Shown piece after piece: positions 1 through 64,000 of a stretch of 64,000 nucleotides of DNA. The stretch covers positions 13,000 through 76,999 of the forward strand of contig JBDSIR010000098.1 in NCBI GenBank assembly GCA_039917855.1. The letters are read 5' to 3'. Positions within the stretch are counted from its first letter, which is position 1. Each line of letters starts with the position of its first letter. A program made the translations under genes and the position numbers. The notes under the pieces were generated by a model. That model had not been told where the DNA came from. It did no database searches and saw only the letters and a list, made by a program, of their open reading frames with translations. Source of the DNA: Gemmatimonadales bacterium (GTDB taxonomy: Bacteria > Gemmatimonadota > Gemmatimonadetes > Gemmatimonadales > GWC2-71-9).

Positions 1-1692
1 CCCCGCCGAGGCCTGGGACCTGAGGCCCGGAGCCTGAGGCACGAATTCGTCGGACCAGGGTTCCACCGCGACGATCCCGCGCCCCCCACCCTGAAGCTGG
101 TAGGCGTACCGGCCCGGCCGGAGCCGCACGTTGGTCCGCCCTTCACCATCGAACAGGAGCGTGTCGACCCGGGTAGCGGAATCGCCGGCGAAGGTCGCGA
201 TGAGCGGGTGCGTCGGGAGCGGAGCACCCCATGCGAAGACGATCGGCCGCCCGAGCGGCACCACGTGGCGCAGCGGCCGCGCCGCGCCTGTCAGGGTATC
301 GCCGGCCCCGAGGAGCCAATTGGCGGAGGCGGCAATGACCTGGCGGTACGCCTCCTCTCCGCCGCCGGGACGGAACGCCCAGCGCCAGAAGCCGTCGGCC
401 GCGGTGAGAAGGGTCCGGATCCCCGTTGAATCGCGGCCCACGATGATCGGTCGCTCCACCCCTCGCCGGCCGAGCTGCGCGGAAAGCCCCACCCAGGCAC
501 GGGCATCGGGCTCGATCGGGGTGACGCGGGCGAGGGGTGGGAGCGAGTCCACCGCGACACCACTCCATGCCCCGGCGAGCGGTGAGGCCCCGGCGGCCGG
601 CACCGCATACCAGTCCCCGTCGAGCTGGGTCTCTCCCCCTTCGCCGCTGGGCCAGCGCCAGATGCCCCGCGGCCGCGCCCCGCGCACGATGTCGCCCGGG
701 TCGCCTTTGAGGACGAGGAGGTCGGCGCCCCGTGCCGCCCGCGCGACCTGCTCGACCGGCACCGGGCGCATATCCTCCATCGAGCGCCACCCTGCCGCCC
801 CGTAACGCACGTACCCCTTCACGGGGAGCGCGGCGACGTCTCGGAGGGTGGCATGGAGTTGGCGCGCGTCCCAGTCGGGGGGCGCAGCGAGGAGGACGAC
901 ACCCGGGAGCGGGCTCACCCGCACCAGGAGCTGCCGCGCATCATCGCGGGGCTCGGCGTCCCTCGCGGCCTTCACCTGGACAATGAGGAGATGGTCACCC
1001 GCCCCGAGGGTCCGCGACGGAAGGAGGAGCGTGACCCGGCCACCACCAGGGCCGAGCTCCACGTCGGGCAACAGGAGTCGCCGCTTCCCAGCCACCAGCA
1101 CTTCGAGCGTTGCCGTCGACGCCGCCCCGCCGAATCGACCGAGTTCGACCTCGATGCGAAGGGTGTCGCCCAGCGTGAGCCGTTCTGGGGCCTCGAGCCG
1201 GAGGACCGCCACGTCCGGGACGGCGGCCCGAGGGAAGAGGCGCACCGATGCGCGGGCCAGGAGGTCGGGTGGCAGGTCGCGCGCATCCGCGACGGCGCCG
1301 TCCGTGACGATCACCACGGGACGGTCCATGGCGGTCGCCGCGAGAAGTGCTGGCAAGAGAACGGAACTCGCAAAACCGGGAGCGGAATCCGGCCCGGTCG
1401 GGTCCCTCCCGAAGTAGCGCACCTCCCCCCACCGCATCGCCGAATCCTCGGCCTCCTCCCCCCTGGCTCCGACCGCACGCATCGAGAGCGAGCCGTCGAG
1501 CAGCACGAGCGGCCGGCGCGCCGCTTCCGGGCGGGCGCAGGTCAGGTCGAGGAGGAGAAGGGCAAGCAGCGCACCTGCGGTACCCCGGAGGCTGGCGAGC
1601 AGGCGTCCTTGGCGGCCGAGTCCCTCGAAGTAGAGATACGCGAGCCCTCCGACGCCGAAAGCGACGAGCGTCGCAAGGAGGGGCACGAACAC
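1..1692 (-). CDS. membrane protein with N-terminal double-TM segment and vWA-like region (BatA-like); 3' end lies beyond the window
   Basis: The third minus-strand frame has no stop anywhere in 1-1692, so it is missing from the ORF track, which only lists stop-closed ORFs. Hand translation from GTG at 1692 gives VFVPLLATLVAFGVGGLAYLYFEGLGRQGRLLASLRGTAGALLALLLLDL (two hydrophobic helices), then RPLVLLDGSLSMR. Third codon positions are GC-rich. It begins 2 nt after the hisA stop. Plus-strand ORF 853-1749 is its antisense shadow. Confidence 0.6.
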   Translation of the reverse strand, partial: MFVPLLATLVAFGVGGLAYLYFEGLGRQGRLLASLRGTAGALLALLLLDLTCARPEAARRPLVLLDGSLSMRAVGARGEEAEDSAMRWGEVRYFGRDPTGPDSAPGFASSVLLPALLAATAMDRPVVIVTDGAVADARDLPPDLLARASVRLFPRAAVPDVAVLRLEAPERLTLGDTLRIEVELGRFGGAASTATLEVLVAGKRRLLLPDVELGPGGGRVTLLLPSRTLGAGDHLLIVQVKAARDAEPRDDARQLLVRVSPLPGVVLLAAPPDWDARQLHATLRDVAALPVKGYVRYGAAGWRSMEDMRPVPVEQVARAARGADLLVLKGDPGDIVRGARPRGIWRWPSGEGGETQLDGDWYAVPAAGASPLAGAWSGVAVDSLPPLARVTPIEPDARAWVGLSAQLGRRGVERPIIVGRDSTGIRTLLTAADGFWRWAFRPGGGEEAYRQVIAASANWLLGAGDTLTGAARPLRHVVPLGRPIVFAWGAPLPTHPLIATFAGDSATRVDTLLFDGEGRTNVRLRPGRYAYQLQGGGRGIVAVEPWSDEFVPQAPGLRSQASAG

Positions 1693-1694
1693 GA

Positions 1695-2420
1695 TCAGAT
1701 GTCGAGCAGCGCGGTGAGCGCTTCGGGAAGGGTGAAGCGCCCTTCGTAGAGCGCCCGCCCGACGATCACTCCCGCCACCGCGGTGGCCCGGGCCCGGAGG
1801 AGGTCATCGAGCGACCCGACGCCACCGCTCAAGATGACCCCCGCTCCGCTGGCGCTCTGCAGCTCCACGGCGCCGACGAAGTCGGGTCCCGCCAGCATCC
1901 CGTCGCGAGCGATGTCGGTGTAGACGATCGTCCGTACCCCTTCGCCCGCCACCCGGATGGCGACGTCGCGTGCCATCACGGTGGAGGTCTCCTGCCAGCC
2001 GCGGAGCGCGACCAGGCCATTGCGGGCATCGAGACCGACCGCCACCCGCGGCTGACCCAGGAGCCCGAGCGCCTGCGGCACCAGTTCAGGATTCGTGACG
2101 ACCGCGGAGCCGAGGATGAACCGCGTCACCTCGAGGTCCTGGACCTCGCGGAGCCGGTCGATGGTCCGGAGGCCGCCGCCGAGCTGGATGCGGAGATGGC
2201 TTCCTACCCGGGTCACGATCCGCCCGATCAACCCGGAGTTGTCGCCGTCGCCGAACGCGCGGTCGAGATCCACGAGGTGCAGCCACCGCGCGCCCTGCAT
2301 GCCGAACCGTTCGGCCAGCGCGACGGGATCATCATCGTACCTGGTCTCGCGCCCCGCCTCACCCTGGGCGAGGCGGACGACGCGACCGAACCGGATGTCG
2401 ATGGCAGGGAAGAGATCCAT
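1695..2420 (-). CDS. hisA: ProFAR isomerase HisA (or HisA/PriA type)
   Basis: MDLFPAIDIRFGRVVRL... TIM-barrel HisA N-terminus, LHLVDLDRAF, GGGLR, IVGRALYEG. Start reset to the ATG at 2420 (residue 48 of the 288-aa track ORF). Confidence 0.85.
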   Translation of the reverse strand: MDLFPAIDIRFGRVVRLAQGEAGRETRYDDDPVALAERFGMQGARWLHLVDLDRAFGDGDNSGLIGRIVTRVGSHLRIQLGGGLRTIDRLREVQDLEVTRFILGSAVVTNPELVPQALGLLGQPRVAVGLDARNGLVALRGWQETSTVMARDVAIRVAGEGVRTIVYTDIARDGMLAGPDFVGAVELQSASGAGVILSGGVGSLDDLLRARATAVAGVIVGRALYEGRFTLPEALTALLDI

Positions 2421-2457
2421 TTGTGGTCTTCGACGGCCTGACGGGCCATCCCACAGT

Positions 2458-3684
2458 TCAGGGGTGTTGCACGAGGTGCTGCGGCGAGTAGAGCATCGCG
2501 GCGAGTCGGGCCCGCTCACGGTTGAAGTCGGCCCGCGCGTCGATCGCGACGGGGGCGCCATCGGCGGCCTTGATGGAGCGCGGGTCCCGGGCCATTCCCC
2601 CTACCCGGAACTCGTAGTGCAGGTGGGGTCCGGTGGAGAGACCGGTGGATCCGACCGCACCGATCCGCGCTTCCTGCTTGACCCGTTGCCCAATGCGGAC
2701 GTCGATGCGCGAGAGGTGCCCATACCGGGTGATGATCCCGTTGGCGTGCCGGAGCTCGACCAGATTGCCGTAACCGCCGCTCCGGCCGGCGCGCATCACC
2801 AGACCGTCTCCGGCGGCCATCACCGGCGTGCCCATGGCCGCGGAGTAGTCGAGTCCTTCGTGCTTCTTCCAGGTCCCCAGGATCGGGTGGGTGCGACCCC
2901 CGAATCCCGAAGCGAGCCGGCGGAACTGGAGCGGGGCCCGGAGGAAGGCGCGACGGAGCGACTTTCCCTGGTCGTCGTAGTAACCACCCGCCGTGCCGGG
3001 ACCGTCGAAGCGGAACGCAGTGTAATCGCGCCCTCCGACCACGAGATCGCCGGCGAGGACCCTGCTGAACCGGACCTCGCCCTGAGGCGTGGTCATCCGC
3101 TCGACCAGGAGCCGGTAATGGTCGCCCGGCCGGATGTCGCGGGTGAAGTCGATCTCCCACGCGTAGACGTCGGCCAGCTCCCAGGCGAGCGCGTCGCGCT
3201 GCGACTTGGGCAGGAGCGAATCGGGGATGCTCCTGTCGAGCGCCTGGTAAAGTGTGTTGTCGATCGAGCCTTCGACCCGCACGATGCTCGGCCGCCAGTC
3301 GATCGGGACGGCAGCGGCCATCCAGGCCGAATCGCTGAAGGCGATGGTGGCCCGCTGTTCGCGCGACAAGCGGAAGGTGACCTCCGCCGGATTCGAATCG
3401 CTCACGTGGCGGCGGAACTCGAAGACCGTCCCCGGGCGCATCCGCCGGAGGTCCACGGCCAGTTGCGCGGCCACCGCGGTGAATTCCGCACCGGTGACCC
3501 GGTTCCGGGCGAAGAGACCCGAGAGGGTCTCGCCGGCACGCAGCGTGTCCACGGTCTGCACCCACGGGATCGCGACCACGGCCGGAGACACCAGCGGGCG
3601 GGGCCACGGCCAAGCACCGCGGGCCCACGCGATCAGCGCGAGCCCGACGATGCATGCAGGAACGAATCGCGTGAAGCGCGCCAT
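2458..3684 (-). CDS. M23 family metallopeptidase (EnvC/NlpD-like) with N-terminal membrane anchor
   Basis: C-terminal M23 motifs HEGLDY, GYGNLVELRHANGIITRYGHL, GSTGLSTGPHLHYEF. N-terminal hydrophobic segment. The ATG at 3684 shares 1 nt with the ftsZ stop (TGATG). Confidence 0.85.
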   Translation of the reverse strand: MARFTRFVPACIVGLALIAWARGAWPWPRPLVSPAVVAIPWVQTVDTLRAGETLSGLFARNRVTGAEFTAVAAQLAVDLRRMRPGTVFEFRRHVSDSNPAEVTFRLSREQRATIAFSDSAWMAAAVPIDWRPSIVRVEGSIDNTLYQALDRSIPDSLLPKSQRDALAWELADVYAWEIDFTRDIRPGDHYRLLVERMTTPQGEVRFSRVLAGDLVVGGRDYTAFRFDGPGTAGGYYDDQGKSLRRAFLRAPLQFRRLASGFGGRTHPILGTWKKHEGLDYSAAMGTPVMAAGDGLVMRAGRSGGYGNLVELRHANGIITRYGHLSRIDVRIGQRVKQEARIGAVGSTGLSTGPHLHYEFRVGGMARDPRSIKAADGAPVAIDARADFNRERARLAAMLYSPQHLVQHP

Positions 3685-4841
3685 CAATCCATCTGACGTC
3701 TGATGAAGGTCGGGATATCCATCTCGTCCGACGCGGACGACCCGGTGGCCTTCTTGGTCTCAGGCTTCGGCGCCGGCGTGGTGGCCTGGGGCGCCGGTGG
3801 CGGAGAGGGCTTCTTGGTGTTCGGGAAGGGGAGCACATTGGCGCTGTTCCCGATCGACCGCATGCCGGGCTCGCCCGACACCTGACGGTCGAAGCCGGTC
3901 GCGATGACGGTGACCCGCACCTCGCCCTGCATCGCTTCGTCCACCCGGTTCCCGAAGATGATCTCGGCCTCGCCGCCGGCAGCGTCGTGGATGATGTCGT
4001 TGATGCGAGTGAGCTCATCCATCGTGAGGTCGGGGCCGTGGGTGATGTTGATCAGCACCCCGGTGGCCCCCTGGATGGAGACGTTGTCCAGGAGCGGGCT
4101 CGAGATGGCCTGCTGCGCCGCCTCCATCGAGCGGTTCTCGCCCCGACCGGTGCCGGTGCCCATGAGGGCGGCGCCGCCGTTCTGCATGATGGTGCGCACG
4201 TCGGCGAAGTCGACGTTGATCATCCCGGTGTGGGTGATCAGGTCGGCGATGCCCTGGGTGGCGTGGAGCAGCACCTCGTCGGCCTTCTTGAGCGCGTCGG
4301 TGAACGGGATCTGCTTGCCGACCACCGCCATGAGGCGTTCGTTCGGCACGACGATCATCGTGTCGACGCTCTTGCGGAGCTCGGCGATGCCAAGTTCCGC
4401 CTGCTTCATCCGCTTTTTGCCCTCGAACAGGAAGGGCTTGGTGACGATGCCGATGCTGAGCGCGCCGATGTCGCGCGCCAGCTGGGCGATGATCGGCGCC
4501 GAACCGGTGCCGGTGCCGCCACCCATCCCGCAGGTCACGAACACGAGGTCCGCCCCCTGGATGGCCTGGAGCACGTCGTCGCGATCCTCCTCGATCGCCT
4601 GGCGGCCGATCTCCGGCCTGGCCCCGGCGCCGAGTCCCTTGGTGAGCTTCTTCCCGATCTGCACCTTCACGTCCGACCGCGACGTGGCCAGCGCCTGGCT
4701 GTCGGTGTTGACCGAGATGAACTTCACGCCCTTGAGGCCTTCGGCGATCATCCGGTTGACGGCGTTCCCGCCGCCGCCGCCGACACCGACGACCTTGAGG
4801 TTGGCGTGCTGCGCCACCGTCTCATCGAGCTCGAAGATCAT
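3684..4841 (-). CDS. ftsZ: cell division GTPase FtsZ
   Basis: VVGVGGGGGNAVNRM, NTDSQAL, tubulin signature GMGGGTGTGSAPIIA, and the conserved C-terminal peptide DIPTFIRRQ. Confidence 0.97.
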   Translation of the reverse strand: MIFELDETVAQHANLKVVGVGGGGGNAVNRMIAEGLKGVKFISVNTDSQALATSRSDVKVQIGKKLTKGLGAGARPEIGRQAIEEDRDDVLQAIQGADLVFVTCGMGGGTGTGSAPIIAQLARDIGALSIGIVTKPFLFEGKKRMKQAELGIAELRKSVDTMIVVPNERLMAVVGKQIPFTDALKKADEVLLHATQGIADLITHTGMINVDFADVRTIMQNGGAALMGTGTGRGENRSMEAAQQAISSPLLDNVSIQGATGVLINITHGPDLTMDELTRINDIIHDAAGGEAEIIFGNRVDEAMQGEVRVTVIATGFDRQVSGEPGMRSIGNSANVLPFPNTKKPSPPPAPQATTPAPKPETKKATGSSASDEMDIPTFIRRQMD

Positions 4842-4859
4842 GCGTTGCTCCCGCGTCGG

Positions 4860-6113
4860 CTAGAAGAAGTCCTGGAACCACTGCTTCACCGGACCCAGCC
4901 ACCTCTCGACGGGCAGACCACGCCGCCCGCCCATCCCGAATCCCTGCCCTTCGGCCCGCTTGCGCGCCCCGTAGAGCGCCAGTCCCGCGACCACCGCCAT
5001 CCGGGGCGGCTCGACCCCGTCGGCGAGGCCGGTGAGCCCCTGCTCCGCCTTGCCCACCCGCACCGGCATCGCCGCCACTTCGCGCGCCAACTCCACGATC
5101 CCCGGCGTCGAGGCACCGCCACCCACCAGCACCAGTCCCGCCGGCAGCCGCCCCTGATACCCCGCCCGGGTGATCTCGTCCTGTGCGAACTCGAGCACTT
5201 CCTGCAGCCGCATATGCATGATGTGGGCGAGCACCTGGCGCGACACCGTCCGCGTCCCCTGCCCGGGCGTACTAGGAAGCTCGATGATATCGCTTCCCGG
5301 CACCAGTGCCTCGTACGCCCCGCCGGAACGCTCCTTGAGCTTCTCGGCGTCCGACTGGGTCACCTGGAGCCCATGCACAATGTCGTTGGTGACGTGCCCG
5401 CCAGAGCAACGGAATGACACAGTATGCCGGATCCTCCCCCCCTGGAACACAGCCACGTTGGTGCTCCCACCCCCCAGATCCACCAGCGCGCAGCCGAGCT
5501 CGAGCTCGTCGGCTGTGAGGACGGGGAGCGAGGCGGCCAGCGGCTCCAGTACGAACTCCTCCACGTGATACCCCGCTCGCTCCACGCACTTCTTGAGGTT
5601 CTGCAGCGCGTTGGAGTACACCGTGACGAGGTAGACCTCCGCCTCGAGCCGCGAGCCCGACATCCCGAGCGGCTCGTTGATCCCCGGCTGCTGATCCACC
5701 CGGTACTCCTGCGGGATGGCGTGCAGCAGCTCGTGGTCGCGGCCGAGCGACACGGTGCAGGCCACATCGTTGACGCGGGCCAGGTCGCCGGTGCGGATCT
5801 CTTCGCCGGTCACCGAGACGACGCCCTGCGAGCTCTTCCCCGCCACGTGCTCGCCGGCGATGCCGCAGAAGACCGAGCCGACCTCCACCCCCGCCATCCG
5901 CTGCGCATCGGCGAGTGCCTTGATGATGGCGCGGGTGGCCTCTTCGATGTCGCGCACCACGCCGCGCCGCACTCCGTTGGAGCGTTCGACCCCGACGCCG
6001 AGCACGCGGGCCGTCGGGCGGCGAACATCGCCCCCCGCTTCGGCCACCACCGCCGTCACCTTGGTGGAGCCCAGATCCAGGGCCGCCACCAGTTTCGTAG
6101 GTGCCGTGCTCAC
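4860..6113 (-). CDS. ftsA: cell division protein FtsA
   Basis: Actin-like ATPase motifs ALDLGSTKVTAVVAE and VDLGGGSTNVAVF. Start set to the GTG at 6113, which forms a GTGA overlap with the ftsQ stop. The preceding 233 codons of the 650-aa track ORF are Arg/Gly-rich and overlap ftsQ. Confidence 0.9.
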   Translation of the reverse strand: MSTAPTKLVAALDLGSTKVTAVVAEAGGDVRRPTARVLGVGVERSNGVRRGVVRDIEEATRAIIKALADAQRMAGVEVGSVFCGIAGEHVAGKSSQGVVSVTGEEIRTGDLARVNDVACTVSLGRDHELLHAIPQEYRVDQQPGINEPLGMSGSRLEAEVYLVTVYSNALQNLKKCVERAGYHVEEFVLEPLAASLPVLTADELELGCALVDLGGGSTNVAVFQGGRIRHTVSFRCSGGHVTNDIVHGLQVTQSDAEKLKERSGGAYEALVPGSDIIELPSTPGQGTRTVSRQVLAHIMHMRLQEVLEFAQDEITRAGYQGRLPAGLVLVGGGASTPGIVELAREVAAMPVRVGKAEQGLTGLADGVEPPRMAVVAGLALYGARKRAEGQGFGMGGRRGLPVERWLGPVKQWFQDFF

Positions 6114-6796
6114 GCGTCCCCTCCTCGCACAATGACCTGACCGGCCCAGCGGCCGTCGAGCTCTCGCCAGGGGCGGCCAAGGCGGGCCAGGTCCTGCGCC
6201 ACCGCCGTCACCGCCCGGATCGTTTCCATCGACGCGTCCGGCCGGAACACCAGCCGCCGCCGCGCCACCGACAAAACTACCCAGCGACCATCCCGTTCCG
6301 CGCTGCTCACCTGGGCGAAGAGGGCCGGATCGGCCGCCAGCACCTGTCCCAGGAGCTTCCCGACCAGGCTGTCCGCCCGCGCTGTGAGCGGGAGATCGGG
6401 CGCCGCCAGGCTCGGATCGAACGGGAGGAGCCGCCCCGTCGCATCCATCGCCGCCAGCCCTTCGCGCCCCGGCACCAGCGCCACCGGCGCCACTTCGGTG
6501 ATCGTCACCCGGATCGTTCCCGGCACTCGCCGCGAGACCTCGGCGGAGACCACGCCCGGGATCGCGCGCGCCCGTCGCTCGATCGGCGCCACATCGTCGA
6601 ACACGCTCGCCCGCCGTCCCAGGGCCAGTCCGCGCATCACCTCCGCGCGACCCAGATACTGCAACCCCACCAGCTCCACTCGGCGCACCCGGAAGAAGTC
6701 GATCCTCCGGAGTACCCGCGGGGCGAATGCCCAGGTCAGCACGGCAAGGACCAGTGCATAGAGCCCCAACCAGCCCGGCCTCAGGAATCGGCCCAT
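6110..6796 (-). CDS. ftsQ: cell division protein FtsQ (POTRA domain)
   Basis: N-terminal TM (WLGLYALVLAVLTWAF) followed by POTRA-like FFRVRRVELVGLQYL. Sits in the canonical slot between murC and ftsA. Confidence 0.8.
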   Translation of the reverse strand: MGRFLRPGWLGLYALVLAVLTWAFAPRVLRRIDFFRVRRVELVGLQYLGRAEVMRGLALGRRASVFDDVAPIERRARAIPGVVSAEVSRRVPGTIRVTITEVAPVALVPGREGLAAMDATGRLLPFDPSLAAPDLPLTARADSLVGKLLGQVLAADPALFAQVSSAERDGRWVVLSVARRRLVFRPDASMETIRAVTAVAQDLARLGRPWRELDGRWAGQVIVRGGDA

Positions 6797-8151
6797 CGCG
6801 CCACCAATCCACGTCCGACCTTGGTCACATCTCCGGCGCCGAGGGTCAGTACCACATCCCCCGATCGCGCCTCAGCGGCCACTGCATCATCGAGTTCGTC
6901 CCGGCCCGGCACGAAGATCGACCGCCCACCCGACAAACCCACCGCCTGCGCCACCACCTCGCCCGTCACCCCGGCCACCGGATCCTCGCGGGCCGCGTAG
7001 ACGTCCGCCACGATCGCCAGGTCGGCCTGGGCCAGCGCCCGTCCCATCGCCTCACCGTGCATCTGGGTCCGCGAAAAGAGGTGGGGCTGGAACACTGCCA
7101 CCAACCGTCGTCCGGGAAAGGCCTGTCGCGCCGCCGCGATCGTCGCCACCAGCTCCGAGGGATGATGGGCGTAGTCATCGACGAAGATGATCCCCTTCGC
7201 CTCGCCCAGCCGCTCGAACCGTCGCCCCGCACCGGTGAACTGTGCCAGCGCACCCAGCGCCGCATCCACATCGCCCTCCAGTGCCACCACCGTGCCCAGG
7301 GCCGCCGTCGCATTCAGGATGTTGTGCATCCCCGGCACCGCCAGCCGGAGCACCACCCGCCGCCCATCAGGGAGGCGCACGTGGGCGCTGGTCCCTTTTG
7401 GTCCCTGCTCCACCTGCCCGATCCGGAGATCGGCATCGCCGGTACCGAATCGCCAGACCTGGTTTTTGAGTCGTGCGGCCACCCGTGAGGCGCCGGGGTC
7501 GTCGGTACCGACCAGCGCGATCCGTCCCCGCCCTGCGAACTCCACGAACGCGTCCTCGATGGCACCCAGGGTGCCGTACACCTCGAGATGATCGGCTTCG
7601 ACGTTGTTGACCACGGCGATGCCGGGTCGAAGCTCGAGGAATGCGCGATCGTACTCGTCCGCCTCGACCACGAAGAGCTGATCACCCCCGATGCGGGCAT
7701 TGCCACCCCACTGCGCCACTCGGCCACCCGCCAGACCGGTCGGATCCTTCCCCGCGGCAGCCAACGCTTCGGCGGCCATCACCGTGGTAGTGGTCTTCCC
7801 ATGAGTCCCCGCGAGGGCCACCACCTGGTGCGGGTTCACCAGGTCCGCCAGCGCTCGCTTCCGCGGAACGACAGGGATCCCCGCGGCGCGGGCGGCAAGC
7901 AATTCCGGATGGTCGGCTGGGATCGCCGCGGTCACCACCACTGCGCGGGCCCCCGCGACGTGGGCCGGGTCGTGCCCGGCCAGGACGGTCGCTCCGAGGG
8001 CCGCCACGTCGGCGGCGCCCGCTGGATCGGTGTCACACCCGGTCACTTTGACCCCGCGTCGCGAGGCAAGGAGGGCCAGGGCGCTCATCCCGGCGCCGCC
8101 GATGCCCATGAAGTGAACTGGGCGGGTGTCCGAGGGTGAGAACAGATCCAT
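6781..8151 (-). CDS. murC: UDP-N-acetylmuramate--L-alanine ligase
   Basis: HFMGIGGAGMSALA and GTHGKTTTT Mur ligase motifs; dcw position. Confidence 0.95.
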   Translation of the reverse strand: MDLFSPSDTRPVHFMGIGGAGMSALALLASRRGVKVTGCDTDPAGAADVAALGATVLAGHDPAHVAGARAVVVTAAIPADHPELLAARAAGIPVVPRKRALADLVNPHQVVALAGTHGKTTTTVMAAEALAAAGKDPTGLAGGRVAQWGGNARIGGDQLFVVEADEYDRAFLELRPGIAVVNNVEADHLEVYGTLGAIEDAFVEFAGRGRIALVGTDDPGASRVAARLKNQVWRFGTGDADLRIGQVEQGPKGTSAHVRLPDGRRVVLRLAVPGMHNILNATAALGTVVALEGDVDAALGALAQFTGAGRRFERLGEAKGIIFVDDYAHHPSELVATIAAARQAFPGRRLVAVFQPHLFSRTQMHGEAMGRALAQADLAIVADVYAAREDPVAGVTGEVVAQAVGLSGGRSIFVPGRDELDDAVAAEARSGDVVLTLGAGDVTKVGRGLVARWADS

Positions 8152-8167
8152 TGGTTGGAAGGCTAAT

Positions 8168-9292
8168 TTAATGAATCTTCGGGAGTTGCGAAAGAGCTTG
8201 CCCTCCCAAAAGTGTCAATAAATGTGACACTATGGCGTCGACGGCGTGGGGTCTTCCGCGCGCTTTGGCACGGGCCGCCATCGTCCGGCGGCGCCCCTCG
8301 TCTCCCAACAGCTCACCGATGATCCTCCCGAGGGCCAGGGTGCTGAGGCGGGACTGCGGCAGATGCACCGCCGCGCCTGCCACCTCGAGGGCGACCGCAT
8401 TGCCGGTCTGATGGTCCGCCGCCGCGGTGGGGAGCGGGATCAGGATCGATGGGATCCCCCAGGCACAAAGCTCCGCACCGGTCATCATTCCTGCCCTGGA
8501 AACAGCGATATCGGCCACCGCCAAGGCATCGGCCATCGGGTCGATGAAGTCATGGACCTGCACCACCGGCGCCCGATGGTGCTTGGCGAACTCGGCATGG
8601 CTCCCCCGCCCCGTGGCCCAGATCACGACGCACTTCTCGGCACCCCCCGCCTCGATCCACCCCGCCACTGCCCGATTGATCGCCACAGCGCCCTGACTCC
8701 CGCCGGTGATGAGAACCACCGGTTTCGAGCCATCGAGGCCGAAACGCTTCAGCGCCCCCTCGCGCCGCGCCGGATCGGGCGGAACGATCGGGTTGCCTGT
8801 GTCCCAGCACTTCGTCTTCGGCCCGAATATGAGGCGTTCCTTAGCTTCCGGTAGCCCGAGATAGACCTCATTGACCCGGTCGGAGAGCCAGCGGGTCGCG
8901 AGACCGGGGAGGGCATTCTGCTCCTGGATCGCGCTCGGAAGTCCGCGCCGCCCGGCGAACCAGACCGCCGGCGCCGAGGCGTAACCACCGGTCCCCACCA
9001 CCAGCGCCGGCCGCTCCTGGTCGAAGATGCGGCCAAGCTCGCGATAGACCTGCCACGCCACGAGGGGGAGGCGGGCGTTCCTCCACCACTGGTGGCGATA
9101 GAGCGGTTCGATGGAAAGGAGATGATGCCGGAAATTGCGGGTAGGGAGGAGCTGTGCTTCGATGCCGCGGGTGGCGCCGATCATCACCGGCTCGATGTCC
9201 GGTCGCTTGGCCCGGAGCGCCTCGGCGATTGCGAGCGCCGGCATCAGGTGGCCACCAGTGCCGCCGCCGGCGATGAGGATCCGGGTGGTCAC
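8168..9292 (-). CDS. murG: undecaprenyldiphospho-muramoylpentapeptide beta-N-acetylglucosaminyltransferase
   Basis: RILIAGGGTGGHLMPALAIAEAL N-terminus. Start reset to the GTG at 9292 (residue 43 of the track ORF); the upstream part is encoded by repeats. Confidence 0.92.
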   Translation of the reverse strand: MTTRILIAGGGTGGHLMPALAIAEALRAKRPDIEPVMIGATRGIEAQLLPTRNFRHHLLSIEPLYRHQWWRNARLPLVAWQVYRELGRIFDQERPALVVGTGGYASAPAVWFAGRRGLPSAIQEQNALPGLATRWLSDRVNEVYLGLPEAKERLIFGPKTKCWDTGNPIVPPDPARREGALKRFGLDGSKPVVLITGGSQGAVAINRAVAGWIEAGGAEKCVVIWATGRGSHAEFAKHHRAPVVQVHDFIDPMADALAVADIAVSRAGMMTGAELCAWGIPSILIPLPTAAADHQTGNAVALEVAGAAVHLPQSRLSTLALGRIIGELLGDEGRRRTMAARAKARGRPHAVDAIVSHLLTLLGGQALSQLPKIH

Positions 9293-9310
9293 TCGGCCCC
9301 CCGGGACGGC

Positions 9311-9338
9311 GTGAGCGGTGAGCGGTGAGCGGTGAGCG
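9311..9338. repeat. tandem heptamer array (GTGAGCG)x4
   Basis: Four perfect consecutive GTGAGCG units, read directly, 19 nt upstream of the murG start. Confidence 0.95.
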
Positions 9339-9400
9339 GTGGGTGCACTGCTTGAGTTCTCACGAGCTGACCTGAACGCCGCTGAGCGCCGGCAGTGGGA

Positions 9401-9443
9401 GGGGGCGTGAGCCCCCATGAGCCGAGTGGGGGCGTGAGCCCCC
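9401..9443. repeat. two direct copies of the 16-nt hairpin GGGGGCGTGAGCCCCC (27-nt period)
   Basis: GGGGGC-GTGA-GCCCCC occurs at 9401-9416 and 9428-9443, each preceded by GTGGG. No U-tract follows on the coding strand, so this is not a canonical terminator. Confidence 0.9.
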
Positions 9444-9451
9444 GAATATCG

Positions 9452-9482
9452 GTGCGGCCGCCGGCGATCAGGATGCGGGTGG
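9452..9482 (-). repeat. 31-nt duplicate of the murG 5' coding end (relic)
   Basis: gtgcggccgccggcgatcaggatgcgggtgg (9452-9482) versus gtgccgccgccggcgatgaggatccgggtgg (9258-9288). Identity is 28/31 by hand alignment, 194 nt apart. It encodes TRILIAGGRT versus the genuine TRILIAGGGT. Confidence 0.8.
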
Positions 9483-9514
9483 GGCGGTCGGGCGGTCCGG
9501 CGGTCGGGCGGTCA
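9483..9514. repeat. tandem octamer array (GGCGGTCN)x4
   Basis: ggcggtcg ggcggtcc ggcggtcg ggcggtca, read directly. The last unit contains the stop codon of the lipoprotein gene. Confidence 0.95.
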
Positions 9515-10210
9515 GGGGCCATAGCTGGTCAGCTCGATGGAACGAAGGCGTCGCGTCACCGGAGGCCTACTCGGGGCAGCGTACGGACCGGGCGGTGGGT
9601 CGAAATGCAGGGTCAGCCCGTCGGAGGGTGAGGGATCGCCACTCTCTTCGCAAAACATCAGGTCCAAAGACGAATCCACCTGCGCCGGATCGACCCTGAG
9701 TGCTCTGCTCACAACTTCAAGGGTAGCCCCGACTCGCAGCGCCCCTCCGAAAGCCAATGCGCTGTCCGACGTGAAGAGCCGCTCGAGACGGTCATTTCGC
9801 CGGTTGACTGTAACCTCCGCATGCCGGAATTCCAGAAACCTGATCGGGTATCTGCCGCCATCATCCTCGCTCGAACCATCCTTGCTCCGGGCTGGGGCCC
9901 CGAATGCTCGGAGCAGTTCGCGCTCGGAACTCCAAAAAGAGACTTTGCCGGCCGTGCCGAACGTGCGATCGGTACACTGCGGGCCCTCGGCTGGCGCATC
10001 AGATTGGGGCTCTCCAGGCGGGGAATCCGTGGTCTTGGGGCGCGAACGGAGCGAAAAGCCCGGATCGACTGCAATAGGCGGGATCGCCGCGAGGGCCGCG
10101 GAATCACTCGTCACCGATGCTCCGCGACGATTCGAGCACCCGCATGCCAACAGAAGGCCCAGCGCGCCCCAAACGTGCCATCTGGCCGCCGGACCACCTG
10201 ACCTCCTCAC
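9512..10210 (-). CDS. predicted lipoprotein of unknown function inserted between ftsW and murG
   Basis: In-frame tail of the 639-aa track ORF. The GTG at 10210 forms a GTGA overlap with the ftsW stop. N-terminus VRRSGGPAARWHVWGALGLLLACGCS has a basic n-region, a hydrophobic core and an LLAC lipobox. No recognisable family. Confidence 0.6.
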   Translation of the reverse strand: MRRSGGPAARWHVWGALGLLLACGCSNRRGASVTSDSAALAAIPPIAVDPGFSLRSRPKTTDSPPGEPQSDAPAEGPQCTDRTFGTAGKVSFWSSERELLRAFGAPARSKDGSSEDDGGRYPIRFLEFRHAEVTVNRRNDRLERLFTSDSALAFGGALRVGATLEVVSRALRVDPAQVDSSLDLMFCEESGDPSPSDGLTLHFDPPPGPYAAPSRPPVTRRLRSIELTSYGP

Positions 10211-11388
10211 TTCCGACCACCTGACCGCCCGACCGCCTGACCGCCCGCGCGCCCCCGCCTCCCCCGCTGCCTGCCGATCGAGAGCAGGATCCCGGTCGCG
10301 AGCAACGAGATCATCAGGCTCGACCGTCCGTAGCTCATGAACGGGAGGGTGAGCCCCGTGGTCGGCATCATCCCCATCGTCACCGCCATATGGAGGAACG
10401 CGGTGAACCCGACGCCGGTCGTGATCCCCACCGCGAGGTATTGCCCGAAGGGATCGGGCGCGGTGCGCGCGATCCGGTAGCCGAGCCAGACGAAGAGCGC
10501 GAAGAGGAAGATGATCGCACAGACGCCGACGAACCCCCATTCCTCGCCGATGGAGCTGAACAGGAAGTCGGAATAATTGTACGGCAGGTACCCGAGCTTC
10601 TGTTGGCCCTGGCCATAGCCGACGCCGATGAGCTGGCCGCTGCCGAAGCCGATGAGCGACTGGTTGATCTGGAAGCTCGCCGCGTCGCTCGCCTGGCCGG
10701 GGTTGAGGAAGGTGAGCACGCGGGCGAGACGATATTGCCAGTTCTGGATGCTGTAGAACAGGAGCGGCACCGCGGCCATGCTGAGCAGCAGGAAGTGGCC
10801 GATCCGCGCTCCGGCGCTGAACATCACCACGCCGGCGAGGAAGGTCACCAGGATCGCCATCGAGAGGTTCGGCTCGAGGAAGATCAGCAGCGCCACGAAG
10901 CCGACCACGACGAGGAAGGGGAAGAGTCCCTTCTTGAACTCCCGGATCTGGGCCCCCTTCTTGGCGGCGAGCATCGCGCACCAGATCACGATGACGAGCC
11001 GGGCGAGCTCGGAGGGCTGGAAATTCACCGGCCCCACATCCACCCAGCGCCGTGCCCCGTTGATCGAAGGCGCGATGCGATCGGTGCCCGGCAGGATCGG
11101 GATCAGCAGGAAAACGATGGTGGCGAGAAGCATCGGCCAGGCGAGCTTCTGCCACAGGTGATAGTCGAGCCGTGCGGCGACCAGCAGAAGGATCCCCCCC
11201 AGTGCGGCACCGGTGGCCTGCCGCAGCGCGAAGCCGAAGCCGATCGAGTCGCCGGCGTTGTTGGTCTGCAGGCTCGCCGCACCATACGTGCTCGCGATGC
11301 CGAACACCACCAGAATGGCGGTGACAACGCCGAGGAGCCGGGTCTCCCAACGCAGCTCGCCAGGATGCCGGATCACGGCGCCGGTCAT
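10207..11388 (-). CDS. ftsW: SEDS peptidoglycan glycosyltransferase FtsW
   Basis: Polytopic FtsW/RodA/SpoVE protein with QPSELARL and LPFMSYGRSSL motifs; dcw position. The Arg/Gly-rich C-terminal tail (GGQAVGRSGGRK) is encoded by an octamer repeat array. Confidence 0.93.
   Translation of the reverse strand: MTGAVIRHPGELRWETRLLGVVTAILVVFGIASTYGAASLQTNNAGDSIGFGFALRQATGAALGGILLLVAARLDYHLWQKLAWPMLLATIVFLLIPILPGTDRIAPSINGARRWVDVGPVNFQPSELARLVIVIWCAMLAAKKGAQIREFKKGLFPFLVVVGFVALLIFLEPNLSMAILVTFLAGVVMFSAGARIGHFLLLSMAAVPLLFYSIQNWQYRLARVLTFLNPGQASDAASFQINQSLIGFGSGQLIGVGYGQGQQKLGYLPYNYSDFLFSSIGEEWGFVGVCAIIFLFALFVWLGYRIARTAPDPFGQYLAVGITTGVGFTAFLHMAVTMGMMPTTGLTLPFMSYGRSSLMISLLATGILLSIGRQRGRRGRAGGQAVGRSGGRK
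10214..10245. repeat. tandem octamer array (NGACCGCC)x4, inverted relative to 9483-9514
   Basis: cgaccacc tgaccgcc cgaccgcc tgaccgcc, the reverse complement of the GGCGGTCN family. Lies inside the last codons of ftsW. Confidence 0.9.
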
Positions 11389-12740
11389 CGGGCCGCCACC
11401 CAGGCCCGGAACGTGGCCCCGCGCTCCTCATAGTTCTTGAACATGTCGTAGCTCGAGCAGGCCGGACTCAACAGCACCGCGTCTCCCGGCTCGGCCAATC
11501 CCGCAGCGGTGCGCAGCACGTCATCGAAGTCGCTCCCCAGCCGGATCACCTTGAGCTTGGCCTTGAGGTCCTGCTCCACCTGCGCTCCCGCCTCGCCATA
11601 CGCGATCACCGCCTTGCACCGCCCCCCCGCCGTCTCGGCCAGCCGAGTGTACGGCTCCCCCTTGTGGCGCCCGCCGAGCAGGAGGATGAAGGGGCGCTCG
11701 AGCCCGCGCACCGCTACCTCGGTCGACGCGATGTTGGTCGCCTTGGAGTCATTGATCCAGAGGACGCCGTTCACCTCGCCCACCGGCTCCATCCGGTGCG
11801 GCAGCGGCGAGAAGGTCCGGAGCCCCTCCGCGATCGTCGCGTGCGCGACCCCGACGCGGTCCGCCACGAGCATCGCGAGCAGGGCGTTGGCGACGTTGTG
11901 GTCGCCGAAGAGCGGGAAGCTCGACCGCGGCGCCACCGGCACTTCACCCAGCATCAGGCGGTCCACCGGCCGATCGAACCAGGCATCGGCTTTGCCCCGC
12001 GTCGAGAAGCGCAGGTGCGTCCCCGGGACCTCGCTGATCATCCCGCGCGAGATCGGGTCGTCGGCATTGCTGATCCAGAGCGAATGCTCATCCGCATTGA
12101 GGAAAAGCCGCGCCTTGTCGGCGTAGTACGCCTCGAGATCCGGATAGGCGTCAAGATGATCCGGGGCGAGGTTGGTCAGCGCCCCGATGGTGGGCTTGAG
12201 GCTCGGCATGTCATGCAACTGGAACGACGAGAGCTCGATCGCGAGCCACTCGGGACGCTTCGGCTCAAGCGCCACCGCGCTCAAGGGGGTGCCGATGTTC
12301 CCCGCGGCGGCAGCGGCGATCCCGCCGGTCTTGAGCAGGTGCCCGACCAGCGCGGTCGTGGTGGTCTTGCCGTTGGTCCCGGTGATGCAGGCGGTCTTGA
12401 TCCCCGGCATCGCCAGTAGCCCGAGCTCCGCCTCCGCGAGTTGTGGCACGCCGGACTCGAGCGCGGCCTTCCGGGCCGCCGTCGTCGGATTGACGCCGGG
12501 CGACACCACCGCGCGTTGGGCCTTCCCGATCCGCTGGAAGTCGTGCCCCTTGGTCTGGACCGTGGCGCCGAGTTGGCGGAGTCCCTCGATCTCCTCCGCG
12601 CTGGCTCCGCTGCCGGCATCCGAGGCATAGACGATGAGTCCCTCCCGCCGCAGGAGACGCGTGGCGGCGAGGCCGCTCTTCCCGAGCCCGATCACGGCGA
12701 TCTCGCGCCCGTCGGCGCGCCAGGCGTCGAATGGCGTCAC
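11385..12740 (-). CDS. murD: UDP-N-acetylmuramoylalanine--D-glutamate ligase
   Basis: IAVIGLGKSGLAATRLL and ITGTNGKTTTTAL. Start reset to the GTG at 12740 (GTGA overlap with the mraY stop). Confidence 0.92.
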   Translation of the reverse strand: MTPFDAWRADGREIAVIGLGKSGLAATRLLRREGLIVYASDAGSGASAEEIEGLRQLGATVQTKGHDFQRIGKAQRAVVSPGVNPTTAARKAALESGVPQLAEAELGLLAMPGIKTACITGTNGKTTTTALVGHLLKTGGIAAAAAGNIGTPLSAVALEPKRPEWLAIELSSFQLHDMPSLKPTIGALTNLAPDHLDAYPDLEAYYADKARLFLNADEHSLWISNADDPISRGMISEVPGTHLRFSTRGKADAWFDRPVDRLMLGEVPVAPRSSFPLFGDHNVANALLAMLVADRVGVAHATIAEGLRTFSPLPHRMEPVGEVNGVLWINDSKATNIASTEVAVRGLERPFILLLGGRHKGEPYTRLAETAGGRCKAVIAYGEAGAQVEQDLKAKLKVIRLGSDFDDVLRTAAGLAEPGDAVLLSPACSSYDMFKNYEERGATFRAWVAAR

Positions 12741-13864
12741 CGGAGCTTGAGGGTACCGAGGGCGATGAGCGCGCAGAGGATCCCGAGGATCCAGAACCGG
12801 ATCACGACGGTCGTCTCGTGCCACCCCAACTTCTCGAAGTGGTGGTGGAGCGGCGCCATCCGGAACACCTTGTGCGCATCGGCGTACTCCTTGCCTCGGG
12901 TCCGCTTGAACCACTTGTAGGTGGCGGTCTGCAGCATCACCGAGACCGTCTCGGCCACGAACACGCCGCCCACCAGCACCAGCAGGAACTCCGCCTTGAG
13001 CAGGATCGCGACGGTGCCGAAGGCGCCGCCGATGGCGAGGCTCCCGGTGTCCCCCATGAAGACCTGCGCCGGGTGGGCATTGAACCAGAGGAAGCCGAGC
13101 GAGGCGCCCATCAACGCGCCGCAGAAGATGGCGAGCTCACCCGCCCCCGGGAGGTAGAAGAGGTTGAGATACTGGGTCATGTCGGTGCGGCCGAACAGAT
13201 ACGCGAAGAGCGCGAAGGTCCCCGCCCCGATCGCCGTGAGCCCGGTGGCGAGTCCGTCGAGGCCGTCGGTGAGATTCACCGCGTTGGAGAACCCTGCCGC
13301 CACACCGGTCACGAAGACCACGTAGAGCCACGGCGCGAAGATGACCACGACGTACTTGAAGAACGGGATCGTCGTCCCGGTGGCGGGGATGGTCTCCGAC
13401 GGTACCGCCGGCCAGAAGATCAACGTGAGGCCGAGCACCACGCCGAAGGTGCACTGCCCGATGAGCTTCCACTTGGCCACCAGGCCGCGGGGCTTTCCCT
13501 GCACGATCTTGAGGTAGTCGTCGACGAAGCCGATGCCGCCCATCCACAGGGTGGCGCCGAGCGCGGTGACCACGAACCGGCTGGGGAACTCGGACCAGAG
13601 CAGGGTCGAGATGACGGTGGCGAGGAGGATGATGACGCCGCCCATGGTGGGCGTCCCCCGCTTCCCCTGGTGGCTGGCGGGCCCCTCGGCGCGGATCACC
13701 TGGCCCACCTTCTTCTCCCGCAGTCGCCGGATGATCCAGGGCCCGATGACGAAGGCCAGGAGGATCGCCGTGACCACCGCCCCCGCCGTGCGGAAGCTGA
13801 GGTAGTTGAAGAGGTTGAACAGGAGATACTGCTTGCTCAGCGGCCCGAGCAGTGCGTGGAGCAT
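12737..13864 (-). CDS. mraY: phospho-N-acetylmuramoyl-pentapeptide transferase
   Basis: PTMGG, NAVNLTDGLDGLA and HHHFE motifs; polytopic membrane protein. Confidence 0.95.
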   Translation of the reverse strand: MLHALLGPLSKQYLLFNLFNYLSFRTAGAVVTAILLAFVIGPWIIRRLREKKVGQVIRAEGPASHQGKRGTPTMGGVIILLATVISTLLWSEFPSRFVVTALGATLWMGGIGFVDDYLKIVQGKPRGLVAKWKLIGQCTFGVVLGLTLIFWPAVPSETIPATGTTIPFFKYVVVIFAPWLYVVFVTGVAAGFSNAVNLTDGLDGLATGLTAIGAGTFALFAYLFGRTDMTQYLNLFYLPGAGELAIFCGALMGASLGFLWFNAHPAQVFMGDTGSLAIGGAFGTVAILLKAEFLLVLVGGVFVAETVSVMLQTATYKWFKRTRGKEYADAHKVFRMAPLHHHFEKLGWHETTVVIRFWILGILCALIALGTLKLR

Positions 13865-13870
13865 CGGCCC

Positions 13871-15220
13871 TCAGTGCGATGGAGCGGTGGCGGTGATGCC
13901 GAGAGACGGAAGTATGCGTTCGAGCGCGGGCCCGCGGGAGGCCTTGAGCACCACGAGTTCGTCGCCCTGGAGCCGGGCGGCGAGGAGCGGACCCAGCGCC
14001 ACGGCGTCGGGCGCGGTCAGGAGCCGGTCGCCGAGTACAGCGCGGTGGGGTTCGAGCGCCGGGACGAACTCCCCCACCGCCGCGAGCAGCTCGGGCGCCA
14101 GGGCCACGAGGGCGTCCGCCACTTCGCGGTGATAGCGGGCGCTGTCGGCACCAAGTTCGCGCATCGTGCCCGCCACGAACACCAGCCGCCGCCCGCCGCG
14201 CATCGCCCGCGCCACGTCCATCACGGCGAGAAAGCTCGCCGGATTGGCGTTGTATGCGTCATTGAGGACGGTGAGCCCGCCGTGCTGGATCAATTCACCC
14301 CGGCCTCCGGGCAGGACGAGGCTGCCGAGCGCCGACGCCATCGCTGCGGGGTCGCAGAAGAGCTCACGCCCTACGGCCCAGGCGAGCATCGCGTTGCCCA
14401 CCTGATGGCGGCCCCGGATCGGGAGGTGCACCCGGTGCCCGTCGATCTCGAAGGTCGGTTCCCCCGCGGTGTTCATGCTCACCCGGTCCGGGACCCGGTC
14501 GGCCCCCTCGAGGCCCGCGCTGATCACCCGCTCCGCCACCCGCCGCGCACCTTCGGCGAGGCGGGGTGGATCGGTCCCCACGACGGCGAGCTTCACCTCC
14601 CGCGCCAGGGTGAGCTTCTCGAACATCACGCCCTCCACCGAGCGGAATCCATCCAGATGGCTCGGCTGGACATTGGTGATGACCACGAGGGTCGGCTCGA
14701 TGATGTCCCGTGCGCGGGCCAGCTCACCGGCCTCGCTCGCTCCCGCTTCGACCACCAGCGCCTCGGTCCCCGGCGGGGCGGCCAGGATCGTCTGCGGGAT
14801 CCCGACGAGATTGTTGAGGTTGAGCTTGGTCGCGTGCACCCGCCACCGGGTCCGGAGCACCGCGGCGAGCATCTCCTTGGTGCTGGTCTTCCCATTGCTC
14901 CCCGTGATGGCGATGACGGGCCCCGGGAACTCGCGCCGTCGTTCCCGCCCCAGGCGCCCGTAGGCGGCCAGCGTGTCCCCGACTTCGATGTGGGTCAGCC
15001 CAGGGGTCACCGGCGTCCCTCGCCGGACCACCGCCGCGAGGGCGCCTTTGTCCCGCGCCGCTGCGAGGTGCGCGTGCCCGTCGAACTGCTCGCCGGTCAG
15101 CGCCACGAAGAGGGCGCCGGGCGCGAGCGTCCGCGTGTCGGTCGAGATCTCGCGGAAGCCCACCCCCGAGACCGGGACGCCGAGCGCCCGCGCGACGAAC
15201 TCCGCGTTCCAGCGGCTCAT
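13871..15220 (-). CDS. murF: UDP-N-acetylmuramoyl-tripeptide--D-alanyl-D-alanine ligase
   Basis: ITGSNGKTSTKEM P-loop; Mur ligase architecture; dcw position. Confidence 0.93.
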   Translation of the reverse strand: MSRWNAEFVARALGVPVSGVGFREISTDTRTLAPGALFVALTGEQFDGHAHLAAARDKGALAAVVRRGTPVTPGLTHIEVGDTLAAYGRLGRERRREFPGPVIAITGSNGKTSTKEMLAAVLRTRWRVHATKLNLNNLVGIPQTILAAPPGTEALVVEAGASEAGELARARDIIEPTLVVITNVQPSHLDGFRSVEGVMFEKLTLAREVKLAVVGTDPPRLAEGARRVAERVISAGLEGADRVPDRVSMNTAGEPTFEIDGHRVHLPIRGRHQVGNAMLAWAVGRELFCDPAAMASALGSLVLPGGRGELIQHGGLTVLNDAYNANPASFLAVMDVARAMRGGRRLVFVAGTMRELGADSARYHREVADALVALAPELLAAVGEFVPALEPHRAVLGDRLLTAPDAVALGPLLAARLQGDELVVLKASRGPALERILPSLGITATAPSH

Positions 15221-16689
15221 CGGCGTCCCACCGCGGCCTCGACGATCGTCGGCTCGTCGAACGGGACCTTCTCCTTGCCGAGGATCTGGTAGGTCTCGTG
15301 CCCCTTGCCGGCCAGGAGGAGCGTGTCGCCCGGCTGCATCAGCGCCACCGCGGCGTGGATCGCCTCCTCGCGGTCGAGGATACGCAGCACCTTGCCCGCC
15401 CCGCTCCCCGGGATCCCGGCGACGATGTCGTCGATGATGCGTTCAGGATCCTCGGTGCGCGGGTTGTCGGTGGTGAGGATGACCAGGTCCGCCATCTCGG
15501 CCGCGATCCGGCCCATCTCCGGTCGCTTGCCGCGGTCGCGGTCGCCCCCGCAACCGAAGATCACGATCAACCGCCCCGCCGTGAGCGGGCGGAGCGTCGC
15601 CAGCACCCGCTCGTAGGCGTCGGGCGTGTGCATGTAGTCACGGAGTACCACGAACGGACTCCTGACCAGCACGTCCATCCGTCCCGGCACCTGCGGCGCG
15701 CTCGCGAGCCGCGCCACGACCTCGTCGAGCGGGCGGCCGAGGGCCAGGGCGGCACCGGCGGCGCCGAGGACATTGCTCAGGTTGAAGTCGCCGATGAGGG
15801 GGATCCGCACGTCGGCGTTACCCCAGCGCGACCGGAGGCGGAAGCTCGTGCCACCGGCCTCGGTCACCACGCCCTCGGCCCGGAGGTCGGCGTCGGGGCG
15901 GAGACCGAAGGTGACCCGGCGCGCCGGCGGGAGGACCGGGAGCGCATCCCACGCCGGGTCGTCGGCGTTGGTGATGGCACTCCCGTCGGTGCCGAGCAGC
16001 CCGATGAGCTTCGCCTTGGCGGCGAAGTAGTGCTCCATCGTGCGATGGTAGTCGAGGTGCTCGCGGGTCAGGTTGGTGAAGATCCCCGCCCCGAAGGCGA
16101 GCCCGTCGAGCCGCCCCTGGTCGAGCGCGTGCGAGCTCGTCTCCATGGCCACGGTGCGCACTCCCCGGTCACGAAGGGCCGCGAAGGTGGCCTGCAGGTC
16201 GATCGGTCCGGGTGTGGTCAGCGATCCGGCGGTCGACGGCACCACCTCGCCTTTTCCGTCGAAGGCCCCGATGGTGCCGATGACGCCGGCGGTGCCGTCG
16301 GCGTTGAACAGGTGGCGGACGATGTTGGCGGTGGTGGTCTTCCCATTGGTGCCGGTCACCGCCACGAGCGTGAGCGACCGGGCCGGGTCGCCGTACCACG
16401 CCCGCGCCACCGCGATCGCCGCCAGGCGGCCGTCCCGCACCACTACTTCGGGAACACCGAGCCCGAGCGGCCGCTCCACCACGACGGCCACGGCCCCCGC
16501 CTCCACGGCCGATCGCGCGTGTTCGTGGCCGTCGGTCTGGGTCCCTCGGATGGCGAGGTAGAGAGCACCGGGCTTCGCTTTGCGGCTGTCGTCGGTGAGC
16601 GCGGCAAGGGCGGGCTCGCTCGTCGGCGCCTGCAGGAGGAGGTCTGCGCGGCGGATCGCCTCGACGAGCGTGCGGAGCGGGATGTTCAT
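15217..16689 (-). CDS. murE: UDP-N-acetylmuramoyl-L-alanyl-D-glutamate--2,6-diaminopimelate ligase
   Basis: VTGTNGKTTTANI and TTDNPRTEDP (DNPR motif). Start reset to the ATG at 16689 (ATGA overlap with the ftsI stop). Confidence 0.92.
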   Translation of the reverse strand: MNIPLRTLVEAIRRADLLLQAPTSEPALAALTDDSRKAKPGALYLAIRGTQTDGHEHARSAVEAGAVAVVVERPLGLGVPEVVVRDGRLAAIAVARAWYGDPARSLTLVAVTGTNGKTTTANIVRHLFNADGTAGVIGTIGAFDGKGEVVPSTAGSLTTPGPIDLQATFAALRDRGVRTVAMETSSHALDQGRLDGLAFGAGIFTNLTREHLDYHRTMEHYFAAKAKLIGLLGTDGSAITNADDPAWDALPVLPPARRVTFGLRPDADLRAEGVVTEAGGTSFRLRSRWGNADVRIPLIGDFNLSNVLGAAGAALALGRPLDEVVARLASAPQVPGRMDVLVRSPFVVLRDYMHTPDAYERVLATLRPLTAGRLIVIFGCGGDRDRGKRPEMGRIAAEMADLVILTTDNPRTEDPERIIDDIVAGIPGSGAGKVLRILDREEAIHAAVALMQPGDTLLLAGKGHETYQILGKEKVPFDEPTIVEAAVGRR

Positions 16690-18650
16690 TCGGCCCAGAT
16701 CGTGACGATCGAACCAGGCTCGACGGCCGTCCCGGCCGTCGGCTCGCTCCGCACGACCCGCCCCAGGCCGCGCAGGTCGACGTGCAGCCCGCGGCGATGC
16801 AGCGCGAGCGCGGCCGACCGCGCGCCCTGCCCCGTCACCGAGGGGACGGCCACCGGTGCGTGTCTGGTCGTGTCGCTCACGGGGGGCCACGCGACCACGA
16901 CCGCCTGGCGCGGGACCACGTCGGCCGGCGCCTGCCGATCGGGCGCTGGTGCGCGGGTCCCGGTACCTCCAGTGAGTCGGGCACGATCGATCGCCACCCG
17001 GCGACTCGCCAAGGCCTGCTCGAGCATCCGTCGGACCACCGGGGCCGCGGTGGTGCCTCCGTAGCCGCTCCCCTTCCGGGGACTATCGAGCTTCACGACC
17101 ACCACGAGCTGGGGATCATCGGCCGGGAACATCGCCGCGAAGCTCGCGGTCAACTCGCCGGGAACGTAGGTACCGTCGCGGAATCGACGTGCCGTGCCGG
17201 TCTTCCCCAGGAGCGGATAGTTGGCCAGCTGTCCCATCTCCCCGGTGCCCCCCTCGGCCACCACGCCGCGGAGGAATTCCCGGAGCCGGGCCGCCACCTC
17301 GGAGCTCACCGCCCGACGTACCGGCTCCGGGCGATGGCGATAGACCACCGCGCCATCATTCGAGCGGATCTCGCGCACCAGGGCCGGCGTGAGAAGGATC
17401 CCGTCGGCGGCGATCGCGGCGTACGCGGCGGCGAGCTGCAGCGGCGTCACCCCGAACTCGTACCCGATCGCGAGCGACGGCCGTGTCAGCATGGTCCAGC
17501 GCTCCGGGCGCGCCAGGATCCCGCGGCTCTCGGCCGGATATTCGACACCGGTGGGACTCCCGAAGCCGAACGCCCGGAGCTGTTCATACTGTTCGGCCGG
17601 CTGCAGGCGCTGGGAGAACTTCGCCATCGCGATGTTGCTCGACACCGCCACCGCCCGCGCCAGCGTCACCCGCCCCGGTTCCGGGTGCACGTCGGTGATC
17701 TCGCGGGTGTTGCCGCGGGTGTCGATCGGCATCTTCCAATAGCCGTTCTCCCCGCTCACCGCATCGTTGTCGTCCACCCGGCCGAGCGCCACCAGGGCCG
17801 CCGCCGTGAACAGCTTCGCCGTCGAGCCCGGTTCGAAGGGATCGGTGATGCTCGACGGACGGGTCGAACTCCCCCCCAGCTGGCGCGAAGCGAGCGCGAG
17901 GATCTCTCCCGAACGGGGATCGAGGAAGACGATATCACCGCCATCGGCATCGAGCGCCTCGAGCGCATCGCCCAACCCCTGCTCCGCGATGTCCTGGAGT
18001 TCGGCGTCGAGCGTGAGGTAGACGTCCCCGCCCGCGATCGGCGACCGGAGCCGGCGCGACGGTGAGTCATATCTCCTCCCAGCGCGGTCCTTCTGCACCG
18101 TCGCCTCTCCCGGCACTCCGCGCAGCAGCGAATCGAGCACCAGCTCGAGCCCCGATCCGCCGACGGAGCTGTCCGGGTCGAAGACGCCGATGATCGGCCG
18201 CGCCAGCCCCTGCGCCGGGTAGAAACGGGCGTATTCCCCTTCCAGGTGCACACCTTTCACCCGACGGAGCGGCTCCACTTGGGCGGCCGTGAAGGGGCCG
18301 TGGTAGTAGAGCCAAGCTTTCCCCGACCGGGTGTCGCGCCGGAGCCGATCGGGAGGGATCGCGAGCGCGCGCGCCACCGCACGCACCGCCGCCTGGGCGT
18401 CGATGAATTCGTTGGGTGCCAGCCCGACGTGGTAGTACTCCTGGGAGATCGCCAGCGGCACGCCGTTGCGGTCGAGGATGGCCCCGCGGCGCGCCGGCAG
18501 GACCTCGCGCACGGTGCGGGCATTCGCCGCCTGAGCCGAGAACTCGCGCCCGCGCACCAATTGCAGCCGGCCCGCCTGCACCACCGCCGCCACGAGCGCG
18601 AGCCCGAGGCCGACCTGCACGACGGTAAGGCGGGTCTCGAACTTGGCCAT
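16686..18650 (-). CDS. ftsI: class B penicillin-binding protein FtsI (PBP3) with one C-terminal PASTA-like domain
   Basis: Transpeptidase motifs GSTAKL (SxxK), SSN and KTGT. N-terminal TM. The last ~60 aa (VPSVTGQGARSAALALHRRGLHVDLRGLGRVVRSEPTAGTAVEPGSIVTIWAE) fit the PASTA pattern. Confidence 0.93.
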   Translation of the reverse strand: MAKFETRLTVVQVGLGLALVAAVVQAGRLQLVRGREFSAQAANARTVREVLPARRGAILDRNGVPLAISQEYYHVGLAPNEFIDAQAAVRAVARALAIPPDRLRRDTRSGKAWLYYHGPFTAAQVEPLRRVKGVHLEGEYARFYPAQGLARPIIGVFDPDSSVGGSGLELVLDSLLRGVPGEATVQKDRAGRRYDSPSRRLRSPIAGGDVYLTLDAELQDIAEQGLGDALEALDADGGDIVFLDPRSGEILALASRQLGGSSTRPSSITDPFEPGSTAKLFTAAALVALGRVDDNDAVSGENGYWKMPIDTRGNTREITDVHPEPGRVTLARAVAVSSNIAMAKFSQRLQPAEQYEQLRAFGFGSPTGVEYPAESRGILARPERWTMLTRPSLAIGYEFGVTPLQLAAAYAAIAADGILLTPALVREIRSNDGAVVYRHRPEPVRRAVSSEVAARLREFLRGVVAEGGTGEMGQLANYPLLGKTGTARRFRDGTYVPGELTASFAAMFPADDPQLVVVVKLDSPRKGSGYGGTTAAPVVRRMLEQALASRRVAIDRARLTGGTGTRAPAPDRQAPADVVPRQAVVVAWPPVSDTTRHAPVAVPSVTGQGARSAALALHRRGLHVDLRGLGRVVRSEPTAGTAVEPGSIVTIWAE

Positions 18651-18652
18651 CG

Positions 18653-19090
18653 TTACGGGCGCCGGGTGGGGGATCGGCTCGGCGCGGGGCGCACCGGCGC
18701 CTTGCGGACCGGGGGACGCGCGACTACGCGCGGCTTTGCGGGCGCCGGCTTGACCGTGTCTCCCCGGGCCGCCGGGGCGCCGGCCGCCTCGGCGGGAAGC
18801 CCGCCCTGCGCGTCGGCGGGCATCACCAGGACGGTGATCTCCCCGGCCGCCGGTTCGTGCAGTCCGAGGTCGGCCGTAGCGCGCGGCACGAGAACTTGGC
18901 GGCTCGACGCCTGCCGGATCCGCCGCTCGAGTTCACCCCGGCGAGCCTCGAGCGCCGAATGCTCGTCGCGTGCCGCACGCAGCGCCTGGGCGGTGGCGAA
19001 GCCGCTGGTCTGCCGCGCCGCCACGCTCCCAAGCGTGCCGAGCGCGACGACCAGCCAGAGCATCACCCAGTGGCGACCCTTCAGCGTCAT
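18653..19090 (-). CDS. ftsL: cell division protein FtsL-like (TM + coiled coil, Pro-rich tail)
   Basis: MTLKGRHWVMLWLVVALGTLGSVA TM followed by a heptad-like Ala/Arg/Glu segment. Canonical position between rsmH and ftsI. The ATG at 19090 forms an ATGA overlap with the rsmH stop. Confidence 0.65.
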   Translation of the reverse strand: MTLKGRHWVMLWLVVALGTLGSVAARQTSGFATAQALRAARDEHSALEARRGELERRIRQASSRQVLVPRATADLGLHEPAAGEITVLVMPADAQGGLPAEAAGAPAARGDTVKPAPAKPRVVARPPVRKAPVRPAPSRSPTRRP

Positions 19091-19992
19091 TCGGCCTTGC
19101 GGAAGATGCGGAGCTTGGCGCTCCGCGCCCGGGGGTTGGCCGCCACCTCGGCGGCATCGGGGATGATCGGCTTGCGGGGAATGAGGGTTCCGAGTGGTCT
19201 GCCACGGCAGGTACAGATGGGCTGTTCCGGAGGGCAGATGCACGACCGGGCCCACTCCTGGAACAGCTGTTTCGCCACGCGGTCCTCCCCCGAATGATAA
19301 CCGATCACGGCAAGGCGGCCTCCCGGCCGGAGGGCATCGAAGAACGCCGGAAGGGCCCGCTCGAGCCCTTCGAGTTCGTCGTTCACCGCGATGCGGAGCG
19401 CCTGAAAGAGCCGGGCGAAGTCGCCGGGCCCGCTCCGGGGGCCGAGGACCGAGCGGATGGCGTTGACGAAGTCGTCGCTCACCACGAAGGGAGCATTCCC
19501 CCGTCGGCGCACGATGGCGCGGCCCAAGGGGCGCGCCTTCCGCTCGTCGCCCCAGTAGTGGAATATGTCGGCGAGGGTCTCCTCATCCGCTTCATTCAGG
19601 AGGTCGGCCCCCGAGGGCCCGGCCCGGCCCATGCGCATGTCCAGCGCGGCGCCGGGGCGAAAGGTGAAGCCGCGGGTATCGTCGTCGAGCTGCCGGGACG
19701 ACACGCCGAGATCGAGCAGGATGAAGTCGGGGGCGAACGACTGCACCGCGAGGAGGGCATCCTCGGAGGCGTACGGGGCCTCGAGGGTCCGGAGGCGGGC
19801 GCCCAGACGCGCCCCGGCGATGGCGAGCGCCTCCGGGTCCCGATCGATGCCGAGGACCTCGGCACCGAGGTCAAGGAACATCTCGGCGTGCCCGCCGTGA
19901 CCGAGAGTGGCGTCCACCACGCGCCGCGCGTCCCGGGCCGCATCGCGGATCGGGCCGAGGAGGACGGGGACGTGAGAGGGCGCGGGGATCAT
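19087..19992 (-). CDS. rsmH: 16S rRNA (cytosine1402-N4)-methyltransferase
   Basis: HVPVLL, DATLGHGGHAE and DLGVSSRQLD motifs. Start taken as the ATG at 19992; the track start (TTG at 20046) is only 13 nt from tRNA-Asp. Confidence 0.9.
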   Translation of the reverse strand: MIPAPSHVPVLLGPIRDAARDARRVVDATLGHGGHAEMFLDLGAEVLGIDRDPEALAIAGARLGARLRTLEAPYASEDALLAVQSFAPDFILLDLGVSSRQLDDDTRGFTFRPGAALDMRMGRAGPSGADLLNEADEETLADIFHYWGDERKARPLGRAIVRRRGNAPFVVSDDFVNAIRSVLGPRSGPGDFARLFQALRIAVNDELEGLERALPAFFDALRPGGRLAVIGYHSGEDRVAKQLFQEWARSCICPPEQPICTCRGRPLGTLIPRKPIIPDAAEVAANPRARSAKLRIFRKAE

Positions 19993-20058
19993 CGTGGTTC
20001 CGGGAACGGAGACACCCCGGCGGCCGAGGCCGACGGGGTGTCCCAATTGCGCAGCGAG

Positions 20059-20133
20059 CGGGGCTGACGGGGCTCGAACCCGCGACCTCCGCAGTGACAG
20101 TGCGGCACTCTAACCAAGCTGAGCTACAGCCCC
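20059..20133 (-). tRNA. tRNA-Asp (anticodon GTC)
   Basis: Hand-folded cloverleaf: acceptor GGGGCTG/CAGCCCC, D arm GCTC..GAGT, anticodon stem CCGCA/TGCGG with loop CTGTCAC, T arm GCGGG-TTCGAGC-CCCGT, discriminator G. 75 nt; CCA not encoded. Confidence 0.9.
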
Positions 20134-20198
20134 TTGCACAGGCCGGCGAAGATACATGCACCGGCGTCGATTTGGAAGTCCGGGGAGGGCCCAGAATC

Positions 20199-20303
20199 CG
20201 TCGTTGGTCATTGGTCGTTGGCTGCTCCGGCCCAGGTCCATCCGCTTCCGAGAACGACCAGCGGCCAGCGACCAACGACCAACGACCAACGACCAACGAC
20301 CGC
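20199..20303. repeat. repeat-armed hairpin: (TTGGTCR)x3 arm, ~33-nt loop, (CGRCCAR)x7 arm
   Basis: cgtcgttggtcattggtcgttgg (20199-20221) is complementary to cgaccag cggccag cgaccaa x4 cgaccgc (20255-20303). It fills the gap between the stop of the 580-aa gene (20305) and tRNA-Asp. Confidence 0.9.
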
Positions 20304-20304
20304 C

Positions 20305-22047
20305 TTACCGGCAGTAAGCGCGGATCATGGTCTGCGTCCGCTGCTTGTAGGTGGCGATGGCAACCAGCTGCGGGTCGGCCGCGGTCGGGTTGATCGCCCG
20401 ACCGACGGTGAAGCCATTCCTCGCCTCATCGAGCATCCCGTCCATGCGCCGCGCGATGTCGCAGGACTTCCCCGCTTCGGCCACGGAGTCGTACTTCGAG
20501 GTGGTCTGCAGTCCCGCGTAGCCCATCAGGAAATTCGCGATCGGGGCGATGCGCTGGTCGGTCCCCGCCGCCGGAATAGCGACGTGGAGCAGCGTGTAGG
20601 CCGCCTCGGGGTCGGTCGGCGCGGTGGAGAGCAGGGTGCGCGCCGTGTTGGTGAAGTTGACCGCGATGGCGAGCTTCTGCTGGTCATCGCCCTTGGCCCC
20701 GACGAGGGCGCCGTAGCGCGCCGCATCGGCCCAACGCCTGCCGGCGAGGAGGATCTCGATGGCCGAGAGGGCCGGCGTGACGTCCGTCGAGTCGAGCGCG
20801 AGGACGCGATCGGTGGTCGAGAGCACGCTGTCGGTCATCAGGTTGACCGAGTACGCCTGCAGCAGCTGACCCACCAGGTTCTTGTTGGCGGGGAATCGCT
20901 CGGCCCCGGTCTTGGCCCACTTCAGGAACACCGGGCGCAGGTGCACGCTGTCCTTGCCCACCGCGCTGTCCGCGAAGACCGCGCCGGCGGTCACGGCCAA
21001 CCGGAACAGGAAGTTCGAGTCCGCCCGGGTGCTGTCGATCGCGACGATCTGCTCCAGCGACGACACCGAGCACGTGTACTTCTGCTGGAAGATGCAGGCG
21101 CTCGAGCGAAGATCCCACATCGCGGTGTCGAGCGAGTCGAGTGCGATGCCGCGATCGGCCACCTGTTCGGCGGCATCGGGCCGCCCGAGGCTCCGGAAGA
21201 CGCGCGAAGCCCGTTCGATGAGGGCGCGGTTGGTCGGGGCCGCCTCGATCATCTGCTGGTACTTGAGCACGATGTTCGCCGTGTCGCTCCTGGCGGTGTG
21301 CCAGTCGGCCAGCTCGCCCAGCGCCTTCAGCGCGAGAGAATCTCCCTTGACCGCAAGGTCGAGCTCGGGGCCGTACGCCGGGTCGGCGGCCGAGCGGGCC
21401 CTGGCCAACTGCGCCAGGCAATAATGGGCCAGACCGTTCGCCGGATGGACGCGCACGGCCTTGGTGGCCGACTCGGTCGCCTTGCGTGTGTCGGTGCCGA
21501 CCTGGTCCATGCACGCCTTCGCGTCGGCCTGGGCGCGGACGGCCAGCGTGAAGGCGACGGCGATGGCGTCGCCGAACTGCTGCAGCGTCTGCCCCGCTGC
21601 CTGGCGCACCGTCAAGGTGTTGCCGGGATCCTCCGCCCCGGCGGAAAGCCGGGTCCTGGCCCGCAACCGCCCTCCCTCACGCCCGAGTTCGGTGAACAGC
21701 ATCGTCCGCGCCTGCATCGCGGTGGTCAGGCGGTACGCGCTCTCGCGAGTGAGGATGGCGTCGGCCGGATAGGAGAACTCGGCCAGCGCGCGATTCATCT
21801 GATCGCGCGGGATGACAAAATACGCCGTCCCGACCACCCGCTCGAAGCGGGCCCGGAGCGCCGCCCCGACCGCTACCGCGCTGGCCGAATCCGCCGCGCG
21901 GTCGGTATAGGGCGTGGCCACGAGAAGCCGGGGCGCCGTCGAGGCCCCGCTCGACCGGCCGCGGTTGATCGGGATCTGGGCAGCGAGAGAGCCAACGCTC
22001 ACGCCGATGAGCGCGAGCATCGGGACGGTCCTGCGCAGCAGCGACAT
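20305..22047 (-). CDS. secreted helical-repeat (TPR-like) protein, unknown function
   Basis: 580-aa ORF with signal-peptide-like N-terminus MSLLRRTVPMLALIGVSVGSLAAQ. Ala/Leu-rich helical composition. No family recognised. Confidence 0.6.
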   Translation of the reverse strand: MSLLRRTVPMLALIGVSVGSLAAQIPINRGRSSGASTAPRLLVATPYTDRAADSASAVAVGAALRARFERVVGTAYFVIPRDQMNRALAEFSYPADAILTRESAYRLTTAMQARTMLFTELGREGGRLRARTRLSAGAEDPGNTLTVRQAAGQTLQQFGDAIAVAFTLAVRAQADAKACMDQVGTDTRKATESATKAVRVHPANGLAHYCLAQLARARSAADPAYGPELDLAVKGDSLALKALGELADWHTARSDTANIVLKYQQMIEAAPTNRALIERASRVFRSLGRPDAAEQVADRGIALDSLDTAMWDLRSSACIFQQKYTCSVSSLEQIVAIDSTRADSNFLFRLAVTAGAVFADSAVGKDSVHLRPVFLKWAKTGAERFPANKNLVGQLLQAYSVNLMTDSVLSTTDRVLALDSTDVTPALSAIEILLAGRRWADAARYGALVGAKGDDQQKLAIAVNFTNTARTLLSTAPTDPEAAYTLLHVAIPAAGTDQRIAPIANFLMGYAGLQTTSKYDSVAEAGKSCDIARRMDGMLDEARNGFTVGRAINPTAADPQLVAIATYKQRTQTMIRAYCR

Positions 22048-22118
22048 CGCTATCTACCTCCGAAGTGGTTCGGGCCCAGGGGACTCGGGCCTCGCCGCGC
22101 GTTGGGGGACGCGGGCAC

Positions 22119-22193
22119 TGGGCGAAGAGGGATTCGAACCCCCGACATCCTGCGTGTAAGGCAGGCGCTCTGGACCAGCTGAGCTATTCGCCC
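22119..22193 (-). tRNA. tRNA-Val (anticodon TAC)
   Basis: Hand-folded cloverleaf: acceptor GGGCGAA/TTCGCCC, D arm GCTC..GAGC, anticodon stem CCTGC/GCAGG with loop CTTACAC, T arm GGGGG-TTCGAAT-CCCTC, discriminator A. 75 nt. Confidence 0.9.
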
Positions 22194-22200
22194 GGAAGAT

Positions 22201-22389
22201 CTAGAGGGCCAGACCGACGGGCACCAGCACGCAATATCCAAGGACCAGCAGGATGGAAGCGGGAGTGGTGCTGCCGGACTGAAGAAGCAAGTACCCTGCC
22301 ACGAGGCTCAGGCCCCCCAAGGCGAGGATAACAAGGTTTTTGCGACCGAGGGGGAACCCGCCCCGGCCGGAAGTGGTGGAAGTGGCCAT
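22201..22389 (-). CDS. small two-TM membrane protein (DUF3098-like)
   Basis: 62 aa: a short basic N-terminus, then VILALGGLSLVAGYLLL and ILLVLGYCVLVPVGLAL hydrophobic helices. 11 nt downstream of the preceding gene and 7 nt upstream of tRNA-Val. Confidence 0.45.
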   Translation of the reverse strand: MATSTTSGRGGFPLGRKNLVILALGGLSLVAGYLLLQSGSTTPASILLVLGYCVLVPVGLAL

Positions 22390-22400
22390 AGAATTGAAGG

Positions 22401-23336
22401 TTACAACCGCTGCCCCCCTGGGTCAATCGGCGGCGGCGGAGCCTCGTCGCCATCTGCGACCACCGTCTCCTCCGGGGGGAGGACCCACCCGGTATCGAGC
22501 GCCGCTCGGCGCGGCCGTTCCCGCCGGCGACGGAGACTCCACGCCAGTACGACGGCCAACGCCATGACCAGCCACCACCCGCCGGCGACGAACCAGAGCG
22601 CCCCACGGAACCGGCGTTTGGTCTCCTGCTGCCATTCCGATTCGAACCGGGAGAGGTCCCGCCCGGTCACCGTCTGCACGACCGAGCCGAACTCCTCACC
22701 TGCCGCCAGGCGCTCCAGCAGCGGCGCCAGGTCGCCGCCGGGGATCCGCGCGGCGAGCGCCGTCACCGCCGTGGCGGCCAGTCCGTATGCCCGGTCGACC
22801 ACCGGACCCGCGGCGCGGAGCTGGCCGTCGAGATCGCCCAACGATGGGATTCCGGTAAAGACGATGCTCAGATGAAGTTGGAGCGAGGCGAGGCGGTCCC
22901 ACTCCCCAGCGGCGAGGGCGGCGTACCCTTCGTCGAACCAGAGCGGCAACCGGCTCCTCACCCCGCCCCGGAGCACGAGATGCGCGAGCTCATGCCGGAG
23001 GGTACGCGGGAGATCCGGGAGATCGGCGCGGAGGATGATCGTTCGGCTCTGCGGAAAGGCCACGGCGGCCCCCCACCCCGGCGCCCGCCCCTGTGTAAGG
23101 ATCGCCATCTCACCCGAGTCGGCAACGACCACGAGCTGGAAGGGACCGGGCCCCCGTCGGCCGAAGCCGGGCCAGTTGGTGGGACGCTCGGCGAGCTCGG
23201 CGAGCGCGATGGCGGCGTCGATCCGGCCGGGCGTGGCGACGGCGCGCACCTCACCTACCTGCACCACCCGAAATGAATCGGCCGGGGCCGCCTGTTGTGC
23301 GGTCCCGGCCCACATCAGCAGCACCCAGCCGATCAC
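22401..23336 (-). CDS. putative zinc metallopeptidase (HExxH, MA clan-like) with C-terminal TM
   Basis: LRHELAHLVL HExxH motif. C-terminal hydrophobic helix WFVAGGWWLVMALAVVLAW. ATGA overlap with the upstream TPR gene. Confidence 0.55.
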   Translation of the reverse strand: MIGWVLLMWAGTAQQAAPADSFRVVQVGEVRAVATPGRIDAAIALAELAERPTNWPGFGRRGPGPFQLVVVADSGEMAILTQGRAPGWGAAVAFPQSRTIILRADLPDLPRTLRHELAHLVLRGGVRSRLPLWFDEGYAALAAGEWDRLASLQLHLSIVFTGIPSLGDLDGQLRAAGPVVDRAYGLAATAVTALAARIPGGDLAPLLERLAAGEEFGSVVQTVTGRDLSRFESEWQQETKRRFRGALWFVAGGWWLVMALAVVLAWSLRRRRERPRRAALDTGWVLPPEETVVADGDEAPPPPIDPGGQRL

Positions 23337-24211
23337 GCCTGGGTGGCGTGCCGCGGGGGCTCCTCGCCCTTCGCCACGAGTTCGAGCATCTCCTTACAGC
23401 GCTTCCCCCAGGGATTGAACTTGTTCGCCTTGTGCCCGTCGCTCCACGCCTGTTTGGCGCCGTCGGGGTCGCCCGAGAACCAGCGCGCGCGGCCGAGCTC
23501 ATACCAGGCCTCGATGAGGTTGGGGCCGAACTGGAGGGTCTTTTCGAAGAACACCTGGGCGTCCTCGAACATCTCGCGCTCGAGATAGACCAGGCCGAGG
23601 TAATAGTGTGCGTACAGGGTGGCCTTGCGGTCGTTGTCGAGCCGGATGGCCTTGGAGAGGTGCTCGATCGCCTCGCCGAATATCCGCTTCTTGAGGCAGA
23701 TGTAGCCCACGTTGATGCGGGCCAGCGAGTTGGCCGGCTCCTTCATCAGCACCTTGGAGAAGGTCGCGAGCGCGTCGTCGTAATCCTCGTGGAGCATCTG
23801 GGCCCAGCCGAGGAGCGACTGCGCCTGGATCTCGTTGGGCGAGAGAGTGAGCGCCTTTTCGAGCGCCTGGATCGCGCCGGAGTAATCACCGAGCGAGATG
23901 AGGCTCCACCCCTTCTCGATGAAAGTGCTGGCGCCGATGTGGTCGGTCTGGACAACCGGGCGCTGGCCGGTGAACATCGGCGCCGGGGCGGTGGCGGTGT
24001 CAGGCGCCTGCTGCTTGTACTTGTCCACCAGCTGGCGGATGTCCTCCTTCAGCTGGCCCAGTTCGGTGAGGGTCCCGTCCACCTGCTTGAACAGGGCGAT
24101 GATCTCGCGCTTCACGATCTCGCGCTCGGCGAACGCCTGCGCGGCGTCCAGCTTGGCGCTGATCTCCTTGTACTGCTGGCGCAGCGAGGTGACGAGTGAT
24201 TCAGCGCTCAT
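23333..24211 (-). CDS. TPR repeat protein with N-terminal coiled coil
   Basis: TPR repeats (e.g. AIQALEKALTLSPNEIQAQSLLGWAQMLHEDYDDALATFSKVL). Start reset to the ATG at 24211 (MSAESLVTSLRQQYKEI). Confidence 0.7.
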   Translation of the reverse strand: MSAESLVTSLRQQYKEISAKLDAAQAFAEREIVKREIIALFKQVDGTLTELGQLKEDIRQLVDKYKQQAPDTATAPAPMFTGQRPVVQTDHIGASTFIEKGWSLISLGDYSGAIQALEKALTLSPNEIQAQSLLGWAQMLHEDYDDALATFSKVLMKEPANSLARINVGYICLKKRIFGEAIEHLSKAIRLDNDRKATLYAHYYLGLVYLEREMFEDAQVFFEKTLQFGPNLIEAWYELGRARWFSGDPDGAKQAWSDGHKANKFNPWGKRCKEMLELVAKGEEPPRHATQA

Positions 24212-24218
24212 AAATGGA

Positions 24219-24689
24219 TCAGGCCGCACCCACGGACTTGAGGGCCAGCCGCTCCTTGGACGACAGCAGCCGCCCGGCATTGAGGATCACGACGGTGCGA
24301 CTGCCCTCGCGCACGAGAAGGCCGCTGATGTATTCGGCCGCGAGGCCGCGCACCAGCGGCGGCGGGGCGGTGATGGCGCCGCCGTCGATCCGGGCCACGT
24401 CCAGCACCTGGTCGACCACGATGCCGATGCGCTGACCATCGACGTCGATGACCATCATCCGGGTCTCTTCCCCGAGCTCGGCGCCCAGCGACAAGCGCTT
24501 GCGCAGGTCGATCACCGGGACCGCCACCCCCTCGAAGGTCACGACGCCTTCGAGGTAGTCCGGAGACTTGGGAAGGGCGGCGGGCCGCTCGTAACGGAGG
24601 ATGCGCTCGACCTGGAAGACGTTCAGGCCGAACTCCTGGCTCCCCACCCGGAAGCACACGATCTGGATCTCGTCGCCGGTGGTCGTCAC
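24219..24689 (-). CDS. cheW: chemotaxis coupling protein CheW
   Basis: QIVCFRVGSQEFGLNVFQVERIL...VTFEGVAVPVIDLRKRL...IGIVVDQVLDV, a typical CheW fold sequence. GTG start overlaps the upstream stop (GTGA). Confidence 0.85.
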   Translation of the reverse strand: MTTTGDEIQIVCFRVGSQEFGLNVFQVERILRYERPAALPKSPDYLEGVVTFEGVAVPVIDLRKRLSLGAELGEETRMMVIDVDGQRIGIVVDQVLDVARIDGGAITAPPPLVRGLAAEYISGLLVREGSRTVVILNAGRLLSSKERLALKSVGAA

Positions 24690-25111
24690 GTGGAGGCTCC
24701 CGCGCCGGCGAGTCGCTCGCCGAGGGCCTTGAGGTCGAGGATAGGGATGGTCCGGTCCTGCTGCCGCGCGAGTGCCGCGGCATAGGGGAGGCCCGGCAGA
24801 CCCGCCGCCGGAAAGACCTCCCCGCGCTGTACCACGAACGCATCGTCCACTTCGAGACAGATGGGGCGTCCGCCGGCCCGCACCAGGACGGTCGCGGTGC
24901 CGCGTTCGGCCGGAGCGGCGTGCCCGGCGAGGAAGGCGCCCAGGTGGAGAAGCGGCACCAAGCGACCCCGGGATTCGGTCACGCCTCGCATCGCGACGAG
25001 GAGGCTCGGGGCCGGGAGCACCGGACCGGGTTCGCCCACTTCCAGGACGTCGGCCGCGGGCAGTCCGAACCGGCGACCGTCGGCCTCGACCTCGAGCCAG
25101 GTGGCATTCAT
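24686..25111 (-). CDS. divergent CheW-like protein
   Basis: [21 protein letters not shown]...[21 protein letters not shown]...[11 protein letters not shown] resembles CheW but is shorter and degenerate. Confidence 0.6.
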
Positions 25112-26229
25112 GCGCGTCGCATCCGATCCAGTTCCTGGCGCACCCGGGCCGGGATGGCGGCCAACGCCATCACGTGATCCGCGCCCCCCGCCTCGAGCGC
25201 GGCCTTCGGCATGCCGTAGATCGTGGCGCTCTCCTTGTCCTGCGCGATGCCGATCCCGCCGGCGTCGTGGAGCGCGCGAAGCCCGACCGCGCCATCGCGC
25301 CCCAGTCCGGTCAGCACTACTCCCACCGCGCGCCTCCCGAACACTTCGGCGACCGACTTGAAGAGCGGATCGGCCGCCGGGCGGACGCCGTGCTCGGTGG
25401 GTCCCTGGTCGAGCACGAGGTAGAGCCCATCGTCGGCGGCGGTGACCCGCATATGATAATCGCCCGGCGCGATGTACGCGGTATCCTGCAGCACCGGCGT
25501 GTGGTCCTCGGCCTCGACGACCCGGTAATGGCTCTGTCCCGCGAGCCGCTCGGCGAGGGAGCGGGTGAACTTGGGCGGCATGTGCTGGACGATCAGGGCG
25601 GCCGCTCCCTGCCCTCGCTCGAGTTGGGGGACCAGATCGGCAAGGGCGCGGGGACCACCGGTCGACGCGGCGATCGCCACGCAGCGCTGGGCCCGGCCCG
25701 GCAGGGCAAAGACATCGTCGGAACTGGGACGCACCACCCGCCGCGGGCGGGCCAGCGGGCTCACGCGGAAGATATCGGCCGCGCGCGCGGCCCGGAGCGC
25801 ATTGAGGAGCCTGGGCTTGAGCACTTCGGCGATCTGCCCGGGGTCGCTGGTGGAGTCGAGCTCCTTGGGCACCAGTTCGACGGCGCCGAGTTCGAGGGCG
25901 CGAATGGCGGCGGCCGTGCCGGCGCCGGCATACGCGCTCACCACGACCACCGGACGCGGCATCTCGGACATGATGTATCCGATGGCGCCGAGCCCGTCGA
26001 GCTCCGGCATCTCGAGGTCCATCGTGACGAGGTCGGGGACCAGCTTGTGGATCTTGCGGAGCGCGTCCTGACCATCGCGTGCCACGCCGACGACCTGGAA
26101 CTCGCCGGACGCATCGATGATCTCACTCAGCACCCGGCGGAACAGGGCGCTGTCGTCGACCACGAGGACGGTGGGGCGTTCAGAGGGGTTGTTCACCGGT
26201 CGCCAGGGTGCGGATCCAGAGCGCGCCAT
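25108..26229 (-). CDS. cheB: chemotaxis response regulator protein-glutamate methylesterase CheB
   Basis: Receiver domain [28 protein letters not shown], then methylesterase [11 protein letters not shown] and TIYGMPKAA. Start is uncertain: ATG at 26229 or GTG at 26196. Both overlap the cheD 3' end. Confidence 0.9.
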
Positions 26230-26668
26230 CGGTCGCCTGCAGGCGGATGGAGCGCCCCACCGTGCCCCCCGTGGCCTCCGCGGTGATCGCCACGCCATGC
26301 TCGTGCAGCACCTGGCGCGAGGCCACCACATTCCGTTCCCCCATCTGGACCGCCCCCGACGGGGTCAGATTGCCGAACATCGAGGCCCCCCCGACCAATC
26401 GCGCGGTGACCCGCGTCCGTTCGGCGCCGAGGGCCTGCATCCGCTCGAGCAGGAGCGGGACGGCCGACTGGGGGAACTTCGCGGGGTTCTCGGCCGAACG
26501 GCTGAGGCTCCGGTTGGGGAGCAGAACATGCGCCATGCCGGCCACTTTGGCCACGGGATCGTGCAGGCAGATGGCCACGCAGCTCCCGAGACCGAGGGTG
26601 ACCATCTCACCATCGCCGGCGGCGGTGTTGAGGTCGGCGACCTTCACCACGATGGTGCCGGGCTTCAC
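26180..26668 (-). CDS. cheD: chemoreceptor glutamine deamidase CheD
   Basis: [29 protein letters not shown], the CheD catalytic Cys region. 162 aa. Confidence 0.85.
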
Positions 26669-27492
26669 GAAGCCCTCCGGAAGATCCGTTCGCGCACGTC
26701 GACCAGCTCCAGCCGCTCGCGGGCGGCGCCGAACAGGGTCTCGACCTTGCCGAGCAGGAGGTACCCCCCGGGAGCGAGCGCCTTGGCGAAGGCATCAAAG
26801 ATCCGGTCCTGACCATCGCGGTCGAAATAGATCACCACGTTGCGGCACACGACCAGGTCGAAGGGAGGGTTCGGCGCCGGCTCGCGCAGGAGATCCTGGC
26901 GCCGCACATCGATCATCCGCTGGAGGGTGGGCACCACCTGTCGGTCATCGATGCCGAGGGGGCGGAAGTACTTCGCGGTGAGCTCCGGCGGCATCTCGAT
27001 GAAGGCGGACGAGGGGTACCGGCCGGCGCGGGCGCGGGCCATCACGACCTCGTCGATGTCGGTGGCCACGATCCGCGACCGGGTGGCCCAGAGGTGCTTC
27101 CCCATCCGCTCCGACTCCTCCGCCAGGCACATCGCGAGGGTGTAGGGCTCCTCACCCGAGGAACAGCCGGCGCTCCAGACCCGGACCGCGCCCTCCCGCT
27201 GGGCGAGGAGGCCCGGGAGCACCAGCGTCCGGAGGCGTTCCCAGGTCTCCGGATTGCGATAGAGGCGGGTGACATTGATCGTCAGCGCATCCTTGAGCTT
27301 TTCGAGTTCGCCGGGATCGGAGCGGAGGAGCTCGCTGTAGGCCCCATAGCTCTCGGTGCCTCGGGCCCGCATACGCACCGCGATGCGGCGGCGCAGGACC
27401 TTCTCCTTGTAGTCGGCCAGGGCGAGCCCCGCCGCGCGGGTGATCTCACCCGTGAGCCGGGCGAAGCCCTCGGGATCGCCGGTGAGCATCAC
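26665..27492 (-). CDS. cheR: chemotaxis protein methyltransferase CheR
   Basis: N-terminal CheR helical domain (LADYKEKVLRRRIAVRM), SAM domain VWSAGCSSGEEPYTLAM and DLVVCRNVVIYFD. Confidence 0.9.
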   Translation of the reverse strand: MMLTGDPEGFARLTGEITRAAGLALADYKEKVLRRRIAVRMRARGTESYGAYSELLRSDPGELEKLKDALTINVTRLYRNPETWERLRTLVLPGLLAQREGAVRVWSAGCSSGEEPYTLAMCLAEESERMGKHLWATRSRIVATDIDEVVMARARAGRYPSSAFIEMPPELTAKYFRPLGIDDRQVVPTLQRMIDVRRQDLLREPAPNPPFDLVVCRNVVIYFDRDGQDRIFDAFAKALAPGGYLLLGKVETLFGAARERLELVDVRERIFRRAS

Positions 27493-29111
27493 GCCGACGC
27501 CGTCTCCAGCGCCTCGAGATTGGTCCGGGCGAGCTGATGGCCAGGATTGAGCTGCAGCACGCGCTTCCAGTGCTCCCGCGCCGTGGCGGTGTCGCGTTGG
27601 CGGAAGGCGATGTTGCCGAGCTTGAAGAACAGGTCGTCGCCCAGGTCGGGGGCGAGCTTGGCCGCGCGCTGGTAGGCCCCCGCGGCCTCCTCGTACTTGC
27701 CGCCGCGATAGAGGAGATCGCCCAGGTTCTTCGAGAGTTGCGGGAGCGTGGGGTCGTCGCGCAACGCCTCGCGGACCACCGACTCGCTCCGTTCGAGGTC
27801 ACCCATCAACTCGAGGAGGACGCCGAAGTTGTTGCGGAGCGCGGGGTGGTGCTGATAGCGCTGCACCCCTTCCTCCGCGGTGCGGAGGGCGTTCTCGAGG
27901 TCGCTGTCGAGCGCCTGCGCCAGCCCCATCGCCCAGAACCAGACGGCGGGGGGCTGCTTCTCCCCGTGCAGTTCGCGAGCACGCTGGAGCCGGCCGACGG
28001 CGACGTGGGGATCACCCTTCTTGAGGGCGGTGATGGCCCAACCGGTCATAAGCCGCGGGTCCTCCCGCGAACGGCTGACGGCCTCGCCGTAGCACGCCTC
28101 CGCGTCGGCGATGCGCCCCAACTGCTCCATCCCGAACGCCAGGTTGGCGAGCACCGCGGGCCGCGGTCCACCCCGTTCGCCGGCGACCTTGAGCGATTCC
28201 ACCGCATCGGCCCACTTGGCCTGCTTGAGCGAGATCAGCCCGATGAAGAACGGCGCGCTCGCCTCCGACGGTCGCAGGTCGGCCACGCGGCGGAACTCAC
28301 GCTGGGCCTCATCGAGCATCCCGGTCTTGAAGAAGGCGATGCCGAGATTGCGGTGTTCCTCGATGCGGGCGGCGTTGACCTTGGGCTCGGCGGAGACGGC
28401 GGAGCTCCCGGCGCGGTGCGCGAACCCGGCGGTGATGAGCCCGTAGAGCGACTTGCCGACCTCGAACTCGACGAGCCCCGAATCCTCGACCAGCTGATGG
28501 ATGTCGCGCTTGCCGTCGAGCAGCGGGACGATGCGCTCCTGCTCGGCCGAGAGCTGCACCTCCGACTCGGAAAGGTGCTTCTGGTCGACGGTGAAGATCA
28601 GGTCGAAGCTGGGGATCTTCTTTTCGATGAGGCTCCACTCATCGACCCGGCGGGCGCCCTCGAGAAGGAGCGACTCGGGATTGATCCTGACGAGGAAGTC
28701 CTGGCGCTCGGGCTTGACCCCGGCCTCGAAGTTGAACGTCCCGCTGGTCCAGGTGAAGAGGAAATAGACCGCTTCCTCGATCTGGACCCGCATGTATTCC
28801 TCGAGCTCGGGCCGCTTGATCGCAGCGATGTTCACCAGGATCTCGCCCAGCTTCTGTTCGCGGAACTCCTCCTGCATCGCGATGGCCTGCCCGAGCTGTT
28901 CCTCGGTGATCTTGCCGTTCTTGACCAGGATGTCGCCAAGGCGGTCGCGACGGTTGACGATGGACGCGTAGCAGATGCGTCCCTCGTCGAAGTAGATGTA
29001 GCCGAAGTTCTGCTTGTCTGCGACGGCGAGACAGCCGGTCTTCCGCCCCAGCGACAGCAGCTGGAGGACGTCCGGGAGGGACGCTTCCTTGAGACTCCCC
29101 TTGATGGCCAC
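27489..29111 (-). CDS. PATAN (DUF4388) domain protein with C-terminal TPR repeats
   Basis: N-terminus (M)AIKGSLKEASLPDVLQLLSLGRKTGCLAVADKQNFGYIYFDEGRICYA is the DUF4388/PATAN signature. The C-terminal half has multiple TPRs. GTG start shares 1 nt with the upstream stop (TAGTG). Confidence 0.75.
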   Translation of the reverse strand: MAIKGSLKEASLPDVLQLLSLGRKTGCLAVADKQNFGYIYFDEGRICYASIVNRRDRLGDILVKNGKITEEQLGQAIAMQEEFREQKLGEILVNIAAIKRPELEEYMRVQIEEAVYFLFTWTSGTFNFEAGVKPERQDFLVRINPESLLLEGARRVDEWSLIEKKIPSFDLIFTVDQKHLSESEVQLSAEQERIVPLLDGKRDIHQLVEDSGLVEFEVGKSLYGLITAGFAHRAGSSAVSAEPKVNAARIEEHRNLGIAFFKTGMLDEAQREFRRVADLRPSEASAPFFIGLISLKQAKWADAVESLKVAGERGGPRPAVLANLAFGMEQLGRIADAEACYGEAVSRSREDPRLMTGWAITALKKGDPHVAVGRLQRARELHGEKQPPAVWFWAMGLAQALDSDLENALRTAEEGVQRYQHHPALRNNFGVLLELMGDLERSESVVREALRDDPTLPQLSKNLGDLLYRGGKYEEAAGAYQRAAKLAPDLGDDLFFKLGNIAFRQRDTATAREHWKRVLQLNPGHQLARTNLEALETASA

Positions 29112-31108
29112 TAGCGGAGCTCCTCCATAAGGCGGTCCGCGAGGTCGGGCCAGTCCCAGACCATCTTCTCGGCGCTCTTCACGCCGCCCGAGGTCGTGAC
29201 GACGATGCCGCTGGAGCGTCGGGTGGCGCCGCTCTTCCGCTCGGCTCCCGAGAGCGGCCCCTCGAGCACCTCGCGCGCCAAGCCGGCGCTCGGGCTCACG
29301 TTCTGGGCCTCGGCGGCCCCCAGCAGGCGCTGCACCAGACCCAGCACGGCGCGGAGCGATTCGGCCGGACGCCCGGCCAGATACGCCGCCAGCTCCGTGT
29401 CGCTCGACCCGAGCCGCTCGTGGAGGGCACGTTCGACCACGCCAAGGCGCAGTTCGCGTTCGGGCGCGCCGAGGGAGACGACGAGCCCGCCTTCGAGCCG
29501 GCTCCGGAGCCGCTCCTCGAGGCCGGTCAGGTCGCGCACGGGGACCGCGCTGGTGAAGAGGAGCTGGCGTCCCTGCCCCAGCAGCTGGTCGAAGAGCCAG
29601 AAGAGCTCTTCCTGAGTGCGATCCTTCCCCTGCAGGAGGTGGATGTCGTCGATGCAGAGCGCGGCGACACGCCGGTAGCGCGCCCGCCAGACGGCGACGC
29701 GATCGCGCTCGATGGCCTCGATCAGTTCCTGGGTGAAGTCCTGCGCACCGAGGCAGGCGACCACGGCGCCTTCGCGTGCGGCGAGGGCATTGGCCACCGC
29801 CTGCAACAGGTGGGTCTTGCCGAGCCCGCTCCCCGCGACGATGACGTAGGGATTGTACTTGGTGGCCGGTTCCTCGACGACGCTGTGCGCGGCCCGCACC
29901 GCGATCCGGTTGGAGGGCCCTTCGACGAACTCCTCGAGCCGGTAGAGCGGCGAGGGTCCTGGTGGCGGGTTGGACCCGGCGCGCGCACGATCGGTGAGGG
30001 TGGTGGCTCCCGCGAGATCGTCGGGATCACGGAAAGCGGCGCTCCCCGCGAGCTGCGGCTCGAGCTCGACCGCCTCGGCCTCGAGTGCGCGAAGCCGGGC
30101 GACGTCCGCTTCGTATTGCAGGATCGCGGAGAGCGGATCGCCCGGGGACTCCTGCGCGAGGAGGGCGGAGAGACGCACGGTGCGGAACCCCTCGCCTTCC
30201 CAGCGCATGATGGCCTCGCCCACCCGAGTGCGCCACGCTTCGACCTGGGCGTTGACCGTGGTGGTGATGTCGCTGAGGAAGGAGTCGAACTCGCCGGGGG
30301 CGGTCGCCGACTCCTTGTCGGGCCCAGGTGAAGCGTTGGCGGGCGAGACGTTCGCGGGCGAGACGCCCACGCGACTCGCGCTCGGGGCGGGACCTCCCAC
30401 GAGCACTTCGCGGGCGGTGTCGGCATCGAGCGGGGTATCGCTGACCGACTGCCAGGCGATGAGGCGGTTGAGCCCGCCGATGAGCTCGCGGACGTTCCCG
30501 TCGATCAGTGTCGCCACGACCTCGAGCACGCCGGGGGGGAGGGTCTGGTTGCGCTCCTCGGCCTGGCGCCGGAGGATCGCGATGCGGGTCTCGAGATCGG
30601 GAGCGAAGACGTCGATGACGAGCCCGCCGGCGAAGCGCTGGATGAGCCGCTCATCGAGCGCCTCGATCTCGCTGGGCGGCCGGTCGCTGGACATCACGAT
30701 CTGGCGGCCGGCGGTGGTCATCTGGTCGACGAGCCGCAGGAGCTCGGACTGCACCTCGCGCCGGTGGGTGAGGAACTGCACGTCGTCGAGGAGGAGGAGG
30801 CCGGTCTCGGCGTATCGGCGCCGGTAGGCGTCGCCCTGGCCCGCGCCGATGGCGGCGTGGAAGGCTTCGACGAAATCGTCGCAGGTGATGTAGTCGACCG
30901 TGAGCGAGGGCGAGATGCTCCGGGCCAGATGCCCGACCGCCATCAGCAGGTGGGTCTTGCCCAGCCCCGGTCCGCCGTAGACGAAGAGCGGGTTATACGC
31001 CGATCCCGGTGACTCCGCCACCGCCCGCGCCGCGGTGACGGCGAGGCGGTTCGCGGCGCCGACGATGTAGACGTCGAACCGGAATCGGGGGTTGAGCTGG
31101 TCGGTCAT
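29111..31108 (-). CDS. tandem DnaA-type AAA+ ATPase (two DnaA domain-III modules; no domain I, no domain IV)
   Basis: Module 1 (aa ~6-236): [64 protein letters not shown]. Module 2 (aa ~388-616): [65 protein letters not shown] 150-aa linker separates them. The C-terminus has no helix-turn-helix DnaA-box-binding domain. Confidence 0.85.
30335..30364. repeat. 15-nt tandem duplication in the linker of the DnaA-like gene
   Basis: gttggcgggcgagac / gttcgcgggcgagac, encoding [10 protein letters not shown] on the coding strand. Confidence 0.85.
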
Positions 31109-31710
31109 CCGCTCACGGGCTGCGTCTGCGCGAGGCGCTTGAGGACCTGCTCCGAGATCCCCTTGAGGGTCTCGAACACCCCGCTGCCGTGGAGCGCGTC
31201 GCCGGCGAAGCTCTTCACGTTCCGGAAGTTGATCGCGTCATCGAGCTCCGCCTGGCTCAGGATGAGCTCGGGGGGAAGGTCCTGCTTGTTGTACTGGAAC
31301 ACCGTGGGGAAGGTGCGCACGTCCACGCCCTGTTCGAGCAGGTTGATCTGGAGATTCTGCAGGCTCTCGAGGTTGTCCTCGAGCCGGCGCGCCTGGCTGT
31401 CGGCCACGAAGACGACGCCGTCGGCCCCCTGCAGCACGAGCTTCCGGGTGGCATTGTAGTACACCTGCCCGGGCACGGTGTAGAGCTGGAACCGGGTGGT
31501 GAAGCCGGAGATCGAGCCGAGCTCGAGCGGCAGGAAATCGAAGAAGAGGGTGCGGTCGGTCTGGGTGGCGAGGGAGACCATCCGACCGCGCCGCGTGTCC
31601 GGCACGCGTCCGTAGATATAGTGCAGGTTCGTGGTCTTCCCGGACCGGCCAGGTCCGTAGTAGACGATCTTGCAGGTGATCTCACGGGCCGTGAAGTTGA
31701 CCAGGGACAT
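31105..31710 (-). CDS. mglA: Ras-like polarity GTPase MglA
   Basis: [58 protein letters not shown]. About 60% identical by eye to Myxococcus MglA. Start reset to the ATG at 31710. Confidence 0.92.
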
Positions 31711-31714
31711 GGCC

Positions 31715-32176
31715 TCAGCTCCCGAAAAGCGTACGGAGACTCGCGTTGAGCTCGCGCTCGAAGTCCGCGGCCAGCACCGGCTGGGGGGCGGGGGCCTCAG
31801 GGGCGGCCTCCGCAAGATCCTTGACGAGCTGCTCGAAGAACAACTGCACCAATCCGAGTGAGGTGTCGGGGCCGAAGACCACCAGCCCCACCCAGCGACC
31901 GCGGGGGGTCTCGAAGCTCGCCAGCAGGTGCGCTTGGTGAGGCCCCTGGTGCACGACGGTGGTGAACGGCTCCCACTTGAGCGTCCGGGCGAGCTCACTG
32001 GTCGAAGCTACGATACCGGCACCGAGTGCGGCGACCCCCATCACGTCCACCGCGCGGACGAAGCCGTGCTGGGCGACCACCTGTCCGGCCGTGGTCATCA
32101 GCAGGCAGAGCCGGGCCTGGCTTTCGGCCAGAAAGGACTCCATCGGGGCGGCGACCCAGGGCTCGACGGCGCGCAT
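31715..32176 (-). CDS. mglB: MglB (Roadblock/LC7 GAP of MglA)
   Basis: Roadblock/LC7-type sequence with the MglB-characteristic [14 protein letters not shown] segment and an acidic/Pro-rich C-tail. 4 nt upstream of mglA. Confidence 0.8.
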
Positions 32177-32529
32177 CAGCCGAGGATCTCCAGGGCACGG
32201 AGCATCTCGATCCGGGCGAGCCCGGCGTTGACGGTCCGTTCGGCGACGGCCACGAGGAGCAGGTCCTCGCCGTGCGGGGCCGCCAGGAGCGTCCCCCCCG
32301 AGGCGGTAAGATGCATGAATCGCGGCGCCCCCCGTCCCGCCCCTTCCACCGCCCGCCTGAGCCGCGAGGCGAGGCTCGCCGCCAAGGCGGCGACCGCGCT
32401 CCCCTTCATCTCATCCATCAGCGCCTCGGCCACCACCACTCCATCGGCGGCGGAGACCAGCATCGCGCCCCGCACCCCGGGCACGTGGGTCACCAGCTCG
32501 AGCGCGGCTTCGAAGGGGCTCGCGCTCAC
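32176..32529 (-). CDS. Roadblock/LC7 domain protein (MglC-like size)
   Basis: 117 aa from the GTG at 32529 (GTGA overlap with the upstream stop). VTHVPGVRGAMLVSAADGVVVAEAL...HLTASGGTLLAAPHGEDLLLVAVAE fits the Roadblock alpha-beta-alpha pattern. Confidence 0.6.
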   Translation of the reverse strand: MSASPFEAALELVTHVPGVRGAMLVSAADGVVVAEALMDEMKGSAVAALAASLASRLRRAVEGAGRGAPRFMHLTASGGTLLAAPHGEDLLLVAVAERTVNAGLARIEMLRALEILG

Positions 32530-33377
32530 GTGAGCGTCTCCATCCAGGCGCGGGCGGCGCGGGCGGCGCGTTCGGCGGCGACCTGCAACCGTCCGGTCGG
32601 CACGCTGGTATCCCGGACCACGAGGAGGAGCGCCTCCGAGCTGGCGGGGAGCAGGGCGGCGTTCCCTCCGGGCGATTCGAGCACCACGATCTCCCACTGC
32701 CCCAGCCCCAGAAGCTTCGCCGATCGCGCCGCTTCGCGCGAGACGCCGGCCAGGTGGGCCGCCACCACGTCGGCGACGTCGACGCCGTCGGGGGCGCGCA
32801 ACCCGCCGCCGAGTCGGAGCCCCTGCGTGTCGACCAGAAGGAGGCCGTTCTCCGCACCCTCGAGCCCGGCGAAGATCGCGGCACGGGCGGCGGCGTCATC
32901 TTCGGTGATCGGGGTCGCGGGTATGGCGGCCTGTGCGGGGGTGGGCGCGGGTACGGCGACCACCTGTCCCGCATCGGCGAGCGCAGCCCGGACCCGCGCG
33001 GCGGCGTGCCGGAGGCTGGCGTCGTCGGATGCTTCGCTGAGCGCGGCCTCGAGATGCTGGAGCGCCTCGGCGGCCCGACCGGCCTTGAAGAAGAGGAAAC
33101 CGAGCCCCTTGTGGGCCCCCGCGTGCTGGGGGTCGAGCCGAAGCGCCATGTCCCACTCGTCGAACGCCCGTTCGAAATCGGCCCGATCGGTGAGGATCCG
33201 GGCGAACAGGTCGTGCGCGTCGGGAAGATGGGGATACCGACCCAGCCCCTGGAGCGCCACCTTCTGCGCCGAGTCGAGCTGACCACGACGTCGAAGGGCC
33301 TCCCCCAGCGGGAGAAAGACGAGGCTCGCCGGATCGGCGGCCAGCTGGGCGGTGAGGGCGCGGATGTCGTCGCTCAT
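32526..33377 (-). CDS. TPR - Roadblock/LC7 fusion protein
   Basis: N-terminal TPRs (ALRRRGQLDSAQKVALQGLGRYPHLPDAHDLFARIL, AHKGLGFLFFKAGRAAEALQHLEAAL), an Ala/Pro linker, then a C-terminal Roadblock-like block (LLLVDTQGLRLGG..VAAHLAGVSREAARSAKLLGLGQWEIVVLESPGGNAALLPASSEALLLVV). Confidence 0.6.
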   Translation of the reverse strand: MSDDIRALTAQLAADPASLVFLPLGEALRRRGQLDSAQKVALQGLGRYPHLPDAHDLFARILTDRADFERAFDEWDMALRLDPQHAGAHKGLGFLFFKAGRAAEALQHLEAALSEASDDASLRHAAARVRAALADAGQVVAVPAPTPAQAAIPATPITEDDAAARAAIFAGLEGAENGLLLVDTQGLRLGGGLRAPDGVDVADVVAAHLAGVSREAARSAKLLGLGQWEIVVLESPGGNAALLPASSEALLLVVRDTSVPTGRLQVAAERAARAARAWMETLT

Positions 33378-34510
33378 CGCAGCAGCTTCAATGCTTCATC
33401 GAGGGCCACTGCCGCGGCGCGGGCCTGTTCGACCTGGGGCTCCAGCGCCTGTTCCTCCGGGGGCATATCGGAGATCCGGCTCCAGCGAAGCAGCTGGTCG
33501 GCCGCGTCGTGGAAGCGGCCCCCGACGGCCAGCGCGGTCCCGAGGTAACGTTGTCCCGCGGCCGAACCGGGATCGTACTGGAGGACGCGGCGGAAGGCGT
33601 CGGCGGCTTCGGGGGCTCGGCCGAGGCCGAGGAGCGCCCGCCCGAGCACAAGGTGGGTCATCGGCTCGAGCGGATGGGTAAACATCACTTCCTGTGCGGC
33701 CAGCAGGGCACCCTGGGCATCTCCCTCCGCGAGCCGGTCCTCCGTGCGCGCGATCAGGATCGCGAGTTCGCGGCCTCCGGTGGCGGCGGTGGGACGGTGA
33801 GGATGCTCGAGCCCCACCACCCCGGCGGCGGCGAGTCCGAAGAGGGTCTTGGCCACATCGAATTCGGCGCGCCCGATCGCCAAGGCCACTTCGCGCACGT
33901 CGCGCTCGCCATCGATCACCGCGAGGATCGACCACTCGTCGGGATGGAGGTCGAGTGAGCCGCCATCGGCGGCCGAGAGCTTCGGCACGATGCCGAGGTG
34001 CGGGATGCGGGTCTGGATCTGCGACCACTCGTCGATCCGGCGCGCGCCCTCCATGAGGACCGCCTCGACCGGGATCCTGACGTCGACCTCGGCGAACTTC
34101 TCGGACGGCGCACCCTCCTCGAAGGAGAAGTATCCCTCCGACCAGCTCATCAGCTCGAAGACGACCGCCTCGACCTGGGCCCGCACCTGGCGCTGCAGTT
34201 CGCGTTGGGACACCGCACCGATGGCCACGAGCACGTCGCCCAGGCGCCGCTCGTCACCAGCCTTCTGCATATCGCGGGCACGATGCAGATCTTCTTCGCG
34301 CACCTTGCCCGCCTGCAGCAGCATGGTGCCGAGCGGATGTGGGTTCGACTTGATCTCGGCGAAGACCACGGCGCCCCGGTCGAACACGACCGTGCCGGCG
34401 TTCTGGCGCAGCTGGGAGGAGACGCGCAGGACCCCGGTCTTCCGGCTCAGGTCGAGCAGCTGGAAGACATCGTGGATGCCGAGTTCCTTGAGCGGTCCCT
34501 CGATCGCCAT
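33374..34510 (-). CDS. PATAN (DUF4388) domain protein with C-terminal TPR repeats
   Basis: MAIEGPLKELGIHDVFQLLDLSRKTGVLRVSS...GTVVFDRGAVVFA signature; C-terminal TPRs. Confidence 0.75.
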   Translation of the reverse strand: MAIEGPLKELGIHDVFQLLDLSRKTGVLRVSSQLRQNAGTVVFDRGAVVFAEIKSNPHPLGTMLLQAGKVREEDLHRARDMQKAGDERRLGDVLVAIGAVSQRELQRQVRAQVEAVVFELMSWSEGYFSFEEGAPSEKFAEVDVRIPVEAVLMEGARRIDEWSQIQTRIPHLGIVPKLSAADGGSLDLHPDEWSILAVIDGERDVREVALAIGRAEFDVAKTLFGLAAAGVVGLEHPHRPTAATGGRELAILIARTEDRLAEGDAQGALLAAQEVMFTHPLEPMTHLVLGRALLGLGRAPEAADAFRRVLQYDPGSAAGQRYLGTALAVGGRFHDAADQLLRWSRISDMPPEEQALEPQVEQARAAAVALDEALKLLR

Positions 34511-34512
34511 CG

Positions 34513-37269
34513 TTAGCCCTCCCGCCCGGCGAAGATGTGGGCCAGGTCCTTCGCCGAGCGCGCATTCTTGCGCGAGGCGGTGGCGTAGTCACTGGATGGG
34601 GCGAGCTGGATGACCCGCTCCCAGGCCTCGACGGCTTCAGGATAGCGGCGATCGCCGTTGCGGGCGGAGCCCAGGTGATACCAGGCCTCGACCCGTTCAG
34701 GCTCGAAGCGGAGCACCCGCGAGAATGCTTCGGCGGCCTTGTCGGTGCGGCCCTGGTCGAGCAGGGAGCGGCCGAGGAGCACCAGCGCGTCGAAATCGTA
34801 GGGATCGGCCTCGAGGAGGGGGATGAGCAGCTCGAGCGCCGTGCCGGCCTGCCCGGTACGGCGGTAGAGATCGCCCAGCGCCAGCGTCGCCTGCGCGAAG
34901 GTCGGCAGGAGGTCGAGCGCATGTTCGTAGGAGGAACGCGCCTCAGGATGCCGTCCCTCCTGCTCCTGCAGGTGGCCGAGCTCGAACCAGACCTGCGGGA
35001 TCGCGGAGTCAAGCTCGATCGCCGCCTGGTACGCGGCGATCGCACCGCCGGCGTCACCGAGGCGGGCACAGACCGCGGCCTGCAGTTGGAACAGATCGGG
35101 GCGTCCGGGGGCGCGGGCCTGTGCGACGCGGACATACTCGAGCGCGCCCAGGGCATTGCCGCCATCCATCCGCGAGCGGGCGCCCACCACCAGCGCCTCG
35201 ACATCGGTGGGGCGCGCTTCGATCAGCGCCTCGGCGAGGGGGGCCGCCTCGGCGCTCCGTTCGAGGGCGAGGAGGGCGCGCACCTCGCCCAGTCGGGCGT
35301 CGGCGTCGTCGGCGCGGAGGAGGCGCGCTTCGCGGAAGCGTTCGAGCGCTTCGCCGTGGAAGCCACGGCGGGTGAAGACCTCGCCCTGAAGCACGGCGGC
35401 GCGCACCGGGTCGGCTCCACGCTGGAGGGCCCGGGCGACCTCGGCGGCGGCCCGGTCGAGGAAACCCTTGCTGAGCTGATCGCGCGCCATGGCGAGGTAG
35501 TCGTCGCCTGGGACGGCCGGGACGGCCGTCCCCACACCGGCCGTCCCCCCACTGGCCCTCCCCATGCCGGCAGTCCCGACCGCGGCACCCGCGGCGGCGG
35601 ATGTCGCCGGCTCCAGTTCGGTGAAGAGCTGGTCGAGGAGCCGCTGATCGAAGTTGAATTCTTCGCCCACTTCTTCGGCGTACACGTCGGCCGAGATCTC
35701 GGGAGCGATCGAGATGTGCGGATCCTCGTACTGCAGATCGATCGCGAGCGCGTACTTCTGGGGCACGTAGTACGGTTCGAGCTCGAGGGCGCGCTTGGTC
35801 TCGCGGAGGGCGCCGTCGAAGTCGCCGAGGTGGCTGAGCGTGAAGCTCAGGTTGTAGTGGGCAGAGGCGAGCTTGTCGTCGGCCTCGACGGCGCGGGCGA
35901 AGGCGTTCTTGGCGTCGGCGTACCGCTTGAGCTCGACCAGCACGAGGCCGATGCCGTTCCACGCCACCGCGTTCTGGGGATGGTCGGCGAGGACCTGCCG
36001 ATAGGCCTCGAGCGCCAGCTGGAAGCGGCGTTGCTGGAACAGGAGGAGCGCGAGGTTGAGCCGGGCGGCCGCGAGGTCGCGCTTGCCGCGGAGTGCGGCC
36101 TGGAAGGACTCCTGGGCGCCTTCGATGTCATTGAGCTGGCTGCGCAGGACGCCGAGGTTGTTCCAGGCGAGGCCGTAATTGGGATCGTTCGCGGTGGCGC
36201 GCGCATAGCCCGCGGCGGCCTCGTCGCGCCGGTTGGCCTGGTGGAGACAGACGGCGCGCTCGTTCCAGAGCTTGGGACTGTCGGGGAATTCCTGGACCAG
36301 TCCGTCGTAGAGCTCGAGGGCGGCCGCGAGGTCGCGGCGGATGAGGTGCACCTCGGCCATCGCCTGCAGCACCAGCCGGCGATCCTCGCCGCTGTCGAGG
36401 GCCAGACGATATTCGCGCAGGGCTTCGACGTAGTAGCCCTTCTGCCGAAAGGCGAGGCCGAGGTTGAAATGCGCCAGCATCTCCCCTTCGGCCACCTGGG
36501 GGCGCATCGCCTCGAGGGTGGAGCGCCGGCGGATGCCCTGATTGCGGCGTTCCTCGAGCGACAGGTTGGCCTGGGCGCGGCCGAGGGTGGGATTGAGCGC
36601 GAGGGCGCGCTTGGTCGCGGCGCGCGCCTGGTCGTGCTGGCCCATGTCGCCATAGACGAAGGCGAGCAGGTAGTGCGCGTCGGCATTGTCGGGATTGAGG
36701 CGGACGGCGCGGGCCAGGGCCGCGAGCGCGGCGTCATTGAGTCCGCGATTGTACAGCGCCTCGCCATAGTAGAACTGGGCGATGGAGCTCTCGGTATCGC
36801 GTTCGGCGGCCCGACGGAACCACTCGCTGGCTTGCTCCACCCCGCCGCGGCTCTTCTCGGCGAGGCCGAGCTGGATGAGCGCCGGGATATCGCCGGGGTG
36901 GCGGGCGAGGAGGGCCTCGAACTCTTCGATGGCCTCCGCGTGCTGACCGAGGGCTGCGAAGACGCGGCCAAGCTCCCAGCGGGCAGCGCGGTCGTCGGGC
37001 TGACGGCGGAGCGCTTCGCGGAGCTCGGCGACGCGGGTGTCGTAGTAGCCGGTGTTCTGGTAGGCGATGGCGAGGTTCGCCTGCGCCACTCCCATCTTCG
37101 GATCGAGCTCGAGGGCGCGGGTGAATCCCGTGATCGCCTCCGGGATCAGCCCTTTCTGGTAATACAGAACGCCGAGGTTGTTGTGGGCCCCGGCGTCCGA
37201 AGGGTCGATCCGGCGCGCGAATGAGCGAAGGACCGCGAGGTCGCGTTCCGACGGCGCGGGCCCGGTCAT
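34513..37269 (-). CDS. large TPR repeat protein (918 aa)
   Basis: Canonical TPR units throughout (e.g. AHNNLGVLYYQKGLIPEAITGFTRALELDPKMGVAQANLAIAY, AWNNLGVLRSQLNDIEGAQESFQAAL). The 895-aa plus-strand ORF is its antisense shadow. Confidence 0.8.
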   Translation of the reverse strand: MTGPAPSERDLAVLRSFARRIDPSDAGAHNNLGVLYYQKGLIPEAITGFTRALELDPKMGVAQANLAIAYQNTGYYDTRVAELREALRRQPDDRAARWELGRVFAALGQHAEAIEEFEALLARHPGDIPALIQLGLAEKSRGGVEQASEWFRRAAERDTESSIAQFYYGEALYNRGLNDAALAALARAVRLNPDNADAHYLLAFVYGDMGQHDQARAATKRALALNPTLGRAQANLSLEERRNQGIRRRSTLEAMRPQVAEGEMLAHFNLGLAFRQKGYYVEALREYRLALDSGEDRRLVLQAMAEVHLIRRDLAAALELYDGLVQEFPDSPKLWNERAVCLHQANRRDEAAAGYARATANDPNYGLAWNNLGVLRSQLNDIEGAQESFQAALRGKRDLAAARLNLALLLFQQRRFQLALEAYRQVLADHPQNAVAWNGIGLVLVELKRYADAKNAFARAVEADDKLASAHYNLSFTLSHLGDFDGALRETKRALELEPYYVPQKYALAIDLQYEDPHISIAPEISADVYAEEVGEEFNFDQRLLDQLFTELEPATSAAAGAAVGTAGMGRASGGTAGVGTAVPAVPGDDYLAMARDQLSKGFLDRAAAEVARALQRGADPVRAAVLQGEVFTRRGFHGEALERFREARLLRADDADARLGEVRALLALERSAEAAPLAEALIEARPTDVEALVVGARSRMDGGNALGALEYVRVAQARAPGRPDLFQLQAAVCARLGDAGGAIAAYQAAIELDSAIPQVWFELGHLQEQEGRHPEARSSYEHALDLLPTFAQATLALGDLYRRTGQAGTALELLIPLLEADPYDFDALVLLGRSLLDQGRTDKAAEAFSRVLRFEPERVEAWYHLGSARNGDRRYPEAVEAWERVIQLAPSSDYATASRKNARSAKDLAHIFAGREG

Positions 37270-37273
37270 CGGT

Positions 37274-37894
37274 TCAAGTCAGGCGGATGGCGTCGAAGAT
37301 CGCCCGCAGCGACGCAAGGTCGGGCAGGAGCAGGAAATGCCCCCGGAGCTGCACGGGCGAGTCGAGGAAGTTGAATTCGGTCTCGACGCAGAACACGTAG
37401 TCGCGATCGTGGCCGAAGTTGAGGTAGGCGGTGGTGAGCACCGCCCCCGCCTGGTCCACCACGAGGCTGGGGACCGACGGCAGCAGCATCATCCCCATGA
37501 AATCGCTGAGCGCGTTCATGTAGGCGCTGGAGAGGATGTTGCCCGTCTCCTTGAGTCCCGACTCCTCCATCGCGCCGAATTCCTGGGTCGTCCCCGGGGC
37601 CCGGCGGAAGAGGATGTCGGAGAGGGTCCGCGCCGAGCTGATCGGAAAGATGACCAGGGTCCGCCCGGTGAGGTCGCCGAGCATGTGCATCATCACGGCG
37701 GCGATGGGGTCGTCAGGCTGGCCCAGCAACTCGGGGACCTCTTCGAGCCGCAGGATGTTGACCCGCGGGACGGAGATCATGATCCGGCTGTTGACCATCA
37801 GCCCGAGGGCCGTCGCCGCATGACCGGCGCCGATGTTGGCCACTTCTCGCAGGGCATCGAGCTGGAGGGCCTGCAGGTCGCGCACGTCGTCCAT
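37274..37894 (-). CDS. cheC: CheY-P phosphatase CheC
   Basis: Two CheC motifs: DALREVANIGAGHAATALGLMVNSRIMISVP and ESGLKETGNILSSAYMNALSDFMGMMLLPSVP (E-x2-N ... P). Confidence 0.8.
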   Translation of the reverse strand: MDDVRDLQALQLDALREVANIGAGHAATALGLMVNSRIMISVPRVNILRLEEVPELLGQPDDPIAAVMMHMLGDLTGRTLVIFPISSARTLSDILFRRAPGTTQEFGAMEESGLKETGNILSSAYMNALSDFMGMMLLPSVPSLVVDQAGAVLTTAYLNFGHDRDYVFCVETEFNFLDSPVQLRGHFLLLPDLASLRAIFDAIRLT

Positions 37895-37902
37895 GGTGCT
37901 CC

Positions 37903-39798
37903 TTACACGAGCGTGGCAGCGTCGAGGATCAACGCCGGCACGCCATCGCCCAGGATCGCAGCGCCGGAGAAGAGCGGGAGCATCCCGCGCGGCGCTTCAA
38001 AGGGTTCGACCACGATCTCCTGCTGTCCTACCAGCGCATCGGCCAGGAGCGCCGCGCGCCGATCTCCTACCTGCAGAATGATGCCCGGGCGCCGGAGGGG
38101 CGGCGGCACATCGCTTTCGACCCCGAGGACCACCCTGAGGTCGCGGATCGGGATCACCTGATCCCGGAGCATCAGGGCGTCGGCCCCTTCGAGGAGCCCC
38201 GCCGTCTTGGGCGAGATCTCGATCGTCTCGGCCACCGTCGAGAGCGGCAGCGCATAGCGCTCGCCCCCCACCCGGGCCAGGAGGACCCGCACCACCGCGA
38301 GGGTCATCGGCAGGCGGAGGATCCACGTGGTCCCCTGCCCCTGGGTGGTCCGGATCTCGACCGCGCCGCCCAACTGGCGCACTTTCGAGACCACCACATC
38401 GATGCCGACCCCGCGCCCGGAGACGTCGGTGACCGCCTTCGCGGTGCTGAAACCGGCGCGGGCGATGACCCGGAGGAGGGTCTCGTCGTCGAGCCGTTCG
38501 AGGTCGTCCTCGACCAGCCCTTCGCGCTTGGCCTTGAGGAGGATCGCGCCGCGGTCGAGGCCGCGACCGTCGTCGCTCACGCGGATCACCACGCCCTGCC
38601 GCTCCTGCGCCGCCGCGAGGTGGAGGCGCCCCTCGACCGGTTTTCCGGCCTGCTTCCGCTCCGCCGCCGGCTCGATCCCGTGATCGAGGGCGTTGCGGAT
38701 CAGATGCAGGATCGGATCGCCGATCTCCTCGAGGATGACCCGGTCGAGCTCGATGCTCTCGCCCGCGACGTCGAACCGCACCTGCTTGCCGAGCTGACGC
38801 GCCAGATCGCGCACGAGGCGCGGGAAGCGGTCGAAGGTCTGCCACACCGGCGTCATCCGGACGGCGATGATCTCGGCCTGCATGTCGCCGGTGAGGCGGC
38901 CGATGCGCGAGGCGAGCGCTTCGAGTTCGGGGTGCTCGCGGGCCACCAGTTCCTGAAGGCGCCCCTTCGCGACCATCAGCTCGCCGACCTGGTTCATCAG
39001 GGTGTCGAGCCGGCGCAGGTCGACCCGGATGTGCGAACCGCGGTCGGCGGCGATCCGCGTGGCGCGGTCGGTCGGTTCGGCGGTCGGCGCCGCGGGCCCT
39101 TCGCCCACCTGCACCCATTCGACATCACCGGCGCCGCGCAGGGCCGACTCGATCTCGGCGGCGTTCCGCGTGCTCGCGAGGCGGAAGGCGAACTGGCCAT
39201 CGAACCCGTCGGCCTCGAAGGCGTTCACCGGCGGCCGGACTCCGCTCACCGTGCCCAGCGCTTCGGCCCGCTTCAAGGCGAGGAGGGCGCGCACCCCCGG
39301 CATCAGGGTACCGGACTTGAGCCGGATCGCCACATGGAGCCCCTCACCTGCCGGGGCTGCCGCTAGTTCCGAGATCCGATGGGCGGCGGTGGTACGCATC
39401 GCCTCGGTGTCGCTGGCGCCGGTGGCAGCTCGGTCGAGCTCGCCGCCGACCCGCCCCAGCTCGAGCTGGCCGTCGCGTCCCGCCCCCGCCTCTTCGACCC
39501 CATCCTCCAGCGCGTCGACCGTCCGGAAGAGCAGGTCGAGGAGGTCAGGGCCGGGGACCAGCTTCCCCGCGCGGAGGCCGTCGAGCAGGTTCTCGGCGCG
39601 GTGGGCCAGGGCCGCAAGGTTCGCGTAGCCCATCGTGCCGGCCATCCCCTTCAGGGTATGGATGGAGCGGAAAAGACCGGCGACGTGGCCAGCGGCCCCG
39701 GCCGGATCGCGCTCCCACCCCAAAAGGAGCTGGTTGCAACTCCCGAGGTGTTCGCGACTCTCGGTGAGGAAGAGTTCGGCGTACTTGGAGACGTCCAT
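37903..39798 (-). CDS. cheA: chemotaxis histidine kinase CheA
   Basis: Hpt domain with FRSIHTLKGMAG, dimerisation IRVDLRRLDTLMNQVGEL, HATPase HLIRNALDHGIE / DDGRGLD / SGRGVGIDVV, and a C-terminal CheW-like P5 domain. Start reset to the ATG at 39798. Confidence 0.93.
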   Translation of the reverse strand: MDVSKYAELFLTESREHLGSCNQLLLGWERDPAGAAGHVAGLFRSIHTLKGMAGTMGYANLAALAHRAENLLDGLRAGKLVPGPDLLDLLFRTVDALEDGVEEAGAGRDGQLELGRVGGELDRAATGASDTEAMRTTAAHRISELAAAPAGEGLHVAIRLKSGTLMPGVRALLALKRAEALGTVSGVRPPVNAFEADGFDGQFAFRLASTRNAAEIESALRGAGDVEWVQVGEGPAAPTAEPTDRATRIAADRGSHIRVDLRRLDTLMNQVGELMVAKGRLQELVAREHPELEALASRIGRLTGDMQAEIIAVRMTPVWQTFDRFPRLVRDLARQLGKQVRFDVAGESIELDRVILEEIGDPILHLIRNALDHGIEPAAERKQAGKPVEGRLHLAAAQERQGVVIRVSDDGRGLDRGAILLKAKREGLVEDDLERLDDETLLRVIARAGFSTAKAVTDVSGRGVGIDVVVSKVRQLGGAVEIRTTQGQGTTWILRLPMTLAVVRVLLARVGGERYALPLSTVAETIEISPKTAGLLEGADALMLRDQVIPIRDLRVVLGVESDVPPPLRRPGIILQVGDRRAALLADALVGQQEIVVEPFEAPRGMLPLFSGAAILGDGVPALILDAATLV

Positions 39799-39802
39799 CG
39801 GA

Positions 39803-40165
39803 TCAGCCGAGGACGCGCTGCACCGCCTCGAGCACCCGGGAAGGCTGGAACGGCTTGACAACGAAGTCCTTCGCGCCCGCCTGGATCGCTTCGACCACCA
39901 GCGCCTGCTGCCCCATCGCGCTGCACATCAGGACCTTGGCGTCGGGGTCCTGGCGGCAGATCTCGCGGACCGCATCGATCCCACCCATGTCGGGCATCAC
40001 GATGTCCATCGTGACGAGGTCCGGCTTGAGCTGGAAATATTTTTCGACCGCCTGACGGCCCGTCTCGGCCTCGCCGACGACCTCGAATCCTGCCTGCTGC
40101 AGGATATCGGAGATCATCGTACGCATGAAGATGGCGTCGTCGCATACGAGCACGGTGTGGCTCAC
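39803..40165 (-). CDS. cheY: chemotaxis response regulator CheY
   Basis: VLVCDDAIFMR, DLVTMDIVMPDMGG, LMCSAMG, FVVKPF. The GTG at 40165 is preceded by GGGAGGG with 6-nt spacing. Confidence 0.9.
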   Translation of the reverse strand: MSHTVLVCDDAIFMRTMISDILQQAGFEVVGEAETGRQAVEKYFQLKPDLVTMDIVMPDMGGIDAVREICRQDPDAKVLMCSAMGQQALVVEAIQAGAKDFVVKPFQPSRVLEAVQRVLG

Positions 40166-40211
40166 GGAGTACCCTCCCGACCGATCGCTGCTGGGTGATG
40201 TCCTTGGGGGA

Positions 40212-40646
40212 TCATGCTCCGAGCACCGGCGCGAGCAGCGCATCGGTGTCGAGCACTACGAAGAGACCATCCTCACGCCGGCCCACCGCCCGCACCACCC
40301 GCGGATCGAGGCCCGGCAATCCCTCACGGCCTTCGAGGGCGCCGGCGGGAAGGGTGGTGAGATCGAGCACCTTGTCGACCGCGAGTCCCACCGCTTTCCC
40401 CCCATGTTCGAGCACCAACACACTGCGCTCTTCCACCAGGGACGGCCGCCCCAGAAGTCGGGACCCGTCGACCACCGTCAGCAGCGTGCCCCGCACATTC
40501 ATGAGTCCTTCGACTGCGTCCACCGCACCCGGAATGCGAGTGCCGCGCTGGAACGGGACGATCTCCTTGGCGGTCTCGACTGGCACCGCGCAGGTGAGGT
40601 CGCCGACCAGAAAGACCAGCAGCCGGAGCGGAGCGGTATCAGCCAT
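40212..40646 (-). CDS. cheW: chemotaxis coupling protein CheW
   Basis: LRLLVFLVGDLTCAVPVETAKEIV...MNVRGTLLTVVDG...VGLAVDKVLDL. Start reset to the ATG at 40646, which overlaps the rluD 3' end by 8 nt. Confidence 0.85.
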   Translation of the reverse strand: MADTAPLRLLVFLVGDLTCAVPVETAKEIVPFQRGTRIPGAVDAVEGLMNVRGTLLTVVDGSRLLGRPSLVEERSVLVLEHGGKAVGLAVDKVLDLTTLPAGALEGREGLPGLDPRVVRAVGRREDGLFVVLDTDALLAPVLGA

Positions 40647-41661
40647 TATCCTTGAAGAAGCCAAGATAGCCAAGGCCTTGTCGGTCAGCAACTTCGGGCC
40701 CCTCCCTCGAACCCCCTCCCGATGCAAGGAATAGGGACTCCCGGAGGTCGGCCGGCCACTCGCTCTGGAACAGGAGAGCCACCCCGCTGATGGGATGGCG
40801 AAAGCCGAGCTCCGCGGCGTGCAGTGCCTGCCGGGGAGTCCCCCGTTCCAGGGCTTCGGCCGTGAGCCGGGAGGCTCCGCCGATGCGCCGGCTCCCTCCC
40901 GCCCCATAGACCGGATCACCCACCACGGGGTGCCCGATGTGCGCGAGATGGACGCGGATCTGGTGGGTCCGGCCGCTGTGCAGAACGCAGCGGACGAGGT
41001 CGCAGACCCCGAAACGGGCCACCACGTGGACGTCGGTGCGGGCGGCGCGCCCCCCCTCTACGATGGCCATGCGGGTGCGGTCCTTGGGATGCCGGTCGAT
41101 CGGCGCCTCGATGATGGTCGGGTCCTCGTCGATGTGCCCCCACGCCAGTGCCGCGTACCGCCGGTTCACCTTGCGCTGAGCCAACGCCGCCCCGAGGCGG
41201 CGATGGGTCAGGTCGTCCTTGGCCACGACGATGAGGCCGGAGGTATCCCGATCGAGCCGGTGCACGATGCCGGGACGCCCCTGCACGCCGCCGCCCAGGG
41301 CGGTCCCGCGCGCCATGAGGGCATTGACGAGGGTGTCGTCCCAGTGACCCGGCGCGGGATGGACCACCAGTCCCGCCGGCTTGTCGATGATGGCGAGGTA
41401 CTCGTCCTCCCACACCACCTGCAGCGGGATGTTCGCCGGACGCAGATGCCGCGGTGGAGCGACCTCGGGGATGGTGACGACCACATCGTCCCCGTGCTCC
41501 AGGATCCGCGAGGCGCGGGCCACGGCGCCGTTGACCTCCACCTGTTTGTCGGCCACGAGGCGCGCGGCCTGGGTGCGGGAGAGACTCAGCTGATCGGCGA
41601 GGAAACGATCGAGGCGCTCCGTCTTGGCCGGCAGGACCGCGAACCGGCGGAGATCGAGCAT
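40639..41661 (-). CDS. rluD: 23S rRNA pseudouridine synthase RluD
   Basis: S4 domain (RLDRFLADQLSLSRTQAARLV) plus the RluA-family catalytic motif HRLDRDTSGLIVVAK. Start reset to the ATG at 41661. Confidence 0.9.
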   Translation of the reverse strand: MLDLRRFAVLPAKTERLDRFLADQLSLSRTQAARLVADKQVEVNGAVARASRILEHGDDVVVTIPEVAPPRHLRPANIPLQVVWEDEYLAIIDKPAGLVVHPAPGHWDDTLVNALMARGTALGGGVQGRPGIVHRLDRDTSGLIVVAKDDLTHRRLGAALAQRKVNRRYAALAWGHIDEDPTIIEAPIDRHPKDRTRMAIVEGGRAARTDVHVVARFGVCDLVRCVLHSGRTHQIRVHLAHIGHPVVGDPVYGAGGSRRIGGASRLTAEALERGTPRQALHAAELGFRHPISGVALLFQSEWPADLRESLFLASGGGSREGPEVADRQGLGYLGFFKDNG

Positions 41662-41669
41662 GGGGGAGG

Positions 41670-42236
41670 TCAGTGCGTGGGCGGAGTATTGGCGGGCGGA
41701 ACGCCCACCGTACCCTCGGCATGCTCGACCGGGACGGTCACGCCGCGGCTCTTCTCGCGGTCGTTGTCCTCCTGCCAGAGGGACCAGGCGAGGAGGATCG
41801 CGCCACAGCTCACACCGATATCGGCCACGTTGAACGTGGGCCACCGATGGATGCCGACGCCGACGTCCAGGAAGTCCACGACGCCCTGGCCGCTGCGGAT
41901 CCGGTCGACGAGGTTGCCGAAGGCGCCCCCGGTGACGAGACCGCAGGCGAGCTGCCGGAGACGATCGCCGGGGGTCGCGGTGCGGCTCATCCGGTCGAGG
42001 ATGATGATCGCCGCCACGGCGACCGCAAGGAAGATCCAGCGCGACCAGGGGCCGAGGTGGAGGCCGAAGGCGGCGCCGGGGTTGTAGACCAGCCGGAGCT
42101 GGAAGGTGTCGCCCATCACGGACACCGCGCTCCGGAGCGCGAGAGTGGCTTCGGCGAGCAGCTTGGTGGCGAGGTCCGCCACCACCACGATCACCGCCGC
42201 GACCCAGAAGAGCCGGCGCTCAACGGCGCTTGGCAT
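41670..42236 (-). CDS. lspA: lipoprotein signal peptidase II
   Basis: YNPGAAFG and WPTFNVADI motifs; four hydrophobic segments. Confidence 0.85.
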   Translation of the reverse strand: MPSAVERRLFWVAAVIVVVADLATKLLAEATLALRSAVSVMGDTFQLRLVYNPGAAFGLHLGPWSRWIFLAVAVAAIIILDRMSRTATPGDRLRQLACGLVTGGAFGNLVDRIRSGQGVVDFLDVGVGIHRWPTFNVADIGVSCGAILLAWSLWQEDNDREKSRGVTVPVEHAEGTVGVPPANTPPTH

Positions 42237-42603
42237 CCTCTTCCTTTTCCTTGCAGGAGATGCAGAGCCGCGCGTGCGGCAAGGCGTCGAGCCGCTCGTA
42301 GCCGATCTCGCTGCCGCAGGTCTCGCACTTGCCGAACTTGTCGGGCGCCGAGTAGAGCCGGCGAAGCGCCTGGTTCACGTGCCAGAGGTAGCGCCCCTCC
42401 TTGGAGGCCATCAGGAACTGTTTCTCTCGCTCCATGGCGTCGGTGCCCTGATCGGCCATGTGGAACGAGTAGGAGGAGAGATCGCCGTCGGCGCCCTGGA
42501 GGGTGGCACTGAAGGACTCGTCGTAGAATCCGAGCTCCTTCATGACGCGCGTCCGTTCCTCGAGGAGGCGCTTCTCCAGATGGGTGAGGTGCTTCTTGAT
42601 CAT
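42220..42603 (-). CDS. TraR/DksA family C4 zinc-finger protein
   Basis: 127 aa from the ATG at 42603. Coiled-coil N-terminus and CETCGSEI...CISCKEK zinc finger. Confidence 0.8.
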   Translation of the reverse strand: MIKKHLTHLEKRLLEERTRVMKELGFYDESFSATLQGADGDLSSYSFHMADQGTDAMEREKQFLMASKEGRYLWHVNQALRRLYSAPDKFGKCETCGSEIGYERLDALPHARLCISCKEKEEDAKRR

Positions 42604-42623
42604 ACGCTCCGGGGGGTTCGTGG

Positions 42624-45600
42624 TCAGGCGCCGGCGCCGAGGCGCGCGAGGCCGACAGTGACGGAGTGACCGTCGAGATCCAACTGCTGCTCGAGCTCGG
42701 GCTTGTCGAGCGTCCCGCCGGGCTCGAACCGACGGGCGAGCGTCTCTTCGATGATGAACGCCTGGTGGTTCCGGGCCGCCGCCAGCACGGCCTCGGGACC
42801 GCGGACAATGAGGGTGATCCGGTCGGTGACCGCGAAGCCGGCGTCCTTCCGGAGCCGCTGCACCCGGCTCACCAGTTCGCGGGCCAATCCTTCGGACTCG
42901 AGCTCGGGAGTGACCACCGGGTCGAGCGCCGCGACGTAAGGGCCGTCGGCCTGCGTCAGCCAATCGCTCGCAATCTCGCGCTCGATGATCACATCTTCAG
43001 AATTGTAGGCGAACTCCCCGACCTGAGCTGACTGCCCCGCCTCGAGCCGGTCGAGGTCTTCGGAAGTCAGTTTCCCAACGGCCGCCGCCGCATGCTTTGT
43101 ATCGCCACCGAATCGCTTGCCGAGCGTCTTGAAATTCGGCTTACCGCGAAGTGTCACGAGTGAATCTTGGTTCGCCACCAGAATCAATTCTTTGACATTC
43201 ACCTCTTCGAGGAGCAGCGGCTGCAAGGCCATGAACTCGCGGGCGAACAGTTGGGCCCTCCCGATGGGAACCGCGACCTTCATGCGGGCGAGCGGCTGAC
43301 GAACCTTGAGCTTCCCTTGCTCTCGCGCCGAACGGGCCAATGACACCAACTTTCGGACCGCGTGCATCGCCTGCGACAGCGCATCATCATCCAAAATGCT
43401 AACGATGGTGTCACGTGGTGTCGGCCACTGCGCCAGATGCACGGAGTTCCCATTGAGCGCGCGATGGAGCCAGTCGCTTTGGAACGGGGCCGCCGGGGCC
43501 AGAAGCCGCGCCACCGTGGTGAGACACTCGTGGAGCGTCGCCAGCGCCGCGGGGTCACCGCTGGGGCGGTCGGGGGCCCAGAACCGGGCGCGATTGGTCC
43601 GCACGTACCAGTTCGACAGGTCGTCCACTACGAAATCCATCAGGGCCCGGACCCCGGCGGTGACATCGTACCCCTCCCAGGCGGCAGTCACAGCGCGCAC
43701 AGTATAGTCGAGACGCCCCAGAATCCAACGGTCCGACCTCTCGGTCGGGGGCTGGGGGTTCGGGGTTGGGGGCTTGTCGGCGCCGGCAGTCGAAAGTCCA
43801 GCCCCAAGCCCCAAGCCCTTAGCCTCTGGCCGCCACTCCCCAGCATAGAGCTGAAAGAACCCGTATGCGTTCCGCAGGGTGTTCAGGAACCCACCCACCG
43901 ACTCGGGGATCGCCTTGAGGTCGAACCGCTTGGGGAGCCAGACTTGGCTCGACGCGAGCAGGTAGAGCCGAGTGGTGTCGGCGCCGTACTGGTCGAGGAC
44001 CTTCCACGGGTCGACCACGTTCCCCTTCGACTTCGACATCTTCTGGCCCTCGACGTCGAGGACCAGTTCGTTGACGATGACGTTCCGATATGCCGGCCGG
44101 TCGAAGACGGTGGCCGCGATGGCGAGGAGGGAGTAGAACCACCCGCGCGTCTGGTCGACGCCCTCGCAGATGTAGTCGGCGACTTCGTGGGCCTTGAACT
44201 GGTCGGCGTTCTCGAACGGGTAGTGCCATTGCGCCACCGGCATCGCGCCTGAATCGAACCAGGTGTCGATCACCTCGGGGGTGCGCTTCATGGTGCCGCC
44301 GCAGCTGCACTTCCAGCTCCAGGCGTCGATGAAGGGCTTGTGGGGGTCGAAGTCCTTGGGACGCTTGCGTCCCGCGGCCTGCTCCAGCGCCTCGTAGCTC
44401 CCGATCACGGTGACGTGCTTCACGTCCTGGTCGCACACCCAGACCGGGAGGGGGGTGCCCCAGTAGCGGTCGCGCGAGAGGGCCCAATCCACGTTGTTCT
44501 CGAGCCAGCCGCCGAACCGCCCGTCGCGGATCTCGGGTGGATTCCAGTTGACCTGCTGGTTGATCTCGATCATCCGCGCCTTGACCGCGGTGGTGCGGAC
44601 GAACCAGGAATCCTTGGCGAAATAGATCAGCTTGCTCGAGCAGCGCCAACAGTGGGGGTACGAATGCACGTGCTGCTCGGTCAGGAGGTGCCGTCCGTCG
44701 GTCTTCAAGCGACGGATGATGAGCTCGTTGGTCGCCTCGGCGGTGACCAGCTTCCCCTCGATCTCCGGCCACGTCGTGCCCTTGAAGGTCCCGTCGGCGG
44801 CCACCGGGCGCACCATCGCCAGGCCGTGCTCCTTCCCGGCGGCGTGGTCGTCGGAGCCGAACGCGGGGGCCATATGCACTATGCCCGAGCCGTCCTCGGC
44901 GGTCACGAACTTCCCGGGGATGACGATCGAGTGGATACCCGCTTCGGGATCGGGGACGACGTTGAGCGGCCGGGTGTAGCGAAGTCCCACCAGCGCGCGT
45001 CCCAGCACGGTCGAAAGCAGCGGCGACTCGGCGATCGCTTTCCCCTGCAGCTTGATCGCACTGGCCCGGGCCACCGCCAGCACGAGCTTCCGGCCCCCGA
45101 CCTCGTACACACCGTACTCGAGTTCCGGATCGACTGCGGCGGCGACGTTGCTCGGGAGGGTCCAGGGCGTCGTGGTCCAGACGACGAGCTCCCGTCCCGA
45201 GCCATCCTCCAACGGGAAGGTGACGTAGATGCTCTTGTCGGTGATCTCTTCGTAGCCGAGGGCGAGCTCGTGGCTCGAGAGGACGGTGCCGCAGCGGGGG
45301 CAGTACGGCAGCACCCGGTGTCCCCGATAGAGCAGATCCTTCTGGTGCAGCTGTGACAGCAACCACCAGACCGACTCCACGTACTCGTTGGAGTAGGTGA
45401 CGTAGGGGGCGTCGTAGTCGAGCCAGTAGCCGGTGCGCTCGGAGAGCTTTTCCCAATCACCCTTGTACTGGAAGACGCTCTCGCGGCAGAGGGCATTGAA
45501 CTTCTCGACGCCGTAGGCCTCGATGTCCTTCTTGCCGGTGAAGCCGAGCTTCTTTTCGACCTCGAGCTCGACCGGGAGGCCGTGGGTGTCCCACCCCGCC

Positions 45601-45854
45601 TTCCGCGTCACCCGCCGGCCCTGGGCCACGCGGAAGCGGCAGATGAGGTCCTTGATGGTGCGGGAGAAGACGTGATGGATGCCCGGGCGGCCGTTGGCGG
45701 TCGGCGGCCCTTCGAAGAACACGAACGGCGCGCCCTCGGCGCGCGAACGTTGCACCTGCTGGAAGAGCTGTTCGTCCTTCCACGTGCTGAGGATCCCGTC
45801 CTCGAGCGCCGTGGCCGAGGCCGGCCAGGCGGGGTAGTGGCTCACTCCGGTCAC
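42624..45854 (-). CDS. ileS: isoleucine--tRNA ligase
   Basis: HIGH region PPTANGRPGIHHV, KMSKSKGN, and an editing domain. 1076 aa. Confidence 0.95.
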   Translation of the reverse strand: MTGVSHYPAWPASATALEDGILSTWKDEQLFQQVQRSRAEGAPFVFFEGPPTANGRPGIHHVFSRTIKDLICRFRVAQGRRVTRKAGWDTHGLPVELEVEKKLGFTGKKDIEAYGVEKFNALCRESVFQYKGDWEKLSERTGYWLDYDAPYVTYSNEYVESVWWLLSQLHQKDLLYRGHRVLPYCPRCGTVLSSHELALGYEEITDKSIYVTFPLEDGSGRELVVWTTTPWTLPSNVAAAVDPELEYGVYEVGGRKLVLAVARASAIKLQGKAIAESPLLSTVLGRALVGLRYTRPLNVVPDPEAGIHSIVIPGKFVTAEDGSGIVHMAPAFGSDDHAAGKEHGLAMVRPVAADGTFKGTTWPEIEGKLVTAEATNELIIRRLKTDGRHLLTEQHVHSYPHCWRCSSKLIYFAKDSWFVRTTAVKARMIEINQQVNWNPPEIRDGRFGGWLENNVDWALSRDRYWGTPLPVWVCDQDVKHVTVIGSYEALEQAAGRKRPKDFDPHKPFIDAWSWKCSCGGTMKRTPEVIDTWFDSGAMPVAQWHYPFENADQFKAHEVADYICEGVDQTRGWFYSLLAIAATVFDRPAYRNVIVNELVLDVEGQKMSKSKGNVVDPWKVLDQYGADTTRLYLLASSQVWLPKRFDLKAIPESVGGFLNTLRNAYGFFQLYAGEWRPEAKGLGLGAGLSTAGADKPPTPNPQPPTERSDRWILGRLDYTVRAVTAAWEGYDVTAGVRALMDFVVDDLSNWYVRTNRARFWAPDRPSGDPAALATLHECLTTVARLLAPAAPFQSDWLHRALNGNSVHLAQWPTPRDTIVSILDDDALSQAMHAVRKLVSLARSAREQGKLKVRQPLARMKVAVPIGRAQLFAREFMALQPLLLEEVNVKELILVANQDSLVTLRGKPNFKTLGKRFGGDTKHAAAAVGKLTSEDLDRLEAGQSAQVGEFAYNSEDVIIEREIASDWLTQADGPYVAALDPVVTPELESEGLARELVSRVQRLRKDAGFAVTDRITLIVRGPEAVLAAARNHQAFIIEETLARRFEPGGTLDKPELEQQLDLDGHSVTVGLARLGAGA
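43747..43820. repeat. inverted heptamer arrays inside ileS: (GGGGGYT)x4 ... (AGCCCCA)x3
   Basis: gggggct gggggtt cggggtt gggggct (43747-43774), a ~23-nt spacer, then agcccca agcccca agccctt (43800-43820). Translated in frame as KGLGLGAGLSTAGADKPPTPNPQPP. Confidence 0.85.
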
Positions 45855-46387
45855 ACCTTGCGCTTGAGGACCAGTTCCGTCTGCGGATCGTTCCGCTCCA
45901 CCTGGAGCTGGGCGCGGGCCTGCGAGCTCGCCTGCAGTCCCTCGACCTCGCCGAGCTGGCGCTCGAGCAGGGCGCGGAAATTGGCGAGGTAGGACGAGAA
46001 TTGCCGCTGGGCGGCCTCGAAGCGTTCGCGCACCATCCGCTCCTGCTCCTCGGCGCGCGCCACCACGCGGAGCGCTTCCGCCTTGGCCTCGCGCAGGACC
46101 GCCTCGGCCTCGCGCTCCGACTGCTGCTTGGTGTCGGCGCGGAGCTGTTGGGCCGAGACCAGGGCTTCGTTCATCGCCCGCTCGCGCTCCCGGAAGGAGC
46201 GGAGTTGTTCCTGCATCCCGCGGAGCCGCTCTTCCAGCTGCGAGCGTTCGCGGAGGAGGCGGTCGACCGCCTCGGCGACGCGGGTACGGAACTCCTCGAC
46301 TTGGGCGGCATCATACCCGCGGAAGGCGCGCGCGAATTCTTGTCCGCGCACGTCGTGCGGCGTGAGATTGAAGGCATCGTCGGTCAT
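45851..46387 (-). CDS. divIVA: DivIVA family protein
   Basis: LTPHDVRGQEFARAFRGYDAAQVEEF DivIVA N-terminal domain followed by a long coiled coil. Confidence 0.85.
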   Translation of the reverse strand: MTDDAFNLTPHDVRGQEFARAFRGYDAAQVEEFRTRVAEAVDRLLRERSQLEERLRGMQEQLRSFRERERAMNEALVSAQQLRADTKQQSEREAEAVLREAKAEALRVVARAEEQERMVRERFEAAQRQFSSYLANFRALLERQLGEVEGLQASSQARAQLQVERNDPQTELVLKRKV

Positions 46388-47070
46388 CGGTCCCTCGTTC
46401 CGAAGAGGAGAGTACCCAACCGCACCAGCGTCGCACCCTCTTCGACCGCGACACCGTAGTCTCCTGACATCCCCATGGACAGCTCGGGCAACGGGTGCCC
46501 GGAACTCCTACCCTGCTCCTGCACCGTGCGGAGCCGCTGAAAGGCGGCGCGCTGCACGCGTTCGTCGTTGGTGAACTCCGCCATCGTCATCAGCCCGCGG
46601 ACGTCGATCCGGTCGAGCCCGCGGATCCGTTCGAGGAGGGCGACACACTCCGCGGGCTCCACCCCGCCCTTCTGCGGCTCGCCGGAACAGTTGACCTGGA
46701 GGAGCACCGCCTGGCGAGATCCTTCGGGAAGGCGCTTCTGGAACTCCTCGGCCAGATCGAACCGGTCGATGGAGTGAACCAGGGCGAAGCGCCAGATCAC
46801 CTGCCGGACCTTGTTCCGCTGGAGCGACCCGACCAGGTGCCAGTCGACAGTGACATCGGCGGTGGCGTCCTGCTTGGGGAGCGCCTCCTGGACCCGGTTC
46901 TCGCCGACCGCATCGAGCCCGGCGGCGACCGCCGCGCGGACCGCCTCAGGACCGTGGGTCTTGGTGACCGCCACGATCCGGACCGGGTGGGTCCGGCCTC
47001 CCCTGGCTTGAGCCTCGGCGATGGTGGCCCGTACTCTCGCAAGCCGCTCAGGGAGCTCCGGAAAACCCAT
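46384..47070 (-). CDS. yggS: YggS family pyridoxal-phosphate homeostasis protein
   Basis: RIVAVTKTH (PLP lysine), HLVGSLQRNKV, SMGMSGDY. Confidence 0.88.
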   Translation of the reverse strand: MGFPELPERLARVRATIAEAQARGGRTHPVRIVAVTKTHGPEAVRAAVAAGLDAVGENRVQEALPKQDATADVTVDWHLVGSLQRNKVRQVIWRFALVHSIDRFDLAEEFQKRLPEGSRQAVLLQVNCSGEPQKGGVEPAECVALLERIRGLDRIDVRGLMTMAEFTNDERVQRAAFQRLRTVQEQGRSSGHPLPELSMGMSGDYGVAVEEGATLVRLGTLLFGTRDR

Positions 47071-47095
47071 AACTATCTAATCTAATTGAAGTTAC
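47071..47095 (-). promoter_or_regulatory. AT-rich patch immediately upstream of the yggS ATG; possible promoter giving a very short or absent leader
   Basis: Coding-strand sequence cttcaattagattagatagttATG is a striking AT island in a GC-rich genome and carries TAGATT/TAGATA -10-like hexamers. No SD is visible. Confidence 0.3.
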
Positions 47096-47174
47096 GGGGG
47101 GCGGGTAGGACGGGTGGTGTAGACGGGAGGAGTCGGCCGTCGAACGGTCCCGCGCAGCGGCTCAATGATTCCAA

Positions 47175-47218
47175 GTGCCCGCCGAGGGACGGCGGTCCTC
47201 CGCCGTCCGCACCGGGAT
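47175..47218. repeat. 44-nt element containing the hairpin GGACGGCGG-N4-CCGCCGTCC; inverted partner at 47429-47473
   Basis: gtgcccgccgagggacggcggtcctccgccgtccgcaccgggatc is nearly the reverse complement of ggatccccgcacggacggcgggggaccgccgtccctcggcgggc. Confidence 0.85.
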
Positions 47219-47264
47219 CTCGACTCGCGGTCCCGGCCGAAGGCCGCTGGGGATCCATGCCCAC

Positions 47265-47416
47265 GTGTCATCCTGAGGGAGCTTCAGCTCCCGAAGGATC
47301 TGCTCCGCCAAGACCGGTGCTGGTCATCGCGGACCGGTCTTCACACTCGAGATCTTTCGGGGCCCGAAGGCCCCTCAGGATGACAGCTCGCCCAGTACGA
47401 TCAGTCGCTTCGCGGG
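47265..47416. repeat. ~152-bp palindrome-ended element, copy 1 (termini GTCATCCTGAGGG ... CCCTCAGGATGAC)
   Basis: Near-identical to 47524-47675 with a handful of substitutions, at a 259-nt period. Has an internal GGGGCC-CGAA-GGCCCC hairpin. MITE/REP-like; no coding capacity. Confidence 0.9.
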
Positions 47417-47428
47417 GAGTGTCGTATT

Positions 47429-47473
47429 GGGATCCCCGCACGGACGGCGGGGGACCGCCGTCCCTCGGCGGGC
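47429..47473. repeat. inverted copy of the 47175-47218 element
   Basis: See 47175-47218. The two copies flank copy 1 of the 152-bp element. Confidence 0.85.
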
Positions 47474-47523
47474 TCCTTGGATGGATAAGCCGCTTCGCAG
47501 GGAGTGCTCTGGCCCTCGCCCCG

Positions 47524-47675
47524 GTGTCATCCTGAGGGGGCTTCAGCTCCCGAAGGATCTGCTCCGCCAAGACCGGTGCTGGTCATCGCGGACCGGTCTT
47601 CACACGCGAGATCCTTCGGGGCCTGAAGGCCCCTCAGGATGACAGCTCGCCCAGTACGATCAGCCGCTTCGCGGG
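47524..47675. repeat. ~152-bp palindrome-ended element, copy 2
   Basis: Direct repeat of 47265-47416. Ends exactly at the stop codon (47676) of the upstream DUF2723 gene. Confidence 0.9.
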
Positions 47676-50090
47676 CTACGGCCTCGGGATGGCCGGCGCC
47701 TGCTCCTGCAGCAGCCGCTGTCGCACCAGATCGGCCGCGGCCTGAAGCTGGGAGTCGGGGCGGATCCGGATGGCAAGCTCGAGGTACTTGAGCGCGGTCT
47801 GCCCGTCGCCCCGGCTGTCGGCCGCGACGGCGAGGACGAGGACCGGCTGCTGGAGATTGTTCGAGACCACTTCGGCCGCGCTTTCGAGCCTGCGCCGGTG
47901 CGCCATCGAATCGAGCCCCGCCCAGCGATACACCTCATCGACGAGGCGGGTGGTCGCCGGCAGGTCGACGAGCACGCCATTCAGGCTTCGGGGCGCGAAG
48001 CGGTGATCGGTGCTGTCGGGAAGCGCCGGCTCGACCATGTTGGCGAGCCCCTGCTGCACGATGTAGGGATCGAGCCCCAGAAAATCCCGCCCTGCCGAGA
48101 CCGACCAAGCGATGGGGCGACGACCGAGGTTCTGCTGGATGATCCGGAGCACGCCGATGTCGTTCGGCGCGAGTACCGCACCCGCCGGGATCACATGGGC
48201 GATCGGGCCGAGCTGGACCGGGGTGTTCTCACGGACCGGGTGCAGCACGCCGACCACACCGTCGATCTCGGCGTCGGTCATCGTGTGGACCGGCCAATCG
48301 GGTCGAGCCCCCCCCAAGCCGCGCCAGATCGGCGCCGATGCCGAATCGACGAAGGTCCGCGTCGGGTGGTCCCGCAACTGCTTGAGGTACCAATTGGTCT
48401 GGGCCAGCGCGAGGCAGACGATCGTGACGTCCGGACGGAGCCCCTCCACCTCCTGGGCGTACCAGAGCGGGAAGGTGTCGTTGTCGCCAAAAGTGATGAG
48501 GATGCCGTAGGGCGGCACCGAGTTCAGCACGTCATAGGCGAAGTCCCGCGCCAGCCACGCCACCGGTCGCACGGCTCGGCTCGCTTCGGCCCAGTTGGTG
48601 CCGATCGGGATGAGGCAGAGGGCGAGCACGGCCCCCGAGGCCAGCGGCCGGATCCTTCGCCAAGGCTCAGGACGTGGGCCCGCGCCCACCGACTTGAACG
48701 TTTTCGCTGCCAGGAGCACGACGCCCATTCCCGCCCAGAGACCCCAGACCACGAAGCTCACGAGGAAGAAGTAATCGCGCTCACGCACCTCGTGCTGGCC
48801 GAAATTCGGGAAACGGTCATAGCCCAGGCTGAACCCCGGCTTGAAGTTCATGTAGGCCACGAGACCGAGGCCGGTGGTCAGGAAGAGGACCGTGAGCATC
48901 CCCCACCCCGCCCGGTCTGCCCGGCGATGGGCGACCGCGCCGAGCACGCCGAGGAGGGTGTAGAGCGCGGCAAAGGGGGCGCGGACAAACCACTCGGTGA
49001 AGCCCATCCCCCACTGCCAGAAGAAGTACTGGAAGTAGTTGACGAGCTGCAGCCCGATGATGATGGGCGAGCGGCCCGGGTTGCCCGCACCGTGCTGGAC
49101 GGTGGGATCGTCGAACGGCCCGCGCAGCGGGTACTGCTTGCGGCGGATGACGTCGAGGAGGCTCTGCCAATTGTCGGGCTGAGCCTCGTTCAGGATCGGG
49201 TGCTGGCCGGCGCGGAGGTAGAGAAAGAGGTAGGAGGTGATCCCGATGACCGAGACCGCGAGCGCCACCGCGGCGAACGCACCGCGGCCGTGGGTCATCG
49301 CCCAGACCGCCGCCACGACGAAGCAGGCGGCGCCGAAGCCGCTGAGCCAGATGTTGCCCAGGCCCAACCCGATGAGGAGAAGCCAGGTGCCGGCGACGAC
49401 CGCGGCCGTCGCGTGCTCCCGCGAACGCTCCGCCGGATCCTTGAGCGGCGACTCGCGCGATACGATCACGAGGAATGTCACCACCGCCGGCCCGACGAGT
49501 AGGGCCAGGAGGTGGTTCCCGATCGACAGGCCCGCGAGGTAGAGCACCAGCAGCAGGGTGCGGTCGGCCTTGGCGGTGCCGCGCTGTTCACGCCACCGGA
49601 GCATCAGCCAGCAGATGAATGAGATCACGAAGACCGCGATGGCGTACACCTCGGTCTCATTCGAATTCTGCCAGTTGGTGAAGGTGAAGGCCCCCGCGAG
49701 TGCGGCGGCACCGGCACCCAGGGGTACCAACCATCGTGGCGTTTCGGCCTCGGCGATCGCCGGGACGCGACGGAGCGCCTCCCACGCTACCAGTCCAAGG
49801 GCGGCGGTACCGGCAGCGCTCGCGACCGCCGTAAGCAGGTTGATCCGCCAGGCCCAGCTCCCCACGACCAGGAGACTGCCCCACACGTGCGCGAGCATCA
49901 CCCAGAGGGGGGTACCGGGAGGATGCGGGATGCCGAGGATCTTCGACGCTGCAAGGAACTCGCCGGCATCCCAGAGCGTGACCGTCGGCGCGAGGCTGGC
50001 CACGAGGAGAGCGAGGGAGACGGCGAACAGGGCGAGGGCGAACCGCCAGCGGGCGCGAGCGGTAGGGCGGTCAGGCGGCAAGGCGGTCAT
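47676..50090 (-). CDS. DUF2723 / GT-C-fold membrane glycosyltransferase-like protein with C-terminal TPR-like region
   Basis: About 11 predicted hydrophobic helices. N-terminal TVTLWDAGEFLAASKILGIPHPPGTPLW is the DUF2723 (TMEM260-like) hallmark. 804 aa. Confidence 0.75.
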   Translation of the reverse strand: MTALPPDRPTARARWRFALALFAVSLALLVASLAPTVTLWDAGEFLAASKILGIPHPPGTPLWVMLAHVWGSLLVVGSWAWRINLLTAVASAAGTAALGLVAWEALRRVPAIAEAETPRWLVPLGAGAAALAGAFTFTNWQNSNETEVYAIAVFVISFICWLMLRWREQRGTAKADRTLLLVLYLAGLSIGNHLLALLVGPAVVTFLVIVSRESPLKDPAERSREHATAAVVAGTWLLLIGLGLGNIWLSGFGAACFVVAAVWAMTHGRGAFAAVALAVSVIGITSYLFLYLRAGQHPILNEAQPDNWQSLLDVIRRKQYPLRGPFDDPTVQHGAGNPGRSPIIIGLQLVNYFQYFFWQWGMGFTEWFVRAPFAALYTLLGVLGAVAHRRADRAGWGMLTVLFLTTGLGLVAYMNFKPGFSLGYDRFPNFGQHEVRERDYFFLVSFVVWGLWAGMGVVLLAAKTFKSVGAGPRPEPWRRIRPLASGAVLALCLIPIGTNWAEASRAVRPVAWLARDFAYDVLNSVPPYGILITFGDNDTFPLWYAQEVEGLRPDVTIVCLALAQTNWYLKQLRDHPTRTFVDSASAPIWRGLGGARPDWPVHTMTDAEIDGVVGVLHPVRENTPVQLGPIAHVIPAGAVLAPNDIGVLRIIQQNLGRRPIAWSVSAGRDFLGLDPYIVQQGLANMVEPALPDSTDHRFAPRSLNGVLVDLPATTRLVDEVYRWAGLDSMAHRRRLESAAEVVSNNLQQPVLVLAVAADSRGDGQTALKYLELAIRIRPDSQLQAAADLVRQRLLQEQAPAIPRP

Positions 50091-50890
50091 GGCGTTGGGA
50101 TCGGCGTCACAGTATCGGAGAGAGCGGCCGCGTCGAGGCGCGAATACGCCAGCGCGCGGCGCACCTGATCGTGATCAAGGTCCCGGTAGAGCCGGCCGCG
50201 GACGGCGAGGGCGAGCTGTCCCGTCTCCTCGCTCACCACGAAGACGAGCGCATCGGTCTCTTCGGAGAGGCCGAGCGCGGCGCGGTGGCGGGTACCGAGT
50301 GAGCGGTCGGCCAAGGGGGCCTGGGTGAGCGGCAGGATGGCGCCCGCGGCGGCGAGGCGCTCACCCCGGATGATCACCGCCCCGTCGTGCAGGGGGGACG
50401 GCGGCGTGAAGATGCTCTGCAGCAGCTCGGCCGAGACGGCGCCATCGATCGAGGTGCCGGAGGCGGCCACCTCTTCGAGCGCCGCATCGCGCTCGACCGC
50501 GATGATCGCGCCGATCGAGCTGCGTGACAGCCGCACCAGCGCCTCGGCGATCTCCTCCGCCACCGCGGCGCTGGCACCTCCCACGATGAACCGGAAGGGA
50601 CGGGCCCGACCGAGCCGGGCGAGGGCCTGTCGGAGTTCGGGCTGGAAGACGACGGCGATGGCGAAGACACCGTACGTGAAGAGCGCCGAAAGGAGGTAGG
50701 TGACCATGGTGAACTTGACCAGCGAGGCGGCGAGCCACCCCGCGAGCAGCACCAGGAGTCCGAAAACGATCTGGAGGGCGCGGGTCCCGGCGAGGAAACG
50801 GAGGAGCCGGTAGATCAGGAACGCCACCAGCAGGACCTCCACGGCATCGCGCCAGTGGGGCGCGAGAAGTCTCAGTTGGTCGGGAGGCAT
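50087..50890 (-). CDS. cdaA: diadenylate cyclase CdaA (DisA_N/DAC domain)
   Basis: Three N-terminal TM helices plus a DAC domain: GAIIAVERD, PLHDGAVIIRG, GTRHRAALGLSEETDALVFVVSEETG. Confidence 0.88.
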   Translation of the reverse strand: MPPDQLRLLAPHWRDAVEVLLVAFLIYRLLRFLAGTRALQIVFGLLVLLAGWLAASLVKFTMVTYLLSALFTYGVFAIAVVFQPELRQALARLGRARPFRFIVGGASAAVAEEIAEALVRLSRSSIGAIIAVERDAALEEVAASGTSIDGAVSAELLQSIFTPPSPLHDGAVIIRGERLAAAGAILPLTQAPLADRSLGTRHRAALGLSEETDALVFVVSEETGQLALAVRGRLYRDLDHDQVRRALAYSRLDAAALSDTVTPIPTP

Positions 50891-52055
50891 CAGGACACTC
50901 CGAGGGCGTGGACGATGGCCAAGGCATCGCGGACCGCGGCCGGGGCGTGCACCCGGAACAGCCGGGCCCCGCGTTCGGCGGCCACCCCGCAGGCGGCCGC
51001 AGTGGCGCGATCGCGATCGTCCGCGGCGCGGCCGGAAAGTTCACCGAGGAAGCGTTTCCGGGAGAGCCCCACGAAGGTGGGGCGCCCGAGTGCCACGACC
51101 GCACCGAGCCGATCGAGCAGAACGATATTCTGGGTCGGCGTCTTGGCAAAGCCGAACCCCGGATCGACCGCGACCGCGTCGAGAGGGATCCCCGCGGCAG
51201 TGGCGCGCTCGATGGCGTCGCCCAACTCACGGCACACCGCCGGCGCCACCCCGTCGGGGTACTCGGCGTGGGTGTATGAGGCGAGCTCGGCGAAGGAGCC
51301 GCGTGAATGCATCACCACCACCCCTGCCCCCGCCTCGGCGATGACCCCCGCCATCGCCGCATCGAATCGGAGGCCGCTTACCTCATTCACGATCCACGCT
51401 CCGGCCGAGAGTGCGGCGCGAGCGACGGCGCTCTTGGTGGTGTCGATCGAGAGTGGGCCAGTGGGCCAGTGGGCCGAGAGGGCCTCGATCACGGGGATCA
51501 CCCGGCGCATCTCTTCTTCTGCAGGGACCGGCACGGCGCCCGGACGGGTGGATTCCCCGCCGATGTCGAGCATCGTGGCCCCTTCGTCGAGCAGGCGGAG
51601 GGCGTGCGCCACCGCGGCGCCGGTGTTCGCGTGCGCGCCGCCATCGCTGAAGCTGTCGGGGGTGACGTTGACGATCCCGACGATGACGGGGCGGTCGAGC
51701 GGGATGGTGCCGCGCCGGGTGGGCCAGTGGGCCGGTGGGCCAGCGGGCAGGGCCAAGCCGACCGCGACGGCCAATTCCGAAAGCTCCGGCGGTAAGATCC
51801 AGGGGCGGGCGAGGGCGGAGACCCGGGCAGCGGTCCCCGCGATCAGGGCCCAGTCATCCCCGGTGAGGAGATCGAGCCCGGCGTTGAGATTCCACCGCTT
51901 GAGCGCCTCAAGGACGGGCGGGCTGATGCCCGCGACAACTAGCGCCACCGGGCCGAGTCCGTCAGCTGCGGACTCGGCCCGAGATTCATCCCAACCGTGG
52001 CCGCGAAGGAGCTCGGCGAATGCCGCGCGGCGGTGGACGGGGAGGAAGCTTGCCT

Positions 52056-52059
<4 letters not shown>
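50890..52059 (-). CDS. folP: dihydropteroate synthase with a ~110-aa N-terminal extension
   Basis: Pterin-binding domain IVGIVNVTPDSFSDGG, MLDIGGESTRPG, GFGFAKT. The first ~110 aa are not part of the canonical DHPS domain. Confidence 0.88.
51453..51476. repeat. tandem octamer array (GTGGGCCR)x3 inside folP
   Basis: gtgggcca gtgggcca gtgggccg. The 24 nt stay in frame and encode HWPTGPL. Confidence 0.9.
51719..51750. repeat. tandem octamer array (GTGGGCCR)x3-4 inside folP
   Basis: gtgggcca gtgggccg gtgggcca gcgggcag, encoding GPPAHWPT at the junction between the N-terminal extension and the DHPS domain. Confidence 0.9.
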
Positions 52060-54047
<1,988 letters not shown>

Positions 54048-54557
54048 CTATTCCAAGTCCGCGATGAACGGCAAATGCCGGTACTCTTCGGCGAAGTCGA
54101 GCCCATATCCCACCAGGAAGGCGGGCGGGGCGTGGAATCCCACGAAACGGAGCTCCTTTGGAGGCTCCTGGGCGATGCGCTTGTCGAGCAGCGCCACGAT
54201 GGCCAGGCTGGCGGGCTGGCGCTCCCCGAGGAGGGCCACCAGCCGATTCAGGGTCCGGCCGCTATCAATAATATCCTCAACGAGCAACACGTGCTTTCCG
54301 GCCAGGTCGATGGCCGGGTCGTAGAGCAGCCGGACGTTCCCGCTGGAGCTCTTCCCCACCCCGTAGCTCGACACCACCAGGAAGTCCAATTGGACCGGCC
54401 GCTCGATGGCGCGCACCAGGTCGGCCAGGAACAGGATGCTCCCCTTCAGGATGCCCACCATGAGCAATTCGCCGTCGGGATAGGCCGCGGCGATCTCCTT
54501 GCCCAGCTCCGTGACCCGCGTCCGGATCGTGGCGGCGTCATAGATGATGGCCTTCAT
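54048..54557 (-). CDS. hpt: hypoxanthine phosphoribosyltransferase
   Basis: VLLVEDIIDSGRTL PRPP-binding motif. 169 aa from the ATG at 54557. The stop abuts the ftsH start. Confidence 0.9.
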   Translation of the reverse strand: MKAIIYDAATIRTRVTELGKEIAAAYPDGELLMVGILKGSILFLADLVRAIERPVQLDFLVVSSYGVGKSSSGNVRLLYDPAIDLAGKHVLLVEDIIDSGRTLNRLVALLGERQPASLAIVALLDKRIAQEPPKELRFVGFHAPPAFLVGYGLDFAEEYRHLPFIADLE

Positions 54558-54585
54558 CGGCTTGCCGCCGGTGCGCCTGAGGTCC

Positions 54586-55917
54586 TCAGGAGACATGGAC
54601 ATCGACACGCAGTGCCTCGGCCCCTTCGGGCGGGAGGAGTTCGGTGGAGCGACAGACGCCGGGGATCCAGACCAGGTGACCACCGGCATCGAAGAGGGGC
54701 CAGCGCGCCCGCCGTCCGGCAGGGACGCGGGCGTCCTGAAAGCAGCGGACCGCCAGCCGACGGCCGGTGCCGCCGAGCGGGGCGATCCGGTCCCCCCGAC
54801 GCCAGGGACGCACCGCCAAACTATCAGGGAGGAACCACGCGGTGAACCCTCCGCGCCCCTGCAGCGCCGGCGCCGTTTCGCGCCGCCACGAGACCCGCCA
54901 CCCCGCCCAGGCGGCCTCGCCGATGTCGCCGGAGAGGGTCAGCGGGACGAGCGGACCAGTAGGCAGGTCGGCTCGCACGACGAGACGGCCGAACGAGAGC
55001 TCGGCCACCCACCCGGCGCCGAGCTGGGCATACTTGCCGCTCACTCCCCCGCGGGCGAGCGCGATGGCGCGACGCGCGGCGTTCGGACCCACCACTCCGC
55101 CGGCTTGGCGCCCCAGGGACCGCACAATGCTCTCGGCGAGTACCGGCTCGCACCGCGCCACCGCCGCCGCGGAGACCGAGAGGCCCCCGGCGTCGTCACG
55201 GAATTCCAGTTCCTTCCATCCGCGAAGCACCGCGCTCCAGGCTTCGGCATTCCGGCCGGCGTCCCGCCCGGTCCGTCGGAGGTGACGATCGACGGCCGGG
55301 ACCCGCTCGCGGAGCTGGGGCAGGATCGCTCCACGTACCCACGAACGAAGGTGCCGCAGATCCTCATTGGCGGGGTCGTGCCAGACCACGAGCCCCCGCT
55401 CGGCGATGTACTCGCGAAGATGCGCGCGCGGCACGCCCAGAAGCGGACGCACCAGGAGTCCGCGGCGGAGCTCCATCCCTCGGAGCCCCGTCACGCCTGT
55501 CCCCTTGAGCGAGCGCAGAAAGATGGTCTCGGCCTGGTCGTCGGCATGATGGGCGAGAAAGATCACGCTGGCATCCTCTCGGAGGGCGACTTGGCGCAAC
55601 CAGCCGTGCCGGGAGGTCCGTGCCACCGTCTCGGTGGGGTACGCGTGCGCGGCGCCGAGGTGCAGATGGCCCAGGATGAAGGGGAGGTCGCAGGTCACGG
55701 CGAGCTGCTGCACCTGCTCGGCGACCTTGGCACTGTCAGGATGGATCCCGTGGTCGGCATGCACGACCAGCAATTCGAGGCCATGCTCCGCACGGGTGCG
55801 GACGAGGAGATCGAGCAGCGCCACCGAGTCGGGACCGCCCGACACCGCGACCAAGGCCCGCCCCACCGGAAGGCGGAGACGTTGCAAGACCGAGGTCAGG
55901 TGACTGGCGAGGTCCAT
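54586..55917 (-). CDS. tilS: tRNA(Ile)-lysidine synthase
   Basis: VAVSGGPDSVALLDLL PP-loop. tilS-hpt-ftsH order. Confidence 0.9.
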   Translation of the reverse strand: MDLASHLTSVLQRLRLPVGRALVAVSGGPDSVALLDLLVRTRAEHGLELLVVHADHGIHPDSAKVAEQVQQLAVTCDLPFILGHLHLGAAHAYPTETVARTSRHGWLRQVALREDASVIFLAHHADDQAETIFLRSLKGTGVTGLRGMELRRGLLVRPLLGVPRAHLREYIAERGLVVWHDPANEDLRHLRSWVRGAILPQLRERVPAVDRHLRRTGRDAGRNAEAWSAVLRGWKELEFRDDAGGLSVSAAAVARCEPVLAESIVRSLGRQAGGVVGPNAARRAIALARGGVSGKYAQLGAGWVAELSFGRLVVRADLPTGPLVPLTLSGDIGEAAWAGWRVSWRRETAPALQGRGGFTAWFLPDSLAVRPWRRGDRIAPLGGTGRRLAVRCFQDARVPAGRRARWPLFDAGGHLVWIPGVCRSTELLPPEGAEALRVDVHVS

Positions 55918-56035
55918 GGTTAAATATGGGCGGATGGGCGCACGGGCGGAGGGGCGCAGGTTCGGCTTGCTGTCTTAGGCTCCGACCTAGTAGGATGAAG
56001 TCGGCAGTTCGCGACTCTCACCACCACTGAACCCA

Positions 56036-56620
56036 ATGTCCGACTTCGAAACCCCCGTGGAAGCGCCGACCCCCCGCCCCGACCCGCTCGCCGAGCGGTT
56101 GCTGCGCGCACGAACGATCATCATCAGCGGGGAGATCAACCAGAAGCTCGCGGCCGGCATCATGGCGCAACTGCTGGCCCTGGCCGTGGAGTCGGACGAC
56201 CCGATCACGATCTACCTGAACAGTCAGGGCGGTCACGTCGAGTCGGGGGACACCATCCACGACATGATCCGATACGTCAGGCCGCGTATCCGGATCGTGG
56301 GGACCGGCTGGGTGGCGAGCGCGGGGGCGCTGATCTTCGTCTCGGTCCCCAAGTCGGACCGCTACTGCCTGCCCAATACCCGCTTCCTGCTGCACCAGCC
56401 GGCGGGCGGCGCGGGGGGTACGGCGAGCGACATCGAGATCGAAGCCAAGGAGATCCTCCGGATGCGCGACCGGCTCAACAAGATCTTCGCCAAGGAGACC
56501 GGACAGACGCTCGAGAGGATCGTGGAGGATACCCACCGCAACTTCTGGCTGGACGCGGAGCCGGCCAAGGCGTACGGGCTGGTCGGATCGATCATCAAGA
56601 CGATGGACGAGCTGAAGTGA
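56036..56620 (+). CDS. clpP: ATP-dependent Clp protease proteolytic subunit
   Basis: [14 protein letters not shown], catalytic Ser context [11 protein letters not shown], His context FLLHQP, Asp context RDRL. Confidence 0.95.
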
Positions 56621-56636
56621 CCTTCTAATCCGAACC

Positions 56637-56774
56637 GCCTAAACCACGGAGTATCGGAGTTCCACGGAGAGGCACGGAGATGGACTTTGGGGGTGCAGGG
56701 CGAGATCTCGCCTTGCACCCCCTTCGCCATCCTCCGTGGATCTCCGTGTGCCTCCGGCTCTCCGTGGTTTAGGC
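56637..56774. repeat. nested palindromic element between convergent clpP and the GNAT gene (likely bidirectional terminator / MITE-like)
   Basis: Outer 15-nt perfect inverted repeat gcctaaaccacggag / ctccgtggtttaggc. Inner CCACGGAG/CTCCGTGG repeats. A central 34-nt palindrome gggggtgcagggcgagatctcgccttgcaccccc at 56689-56722. The right arm covers the GNAT stop codon. Confidence 0.85.
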
Positions 56775-57278
56775 TGTTGAATTCCGGAGCCAGCCGTAGA
56801 CGACGTCGTCCCTCCACTCGCCAGAGTCGGTCCGCACCCGTTGCGGCAACGTCCCCTCGTACTTGAAGCCGAGGGACTCGTAGAGCCGCACCGCCCCCTG
56901 GTTCCCGCCCCAGGCGAAGAGCTCGACGCGGTGGATCTCGGGCATCTCTTCGCGCACGATACGCAGGAACTCTGCGAAGAGCTTCCGCCCGAGTCCCTGC
57001 CCCTGGTGTTCCGGGTGGACCGCGATGGTGAGTTCGCCGAGGACGTGGGCGAATTGCCGAGGCGCGAGGCGGCAGGCGTGCAGCTCACCGACGACGACCC
57101 CATCGACCAGGGCCACCACCTCCAGACCGTCCTGGGCCGCCGCCATGAACCCGGCGACGTAGGCATCGTCGACCTCGTCGGGCATCCGGGCGAGGGTCCC
57201 CTGCTCCGCGGCGGCGCGGTAGACGTCGCGGATGGCGGGCGCGTCTACAGGTCGAGCGCGACGGACCAGAGGGGTCAT
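56769..57278 (-). CDS. GNAT family N-acetyltransferase
   Basis: RPVDAPAIRDVY...IAVHPEHQGQGLGRKL (acetyl-CoA-binding Q/RxxGxG/A motif). Confidence 0.75.
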   Translation of the reverse strand: MTPLVRRARPVDAPAIRDVYRAAAEQGTLARMPDEVDDAYVAGFMAAAQDGLEVVALVDGVVVGELHACRLAPRQFAHVLGELTIAVHPEHQGQGLGRKLFAEFLRIVREEMPEIHRVELFAWGGNQGAVRLYESLGFKYEGTLPQRVRTDSGEWRDDVVYGWLRNSTA

Positions 57279-57308
57279 CCGGCAACTACCTCATTCGGAA
57301 TAGCGGGG

Positions 57309-57367
57309 TGTTGCGTGTTGGGTGTTGGGTGTTGGGTGCGGATGCGGATGCGGATGCGGATGCGGTG
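57309..57367. repeat. composite microsatellite (GTGTTGS)x4 followed by (TGCGGA)x5
   Basis: gtgttgc gtgttgg gtgttgg gtgttgg, then tgcgga x4 and tgcggt, read directly in the pdxH-GNAT intergenic region. Confidence 0.95.
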
Positions 57368-57417
57368 ACTACGGGCCGACGTGGCCGATGGTTGCACCTT
57401 GACCTGCCCCGCCCCCC

Positions 57418-57435
57418 GCACCCTGCACCCTGCAC
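57418..57435. repeat. (GCACCCT)x2.5 array, partly complementary to 57327-57341
   Basis: gcaccct gcaccct gcac immediately after the pdxH stop. ccgcaccctgcaccc pairs 13/15 with gggtgttgggtgcgg. Confidence 0.8.
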
Positions 57436-57438
57436 GAG

Positions 57439-58077
57439 TCAGGGAGAGAGGCGCTCCACCACCCACCCGGTTTCATCCTTTCGGTACCGCAACCGATCAT
57501 GCAGCCGGCTCTCGCGTCCCTGCCAGAACTCGATCTCATCGGGCACGACGCGGAAGCCGCCCCAATGCGGCGGCAAGGGTGGATCGTCCCCGAACTTCTT
57601 CTGCATCTCGGCCACCCGGGCCTCGAGCGACGCGCGATCGGGAATGACCTGGCTCTGGTGGCTGGCCCAGGCCCCGAGCCGGGCGCCGAGGGGTCGCAAC
57701 TTGAAGTAGGTCGCGGCCTCGGTCTCGGGGACCACGGTCACGTCCCCGGTGACGCGGACCTGGCGTTCGAGCTCGCGCCAGAAGAACAGCAGACAGGCGC
57801 GCGGGTGGGCGTCGAGGTCGAGCCCTTTCCGGCTCCGGAAGTCGGTGAAGAAGGCGAAGCCGCGGGCGTCCAGGCCCTTGAGGAGCACCGTGCGCGCCGA
57901 GGGAGTGCCATCCGGGCCCACGGTCGCGAGCGTCATGGCCGTGGGTTCGGCGGCCTGCGCACGCTCGGCGTCGGCGAACCAGTGCTCGAAGGCGACGATG
58001 GGATCGCCAGGGAGGTCGCCCTGGTCGAGGCGGGCCTTCTGGTATTCGATCCGAAGGGCGGCGAGATCTGTGGTCAA
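57439..58077 (-). CDS. pdxH: pyridoxamine 5'-phosphate oxidase
   Basis: LAALRIEYQK..., RTVLLKG, and C-terminal FWQGRESRLHDRLRY..RLSP. Proposed TTG start at 58077 overlaps the apaG stop (TTGA), giving the canonical 212 aa. Confidence 0.88.
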   Translation of the reverse strand: MTTDLAALRIEYQKARLDQGDLPGDPIVAFEHWFADAERAQAAEPTAMTLATVGPDGTPSARTVLLKGLDARGFAFFTDFRSRKGLDLDAHPRACLLFFWRELERQVRVTGDVTVVPETEAATYFKLRPLGARLGAWASHQSQVIPDRASLEARVAEMQKKFGDDPPLPPHWGGFRVVPDEIEFWQGRESRLHDRLRYRKDETGWVVERLSP

Positions 58078-58481
58078 TGGACCGGCCCGGCGTCGATGGC
58101 CGTGGTGAGGTGAAAACGGGGGATCGAGGCGTCGAAGGTCGTCCCGTCGGCGCGGACGAAATGGTAGTGCCCTTCCATCCAACCCGAAACGCCCTTGAGG
58201 ACGCAGAAGGAGTTGTACTCGTGCACGGCACCGGACGCGAGCTTCGGCTGCTGGCCCACGACCCCGTCGCCGGCGACCTCCGTCTCCTCCCCCGCATCGT
58301 CGTGGATGAGCCAGCGGCGCGAGAGGAGCTGGGCCGGCGCCTTGCCGACATTCTCCAATCGCACGAAATAGGCGAAGACGAACCGCCGGTGCACCGTGTC
58401 GCTCTGTTCCGGGAGGAAGAGCGGGCGCACTGTGATCCGAATCCCTTCGGTCTCGCGGTGGTAGAAGGGGCGGTGGGGCAT
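58074..58481 (-). CDS. apaG: ApaG (DUF525) protein
   Basis: GIRITVRPLFLPEQSD...FAYFVRLENVG..QLLSRRWLIHD..GDGVVGQQP...F, a typical ApaG sequence. 135 aa from the ATG at 58481. Confidence 0.85.
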   Translation of the reverse strand: MPHRPFYHRETEGIRITVRPLFLPEQSDTVHRRFVFAYFVRLENVGKAPAQLLSRRWLIHDDAGEETEVAGDGVVGQQPKLASGAVHEYNSFCVLKGVSGWMEGHYHFVRADGTTFDASIPRFHLTTAIDAGPVH

Positions 58482-58493
58482 GCAGGAAAGTTG

Positions 58494-58533
58494 GGCGGTC
58501 GGGCGGTCGGGCGGTAGGGCGGTCAGGCGGTCG
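58494..58533. repeat. tandem octamer array (GGCGGTMN)x5
   Basis: ggcggtcg ggcggtcg ggcggtag ggcggtca ggcggtcg, the same unit family as 9483-9514 and 10214-10245. 13 nt upstream of the apaG start. Confidence 0.95.
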
Positions 58534-58575
58534 GGCCGGCCGTTCGGAGGGGGAACTGCCTCAGCGTATGGGTTC

Positions 58576-58707
58576 GGCCTCAACTGGGAGAAACGGAGCA
58601 ACGAAGTCGCGGATCGATGATGTATGGTAACCGGCGCGGAGCTCCCCTTGAGACCACAAAGTCCCGTTATCCGTACCTCCGCTGTTCCGCGCCTCCCAGT
58701 TGAGGCC
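58576..58707. other. 132-nt element closed by a perfect 15-bp inverted repeat (candidate structured RNA or protein-binding site)
   Basis: ggcctcaactgggag (58576-58590) and ctcccagttgaggcc (58693-58707) enclose 102 nt that are visibly less GC-rich (gatcgatgatgtatggtaacc). Further pairings are possible (gcgcgga/tccgcgc). No known riboswitch or sRNA motif recognised. Confidence 0.35.
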
Positions 58708-58720
58708 AAGCCCGTCCTGG

Positions 58721-58752
58721 TTGCGACGCTGGCCCACTTCCTATATTGAAAA
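58721..58752 (+). promoter_or_regulatory. candidate sigma70-type promoter giving a leaderless or near-leaderless CDGSH mRNA
   Basis: TTGCGA (58721-58726), a ~15-17-nt spacer, then TATATT/ATATTG (58742-58748), with the ATG at 58753 only ~5 nt further on. No SD sequence. Confidence 0.35.
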
Positions 58753-59235
58753 ATGCCCAAGAAGCTCTATTCCACCCCCGAGATCGAGGTCTCCTGGGAG
58801 CCCGATCTCTGCATCCACTCCGGGCGCTGCGTGATGGGCTCGGCGCGGGTGTTCAATCCTCGGCGCCGGCCCTGGATCGAGCTCCAGCATGAACCAGCGG
58901 AACGGATCCTGGGGATCGTGGCCAACTGCCCTTCGGGCGCGCTCAAGGCGCGGCGGTTGGGCGATGGGGAGAGGGGACGGAATGATGAGGGGACCGACCC
59001 GCGCGTTGGCGGGACCGCGGAACAGTCCGGGCAGCCGCAGAGCAAGTCCGTCTCGATGCCGGTCATCACCGCGTCGAAGAATGGTCCCCTGCTGGTCGAG
59101 TTCGCCTGCGTGGTGAAGGACGCCGAGGGAAATGTGGTGCGGGAGATCCAGAAGGGGGCATTCTGTCGGTGCGGTCAGTCGAGCACGAAGCCGTTCTGCG
59201 ATGGGACGCATCGCAAGGTCGGGTTCGTGGGGTGA
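58753..59235 (+). CDS. fusion of a divergent 4Fe-4S mono-cluster domain and a CDGSH iron-sulfur domain
   Basis: N-terminus: EIEVSWEPDLCIHSGRCV...ANCPSGAL. C-terminus: CRCGQSSTKPFCDGTH (CDGSH motif). A low-complexity linker joins them. Confidence 0.75.
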   Translation: MPKKLYSTPEIEVSWEPDLCIHSGRCVMGSARVFNPRRRPWIELQHEPAERILGIVANCPSGALKARRLGDGERGRNDEGTDPRVGGTAEQSGQPQSKSVSMPVITASKNGPLLVEFACVVKDAEGNVVREIQKGAFCRCGQSSTKPFCDGTHRKVGFVG

Positions 59236-59318
59236 CCAGTGACCAGTAACCTGTGACCGGGCCGAGGGGGGAGGTCTAGGTGATGGGCCCGGTGACTGGT
59301 CACCGGTCACTGGGCACC
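59232..59318. terminator. repeat-armed hairpin (33-bp imperfect stem of GTGACCR heptamers) between convergent genes; likely bidirectional terminator
   Basis: gtgacca gtgacca gtaacct gtgaccg ggcc ... ggcc cggtgac tggtcac cggtcac tgggcac. 28/33 complementary by hand. Spans exactly from the CDGSH stop to the DCC stop. Confidence 0.6.
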
Positions 59319-59320
59319 TG

Positions 59321-59788
59321 TCAAGGGAGAAATCGAACCCGCTCGTTGGGACTCGGCACCAAACACTCCGGCCCATTCCGCGTGAGCTTGTGGCGGTGGC
59401 GGGCGATCAGGTCGTAGAGGGGATCGCGCAGAACGCGCGGAATCAGCGCGGCAAGCCGCGCCACAACGGACCACCCCCCTCCGAGGTATCGTCCCACCGC
59501 CAACGCCGCCGCCGACCGTACCCGCACCACCTCGAGCGCCTTCTGCGCCTCATGCGCCTCCGGACTCCCTTCCACCCACACCACCGAATCCACGTTAGCA
59601 AGCTCAGGATGCCGGGCGAGGATCGGGCGCGCCGTCTCCCCCTGCAGCGCCGCAAAGCGAAGGGTCCCCCGACGGTCACGCCGGAGGACCCACTGGACGC
59701 TCGATGCGCAAAAGCCGCACGTGCCGTCGTAGAGGAGAAGCGTGGGCCGGTGGGCAAGCGGGCCGGTGGGCCAGGCGCTCCCCTCCAC
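59321..59788 (-). CDS. thiol-disulfide oxidoreductase DCC family protein (DUF393)
   Basis: LLLYDGTCGFCASSVQWVLRRD and DPLYDLIARHRHKL. Start proposed at the GTG at 59788, preceded by AAGGAGGG with 5-nt spacing. The track start is a TTG at 59860 inside the upstream gene. Confidence 0.75.
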   Translation of the reverse strand: MEGSAWPTGPLAHRPTLLLYDGTCGFCASSVQWVLRRDRRGTLRFAALQGETARPILARHPELANVDSVVWVEGSPEAHEAQKALEVVRVRSAAALAVGRYLGGGWSVVARLAALIPRVLRDPLYDLIARHRHKLTRNGPECLVPSPNERVRFLP

Positions 59789-59830
59789 GCGGCCCTCCTT
59801 GCCCACTGGCCCACTGGCCCTCTGGCCCAC
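59742..59830. repeat. repeat-armed hairpin of GTGGGCCR octamers (4+4 units) enclosing the DCC RBS and start codon
   Basis: gtgggccg gtgggcaa gcgggccg gtgggcca (59742-59773) versus ttgcccac tggcccac tggccctc tggcccac (59799-59830). The 24-nt loop holds the GTG (59786-59788) and most of the SD. Confidence 0.85.
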
Positions 59831-60246
59831 TACGGGTGGAGCTCCTCCGGCCCCTTCCAATCCATCCCCAGGATCACCGTCACGTCCACCCGCCGGGTCG
59901 AGTCGGGGAGCGACTCGATCTTCCCCATTCCCAGGAGCTTCCGGACCTCCTCGGCGCGCTCGCGGGAGCCACGGCGAAGCACCAGGCGGGTCGAGTCGGC
60001 GGTGGTGTCGGCGTTCCCGAAGAAGACCACGTCGATCCCCTTCCGGCGGAGCACGCGGGTCCCGACCCGCGCCAATCCCTGCTTCCCCGACGCGTTCAAG
60101 ACCTCGACCTCGATCCGGTCGTCCCCCTCGGGGACGGGGTAGAGATGCCCGCTCACCCGGTCCGTGCGCCCCGCGCGGATCAGCATCGCGACCGCCGCAA
60201 AGGCGACGAGCACACCGAGGACGGCGGTCGTACGGGAGCGGATCAC
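59830..60246 (-). CDS. LytR_C (LytR cell-envelope-related, C-terminal) domain protein with N-terminal TM
   Basis: TM TTAVLGVLVAFAAVAMLI, then IEVEVLNASGKQGLARVGTRVLRRKGIDVV..GNAD...VDVTVILG. The GTG at 60246 forms a GTGA overlap with the upstream stop. Confidence 0.6.
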   Translation of the reverse strand: MIRSRTTAVLGVLVAFAAVAMLIRAGRTDRVSGHLYPVPEGDDRIEVEVLNASGKQGLARVGTRVLRRKGIDVVFFGNADTTADSTRLVLRRGSRERAEEVRKLLGMGKIESLPDSTRRVDVTVILGMDWKGPEELHP

Positions 60247-60815
60247 TTGAGGGAGTTCCACAGGCGTCGGGTCGGTTCGAGAAGGGGCCAGCCGGAGCGT
60301 TCGGTCCACTGCACTCGGCGCGTCACCACATCGCGGAAGACGGCGTCGGGGTACTTGGGAAAACGCTTTGCCAGCGCGGCGCGCACCGGACGGTCGAATT
60401 TCCGTCCTGGGTCGAGAAAATCGGCGCAGTACAGCGCCTTGCCGGTCATTTTCCACTCCGCGCAGCCGACCGAGTGCCAGCGGACCGCGAGGAGGACCTC
60501 AGGATCGCGCCACGCTTTCGCATCCGCATCCGCTCGGTTCGCGGCTGCGGGTCCGTGCAGGAGCTCCTCATCCCAGTCGCACCCTGGCACCAGTCGTTGA
60601 AGTTCCTCGAGCGATGCATCGCGCAGGGCATCGTGCAGCCATCCCGCTCGACTCCATCGTTCCCGCTCGAGGGCCGGAAGTGCCATCGCCGCGCCCCACT
60701 GATCGAGGAGCGCGGCGACGCGTTGGATATGTTCGAGCCGCTTGGGGCTGACCACCGCCCAACTCGGGAGCTGGTCGACTGCCACGATGATCAGGCGCGG
60801 CAAGCCGCGCCGCAA
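60243..60815 (-). CDS. HD-domain phosphohydrolase (YqeK-like)
   Basis: HIQRVAALL...GWLHDALRD...LHGPAAA...HSVG..., an HD-superfamily His/Asp pattern. TTG start in the track. Confidence 0.55.
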   Translation of the reverse strand: MRRGLPRLIIVAVDQLPSWAVVSPKRLEHIQRVAALLDQWGAAMALPALERERWSRAGWLHDALRDASLEELQRLVPGCDWDEELLHGPAAANRADADAKAWRDPEVLLAVRWHSVGCAEWKMTGKALYCADFLDPGRKFDRPVRAALAKRFPKYPDAVFRDVVTRRVQWTERSGWPLLEPTRRLWNSLK

Positions 60816-60847
60816 CGGAGCCGAGCGGGCCCGCGATTCATCGCGGG

Positions 60848-61222
60848 TTAACGCTCGGCGCGGAGCTTCCCGCCGGGGATCCGGTTCTGGGCATCGACGA
60901 AGATGACCTTCGGCACGTGGCGCCGGGCCTCGGCCTCGTCGAAGACGCCGTACGAGATGACGATGATCAGGTCGCCCGGAAGGCCCAGGCGCGCGGCCGC
61001 GCCGTTCAGCTGCATCACCCCCGAGCCGCGCAGGCCCGGGATGACGTAGGTGCTGAAGCGGTTGCCGTTGTTGACGTTCACGATCGCCACTTCCTCATGC
61101 ACCACGAGGTCGGCGGCGTCGAGCAGGTCCTGGTCCACCGTGAGCGACCCCTCGTAATGGAGGTCGGCCGAAGTGATGGTGGCCCGGTGGATCTTGGACT
61201 TCATGAGGTGACGCTGCATCAT
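60848..61222 (-). CDS. panD: aspartate 1-decarboxylase
   Basis: [23 protein letters not shown] (self-processing Gly-Ser site), [10 protein letters not shown]. Confidence 0.93.
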
Positions 61223-62076
61223 GGGACTCCCTGTCCGTGGATCATGTTGTCGAGCAGACGGGTGGTCCCCACCCTGACAGCGACGCAGAGGATCGTCCCT
61301 GCCCCGGCCGTCCCGGCCGGCGTGAGCCTCTCGGGCTCCACGGTCGCAATATAATCGACCCGGATCGGTGTTTCAGCGCGCGCGAGCGCAGCCTTCACCA
61401 GCGCCTCGAGGACGTTGACGTCCCGCTCGCCCTTTTTCCACGCCTGGTGCGCGGCGCGGAGGCCGGCACTGATCAGGGCGGCGTCCTTCCGCTGACCGGG
61501 GGTGAGGAACTGGTTCCGGCTGGAGAGCGCAAGGCCGTCAGGTTCGCGCACCGTCGGCACCATCACCAGCTCGACCGGGAAGTCGAGGTCCTTCACCAGC
61601 TTCCGCACCAGGGTGAACTGCTGGATGTCCTTCTGTCCGAATACGGCGACATCGGGCTGCACCAGGTGGAAGAGCTTCGCCACCACTGTCAGGACGCCGG
61701 TGAAGTGCCCGGGCCGCACCGCCCCCTCCCAATAGCTCGACGTCGGCCCCGAGCTGACGCGCGTTTCGGCCCCCTCGGGGTACATCGCGGCGACGGTGGG
61801 GGCGAAGAGAAGATCGACCCCGCGTCGGTCGGCGAGGGTGCTGTCGCGCTCGAGGTCGCGGGGATACTTGGCGAGGTCCTCGGTGGCGCCGAACTGGAGC
61901 GGATTGACGAACACCGACATCACGACGCGCCCGGCGCGCTTCCGCGCTTCGTCCACCAGGGCGAGGTGACCATCGTGCAACGCTCCCATGGTGGGGACGA
62001 AGCCGATGGCGCGGCCAGCGGCACGCTGCTCGCGGGTCCAGGCGCGGAGGCTCGGGATGTCGGAGATCTGGAGCAT
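61219..62076 (-). CDS. panC: pantoate--beta-alanine ligase
   Basis: [35 protein letters not shown]. Confidence 0.93.
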
Positions 62077-62102
62077 GCTGGTCGCCTACAAGTTCCTCGA
62101 AT

Positions 62103-62204
62103 TGTCATCCCGAGCAGAGCGAGGGATCTTGCCCGCGTCGATCCGACCAGTGTTCACAGAGAGGGAGCGAGTACAGAAGATCCCTCGCTCTGCTCGGGAT
62201 GACA
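62103..62204. repeat. palindromic element with perfect 28-bp terminal inverted repeats (TGTCATCCCGAGCAGAGCGAGGGATCTT), 46-nt loop
   Basis: Arms at 62103-62130 and 62177-62204 are exact reverse complements. It occupies most of the panB-panC gap. The termini resemble those of the 47.3/47.5-kb elements (GTCATCCYGAG). Confidence 0.92.
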
Positions 62205-62212
62205 GCCGCTCC

Positions 62213-63022
62213 TCAATCAAAACTGTGTTCCGCCCCCGGATACTTCCCCTCCCGCACATCCTTGGCGAAGTCCCCCGCCGCCTTCTTCACCTCATCGGTC
62301 ATCGACGCGTAGGTCTTGAGGAACTTCGGCTTGAAGCCCTCGTTGAGCCCCAGCATATCGTGGAGCACCAGCACCTGCCCGTCGCAGTCGGGGCCGGCAC
62401 CGATGCCGATGGTCGGCACTGCCAGCTTCTCGGTGACCCTCTTCGCCAGCGCGCGGGGGATCAGCTCGAGCACCATCGAGAAGACCCCCGCGTCTTCGAT
62501 GAGGACCGCCTCGCTCATCAACCGCTCCGCCTGGGCGCTCTCCCGTCCCTGCACGCGGTAGCCACCGAGTTGGTGCACCGACTGCGGAGTGAGGCCAAGG
62601 TGGCCCATCACCGGGATACCGACATCGACGAGCGCCTTGATCACCGGCACCATCGCGCGGCCTCCTTCGAGCTTCACCGCGGTCGCCCCTGTTTCGGCCA
62701 GGACCCGTCCCGCGTTCCGGATAGCCTCGGGGACCGAGACCTGGTACGACAGGAACGGCATGTCGACCACGACCACCGCGTCGGGGGCGCCTTTCCGCAC
62801 CGCCGTGGCGTGGTAGATCATCTGGTCCAGCGTGGCGCCGAGGGTGGTGTCGTTGCCGCCGAGCACCTGGTGCACCGAATCGCCGACGAGGAGGATGTCG
62901 ACGTAGGGTGACAGGAGCCTGGCGAACAACGCGTCGTAGCAGGTGAGCATCACGAGCTTCCGCCCGGCGATGGTCGCGGCATGGATGTCGTGGATCGTCT
63001 TGACCCGGGTCTCAGCGCTCAT
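62213..63022 (-). CDS. panB: 3-methyl-2-oxobutanoate hydroxymethyltransferase
   Basis: MLTCYDALFARLL, LVGDSV, VVVDMPFLSY, VKLEGG. Confidence 0.93.
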   Translation of the reverse strand: MSAETRVKTIHDIHAATIAGRKLVMLTCYDALFARLLSPYVDILLVGDSVHQVLGGNDTTLGATLDQMIYHATAVRKGAPDAVVVVDMPFLSYQVSVPEAIRNAGRVLAETGATAVKLEGGRAMVPVIKALVDVGIPVMGHLGLTPQSVHQLGGYRVQGRESAQAERLMSEAVLIEDAGVFSMVLELIPRALAKRVTEKLAVPTIGIGAGPDCDGQVLVLHDMLGLNEGFKPKFLKTYASMTDEVKKAAGDFAKDVREGKYPGAEHSFD

Positions 63023-63434
63023 AGGCTTTCAGCTCCTTCAGCTCCCGTTTCCACCAGTCGCGGTCGGCCAGCCCAGGGTGCGGCAGGGTCAGTCCCGGTT
63101 CGTCCAGCTGGAGATCGCCGTAGCGCACCAGGTCGAGGTCGAGGGTCCGCGGGCCCCAGCGGTCGGGACCGCGCACCCTGCCGGTCTGCCGCTCGATCTC
63201 GAGGCACGCCTCGAGCAGGATGCGCGGCGGCAGGGTGGTCTCGAGCAGCACCATCTGATTCAGGTAGTGCGGCTGGGGAATATCGCCCAATGGGGCGGTC
63301 TCCTCCACGGTCGAGGTCCCCAGCGTCGTCGTGCCGGGGAGCGCCCCGAGACGTTCCCGCGCCCAGGCGAGGAACTCCTCCCGCTCGCCGAGGTTGCTGC
63401 CCAGCGCGATCCACGCGAGGGCGGTCGTGCTCAC
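63012..63434 (-). CDS. folK: 2-amino-4-hydroxy-6-hydroxymethyldihydropteridine diphosphokinase
   Basis: [28 protein letters not shown] start forms a GTGA overlap with the MCP stop. Confidence 0.88.
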
Positions 63435-64000
63435 GTGCCGGCGGCGAAGTGGCGGGCAAGCGCCTGCAGGTACGTGGCGACCCCTTCGAGCTCGCGGATG
63501 GCGCGTTCCAGGTCGAACTGACCTTCGGCGGCCTCCGTGGCCTGGCGCGCGAGGGCGTTGGTCTCCTCGCGACTGCGGTAGGAGATCAGCGCCAGATCCT
63601 CGATCTGCTGACGGAGCTTGCGGAAGCTCACATCCTGCAATGCCGCGGCCTCGGCGATGCGCTGGGCGTACTGCCCCGCGCCCGAGGTGGACTCGACGAT
63701 GGCACCGAGGGCGCTGACCGCGGCACCCGAGAGCTCCTCGACCCCCTGCACCACCGCCTGCCCCTTCCGCATCTGCTCGGAGATCTCGGCCACCGACCGC
63801 TGGATCTGCCCCACGAGCGTCCCCGCCTCGACCGACGACTGGGTGCTCTGCACCGCCAGCTGCCGGACCTCACCCGCGACGACGGCGAATCCCTTGCCAT
63901 GCGCCCCGGCGCGGGCCGCCTCGATGGCGGCGTTGAGCGCGATGAGGTTGGTGAGGTCGGCGATCTCCTTGATCGACCCGATGAAGCCGGTGATCTTGCG
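63431..64000 (-). CDS. methyl-accepting chemotaxis protein, C-terminal signalling domain (5' end outside the window)
   Basis: The frame stays open to the window edge. Hand translation of 63854-64000 gives [50 protein letters not shown], the invariant MCP hairpin-tip motif. Confidence 0.9.

Follow-up and report, generated by a model that had tools for sequence, protein, structure and literature searches.

The ftsW-murG junction in one clade of Gemmatimonadales appears to be a variable slot for small accessory genes. The dcw operon has one of the most conserved gene orders in bacteria, with ftsW and murG usually forming a tight overlapping pair; the clade seems to tolerate, and repeatedly reuse, this site for small envelope genes. 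In the window (the whole stretch of DNA analyzed; 64,000 nucleotides, nt), which comes from a soil bacterium, the site holds a lipoprotein gene. We give a probability of about 0.6 to an explanation that combines such a slot with a genuine lipoprotein gene, dispersed arrays, an independent event at the murG 5′ end, and murG-anchored recombination. The junction may serve as a natural system for how accessory genes enter essential operons unbroken, via 4-nt stop/start overlaps. The murG 5′ end was apparently replaced rather than interrupted, and a translated leader frame was left. Short tandem arrays are pervasive at Gemmatimonadota gene ends and reach into the coding sequences of FtsW, MurG, and FolP (two sites in the latter). 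They appear not to have been described previously for Gemmatimonadota; our literature search found neither the arrays nor a dcw slot in this phylum, an absence that is no proof of novelty.

The lipoprotein gene and its neighbors

The genes of the junction lie on the minus strand in the order ftsW (393 aa; 11388..10207), a 232-codon ORF (10210..9512), and the current murG (374 aa, GTG start; 9292..8168). FtsW was recognized by translation and Pfam (FTSW_RODA_SPOVE, E 6e-86), and MurG by the Pfam domains Glyco_transf_28 and Glyco_tran_28_C and a 100% match to P0055. A preliminary description of this DNA had placed a lipobox gene here, interrupting an otherwise canonical dcw order; this was borne out, and each sequence feature it listed was found in its place. 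The GTG start of the ORF (10210-10208) overlaps the ftsW stop codon TGA (10209-10207) in a GTGA (10207..10210), and its own TGA stop (9514-9512) lies inside the first unit of an octamer array. Every boundary at the junction is a GTGA or ATGA overlap. In the closest relatives (L075 and L078), GTGA joins ftsW straight to murG, and in an alignment of ftsW 3′ ends all sequences end in GTGA. The lipoprotein gene is joined at the codon level, its start overlapping the ftsW stop and its stop overlapping a once-murG ATG. Given this joining, it presumably shares the transcript of the dcw operon and relies on coupling for its translation; a look through RNA-seq runs found none containing the gene.

Compared with its only close homologue (contig L043), the ORF has a dN/dS of ~0.13, and differences are twice as frequent at third codon positions as at first or second ones. 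Its GC content is 64.1%, compared with 66-67% in its two neighbors, ftsW and murG, and 69.1% across the whole window, and its GC3 is 0.665, versus 0.90 for ftsW and 0.80 for murG. The gene is therefore distinguishable from its neighbors, as the atypical composition noticed earlier had led one to expect. Together, the dN/dS and the atypical GC3 argue that the ORF is a real gene under purifying selection.

Substrates of SPase II have a basic n-region, a hydrophobic h-region, and a lipobox of the form [LVI][ASTVI][GAS]C with Cys at +1. By pattern reading, the window protein (MRRSGGPAARWHVWGALGLLLA-C) contains three Arg and an h-region of 12 residues, and its lipobox, L-L-A-C, has Leu at position −2, a less common residue there; it can thus be classed as a predicted lipoprotein. 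The lipobox of the L043 homologue reads ...VVALALFAAAC. Signal peptide and lipobox are followed by a linker of ~55 residues modeled with low confidence and then by a C-terminal domain (~residues 78-232) with two alpha-beta repeats and the conserved cysteines C79 and C187.

The protein matched no family in Pfam (E ≤ 1) or NCBIfam, and an exact-protein lookup returned no identical record. A word-indexed homology search found a single homologue (L043), and an exhaustive HMMER search revealed an unnamed family with at least 54 cluster representatives. Thus, the earlier statement that the protein belongs to no recognizable family stands for Pfam and NCBIfam but not for this unnamed family. The family has motifs of its own (EDDGG, RG..VERL, C...C, and a YGP end), and 6 of 36 members have a weak Pfam match to CAP_assoc_N. 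An AF2 model built from a 36-sequence alignment reached pLDDT 81 overall and >90 over residues 80-230 (a 2-sequence alignment had given 53), and its domain consists of two repeats, each with a helix and 3-4 strands. The top Foldseek match was Escherichia coli YfeY (PDB 2qzb; E 1.6e-4, TM 0.50), followed by CAP_assoc_N domains and then the BLIP-like protein 3d4e; the family profile matched BamE chains with E 3e-4.

YfeY, BamE/SmpA-OmlA, BLIP-like, and CAP_assoc_N proteins share with the window protein a small secreted or lipoprotein format and a tandem alpha-beta-beta-beta(-beta) repeat. Identity to them is 9-15%, and the window protein differs in its own motifs and in having no Pfam match, including no Pfam-level sequence match to SmpA_OmlA (PF04355). 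The modeled BamE/BLIP/YfeY-like alpha-beta-beta-beta repeat fold thus points to a resemblance, not to family membership. We know of no function for YfeY either. LprI, which also occurs in the slot, we take to be a lysozyme-inhibitor-like protein. Because the unnamed, BamE/BLIP-like secreted family sometimes travels with LprI, a role in cell wall protection is suggested by analogy. Our guess is a periplasmic binder or inhibitor tied to envelope or peptidoglycan defense, as proposed for its slot-mate LprI.

Repeat arrays and the two murG starts

Tandem Repeats Finder (TRF) detected (GGCGGTCN)x4.5 at 9478-9513 and its inverted counterpart at 10213-10247. The downstream arm, whose minus-strand sequence is (NGACCGCC)x4, spans 9481..9516 (TRF and inverted-repeat search). 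The upstream arm, made of GGCGGTCN octamers in minus-strand reading, spans 10184..10255, with a core at 10214-10245 (TRF, pattern matches, inverted-repeat search, and alignment to the FtsW ends of L079, L077, and L075). As inverted repeats, the arms 9481-9516 and 10220-10255 are 36 nt long, 92% complementary, and spaced by 703 nt; an array holding the ORF's stop codon and an inverted array near its GTG start had already been described. The octamer pattern has 24 matches in the window against 5.3 expected, with no shuffle reaching as many, and strict arrays number 9 against 0.1 in shuffles. Of 17 arrays, at least 6 lie directly against stop codons. In the source metagenome, array depth is ~1000 versus 18, a roughly 50-fold excess, and other loci there have matching inverted arms with loops of 30-39 nt. 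Inspection of the sequence found no direct repeat immediately beyond the arms.

The arrays are partly coding. The last ~12 FtsW codons (GGQAVGRSGGRK*) come from the octamer array, as translation confirmed for a tail previously called array-encoded. Degenerate units cross the ftsW stop as far as 10184, and the periodicity runs past the GTG into the first ~9 lipoprotein codons (10184-10206). FtsW tails are octamer-periodic even in relatives without an insert (ftsW 3′ alignment). Flanking the L043 homologue, a ~140-nt palindromic element takes the place of the arrays, showing that arrays are not required. Rfam matches in L043 were rejected as spurious miRNA precursors on both strands that merely mark this long palindrome. 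The octamer arrays are best read as members of a dispersed genome-wide family, found mostly at gene ends, not as mobile-cassette ends. The earlier suggestion that they had been carried in with the gene conflicts with the FtsW tails of insert-free relatives and with the high dispersed depth. The window and L079 share ~60 nt, from the array at the end of ftsW through GTGA into the first codons of the cassette, and the mature proteins differ, that of L079 being LprI. Recombination between octamer arrays is a possible vehicle for gene swapping.

Downstream of the lipoprotein gene, a 31-nt segment encoding TRILIAGGRT (9452..9482, minus strand) matches the current murG 5′ end (9258-9288) at 28/31 positions, the identity counted earlier by hand (local alignment score 47, shuffle maximum 26). 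No third copy was found within the window, and the segment is at single-copy depth in run X1. In L047 and L077, live murG begins ATG/GTG-ACCCCCGACCGCC(T/C)G..., the array there encoding the N-terminus. Because these two contigs carry live murG with that head, the segment and the downstream array can be read together as the former murG start (ATG 9522), the array having formerly encoded a MurG N-terminal extension (MAPDRPTAGPPDRP).

A 77-codon frame (9289..9522, minus strand; ORF list and translation) comprises the former murG start, the array, the murG remnant, both copies of a hairpin (translated), and a heptamer array. Its ATG at 9522 overlaps the last codons of the lipoprotein gene, and it stops at a TGA (9291-9289) that shares bases with the GTG of the current murG, forming a second GTGA. 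Contig L081 has an equivalent leader frame, also ending in GTGA on the new murG start. There, old murG 5′ end, double hairpin, and new murG 5′ end follow one another with an identical breakpoint and without the lipoprotein gene. Since L081 carries duplication and double hairpin without the gene, the murG 5′ duplicate most plausibly marks an event separate from the gene's insertion. Insertion of the gene had been proposed to have duplicated the murG start. That proposal survives as an accessory gene in a canonical dcw order; the murG duplication and the arrays do not belong to its insertion. L043 has a murG 5′ remnant after its first cassette (30/34, score 48 versus a shuffle maximum of 28); a second candidate, after its lipoprotein gene, was rejected (score 16 versus a shuffle mean of 15.7). 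No clear mosaic breakpoint emerged when murG and ftsW were scanned for sliding-window identity to six relatives.

A ~160-nt block made up of the double hairpin, a unique spacer, and the heptamer array separates the old murG start from the body of murG. The double hairpin (9401..9443, minus strand; pattern search and run X1 contigs) is formed by exactly two copies of GGGGGCGTGAGCCCCC, at 9401-9416 and 9428-9443, 11 nt apart, in agreement with the preliminary description. It is a small, dispersed palindromic repeat with a high copy number, seen in at least three other run X1 contigs at ~5-12x depth and at the equivalent place in L081. The heptamer array, likewise noticed before, is (GTGAGCG)x4.4 at 9311..9341 (TRF; minus strand, the gene strand reading CACCGCT) and lies 18 nt upstream of the murG GTG. 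Its family is very abundant (depth ~1000 versus 18), and the GTGAGCG unit also flanks murG in L006 and L068. When the block was compared by BLAST with the window and all loci, the heptamer array alone matched; the unique spacer had no further copy there.

The junction among relatives and its origin

Among ~60 related ftsW-murG junctions, only that of L043 has the lipoprotein gene, which is also absent from 38 of 38 related species genomes carrying both ftsW and murG. The closest relatives, L075/L076 (MurG 88%), L078 (85%), and L080 (75%), lack it and have GTGA-overlapped ftsW-murG. These close relatives came mainly from exact-protein context look-ups; a MurG metagenome scan added few. This comparison, which the preliminary description had called for, did not reveal an arrangement in which all relatives have the same gene and no repeats. 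On L043, a 121-kb contig, the junction holds a TM protein, the lipoprotein homologue, and LprI in one row; window and L043 lipoproteins are 54-58% identical, compared with 78% for MurG. LprI occupies the slot in L077 and L079, and LMWPc (LMW phosphatase) in L007. In L001, L029, L005, L006, L014/17/20, and L051, the slot contains inverted tandem-array hairpins with loops of 38-57 nt, their architecture constant and their unit sequences varying. Deeper Gemmatimonadales all have the plain ftsW-murG overlap. Cassette GC3 is below that of core genes in every lineage (0.665-0.83 versus 0.80-0.94). The assembled contigs showed neither a recombination intermediate nor an empty allele or donor locus.

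In the explanation that we prefer, the arrays at the junction are translated, one as the C-terminal tail of FtsW and the other as what used to be an N-terminal extension of MurG. A second, independent event would have placed ~160 nt of dispersed repeats and a replacement murG 5′ end between the old start and the murG body, leaving a 31-nt direct repeat and the 77-codon leader frame ending in GTGA at the new start. We infer that recombination was likely anchored in the conserved murG 5′ sequence. It may have proceeded by single crossover of a circular fragment or by one-sided homology-facilitated illegitimate recombination with DNA of a relative. Material would be added immediately upstream of murG, and the murG 5′ direct repeats left behind would also permit precise loss; cassette exchange would run through the shared ftsW-end array and leader. 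That the window and L043 both have the gene (54-58% identity, versus 78% for MurG) is explained equally well by ancient vertical descent with repeated precise loss and by transfer.

Taken further, descent could account for the whole junction: an ancestor would have had TM protein, lipoprotein, and LprI, and the patchwork would reflect differential precise deletion only, with nothing lateral. L043 keeps all three genes in a row, lipoprotein and LprI each recur at exactly ftsW-murG in lineages whose MurG proteins are 73-78% identical, cassette proteins are more diverged than the core, as expected of fast-evolving residents, and the murG 5′ direct repeats would allow clean loss. Nevertheless, many independent precise losses would be needed, also in the nearest relatives of the window; the lower cassette GC3 in each lineage, the plain overlap throughout deeper Gemmatimonadales, and the unrelated LMWPc gene in L007 also argue against it, and we consider purely vertical descent unlikely, though worth serious consideration. 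Quite unlikely, in our estimation, is that inverted tandem-array hairpins are an undescribed recombinogenic repeat class in Gemmatimonadota, homing to or arising at stop codons and making an integrase-less, integron-like slot. Such arrays would start at stop codons or stop/start overlaps and become translated protein tails. Single ORFs for secreted proteins would be caught in the hairpin loop, or swapped via arrays, leaders, or the murG 5′ end, and would remain translationally coupled inside the essential operon. An improbable reading makes the repeats mainly RNA elements: arms and hairpins would fold in the polycistronic mRNA and set processing, stability, or translational coupling of the operon's ftsW and murG halves, the gene merely lying inside. 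The occurrence in many lineages of inverted array pairs precisely here, with differing units in one architecture, is consistent with this, as are the arrays abutting stop codons and the leader region fold (−105.8 kcal/mol, z = −2.15). However, this z-score is modest, a hairpin with a 700-nt loop is unlikely to be functional, and the closest relatives manage without any structure. Rfam gave no match at E ≤ 1 over 9100-10400. No terminator-like site was found in 9100-10500, where the promoter scan was likewise empty. After the hairpins come ACTCGG and TCCCAC, with no T-run behind the stems; the GC-rich stem plus U-run expected of an intrinsic terminator or attenuator thus appears to be missing between ftsW and murG.

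A single cassette insertion, in which the inverted octamer arrays would serve as recombination sites or terminal inverted repeats and the duplicated murG start would be a target-site footprint, would suit arms that bracket the ORF almost exactly, the gene's absence from close relatives, and its composition. It is largely refuted by L081, and we regard it as decidedly improbable. The downstream array is a former murG head, live in L047 and L077; FtsW tails are octamer-periodic without an insert; arrays are ~50-fold repeated genome-wide; the L043 homologue lacks them; and no direct repeat was found immediately outside the arms. On similar grounds (no flanking direct repeat, arm-like arrays in gene-less relatives, L043 without arms), a transposon or MITE with terminal inverted repeats was rejected. 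Inverted repeats around exactly one surface-protein gene are formally the architecture of an inverton, in which recombination between the 36-nt arms would flip the gene on or off relative to dcw transcription. Independent assembled contigs contain only the co-oriented form (assembly drops minor variants) and no opposite-strand joint between 9482 and 10213, no invertase gene is nearby, and equivalent arms elsewhere enclose only 30-nt loops. Flipping would also destroy the codon-level overlaps with both neighbors, and hence murG coupling. We regard phase variation as very improbable. Hardly credible is a chimeric join at repeats that put an unrelated gene between ftsW and murG. De Bruijn contigs do break at arrays (run X2 contig, 9483-10341), and the 9340-9406 link is a 103-nt unitig (9314-9416) at 2.4x depth. 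Against an artifact, a 10.9-kb run X1 contig (spanning 9406-11000) is unbroken from 9406 into ftsW, crossing the remnant, both arrays, and the gene between them, with 2 mismatches. The lipoprotein gene was found at 100% identity in run X3, from a second study, L081 independently backs the layout, and L043 has the homologue at the same junction; a chimera would not be expected to yield codon-level overlaps. Joints 9279->10535 and 9279->10650 were observed in runs X2 and X3, with merely 29-32 nt on one side.

Comparison with known systems

Francis et al. in 2000 and Snyder et al. in 2003 reportedly described a Neisseria dcw cluster with dca genes and Correia and uptake-sequence elements. Common to both cases is a conserved operon broken by lineage-specific small ORFs and dispersed repeats that vary among close relatives; here, by contrast, one junction only (ftsW-murG) is affected, with 4-nt stop/start overlaps, and the repeats are tandem 7-8-mers, partly translated, instead of Correia-type MITEs. 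Integron arrays share a fixed insertion point beside conserved sequence and promoterless, co-oriented single-ORF cassettes (three in L043), the newest apparently closest to the anchor, murG. They differ in having an integrase, attC, attI, and a Pc promoter, none of which is seen here, where an essential gene's 5′ coding end takes the part of the "site" and at most three cassettes occur. An integron gene cassette was rejected for the window: its neighbors are dcw genes only, and its 3′ flank is the octamer array and murG remnant, with no attC-like imperfect palindrome. Phages and ICEs integrate into the termini of tRNA or protein genes (att sites), duplicating the gene end. The murG event resembles this in carrying a replacement gene end, keeping the gene intact, and leaving a diverged ~30-40-nt direct repeat; here, however, the insert consists only of repeats (~160 nt) or of a single small ORF, there is no recombinase, and it is the gene's 5′ end that is involved.

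Among repeat families, the STRR of cyanobacteria are tandem heptamer repeats. Palindromic elements of Rickettsia are 100-150-nt palindromes inserting in-frame; they share in-frame translation (here the FtsW tail, the MurG head, and two FolP sites), whereas our repeats are tandem octamers, not palindromes. REP/BIME/REPIN elements are short GC-rich, high-copy, hairpin-forming extragenic repeats, often in inverted pairs after genes (PMC3116915, PMC3333891). REP/REPIN elements are mobilized by a genome-encoded RAYT (Y1) transposase. The junction repeats agree with them in being short, GC-rich, high-copy hairpin repeats in inverted pairs with a short spacer after genes. Unlike REP/REPIN, their arms are arrays of tandem 7-8-nt units, the unit differing by locus and lineage; these arrays overlap stop codons and enter coding sequence, and the double hairpin is two direct copies. 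Beggiatoaceae have TAACTGA repeats (PMC4679880), and G-rich heptamers occur in Xanthomonas and Nostoc (PMC4692102). With these and STRR, our arrays share abundant intergenic 7-nt tandem repeats with few copies per site at many sites per genome. They differ in phylum, in their GC-rich units, in being typically arranged as inverted pairs forming a hairpin from the stop codon, and in octamer versions translated as protein heads and tails.

The lipoprotein gene and its protein family

On the minus strand, ftsW (11388..10207) is followed by a 232-codon open reading frame (ORF; GTG 10210 to TGA 9512) and then by the present murG (GTG 9292..8168). The TGA of ftsW and the GTG of the ORF form a GTGA overlap. 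Without a stop codon, the reading frame extends across ftsW, in a frame other than that of ftsW, to a total of 639 codons (9512-11431, minus strand). The ORF list was not used to place the start: GTG 10210 was chosen on the basis of the signal peptide, the GTGA overlap and the alignment to contig L079 of a relative. Neither a promoter nor a terminator was found at the junction by scanning, and an Rfam search found no element there.

The ORF is a genuine gene. Its sole close homologue, P0001, is encoded on contig L043 of a related genome (54-58% identity in alignment). The true start of P0001 is the GTG at L043:5875, giving a protein of 197 aa with its own lipobox. Between the two, dN/dS was ~0.13, and third-position differences were twice those at first or second positions. 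The low GC content ascribed to the gene in the preliminary description was borne out by computation: 64.1% GC compared with 69.1% for the window, and a GC3 of 0.665 compared with 0.90 for ftsW and 0.80 for murG.

By pattern reading only, the N-terminus of the product, MRRSGGPAARWHVWGALGLLLA|C, has the form of a lipoprotein signal. No Pfam or NCBIfam model matched the product, and CAP_assoc_N matched six of its relatives weakly. An exhaustive profile search delivered a family of 54 cluster representatives, mostly of 135-190 residues with signal peptides, which have the motifs C..LG.P..EDDGG.Y..RG..VERL..PSG.RVG..C..YGP in common. For P0002, a member outside the clade, the locus is not a dcw cluster. 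The AlphaFold model obtained with the family alignment as input (pLDDT 81; >90 across residues 80-230) folds into two helix-plus-sheet repeats. Its top structural neighbor was the E. coli lipoprotein YfeY (E 1.6e-4, TM 0.50); N-terminal domains of CAP/SCP proteins and one BLIP-like protein were further neighbors, and the family profile reached BamE (E 3e-4). The family is best filed as BamE/BLIP-like, so far without a name.

The junction in related genomes

The genome of the window belongs to the Gemmatimonadota, and MAGs from soil metagenomes match the window. None of the 38 related species genomes having both ftsW and murG contained the lipoprotein gene. In the closest relatives (contigs L075/L076, MurG 88%; L078, 85%; L080, 75%), ftsW and murG are directly joined by a GTGA overlap. 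All deeper Gemmatimonadales likewise have the plain GTGA overlap. The junction is variable inside the clade whose FtsW identity is about 56% or higher.

Several genes were found in the same slot. L077 and L079 contain a gene for the lysozyme-inhibitor-like LprI (PF07007), and L043 contains three consecutive genes, for a transmembrane protein, the lipoprotein homologue and LprI. In L007, from a more distant Gemmatimonadales MAG, an LMW phosphatase/ArsC-type gene (PF01451) lies at 5543-5968. GC3 is lower in every such cassette gene than in the core genes on either side, and the slot boundaries are throughout 4-nt stop/start overlaps or nearly so.

In other relatives (L001/L029, L005, L006, L014/17/20 and L051), the slot contains inverted pairs of heptamer or octamer arrays with loops of 38-57 nt. 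Junction array pairs were located at L001 5134-5245, L029 5883-5994, L005 5904-6001, L006 5891-6001, L051 4902-5004 and L068 ~967-985. The same architecture with a different unit in each lineage suggests in situ amplification with inverted copying, or repeated homing. The left-array unit starts with the ancestral GTGA overlap (GTGACCR, GTGACCT, GTGAGCG or GTGAACG); its inverted complement forms the right arm, immediately ahead of murG. On L047, a contig too short to show the slot content, the region upstream of an array-headed murG (1-133) is an AT-richer stretch that follows a GC hairpin; it is neither ftsW nor any of the cassettes found elsewhere.

The murG 5' copy and possible routes of exchange

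All repeats listed in the preliminary description are present. TRF placed a (GGCGGTCN)x4.5 array at 9478-9513, its inverted counterpart at 10213-10247 and a (GTGAGCG)x4.4 heptamer array at 9311-9341. As an inverted repeat, the arms span 9481-9516 and 10220-10255 (36 nt, 92% complementary, spaced 703 nt). Exactly two copies of GGGGGCGTGAGCCCCC, at 9401-9416 and 9428-9443, form a double hairpin. A 17-nt inverted repeat (82% complementary), with one arm at 9356-9372, in the repeat block's unique spacer, and the other at 9527-9543, in the 3'-terminal part of the lipoprotein gene, is possibly due to chance.

The duplicated murG fragment was likewise verified: 9452-9482 is identical to 9258-9288 at 28 of 31 nt, with an alignment score of 47 compared with a maximum of 26 across 500 shuffles. 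The gene-strand sequence of 9522..9452, ATGGCCCCTGACCGCCCGACCGCCGGACCGCCCGACCGCCCCACCCGCATCCTGATCGCCGGCGGCCGCACCGAT, has the same head (ATG, array, TRILIAGG) as murG in L047 and L077 and is therefore the former murG start. The former ATG overlaps the final codons of the lipoprotein gene and opens a 77-codon frame, which spans both hairpins and the heptamer array and ends in a TGA overlapping the present murG GTG.

The duplication had been attributed to insertion of the lipoprotein gene. On L081 (MurG 76%), the order is ftsW-GTGA, old murG 5' end (~45 nt), the same double hairpin, spacer, CTCGTGAG and new murG 5' end, with the same breakpoint as in the window and without the lipoprotein gene. 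A variant in metagenome run X4 has the same layout. Thus, the murG duplication belongs to the ~160-nt repeat block and not to the lipoprotein gene. L043 carries a significant murG 5' remnant (30/34) immediately after its first cassette; a second candidate remnant there was not significant. Contigs of two further runs join window position 9279, in the murG 5' region, to 10535 (X2) and to 10650 (X3), both within ftsW. One side of each joint is only 29-32 nt long; these joints may reflect unrelated genes with a GGxGG-coding motif in common.

In a layout that recurs, a murG 5' remnant separates older from newer material, and the intact murG comes last. This order is consistent with recombination that uses the conserved murG 5' sequence as its anchor. 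A single crossover could integrate a circular fragment that bears a murG 5' copy; alternatively, one-sided, homology-facilitated illegitimate recombination could occur with DNA of a relative. The 3/31 mismatches between the murG copies would then represent donor-recipient divergence. The resulting direct repeats would also permit precise loss, which could underlie the patchy distribution. No intermediate was seen among the assembled contigs. That the window and L043 both have the gene fits ancient presence with repeated loss as well as lateral gain.

Cassettes may also be exchanged via common upstream sequence. A stretch of ~60 nt, comprising the ftsW-end array, the GTGA and the first cassette codons (MRRSGG...VWGAL), is near-identical in the window and L079; despite this, the mature proteins differ. 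In addition, two different cassette genes receive their start codon and first ~10 codons (MTARPCRF/YAA) from a palindromic multi-hairpin element of ~140 nt that lies ahead of them (L043 5768-5905 and 6484-6625; L077 ~3445-3590). In L077, GCG replaces the GTG of the element, and the LprI frame there is not called as a gene.

Tandem arrays as a dispersed family

The arrays at the junction are not cassette ends. In the source metagenome, both junction array types had a depth of ~1000 compared with 18 for unique sequence (double hairpin, 100-228), and inverted GGCGGTCN arms with 30-39-nt loops occur on other contigs. Moreover, FtsW C-terminal tails are octamer-periodic clade-wide, including in insert-free relatives (GGCGCAGG in L075/L078; GGGCGGAN in L077). 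The insertion reading is right in that the gene is an accessory one, inserted at a hot spot rich in repeats; it is wrong in tying the arrival of the gene to the arrays and to the duplication of the murG start.

The window contains 9 strict 7-8-nt arrays (17 by TRF), compared with 0.1 in shuffles, sitting between ordinary housekeeping genes. At least 6 of the 17 abut or overlap a stop codon, and inverted pairs with ~30-50-nt loops lie at 20200/20255, 59232/59289 and 59742/59801. In L047 and L077, a (NGACCGCC) array codes for an N-terminal extension of the live MurG (MTPDRLAARPPDRRTVLIAGGG...). Such inverted tandem arrays, pervasive in the clade and partly translated, are what is most unusual about the case. 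As a whole, the case is best classed as a set of variants on known kinds: a variable gene slot inside an operon, a lipoprotein family, and dispersed hairpin and tandem repeats, which are akin in spirit to REP/REPIN and STRR.

Short arrays in the window were recorded at 20200-20301, 50066-50094, 55926-55956, 57306-57435, 58493-58536, 59232-59323 and 59742-59831; they have 3-6 copies of 7-8-nt units, often as inverted pairs with 30-50-nt loops, and are particularly dense across 57.3-59.9 kb. The TGA-containing heptamers (GTGACCN, GTGAGCG) place a stop codon in all three frames. The dihydropteroate synthase gene folP (50890..52059, minus strand) harbors two direct, in-frame (GTGGGCCA)x3-4 octamer arrays (51452-51484 and 51719-51748), translated as PAGPPAHWPT and SAHWPTGPLS, indicating that arrays also invade coding sequence away from gene ends.

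Follow-up and report, generated by a model that had tools for sequence, protein, structure and literature searches.

In Bdellovibrio, MglA works at the cell pole with a c-di-GMP receptor and a large TPR protein (Bd2492/CdgA), and SgmX of M. xanthus is a further precedent of this kind. Homologues of MglA and MglB are known gene neighbours of PATAN proteins. PATAN is the output domain of cyanobacterial PatA-type regulators, where it binds PilB1 and PilC, and fusions of PATAN to receiver domains (PATAN-REC) are known. We found such components, together with a chemosensory pathway and a DnaA-like ATPase, in one gene unit of the window, which is the whole 64,000-nucleotide stretch of Gemmatimonadales DNA that was analysed. 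A preliminary description had proposed a minus-strand unit of 17 genes, in which the signalling half of the che set (cheWYAC) is separated from the adaptation half (cheRDB). The ORF list and Pfam searches returned all 17 genes with the strand and domains given there, and the split arrangement held; MglA and MglB matched weakly in Pfam and were settled by solved structures. The unit reaches two genes further than proposed, to 22401, which gives 19 genes, and a tRNA gene forms its downstream bound:

40212..40646, minus strand: cheW, 144 aa, first gene of the signalling half (Pfam CheW, 93.7 bits)
39803..40165, minus strand: cheY, single-domain response regulator, 120 aa (Pfam Response_reg, 108 bits)
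37903..39798, minus strand: cheA, 631 aa, Hpt-P2-dimerisation-HATPase-CheW (Pfam)
37274..37894, minus strand: cheC, CheY-P phosphatase homologue, 206 aa (Pfam CheC, two stretches)
34513..37269, minus strand: TPR918, all-TPR candidate scaffold or effector (many TPR Pfam families)
33374..34510, minus strand: PATAN(DUF4388)-TPR378 with an MshEN-like insert (Pfam DUF4388, 109.6 bits)
32526..33377, minus strand: TPR-Roadblock283 (TPR families; Robl_LC7, 24.9 bits, cutoff 23)
32176..32529, minus strand: Roadblock117 (Pfam Robl_LC7, 42.6 bits)
31715..32176, minus strand: mglB-like Roadblock protein, 153 aa, directly upstream of mglA
31105..31710, minus strand: mglA, Ras-like polarity GTPase, 201 aa (solved-structure matches)
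29111..31108, minus strand: DnaA2x, 665 aa, two Bac_DnaA modules (Pfam Bac_DnaA, 323 bits, two stretches)
27489..29111, minus strand: PATAN-TPR540 (Pfam DUF4388, 126 bits)
26665..27492, minus strand: cheR, 275 aa, without TPR fusion (Pfam CheR, 172.9 bits, and CheR_N)
26180..26668, minus strand: cheD, 162 aa (Pfam CheD, 93.3 bits)
25108..26196, minus strand: cheB, REC and methylesterase (Pfam CheB_methylest, 211.8 bits, and Response_reg)
24686..25111, minus strand: divergent cheW-like gene, 141 aa (Pfam CheW, 55.8 bits)
24219..24689, minus strand: cheW, 156 aa (Pfam CheW, 111.6 bits)
23333..24211, minus strand: TPR292, coiled-coil N-terminus and TPR (Pfam TPR families), 7-nt gap after cheW
22401..23336, minus strand: Peptidase_MA_2 with C-terminal membrane segment, 311 aa (Pfam, 38.8 bits), last gene
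22119-22193: tRNA-Val, after the Peptidase_MA_2 gene

Adjacent genes overlap by 1 or 4 nt or are separated by 2-46 nt, as had been claimed; the exception is cheD/cheB, where the two genes overlap by 17 nt with one possible cheB start (26196) and lie 16 nt apart with the other (26163). The start of the first cheW overlaps the stop of the upstream rluD by 8 nt, and the peptidase gene overlaps TPR292 by 4 nt. Gene calls also agreed with the flanks given before, yggS-divIVA-ileS-lspA-rluD upstream and the dcw cluster (mraW-ftsI-mur...ftsZ) downstream. Because nearly every gene from 1.7 to 55.9 kb of the window shares the minus strand, and 4-nt overlaps also occur among the dcw genes, tight co-directional packing is not special here, and the real evidence for the unit is the order conserved in other genomes. 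No promoter or terminator signal above chance was found at the unit boundaries. The unit contains no MCP gene, and the sole MCP in the window is the truncated one already noted, of which the window end leaves only a C-terminal fragment, ending at 63431. Absence of an MCP gene is common among che operons and carries little weight. Neither in the window nor at any DnaA2x-family locus were type IV pilus, flagellar or MCP genes found in or beside the unit.

Comparative analysis of the loci showed that the interleaved order was kept in eight Gemmatimonadales loci, with DnaA2x identities of 45-59%, and in another Gemmatimonadota genome (L085) at 40% identity. This supports that the che and polarity genes are probably functionally coupled and not accidental neighbours. 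The 19-gene order is identical in three Gemmatimonadales loci (L001, L004 and L014), save for the cheW-like entry absent from L001, and the Gemmatimonadaceae loci L006, L009 and L010 differ solely by an N-terminally extended CheW and an extra AAA_22 ATPase in place of the cheW-like gene. In Gemmatimonadota with che genes, these always occupy the same two junctions, and in loci with the complete set the split halves run into the polarity genes with 1-4-nt overlaps; the chromosomal place of the core is fixed, with ileS-lspA-rluD on one side and the dcw cluster on the other. Relatives at a greater distance reveal the block to be modular. L086 and L094 hold only (Roadblock)-DnaA2x-PATAN-TPR-peptidase, L089 has the complete Mgl module and no che genes, L083 keeps CheY-CheC alone of the che set with the Mgl module, and L091 has TPR-DnaA2x only, with two bactofilin genes alongside. 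In L081 and L090, which belong to a Cloacimonetes-labelled lineage of 45-49% GC with a different genomic context, the order is cheW-Y-A-...-cheC-TPR-PATAN-DnaA2x without mgl or Roadblock genes. The constant core is DnaA2x beside a large TPR and/or PATAN protein, while MglA/MglB/Roadblock, CheY-CheC, CheA/CheW and CheR/D/B each occur in some loci and are missing from others. The coupling of che and polarity genes expected earlier stands, but the idea of MglA as the output is supported only in part, and MglA/MglB is not a constant che partner; as the constant element, DnaA2x with its TPR/PATAN neighbour is the likelier hub or output.

DnaA2x consists of two modules of the DnaA domain-III AAA+ type (residues 1-237 and about 395-618), joined by a helical linker (273-376) and followed by a disordered tail that ends in a conserved WDWPD motif; domains I, II and IV of DnaA, including the DNA-binding domain IV, are absent. 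Identity of the N-module with domain III of B. subtilis DnaA is 44% (E 2e-61), and the AF2 model (pLDDT 86.8) matched 8bv3 in Foldseek with a TM of 0.94. Among 59 sequences, neither module shows any variation in Walker A/B, the box VII arginines or the sensor II arginine. R116/R117 are likewise invariant and R497 is nearly so; we take these last three residues to align with DnaA's basic ssDNA-contact motif. One protein of the family (P0219) carries a C-terminal receiver domain, and its gene has Hpt/REC relay genes and a gene for a REC-HD-type regulator as neighbours. Together with the PATAN-REC fusions, this receiver fusion provides an independent link of phospho-signalling to DnaA2x and PATAN proteins. 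Proteins in which DnaA domain III is fused to MshEN or to TPR were rejected as family members, as their sequences are nearer to true DnaA than to DnaA2x, and serve as parallels only.

PATAN-TPR540 partners DnaA2x in each Gemmatimonadota locus except L091, here with a 1-nt overlap, and adjoins it also where che genes are absent (L086, L088 and L094). Its residues 57-109 form a double c-di-GMP motif of the MshEN type, which passes the cutoff of NCBIfam NF053729 (43.4 vs 38 bits) and is conserved in 10/10 aligned orthologues. In PATAN-TPR378 the motif scores 34.2 bits, below the same cutoff, and the first arginine is missing; most aligned orthologues retain the second half of the motif, RRLGDVLV..Q. 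The PATAN inserts are accordingly predicted, from these motifs, to form an MshEN-type c-di-GMP site. Orthologues of TPR918 were found in all locus variants that hold MglA and also beside DnaA2x in L081, L090 and L091. TPR292, which the preliminary description had left outside the unit, is 48-80% identical and in the same position in all long loci, che-less ones included, and in all locus variants from Gemmatimonadota, the minimal L086 and L094 among them, the gene before the peptidase gene is PATAN-TPR540 or TPR292.

MglA is 59% identical to M. xanthus MglA (E 1e-72), also matches T. thermophilus MglA (E 9e-65), shares the segments TDRTLFFDF and YTVPGQ with known MglA structures, and is 74-87% identical among relatives. 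The only structure matches of MglB are MglB proteins (6hjm, E 8e-7; 1j3w, E 9e-6), although it scores 37.7 bits with the NCBIfam MglB model, far below the cutoff of 200. The best solved relative of Roadblock117 is the Robl_LC7 protein 7f8m (E 8e-9), and residues 180-280 of TPR-Roadblock283 match the NCBIfam MglB model weakly.

The chemosensory genes had been taken for a pathway with an alternative cellular function, against the background of Frz in Myxococcus. Classification of the Che core points elsewhere, to a Thermotoga/Bacillus/archaeal (F1-like) type that does not resemble Frz: CheY shares 66% identity with its T. maritima counterpart (1TMY, E 5e-51), CheA scores best with the NCBIfam model CheA_Halo (435 bits, vs 340 bits for the E. 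coli-type model, both below the equivalog cutoffs), and CheC matches T. maritima CheC (1XKR) over its full length (E 2e-29). CheA also matches the T. maritima and E. coli CheA structures (E 1e-87 to 1e-92), and no receiver domain was found in it with Pfam. The first cheW has orthologues at the same position in L001, L004, L014 and L085, and wherever cheC occurs, the large TPR gene is the next one downstream. The product of the cheW-like gene has the complete CheW fold, without large deletions; the gene is absent in L085 as in L001. CheY is 85-91% identical among loci with a complete che set and 67-72% in L081, L083 and L090. The divergence of the Che proteins parallels that of the module (CheY 67-91%, CheC 46-77%, CheA 37-53%), which suggests long common inheritance rather than recent insertion.

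Our preferred reading, held tentatively (probability roughly 0.42), is that a PATAN-TPR/DnaA2x hub receives CheY-P, c-di-GMP and MglA-GTP as inputs and controls a polar machine. The unit would be built around the pair of a non-replicative tandem DnaA-type AAA+ protein and a PATAN-TPR protein with an MshEN-type insert, accompanied by TPR scaffolds and a membrane metallopeptidase-like protein. Wired onto this core would be the MglA/MglB switch, accompanied by another two Roadblock proteins and one more PATAN-TPR, and a complete Thermotoga/Bacillus-type Che pathway interleaved at both ends of the polarity genes. MCPs encoded elsewhere would control CheA, which would phosphorylate the single-domain CheY, and CheC would reset it. 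CheY-P may dock on the hub, and c-di-GMP may act on it via the MshEN-like clips. MglA-GTP, held on the large TPR protein and under the control of MglB and the Roadblock partners, may act on it too. The ATP-dependent assembly state of DnaA2x would then decide where or when the polar machine is active, the target most likely being type IV pili, or else a single polar flagellum or a budding/division site. We infer co-transcription, protein-protein contacts and ligand binding along with this output. The reading is backed by conserved order, in-step divergence, modularity, fusions, the PATAN/MshEN and DnaA2x motifs and the precedents. Against it, this type of Che core normally drives flagella, the che-less loci imply that Che input is dispensable and that the che genes may be co-expressed passengers, no motility or MCP gene is near the unit, the PATAN-TPR378 clip is weak, the fusions are only parallels, and the branching of the star-like tree does not separate che gain from loss.

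The unit might instead serve ordinary F1-type flagellar chemotaxis, with CheY-P acting on FliM and MglA, PATAN, TPR and DnaA2x placing or passing on a polar flagellum and/or the chemoreceptor array, without signal flow from Che to MglA, in the manner of ParC/ParP in the Vibrio che operon or of FlhF/FlhG. The near-identity of the alpha4-beta5-alpha5 region to that of T. maritima CheY fits this, as do the presence of CheC with CheD, a CheA with P2, and the resemblance to ParC/ParP of the AAA_22 ATPase and extended CheW in the Gemmatimonadaceae and Cloacimonetes-labelled loci. The C-terminal arm of the MCP fragment, at 157 residues, is long enough for the 44-heptad class, which accompanies F1 systems. 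Cultured Gemmatimonas species have a single polar flagellum, so that with this Che core the output may be flagellar. We consider this reading less likely than the preferred one. A module that persists without che genes (L089, L086 and L094) is unexpected for a pure array accessory, L083 retains CheY-CheC with the module after cheA and cheW have gone from the locus, and no locus has a flagellar neighbour. In G. phototrophica, an apparent second CheA (RS15835), outside this cluster by its locus tag, is up with an MCP gene on calcium addition, when flagella form.

That the che and polarity genes are independent operons, inherited together within the co-directional housekeeping stretch (yggS-divIVA-ileS ... 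dcw), is improbable. The minus-strand packing, the independent absence of modules (L083, L086 and L089) and the lack of boundary signals above chance would agree with it, but it does not account for the che split at the same two junctions, for the cheC-TPR-PATAN-DnaA2x order recurring in another lineage and context, or for the receiver fusions of DnaA2x and PATAN. Slightly more doubtful still is a role in the cell cycle or nucleoid, in which DnaA2x would form an ATP-dependent head-to-tail assembly like that of DnaA domain III, contact ssDNA or DnaA, and make replication initiation, nucleoid anchoring or asymmetric (budding) division responsive to polarity, c-di-GMP and chemosensory state. The closeness of the N-module to domain III, the conserved arginine-finger, sensor and ssDNA-aligned arginines, the fixed chromosomal slot of the core pair and the bactofilin genes in L091 speak for such a role, and Gemmatimonas is described as budding. 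Where the genes lie on the chromosome counts for little as evidence, however, DnaA2x lacks domains I and IV, and PATAN, TPR, MglA and Che proteins are known from motility and polarity, not replication. A normal dnaA is present in G. phototrophica.

Literature searches returned no description of a che/Mgl/PATAN/DnaA2x architecture, so that the earlier statement that no such described system was known holds within the literature searched. The only entry was "PATAN>MglA>-PATAN>" in a table, for Gemmatimonas aurantiaca. Compared with that entry, the locus analysed here is a chemotaxis operon that nests a polarity switch, PATAN scaffolds and a DnaA-like ATPase.

Open reading frame calls and Pfam domain matches bore out the gene list that the preliminary description had placed at 24219-40646 on the minus strand, with Pfam supporting each domain; the weak Roadblock (153 aa) and Arf-like GTPase (201 aa) matches were taken to solved structures. 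The unit starts with CheW, CheY, a five-domain CheA (Hpt, P2, dimerisation, HATPase and CheW), CheC and a 918-aa all-TPR protein. It continues with a DUF4388/PATAN-TPR protein (378 aa, PATAN378), a TPR-Roadblock protein (283 aa), a Roadblock protein (117 aa) and the 153-aa and 201-aa proteins, followed by a 665-aa protein with two Bac_DnaA stretches (DnaA2x), a second DUF4388/PATAN-TPR protein (540 aa, PATAN-TPR540), CheR, CheD, CheB, a divergent CheW and a CheW. The claim that all neighbouring genes overlap slightly or lie close together held with 1- or 4-nt overlaps or gaps of 2-46 nt, except that the cheD/cheB junction depends on the start chosen. At the upstream edge, cheW and rluD overlap by 8 nt. 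At the other edge the unit runs, with no break between, two genes beyond the end first assigned to it:

23333-24211, minus strand: TPR292, separated from the preceding gene by a 7-nt gap
22401-23336, minus strand: Peptidase_MA_2 protein, overlapping TPR292 by 4 nt
22119-22193, minus strand: tRNA-Val(tac), next after the Peptidase_MA_2 gene
20305-22047: 580-aa protein with no Pfam match, between the two tRNA genes
20058-20133, minus strand: tRNA-Asp(gtc), which together with tRNA-Val brackets the 580-aa protein

The flanks were also as first described, with yggS-divIVA-ileS-lspA-rluD on one side and dcw genes (mraW-ftsI-murE-murF-mraY-murD-ftsW-murG...ftsZ) on the other. Both tRNAs and the 580-aa protein sit between the unit and mraW, and mraZ has no space upstream of mraW. 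The 580-aa protein is kept at the same site in relatives (566-588 aa), where one copy is annotated as a TPR repeat protein. Almost every gene in 1700-55900 (about 54 kb), from yggS/divIVA through the unit to ftsZ, lies on the minus strand, and the GC skew has no switch across this region, which forms one long co-directional block. Because genes across nearly all of the window run the same way and those of the dcw cluster are also tightly packed, close packing by itself is no evidence of a unit. Six terminator-like sites and one promoter-like site, the latter overlapping the start codon of cheW, came out of a scan of 22000-41900; these are numbers expected by chance and are therefore uninformative on transcript boundaries. 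An Rfam scan of 20000-43000 gave nothing beyond the two tRNA genes.

No MCP was found in the unit, in agreement with the preliminary description, and the one MCP signature of the window belongs to a C-terminal fragment whose end lies at 63431. This truncated gene (63431-64000, minus strand) overlaps the start of folK (63012-63434) by 4 nt and is followed by panB (62213-63022) and panC (61219-62076), odd company for a receptor gene. The C-terminal arm past the hairpin tip has 157 residues, a length that fits the 44-heptad class, the receptor partner expected of an F1 system, and is not diagnostic of it, and an NWETF-type pentapeptide is absent.

Homology searches with DnaA2x returned hundreds of full-length relatives, the named ones being Gemmatimonadales or Gemmatimonadota. 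In a contig scan, the first 14 loci encoded tandem proteins, and all 14 carried labels beginning with Gemmatimonad (for metagenomic loci, the labels are the depositors' own); the remaining loci included ordinary dnaA genes (Streptomyces, Chloroflexota and others) and were not counted as tandem. Gene-neighbourhood comparison showed that the block is conserved, with the interleaved order kept in eight loci from species-representative genomes in which DnaA2x is only 45-59% identical. The shared order is rluD-cheW-cheY-cheA-cheC-TPR-PATAN-TPR/Roadblock-Roadblock-mglB-mglA, continuing from mglA with DnaA2x-PATAN-cheR-cheD-cheB-(cheW-like)-cheW-TPR-peptidase. Where che genes are present in Gemmatimonadota loci, they occupy the same two junctions every time, and the divergence of the Che proteins is in step with that of the module.

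In Gemmatimonadaceae loci, an AAA_22/ExeA-like ATPase and an N-terminally extended CheW are inserted between cheB and the last cheW; an MCP, considered as the occupant of this extra space, was rejected on this content. The ATPase (265-272 aa) is TIGR03015-like below the cutoff, and its partner is a CheW with a long extension at the N-terminus (233-344 aa). This pair, which resembles a ParC/ParP-style ATPase and CheW-like adaptor pair, was found in Gemmatimonadaceae and in a Cloacimonetes-labelled lineage and is absent from the window. It lies inside the che part of the cluster in each of the following loci of relatives:

L010:15954-17449
L007:6257-8052
L081:4035-5923
L090:3743-5493

To cover more distant arrangements, 50%-identity representatives were searched, which extended the full-length DnaA2x relatives down to 33% identity, and the homology of parts across the variant loci was checked by tblastn.

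Variant loci, with the identity of their DnaA2x to the window protein
L085 (40%): full cluster without the two terminal cheW genes
L089 (40%): rluD, the whole TPR-PATAN-Roadblock-mglB-mglA-DnaA2x-PATAN-TPR-peptidase set and the dcw cluster; che genes absent
L083/L084 (36%): content of L089 with cheY-cheC alone in front
L086 (36%): rluD-DnaA2x-PATAN-TPR-peptidase only
L094 (38%): rluD-Roadblock-DnaA2x-PATAN-TPR-peptidase only
L081/L082 (33%) and L090: cheW-cheY-cheA-AAA_22-CheW(long)-cheC-TPR-PATAN-DnaA2x
L091 (37%): TPR-DnaA2x beside two bactofilin genes

The constant element is DnaA2x with a large TPR and/or PATAN protein, since the variant loci keep these while any of the other modules, namely the Mgl/Roadblock set, CheY-CheC, CheA/CheW or CheR/D/B, can be missing. 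The mgl, Roadblock and cheRDB genes are absent from the L081/L082 and L090 loci, which have a GC content of 45-49%, and the closest named protein to the L081 group in the homology search is 66% identical and labelled Candidatus Cloacimonetes bacterium 4572_55. In L091 (L091:3765-4667, a Gemmatimonadetes MAG), the two bactofilin genes have the TPR-DnaA2x pair a few genes downstream; in Myxococcus, bactofilins act with the MglA paralogue SofG. A neighbour-joining tree of DnaA2x has star-like deep branches, over which che genes are patchily distributed, a pattern that does not separate gain from loss of che.

DnaA2x was compared with DnaA and Hda, with which it shares the AAA+ domain III fold and the catalytic motifs. 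Its N-terminal module is 44% identical to domain III of B. subtilis DnaA, which is also the top Foldseek match (TM 0.94), and the second module has diverged further. Two AAA+ modules, a helical linker at 273-376, a disordered tail and a conserved terminal helix are seen in the confident AlphaFold model (pLDDT 86.8). Among 59 sequences compared, Walker A (GKTH), Walker B (DD), the pair of box VII arginines and the arginine of sensor II are conserved in each module, so that the motif set of DnaA domain III (Walker A/B, box VII, sensor II) occurs twice in one chain; the SDR sensor I motif is kept in the first module only. Unlike DnaA and Hda, DnaA2x has two domain-III modules per chain joined by a conserved helical linker, and it has no counterpart of DnaA domains I, II and IV: the Pfam N- and C-terminal DnaA families gave no match, and DnaA matches were limited to residues 3-237 and the second module, the rest being helical linker and disordered tail. 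DnaA2x was therefore not filed as DnaA, the replication initiator, because domain I and domain IV (DnaA-box binding) are missing. Hda, a single short module of about 230-250 aa with an N-terminal clamp-binding motif, was rejected on length and module number for a 665-aa protein with two modules, which scored 165 (cutoff 194.8) and 45.9 (cutoff 268) on Hda models, far below threshold. At every locus examined, the neighbours of DnaA2x genes were TPR and/or PATAN genes and never dnaN or an origin-type context. The C-terminus (29111-29250) has about 40 disordered residues followed by S..EK.VWDWPD...DR..E..R, in which W651, W653 and P654 are invariant in the 59 sequences; this terminal motif may be a partner-docking peptide.

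One protein, P0219 (738 aa), is a DnaA2x-family protein with a C-terminal receiver domain. In its neighbourhood (L092:5692-12939), its gene is followed by Hpt-REC-Hpt-REC genes and preceded by those for a REC-HD-type regulator and a PAS hybrid histidine kinase. The N-module of P0219 resembles DnaA2x more than it does true DnaA, and P0219 is the sole fusion compared that groups with DnaA2x. Other fusions were found in a type IV pilus cluster (pilD...pilB-pilT-pilC-pilS; L093:1486-21973, GCA_030620115.1), which encodes three MshEN and DnaA-type AAA+ fusions, the largest of 1990 aa, and one MshEN-only protein, and in P0231 (1373 aa, Candidatus Sumerlaeaceae bacterium MAG, outside Gemmatimonadota), which has a long TPR array and a single C-terminal DnaA-type AAA+ module. 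The MshEN-DnaA and TPR-DnaA fusions were rejected as DnaA2x members, their modules being 53-59% identical to true DnaA versus 39% to DnaA2x, and were treated as probable parallel recruitments of DnaA domain III. The pilus cluster looks like a separate recruitment of this domain into a pilus and c-di-GMP context.

The two PATAN proteins matched PF14332 with 126.1 and 109.6 bits (cutoff 25). Both end in TPR and have no Response_reg match, and an identity as PatA-type response regulators was rejected. The NCBIfam "MshE-related c-di-GMP-binding" motif falls in an insert of both PATAN domains: residues 57-109 of PATAN-TPR540 scored 43.4 bits on NF053729 (cutoff 38), and PATAN378 scored 34.2 bits, below the cutoff. 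The double motif RLGDxLVKxGxIT..QL..AI..Q and RLGEILV...L......Q is kept in 10 of 10 PATAN-TPR540 orthologues, those of the minimal loci included. An MshEN domain was recognised by tandem RLGxx(L/V/I)(L/V/I)xxG...LxxxLxxQ motifs or a curated-model match, and PATAN-TPR540 accordingly qualifies as an MshEN-type c-di-GMP receptor with predicted binding. PATAN has been reported to co-occur sometimes with GspE_N/MshEN annotations, MglA/MglB genes often adjoin PATAN genes, and the PatA-type regulators of cyanobacteria use PATAN as their output domain, which binds the type IV pilus motor through PilB1 and PilC.

The preliminary description had taken Frz as its point of reference; the Che class is not Frz-like, and similarities in CheY, the CheA model and CheC are those of the Thermotoga/Bacillus/archaeal type. 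CheY shares 66% identity with its T. maritima counterpart and differs little from it in the alpha4-beta5-alpha5 region; of the NCBIfam CheA models the halobacterial one fits best, and the alignment of CheC to T. maritima CheC runs from one end to the other. A Frz-type system was rejected on the CheA, which ends in a CheW-like domain without the receiver of a FrzE-type fusion, and on the CheR, which has only CheR_N and CheR without the TPR of FrzF. By Pfam, the only response regulators of the unit are CheY and the CheB receiver, with no dual-receiver protein like FrzZ and no MCP in the place of the cytoplasmic receptor FrzCD. The 141-aa CheW-like protein aligned as a full-length CheW fold and was rejected as a FrzB-type truncated CheW. 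The gene set (CheA, CheW, CheY, CheB and CheR with CheC and CheD) and the similarities point to an F1-like system. Gene content alone is not decisive for F1 because the Dif-type systems of M. xanthus and Geobacter also have CheC and CheD; the 66% identity to T. maritima CheY, a sequence likeness, is the stronger point. An F1-like gene set usually drives flagella or archaella. No flagellar genes were found in the window or in the examined loci.

The 201-aa GTPase is 59% identical to M. xanthus MglA (E 1e-72), with identical TDRTLFFDF and YTVPGQ segments, and this closeness to a characterised MglA, the TxxGQ switch II and the intrinsic arginine segment assign it to MglA Group 1, the group in which the MglA proteins of G. 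aurantiaca have been classed (PMC4316618, Table S2). The 153-aa protein, whose gene abuts mglA, matched only MglB structures (E 8e-7), with 19.4 bits on Pfam Robl_LC7 (cutoff 23) and 37.7 bits on the NCBIfam MglB model (cutoff 200). We regard it as a putative MglB and a candidate Roadblock-fold MglA GAP.

Full-text searches of papers readable without subscription yielded no described system with this architecture, as first supposed. What comes closest is an entry by Wuichet and Søgaard-Andersen (PMC4316618, Table S2), where G. aurantiaca GAU_1409 is given as "PATAN>MglA>-PATAN>" and GAU_1115 as "MglB>MglA>"; these entries do not mention che genes or a DnaA-like gene. Gemmatimonas species have one polar flagellum. 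Locus tags in a transcriptome supplement for G. phototrophica place a reduced cluster at RS07755-RS07805 (NZ_CP011454 1873383-1886675). The entries recovered from that supplement are CheW (RS07755), a response regulator (RS07760), DUF4388 (RS07780), a GTPase (RS07785) and CheB (RS07805), with three genes lying between RS07760 and RS07780 and three between RS07785 and RS07805. In the transcriptome study itself, CheA RS15835 and an MCP gene are reported as induced on calcium addition, the condition in which flagella form; because this CheA differs from the cluster at RS07755-RS07805, a second CheA is likely. The genus seems to have PATAN directly followed by the GTPase, no mglB or Roadblock between them, and a second mglB-mglA pair elsewhere. 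The layout is reduced, and cultured strains therefore differ from the organism of the window.

Taken together, the reading we favour, tentatively and with a probability of roughly 40%, is that CheY-P, c-di-GMP and MglA-GTP would be integrated by a PATAN-TPR/DnaA2x hub, which would in turn control a polar machine; its interactions, ligand binding and transcription are what we infer. It is suggested by the conserved interleaving of che and polarity genes, by the recurrence of the cheC-TPR-PATAN-DnaA2x order in a second genomic context, by the retention of CheY-CheC with the module in L083, and by the fusion of receiver domains to DnaA2x and to PATAN. The che genes might instead serve flagellar chemotaxis, with the module as an accessory of the chemoreceptor array only, and the F1-type, FliM-compatible CheY and the flagellated relatives speak for this; the survival of the module without nearby che genes weakens the accessory-only idea, and we consider this account unlikely, if a serious contender. 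That the che and polarity genes are inherited neighbours without a functional link is improbable, being hard to square with a split, overlapping arrangement that recurs elsewhere.

A cell-cycle or nucleoid role for DnaA2x appears very improbable. DnaA2x would then be a DnaA-derived ATP switch, an equally slight prospect, linking chemosensory state, c-di-GMP and MglA polarity to the initiation of replication, to nucleoid anchoring or to asymmetric (budding) division; it would still assemble head-to-tail and perhaps touch single-stranded DNA or DnaA, and its fixed slot between divIVA-ileS-rluD and the dcw cluster would reflect this coupling in Gemmatimonadota. If true, a chemotaxis-type pathway would feed the cell cycle via a replication-initiator paralogue.

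To our knowledge, Myxococcus is the only case in which the control of a Ras-like polarity switch by a chemosensory pathway is known in depth. The Frz module of Myxococcus is thought to have been recruited late. In the window, a different Che class is physically joined to MglA and a putative MglB in another phylum, which would mean that the same logic had been wired up independently. The variants that occur naturally (che-less, CheY-CheC only, Mgl-less and minimal core) offer a ready-made deletion set that points to the partners that matter. The comparisons also define an unstudied family of tandem DnaA-like ATPases, always with TPR and/or PATAN and with one receiver-fused member, and provide a testable ligand hypothesis for PATAN, namely c-di-GMP via an MshEN-type clip. 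The reduced cluster in cultured Gemmatimonas makes genetic tests feasible.

Among known systems, the Frz/MglA-MglB circuit of Myxococcus is similar in having a Che-type pathway, a Group-1 MglA and a Roadblock partner (in the window, a putative MglB) in one organism, with extra Roadblock paralogues beside that partner, as MglC in M. xanthus. Frz and mglBA are unlinked there, whereas they are interleaved in one gene string here; the window unit lacks a CheA-receiver fusion, a CheR-TPR fusion, a FrzZ-like dual receiver, a cytoplasmic MCP and a RomR-type protein, and DnaA2x and PATAN-TPR have no counterpart in the described circuit. The invasive pole of Bdellovibrio bacteriovorus (MglA, TPR protein Bd2492, RomR and CdgA) likewise combines MglA, a large TPR protein and a c-di-GMP protein, in a hub that acts at a type IV pili-bearing pole. 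In Bdellovibrio the genes lie scattered, MglB has been lost and a degenerate GGDEF protein serves as c-di-GMP receptor, whereas the window has an MshEN-like clip in PATAN as candidate receptor, a putative MglB is present, and Che and DnaA2x are linked. Cyanobacterial Pix/Tax systems with PatA-type (PATAN-REC) regulators also tie a chemosensory pathway to PATAN proteins, but in the window PATAN is joined to TPR in place of a receiver, CheY is separate, CheA is single-Hpt and P2-containing without a receiver, no MCP or pil genes occur in the unit, and MglA/MglB and DnaA2x are additional.

The F1 systems of Thermotoga maritima, Bacillus subtilis and archaea share the set of CheA (with P2), W, Y, B, R, C and D. 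Unlike them, the window operon is interrupted by polarity genes over about 10 kb and has three CheW paralogues and no adjacent flagellar genes, and in one relative CheY-CheC stay by the polarity genes at a locus that no longer has the other che genes. ParC/ParP of Vibrio are array-positioning genes inside a che operon. That operon, too, has a non-Che ATPase and a CheW-like protein embedded within it and conserved along with it; the window unit differs in lacking a ParA-type ATPase and in carrying an inserted block of ten genes that is che-less in some lineages.

Follow-up and report, generated by a model that had tools for sequence, protein, structure and literature searches.

How an ATPase of the replication-initiator type came to be encoded among genes for a polarity GTPase and a chemosensory system, and what it does there, is the question raised by one gene in the window, the 64-kb stretch of Gemmatimonadales DNA analysed here. 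The gene, called DnaA2x below, was an open reading frame on the reverse strand (29111..31108), as are all features given here with coordinates, and encoded a 665-aa protein with an ATG start. The Pfam scan matched Bac_DnaA (PF00308) in two stretches (E 4e-97), and neither Bac_DnaA_C (PF08299) nor DnaA_N (PF11638) was matched in the protein even at E ≤ 1. NCBIfam model TIGR00362 also matched twice, each time solely over profile positions 102–335, which correspond to domain III, and the start of the protein coincided with the lead-in of domain III (residue 3 aligned with profile position 102). Neither a canonical domain IV nor a domain I query gave a tblastn match, whether against the window or against 88 related loci, and neither dnaN nor a DnaA domain IV was found in the 64 kb. 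In the AlphaFold model, the tail had no helix-turn-helix and was disordered apart from a short motif; the inter-domain arrangement was not confident (pTM 0.48). The initial annotation, which had described two DnaA domain III modules lacking the N-terminal and DNA-binding domains, predicted two PF00308 matches with neither terminal-domain match and denied the tail a helix-turn-helix, was borne out on each point by Pfam, tblastn or AlphaFold, and every motif string that it cited was present. With TIGR00362, the whole protein reached 467 bits (cut-off 343.9) as the sum of two half-length matches, each module alone scoring under the cut-off; the JGI label 'chromosomal replication initiator protein' arises because the two half-matches sum above it.

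Module 1 (residues 5–236; 30401..31096) was a DnaA-type AAA+ domain predicted with a pLDDT above 90. It matched domain III of Bacillus subtilis DnaA (8bv3) with E 2e-61, and Foldseek superposed the two with 44% identity, a TM score of 0.95 and an rmsd of 1.4 Å. Its motif residues were K51 (Walker A), D108/D109 (Walker B), D142 (sensor 1), R158 (arginine finger) and R207 (sensor 2), with K51 conserved in 97, D108 in 98, R158 in 78 and R207 in 95 of 99 family members. Module 2 (residues 388–616; 29261..29947) was a diverged DnaA-type AAA+ domain with K431 (Walker A, 97 of 99), D487/D488 (Walker B, D487 in 96), R537 (arginine finger, 93) and R586 (sensor 2, 94); its sensor 1 position was degenerate (A521; A, S, P or T across the 99 members). 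The two modules shared 33% identity (E 1e-41, one gap in 233 columns). Initiator-specific helices were predicted in both (residues 76–88 and 92–100 of module 1, 455–467 and 471–479 of module 2) and aligned without gaps to the initiator-specific insertion of DnaA. Both modules retain the residues for binding and hydrolysing ATP and, through the arginine finger and sensor 2, for contacting the ATP of a neighbouring protomer. Two distant members (P0188 and P0201) had lost the Walker A motif of module 2, so that a two-site mechanism would not be universal. In a phylogenetic tree, module 1 and module 2 sequences formed separate clades with congruent topologies, indicating that the tandem is ancestral.

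The region between the modules had been described as a 150-aa helical linker, which held for residues 273–385 (29954..30292). This family-specific helical domain of approximately 110 aa was conserved in two alignments (consensus DEFGxFLSEV..WRxRVxEAILRW..EGxRTxRLExLL...FRDPD) and folded when predicted alone (pLDDT 90.4, pTM 0.76); it had no fold match in the PDB (best E 1.9) and no Pfam match. The description did not hold for the remaining approximately 35 residues (239–272; 30293..30394), an unconserved, disordered spacer (pLDDT below 50) holding the 15-nt tandem duplication reported earlier, which TRF located at 30334–30365 (period 15, 2.1 copies). Similarly, 'short basic/hydrophobic tail' proved incomplete. 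A flexible basic tether rich in Ser, Gly and Arg (residues 620–645; 29174..29251; pLDDT below 50, mean pairwise identity 0.37) was followed by a strongly conserved C-terminal motif (residues 646–665; 29114..29173) with the pattern [RK]S[RH]EK[MIV][VI]WxWPxxx[DE]R[ILV][ILV]E[ED]xx-COOH. Among the 99 members, E647 was conserved in 92, K648 in 93, W653 in 94, P654 in 88, R659 in 89 and E662 in 92, and 91 of the 99 chains ended exactly two residues past the acidic pair. Mean pairwise identity was 0.56, 0.50, 0.49 and 0.57 for four elements of the protein (0.50 for the inter-module domain) and 0.18 for the spacer, which points to purifying selection on the four elements with the spacer exempt. Judged from this conservation, what lies between the modules and what follows module 2 at the C-terminus are probably functional elements rather than a mere linker and tail.

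Comparison with known families placed the modules nearest to DnaA itself. Module 1 scored 267 bits with the DnaA profile (TIGR00362) and 86 bits with that of Hda; for module 2, the scores were 204.5 and 85 bits. Like DnaA2x, Hda is an AAA+ protein of the DnaA family that has no DNA-binding domain, and it works through protein–protein contacts and an arginine finger. However, Hda and HdaA were rejected as the identity of DnaA2x, with 165 bits for the whole protein (TIGR03420, cut-off 194.8), approximately 85 bits per module and DnaA models scoring 2.4–3 times higher. Hda is also a single, proteobacterial module of approximately 230 aa with an N-terminal β-clamp-binding motif, whereas DnaA2x has two modules and a different genomic context. 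The clamp-binding motif (QL[SD]LF or QLxLxL) was not conserved at the N-terminus of the DnaA2x family: the protein of the window began DQLNPRF, neither the Gln nor the pattern was conserved, and the family consensus MxxxLxPxxxF was that of a normal domain III start. The helicase-loader clade was rejected as well (IstB, NF038214, 94.5 bits against a cut-off of 200; DnaC, NF005931, 36.8 against 357). A role in anti-phage defence was dismissed on a PADLOC match at no more than P-loop level (23 bits) and on the rluD–mraW location, which is fixed across the phylum, and a PHROGs search for phage proteins gave no signal for DnaA2x.

The operon around DnaA2x consisted of polarity, PATAN/TPR and chemotaxis genes. 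Downstream, the start of a gene for a 540-aa PATAN(DUF4388)-TPR protein (27489..29111; PF14332 at 1e-36, plus TPRs) overlapped the DnaA2x stop by 1 nt (TAGTG). Upstream, the stop of mglA (31105..31710) overlapped the DnaA2x start by 4 nt (ATGA); both overlaps had been noted in the initial annotation. This mglA encodes a Ras-like polarity GTPase and is a true orthologue (E 8e-72 to Myxococcus xanthus MglA, 6hjh). It adjoined three Roadblock/LC7 genes (31715..33377; PF03259), which encoded an MglB-like Roadblock protein (31715–32176), a Roadblock protein (32176–32697; true start probably further downstream) and a TPR-Roadblock protein (32526–33377), as in an MglA/MglB module. Further upstream, Pfam identified a 378-aa PATAN-TPR protein (33374–34510), a 918-aa large TPR protein (34513–37269), CheC (37274–37894) and CheA (37903–39861), and CheY (approximately 39803–40243) and CheW (approximately 40212–40919) were assigned by eye from the translations. 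The downstream genes, all with Pfam matches, encoded CheR (26665–27492), CheD (26180–26668), CheB (25108–26331), two CheW proteins (24686–25111 and 24219–24689), a TPR protein (23333–24280) and a Peptidase_MA_2 protein (22401–23336).

Full-length homologues of DnaA2x, including some at 90% identity and 100% coverage, occurred in 338 GTDB species; nearly all of these were Gemmatimonadota, with a further lineage labelled Cloacimonadota. They formed more than 120 independent full-length clusters at ≥59% identity with the same 645–680-aa architecture. The best 150 matches included dozens of full-length representatives of 50%-identity clusters, several down to approximately 30–35% identity. The gene order TPR, PATAN, three Roadblock genes, MglA, DnaA2x, PATAN/TPR was invariant in 80 loci from 80 genomes. 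The 4-nt overlap with mglA was found in 68 of 75 loci and the 1-nt overlap with the PATAN-TPR gene in 68 of 73, and translational coupling of DnaA2x to the PATAN-TPR gene is accordingly predicted, as is coupling to mglA in most lineages. A downstream PATAN-TPR gene was present in every related locus reaching far enough, and the upstream PATAN-TPR and large TPR genes were kept in all loci long enough. By tblastn, two loci (L032 and L053) lacked Che genes and kept the TPR and peptidase genes. Divergent lineages lacked MglA/Roadblock or Che and retained an adjacent PATAN and/or TPR gene; in distant lineages, DnaA2x, or else the PATAN gene beside it, was directly preceded by a large TPR gene, and lineage P0163 kept a TPR neighbour with no PATAN detectable. 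The PATAN-TPR gene was the most constant partner gene of DnaA2x. The description of DnaA2x as wired into a GTPase/Che operon was accurate for this locus, with its conserved overlaps, but neither MglA nor Che was an invariant partner; co-occurrence with mglA was usual, yet failed in some distant lineages. The initial annotation had called the protein undescribed, and we found no description of it in the literature searched. In a 2014 MglA survey, mglA and a PATAN gene of the cultivated Gemmatimonas aurantiaca flank a gene without a name, entered as '-'.

It seems, then, that signalling in cell polarity or division has taken over an initiator-type ATPase. On the best reading, DnaA2x is not a replication initiator. 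We hold with moderate confidence that it is a tandem-duplicated paralogue of the DnaA ATPase core that lost origin binding and acts as an ATP-dependent assembly switch or scaffold in a polarity- or division-associated signalling module. The earlier idea of an ATP-dependent oligomeric switch or scaffold fits the conservation of Walker A and B, arginine finger and sensor 2 across the 99 members. ATP binding would drive head-to-tail, DnaA-like association, within a chain (module 1 with module 2), between chains or both. The adjacent PATAN/TPR proteins would be recruited by the helical domain and by the C-terminal peptide on its tether; the peptide keeps a constant spacing from the chain end, like peptides bound by TPRs. 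MglA-GTP/MglB may feed into or read the assembly state, as may the Che pathway in lineages that have one. From what MglA and PATAN proteins are known to do, the output would most likely be spatial, namely the organisation of a pole or division site.

DnaA2x shares features with several known systems and is distinct from each of them. Both modules have the domain III fold, Walker A and B, box VII arginine finger, sensor 2 and initiator-specific insertion of DnaA. Unlike DnaA, the protein lacks domains I/II and the DnaA-box-binding helix-turn-helix of domain IV, has two modules per chain, carries an additional helical domain and a motif at the C-terminus, and is encoded in an MglA/PATAN/Che operon rather than by dnaN or oriC. 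The PatA-type regulators, namely Synechocystis PixE/PixG, which act on the PilB ATPase, and PatA at the Anabaena divisome, likewise pair a PATAN protein with an oligomeric ATPase; they act downstream of Che-like systems, often near mglA/mglB, with spatial outputs (pilus polarity or division). The PATAN domain is the output domain and binds the N-terminus of PilB1 (bioRxiv 10.1101/2021.06.11.447907), and PatA binds division proteins (PMC7380572). In contrast, the ATPase of the operon is a DnaA-type AAA+ rather than a secretion ATPase of the PilB type, its PATAN proteins have TPRs where the others have receiver domains, and no pilus genes were found in the window. In the MglA/MglB systems of Myxococcus and Thermus (RomR/RomX, MglC), MglA is also found with Roadblock/MglB and a Che-like system (compare Frz–MglAB), whereas the operon here has three Roadblock genes and four TPR proteins. 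We know of no DnaA-like ATPase in a described MglA/MglB system, and none appeared in the literature searched. Two AAA+ modules in one polypeptide are also found in type II AAA+ proteins (p97/Cdc48, NSF and ClpB, for example). These are members of the classic and related clades that assemble into stacked closed hexamers, while the DnaA2x modules are of the initiator clade; whole-chain Foldseek alignments to p97 were poor (TM ≤0.28, rmsd >19 Å). The initiator-specific insertion in DnaA favours open helical assemblies.

The conservation of module 1 matches that of working DnaA and might alternatively stem from ongoing contact with DnaA or DNA. A role in replication control, which we consider rather unlikely, would have DnaA2x co-assemble with genuine DnaA through common AAA+ interfaces, either use its arginine fingers, in the manner of Hda, to trigger hydrolysis of DnaA-ATP or sequester or cap DnaA filaments, and so couple initiation to polarity or division. 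The close superposition of module 1 on DnaA, the conserved arginine fingers and sensor 2, and the scoring of both modules as DnaA proper rather than Hda or DnaC would suit such a factor, but the Hda models stayed under their cut-off and the N-terminus was a domain III start with neither clamp-binding motif nor Gln conserved; the suggested link to DnaA/Hda regulation thus found no specific support. Module 2 had a K-x-R (K495 in 56 and R497 in 78 of 99 members) aligned with the basic motif for single-strand DNA in E. coli and Aquifex DnaA (residue equivalence by E. coli numbering), whereas module 1 carried a Glu (81 of 99) at the position of the E. coli basic-motif Arg. In favour of both this role and the scaffold reading, cell-division genes lie near the module, which always has ileS–rluD on one side and the dcw cluster, with mraW to ftsZ, on the other; since two tRNA genes separate it from that cluster, this closeness may merely be conserved gene order of the phylum. 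No replication gene was found in the operon or within 10 kb across the 88 related loci, and the tight, conserved coupling points to the PATAN/TPR and MglA genes instead.

It is quite improbable that DnaA2x bridges the initiator cycle and a Ras-like polarity or division switch, co-assembling with or sensing DnaA-ATP while holding PATAN/TPR–MglA through the helical domain and the C-terminal peptide. If it did, replication status would set pole or bud-site identity in Gemmatimonadota, or the reverse, and an initiator paralogue would have given rise to a new kind of cell-cycle checkpoint. Gemmatimonas, the type genus of the phylum, was reportedly first described as able to reproduce by budding.

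We give very little credence to a nucleic-acid-dependent anchor, in which ATP-bound DnaA2x filaments would bind single-stranded DNA or RNA through pore-side helices of the AAA+ domains and tether the PATAN/MglA/Che complex to the nucleoid or position it there. This would be comparable to the positioning of chemosensory arrays by ParA-like ATPases, and DnaA domain III itself binds through its pore-side helices. The initiator-specific helices are gapless in both modules, module 2 retains the basic K-x-R and a basic flexible segment precedes the C-terminal motif; however, a duplex-DNA-binding domain is missing and the inter-module helical domain looked rich in acidic residues by inspection. For single-strand binding, DnaA depends on oligomers that domain IV, missing from DnaA2x, nucleates on double-stranded DNA. 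The ATPase is encoded within a Che operon here, but its family persists without Che genes. Finally, a frameshift fusion of two dnaA-like genes or a decaying dnaA duplicate, for which nothing spoke beyond the odd architecture itself and the 15-nt spacer repeat, was refuted by the hundreds of full-length homologues with the same architecture down to approximately 30–35% identity, their conserved catalytic motifs and the co-divergence of the module clades, in agreement with the earlier view of a single genuine gene.

Known DnaA-family ATPases are origin-binding initiators (DnaA) or their inactivators (Hda), and to our knowledge DnaA2x would be the first tandem AAA+ protein of the initiator clade. 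Pipelines give such proteins the label 'chromosomal replication initiator protein DnaA', and in genomes of Gemmatimonadota this can lead astray any origin prediction that relies on dnaA. PATAN domains are poorly understood outside cyanobacteria, and DnaA2x is a concrete candidate partner for them. A phylum-wide family with a duplicated ATPase core and no DNA binding, tied to PATAN/TPR proteins and MglA, points to a role in spatial signalling.

The open reading frame at 29111–31108 (-) encodes a protein of 665 aa, here called DnaA2x, which consists of two tandem modules of the DnaA domain III type (module 1, residues 5–236; module 2, residues 388–616). Pfam placed Bac_DnaA (PF00308) twice in the protein (E 4e-97), as the initial annotation had expected, and its claim that the N-terminal and DNA-binding domains are absent also held, with neither DnaA_N nor Bac_DnaA_C detected at E ≤ 1. 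The NCBIfam DnaA model (TIGR00362) was matched two times over profile positions 102–335, i.e., domain III only. Scanned alone, module 1 (residues 1–246) scored 267 bits as DnaA vs. 86 as Hda, and module 2 scored 204.5 vs. 85. The much higher DnaA scores of each module point to DnaA proper as the source of both. Membership of the protein in Hda or DnaC/IstB was rejected on the model scores, and a defence-system or phage origin was rejected because PADLOC and PHROGs gave no signal. Bacillus subtilis DnaA domain III (8bv3) matched module 1 with an E value of 2e-61, and in the AlphaFold model of the protein this module superposed on it with a TM-score of 0.95 and an rmsd of 1.4 Å (44% identity). 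The two modules shared 33% identity (E 1e-41), with a single gap across 233 columns. Canonical domain IV and domain I queries (tblastn) found no match in either the window or 88 related loci. Pfam and the domain IV search thus both agreed with the earlier statement that no C-terminal DnaA-box-binding helix-turn-helix is present. A DNA-binding domain hidden in the tail or the inter-module region was likewise rejected, as there was no Pfam match, no PDB fold match for the inter-module domain and no domain IV tblastn match.

Residue conservation was determined in an alignment of 99 family members, numbered after the window protein. The Walker A lysine was kept in 97 of 99 proteins in both module 1 (K51) and module 2 (K431), the Walker B aspartate pair in 98 and 96 (D108/D109) and in 96 and 93 (D487/D488), respectively, and the sensor 2 arginine in 95 (R207) and 94 (R586). 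The Box VII arginine finger was found in 78/99 (R158) and 93/99 (R537). Sensor 1 was D142 in module 1 (86/99) and degenerate (A/S/P/T) at position 521 of module 2. Two helices aligning to the initiator-specific insertion of DnaA were predicted in both modules (AlphaFold). Conservation in the alignment indicates that the catalytic and inter-protomer residues of a doubled initiator-type ATPase core are under purifying selection. In two distant members, P0188 (locus L083) and P0201 (L085), the Walker A of module 2 was lost (SPDGVAARVLLEA and ATDGALNQAFLEA; columns ~470–480 of a family alignment, A1), while module 1 remained intact.

The region between the modules (residues 273–385) was a conserved, helical and family-specific domain with the consensus DEFGxFLSEV..WRxRVxEAILRW..EGxRTxRLExLL...FRDPD. 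Predicted alone, it gave a confident fold (pLDDT 90.4, pTM 0.76), and a search of PDB folds with this model returned nothing significant (best E 1.9). The predicted inter-domain geometry of the whole protein was unreliable (pTM 0.48). Residues 620–645 formed a disordered basic tether ahead of a family-specific motif in the last 20 residues, [RK]S[RH]EK[MIV][VI]WxWPxxx[DE]R[ILV][ILV]E[ED]xx, and in 91/99 proteins the chain ended exactly two residues past its acidic pair. Mean pairwise identity was 0.56 for module 1, 0.50 for the helical domain, 0.49 for module 2 and 0.57 for the C-terminal motif. It was 0.18 for the spacer at residues 239–272, which holds the 15-nt tandem repeat noticed previously and located at 30334–30365.

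A word-indexed protein search yielded >120 clusters of full-length relatives (645–680 aa, ≥59% identity), whose source names were 'DnaA/Hda family protein', 'ATP-binding protein' or the incorrect 'chromosomal replication initiator protein'. An exhaustive search of 50%-identity representatives added dozens more full-length members, down to ~30% identity. When one genome per GTDB species was scanned with inter-module-domain patterns, derived from an 11-sequence subset of the inter-module alignment, the family was found in 338 species; the best 80 of these were almost all Gemmatimonadales/Gemmatimonadota. A profile search with the inter-module alignment retrieved 6 short fragments only, one of them from Longimicrobium, and was not used to count the family. 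The abundance of full-length relatives established that DnaA2x is one gene, and the clusters, the representatives and the GTDB species together excluded a frameshift or assembly fusion. A neighbour-joining tree had three clades, one for each module and one for canonical DnaA. The two module subtrees matched in topology, and the tandem architecture is therefore ancestral to the family. A deeper branch of the family included a protein whose database entry names 'Candidatus Cloacimonetes bacterium 4572_55'.

The bins of four contigs with a Gemmatimonadota-type module (L026, L029, L050 and L065) carried the labels Solirubrobacterales, Acidimicrobiia and Myxococcales. Two of these contigs, L026 and L029, were both 4070 bp with identical match coordinates and differently labelled bins. 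These labels probably reflect mis-binning rather than true taxonomic spread. The metagenomic protein P0234 (357 aa), likely a chimeric assembly, joined an N-terminus resembling domain I of canonical DnaA to a module 1 of the DnaA2x type (58% identity), followed by low-complexity sequence. Five very long proteins carried a DnaA domain III-like stretch at one end (P0183, 1990 aa; P0193, 1876 aa; P0231, 1373 aa; P0249, 1368 aa; P0310, 839 aa), with 37–50% identity to module 1 of the window protein or of the Cloacimonadota-like P0180; P0310 additionally had zinc-ribbon domains. In these proteins, too, the DnaA ATPase core is used in a non-canonical way.

From ~55.9 kb down to 3.7 kb of the window, every gene lay on the (-) strand. 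In transcription order, tilS, ftsH, folP, cdaA, a TMEM260-like gene, ileS and rluD were followed by genes for CheW, CheY, CheA and CheC, then for TPR918 (a TPR protein of 918 aa), PATAN-TPR, TPR-Roadblock, Roadblock, MglB-like Roadblock and MglA. DnaA2x and a 540-aa PATAN-TPR protein came next, then CheR, CheD, CheB, two CheW, a TPR protein and Peptidase_MA_2. The cdaA product was a CdaA-type diadenylate cyclase for c-di-AMP synthesis (50087–50890 (-)), and the TMEM260-like protein resembled protein O-mannosyl-transferases. MglA was a true orthologue (E 8e-72 to Myxococcus xanthus MglA), and the DnaA2x operon encoded at least five TPR-containing proteins. The reported ATGA overlap of the DnaA2x start with the mglA stop was present, as was the one-base overlap of its stop with the GTG start of the next gene. 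Beyond the peptidase gene, tRNA-Val(TAC) (22119–22193 (-)), a 580-aa ORF (20305–22047 (-)) and tRNA-Asp(GTC) (20058–20133 (-)) preceded a complete dcw cluster directly downstream of the module (3684–20046 (-)): mraW, ftsI, murE, murF, mraY, murD, (ftsW), murG, murC, ftsA and ftsZ. The expected ftsW position was occupied by a 639-aa ORF (9512–11431 (-)), which, like the 580-aa ORF, had no Pfam match. In 51 related loci the 580-aa ORF was conserved, again following Peptidase_MA_2, and the L084 counterpart of this ORF showed faint TPR matches only.

The order from TPR918 through the 540-aa PATAN-TPR gene was the same in 80 related genomes wherever the contig was long enough, with Che genes missing in a few. 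The 4-nt mglA/DnaA2x overlap was found in 68/75 loci and the 1-nt DnaA2x/PATAN overlap in 68/73, indicating that DnaA2x is translationally coupled to the PATAN/TPR and MglA genes throughout a phylum. In all loci reaching far enough, the genes downstream were Peptidase_MA_2, the 580-aa ORF and mraW, and the flanking dcw cluster and ileS-rluD recurred in related and distant loci.

Among distant members, P0160 and P0177 (35% identity to the window protein) kept the entire MglA arrangement. P0188 (36%) lay in an rluD-DnaA2x-PATAN/TPR-peptidase order without MglA or Che, P0262 (1168 aa, 30%) was followed by a PATAN-TPR and a TPR protein, and P0180 and P0284 (Cloacimonadota-like, 33%) ended a series of Che genes-TPR-PATAN-DnaA2x without MglA or Roadblock. 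P0163 (37%) had an 867-aa TPR protein directly upstream and no detected PATAN; near P0201, no MglA was detectable and only a Roadblock gene occurred, upstream. A PATAN and/or TPR protein is therefore the constant neighbour of DnaA2x. MglA and Che often accompany it but can be dispensed with, and neither was retained as an obligatory partner, being absent from distant lineages. In the Cloacimonadota-labelled lineage (L081, 4035–4853; L087, 3743–4561), the cluster ending in TPR-PATAN-DnaA2x also had an inserted AAA_22/STAND-like P-loop protein of 272 aa, flanked by CheA and a gene with a CheW domain. In the P0163 lineage (L088, 3765–4667), two bactofilin genes lay ~5 kb upstream of TPR867-DnaA2x, and a 200-aa gene just downstream had no Pfam match.

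We propose that DnaA2x assembles as DnaA does, in an ATP-dependent manner and either within one chain or between several, and may serve as a switch or scaffold, with the helical domain and C-terminal peptide recruiting the adjacent PATAN/TPR proteins; these mechanistic steps are inferred beyond sequence conservation and synteny. As a lead, the fixed distance of the motif from the free C-terminus, its flexible tether and the TPR proteins of the operon suggest that the peptide may dock in a TPR groove. Analogy of the motif to the chemoreceptor NWETF tether for CheR/CheB was dropped, since the motif is kept where Che genes are absent. PATAN genes are known neighbours of MglA genes (PMC4316618), and PatA binds divisome proteins (PMC7380572). 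By analogy, the output of DnaA2x is probably spatial, i.e., organisation of the pole or division site. The position beside the dcw cluster agrees with this, as weak evidence because two tRNA genes lie between the units. A role in replication control through DnaA seems unlikely, as the protein has no conserved clamp-binding motif and its Hda model scores fall below the cut-off. Still harder to credit is a nucleic-acid-dependent anchor, given a protein without a duplex-DNA-binding domain and a family kept in genomes lacking Che genes.

DnaA2x is a DnaA/Hda-family AAA+ protein of new architecture and context. Nothing relevant was found in the literature searched for DnaA2x, tandem DnaA, or a DnaA-PATAN or DnaA-MglA link, in line with its initial designation as undescribed. 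A 2014 survey of prokaryotic small GTPases gave Gemmatimonas aurantiaca GAU_1409 as 'PATAN>MglA>-PATAN>', in which nothing but a '-' stands for the gene that separates mglA from the second PATAN; by position alone, this slot is the place of DnaA2x in the window. The whole protein scored 467 bits with TIGR00362, exceeding the cut-off of 343.9 only because two domain III matches sum. In JGI records, members of the family bear the name 'chromosomal replication initiator protein DnaA', and origin prediction that relies on dnaA could be misled by such labels in Gemmatimonadota.
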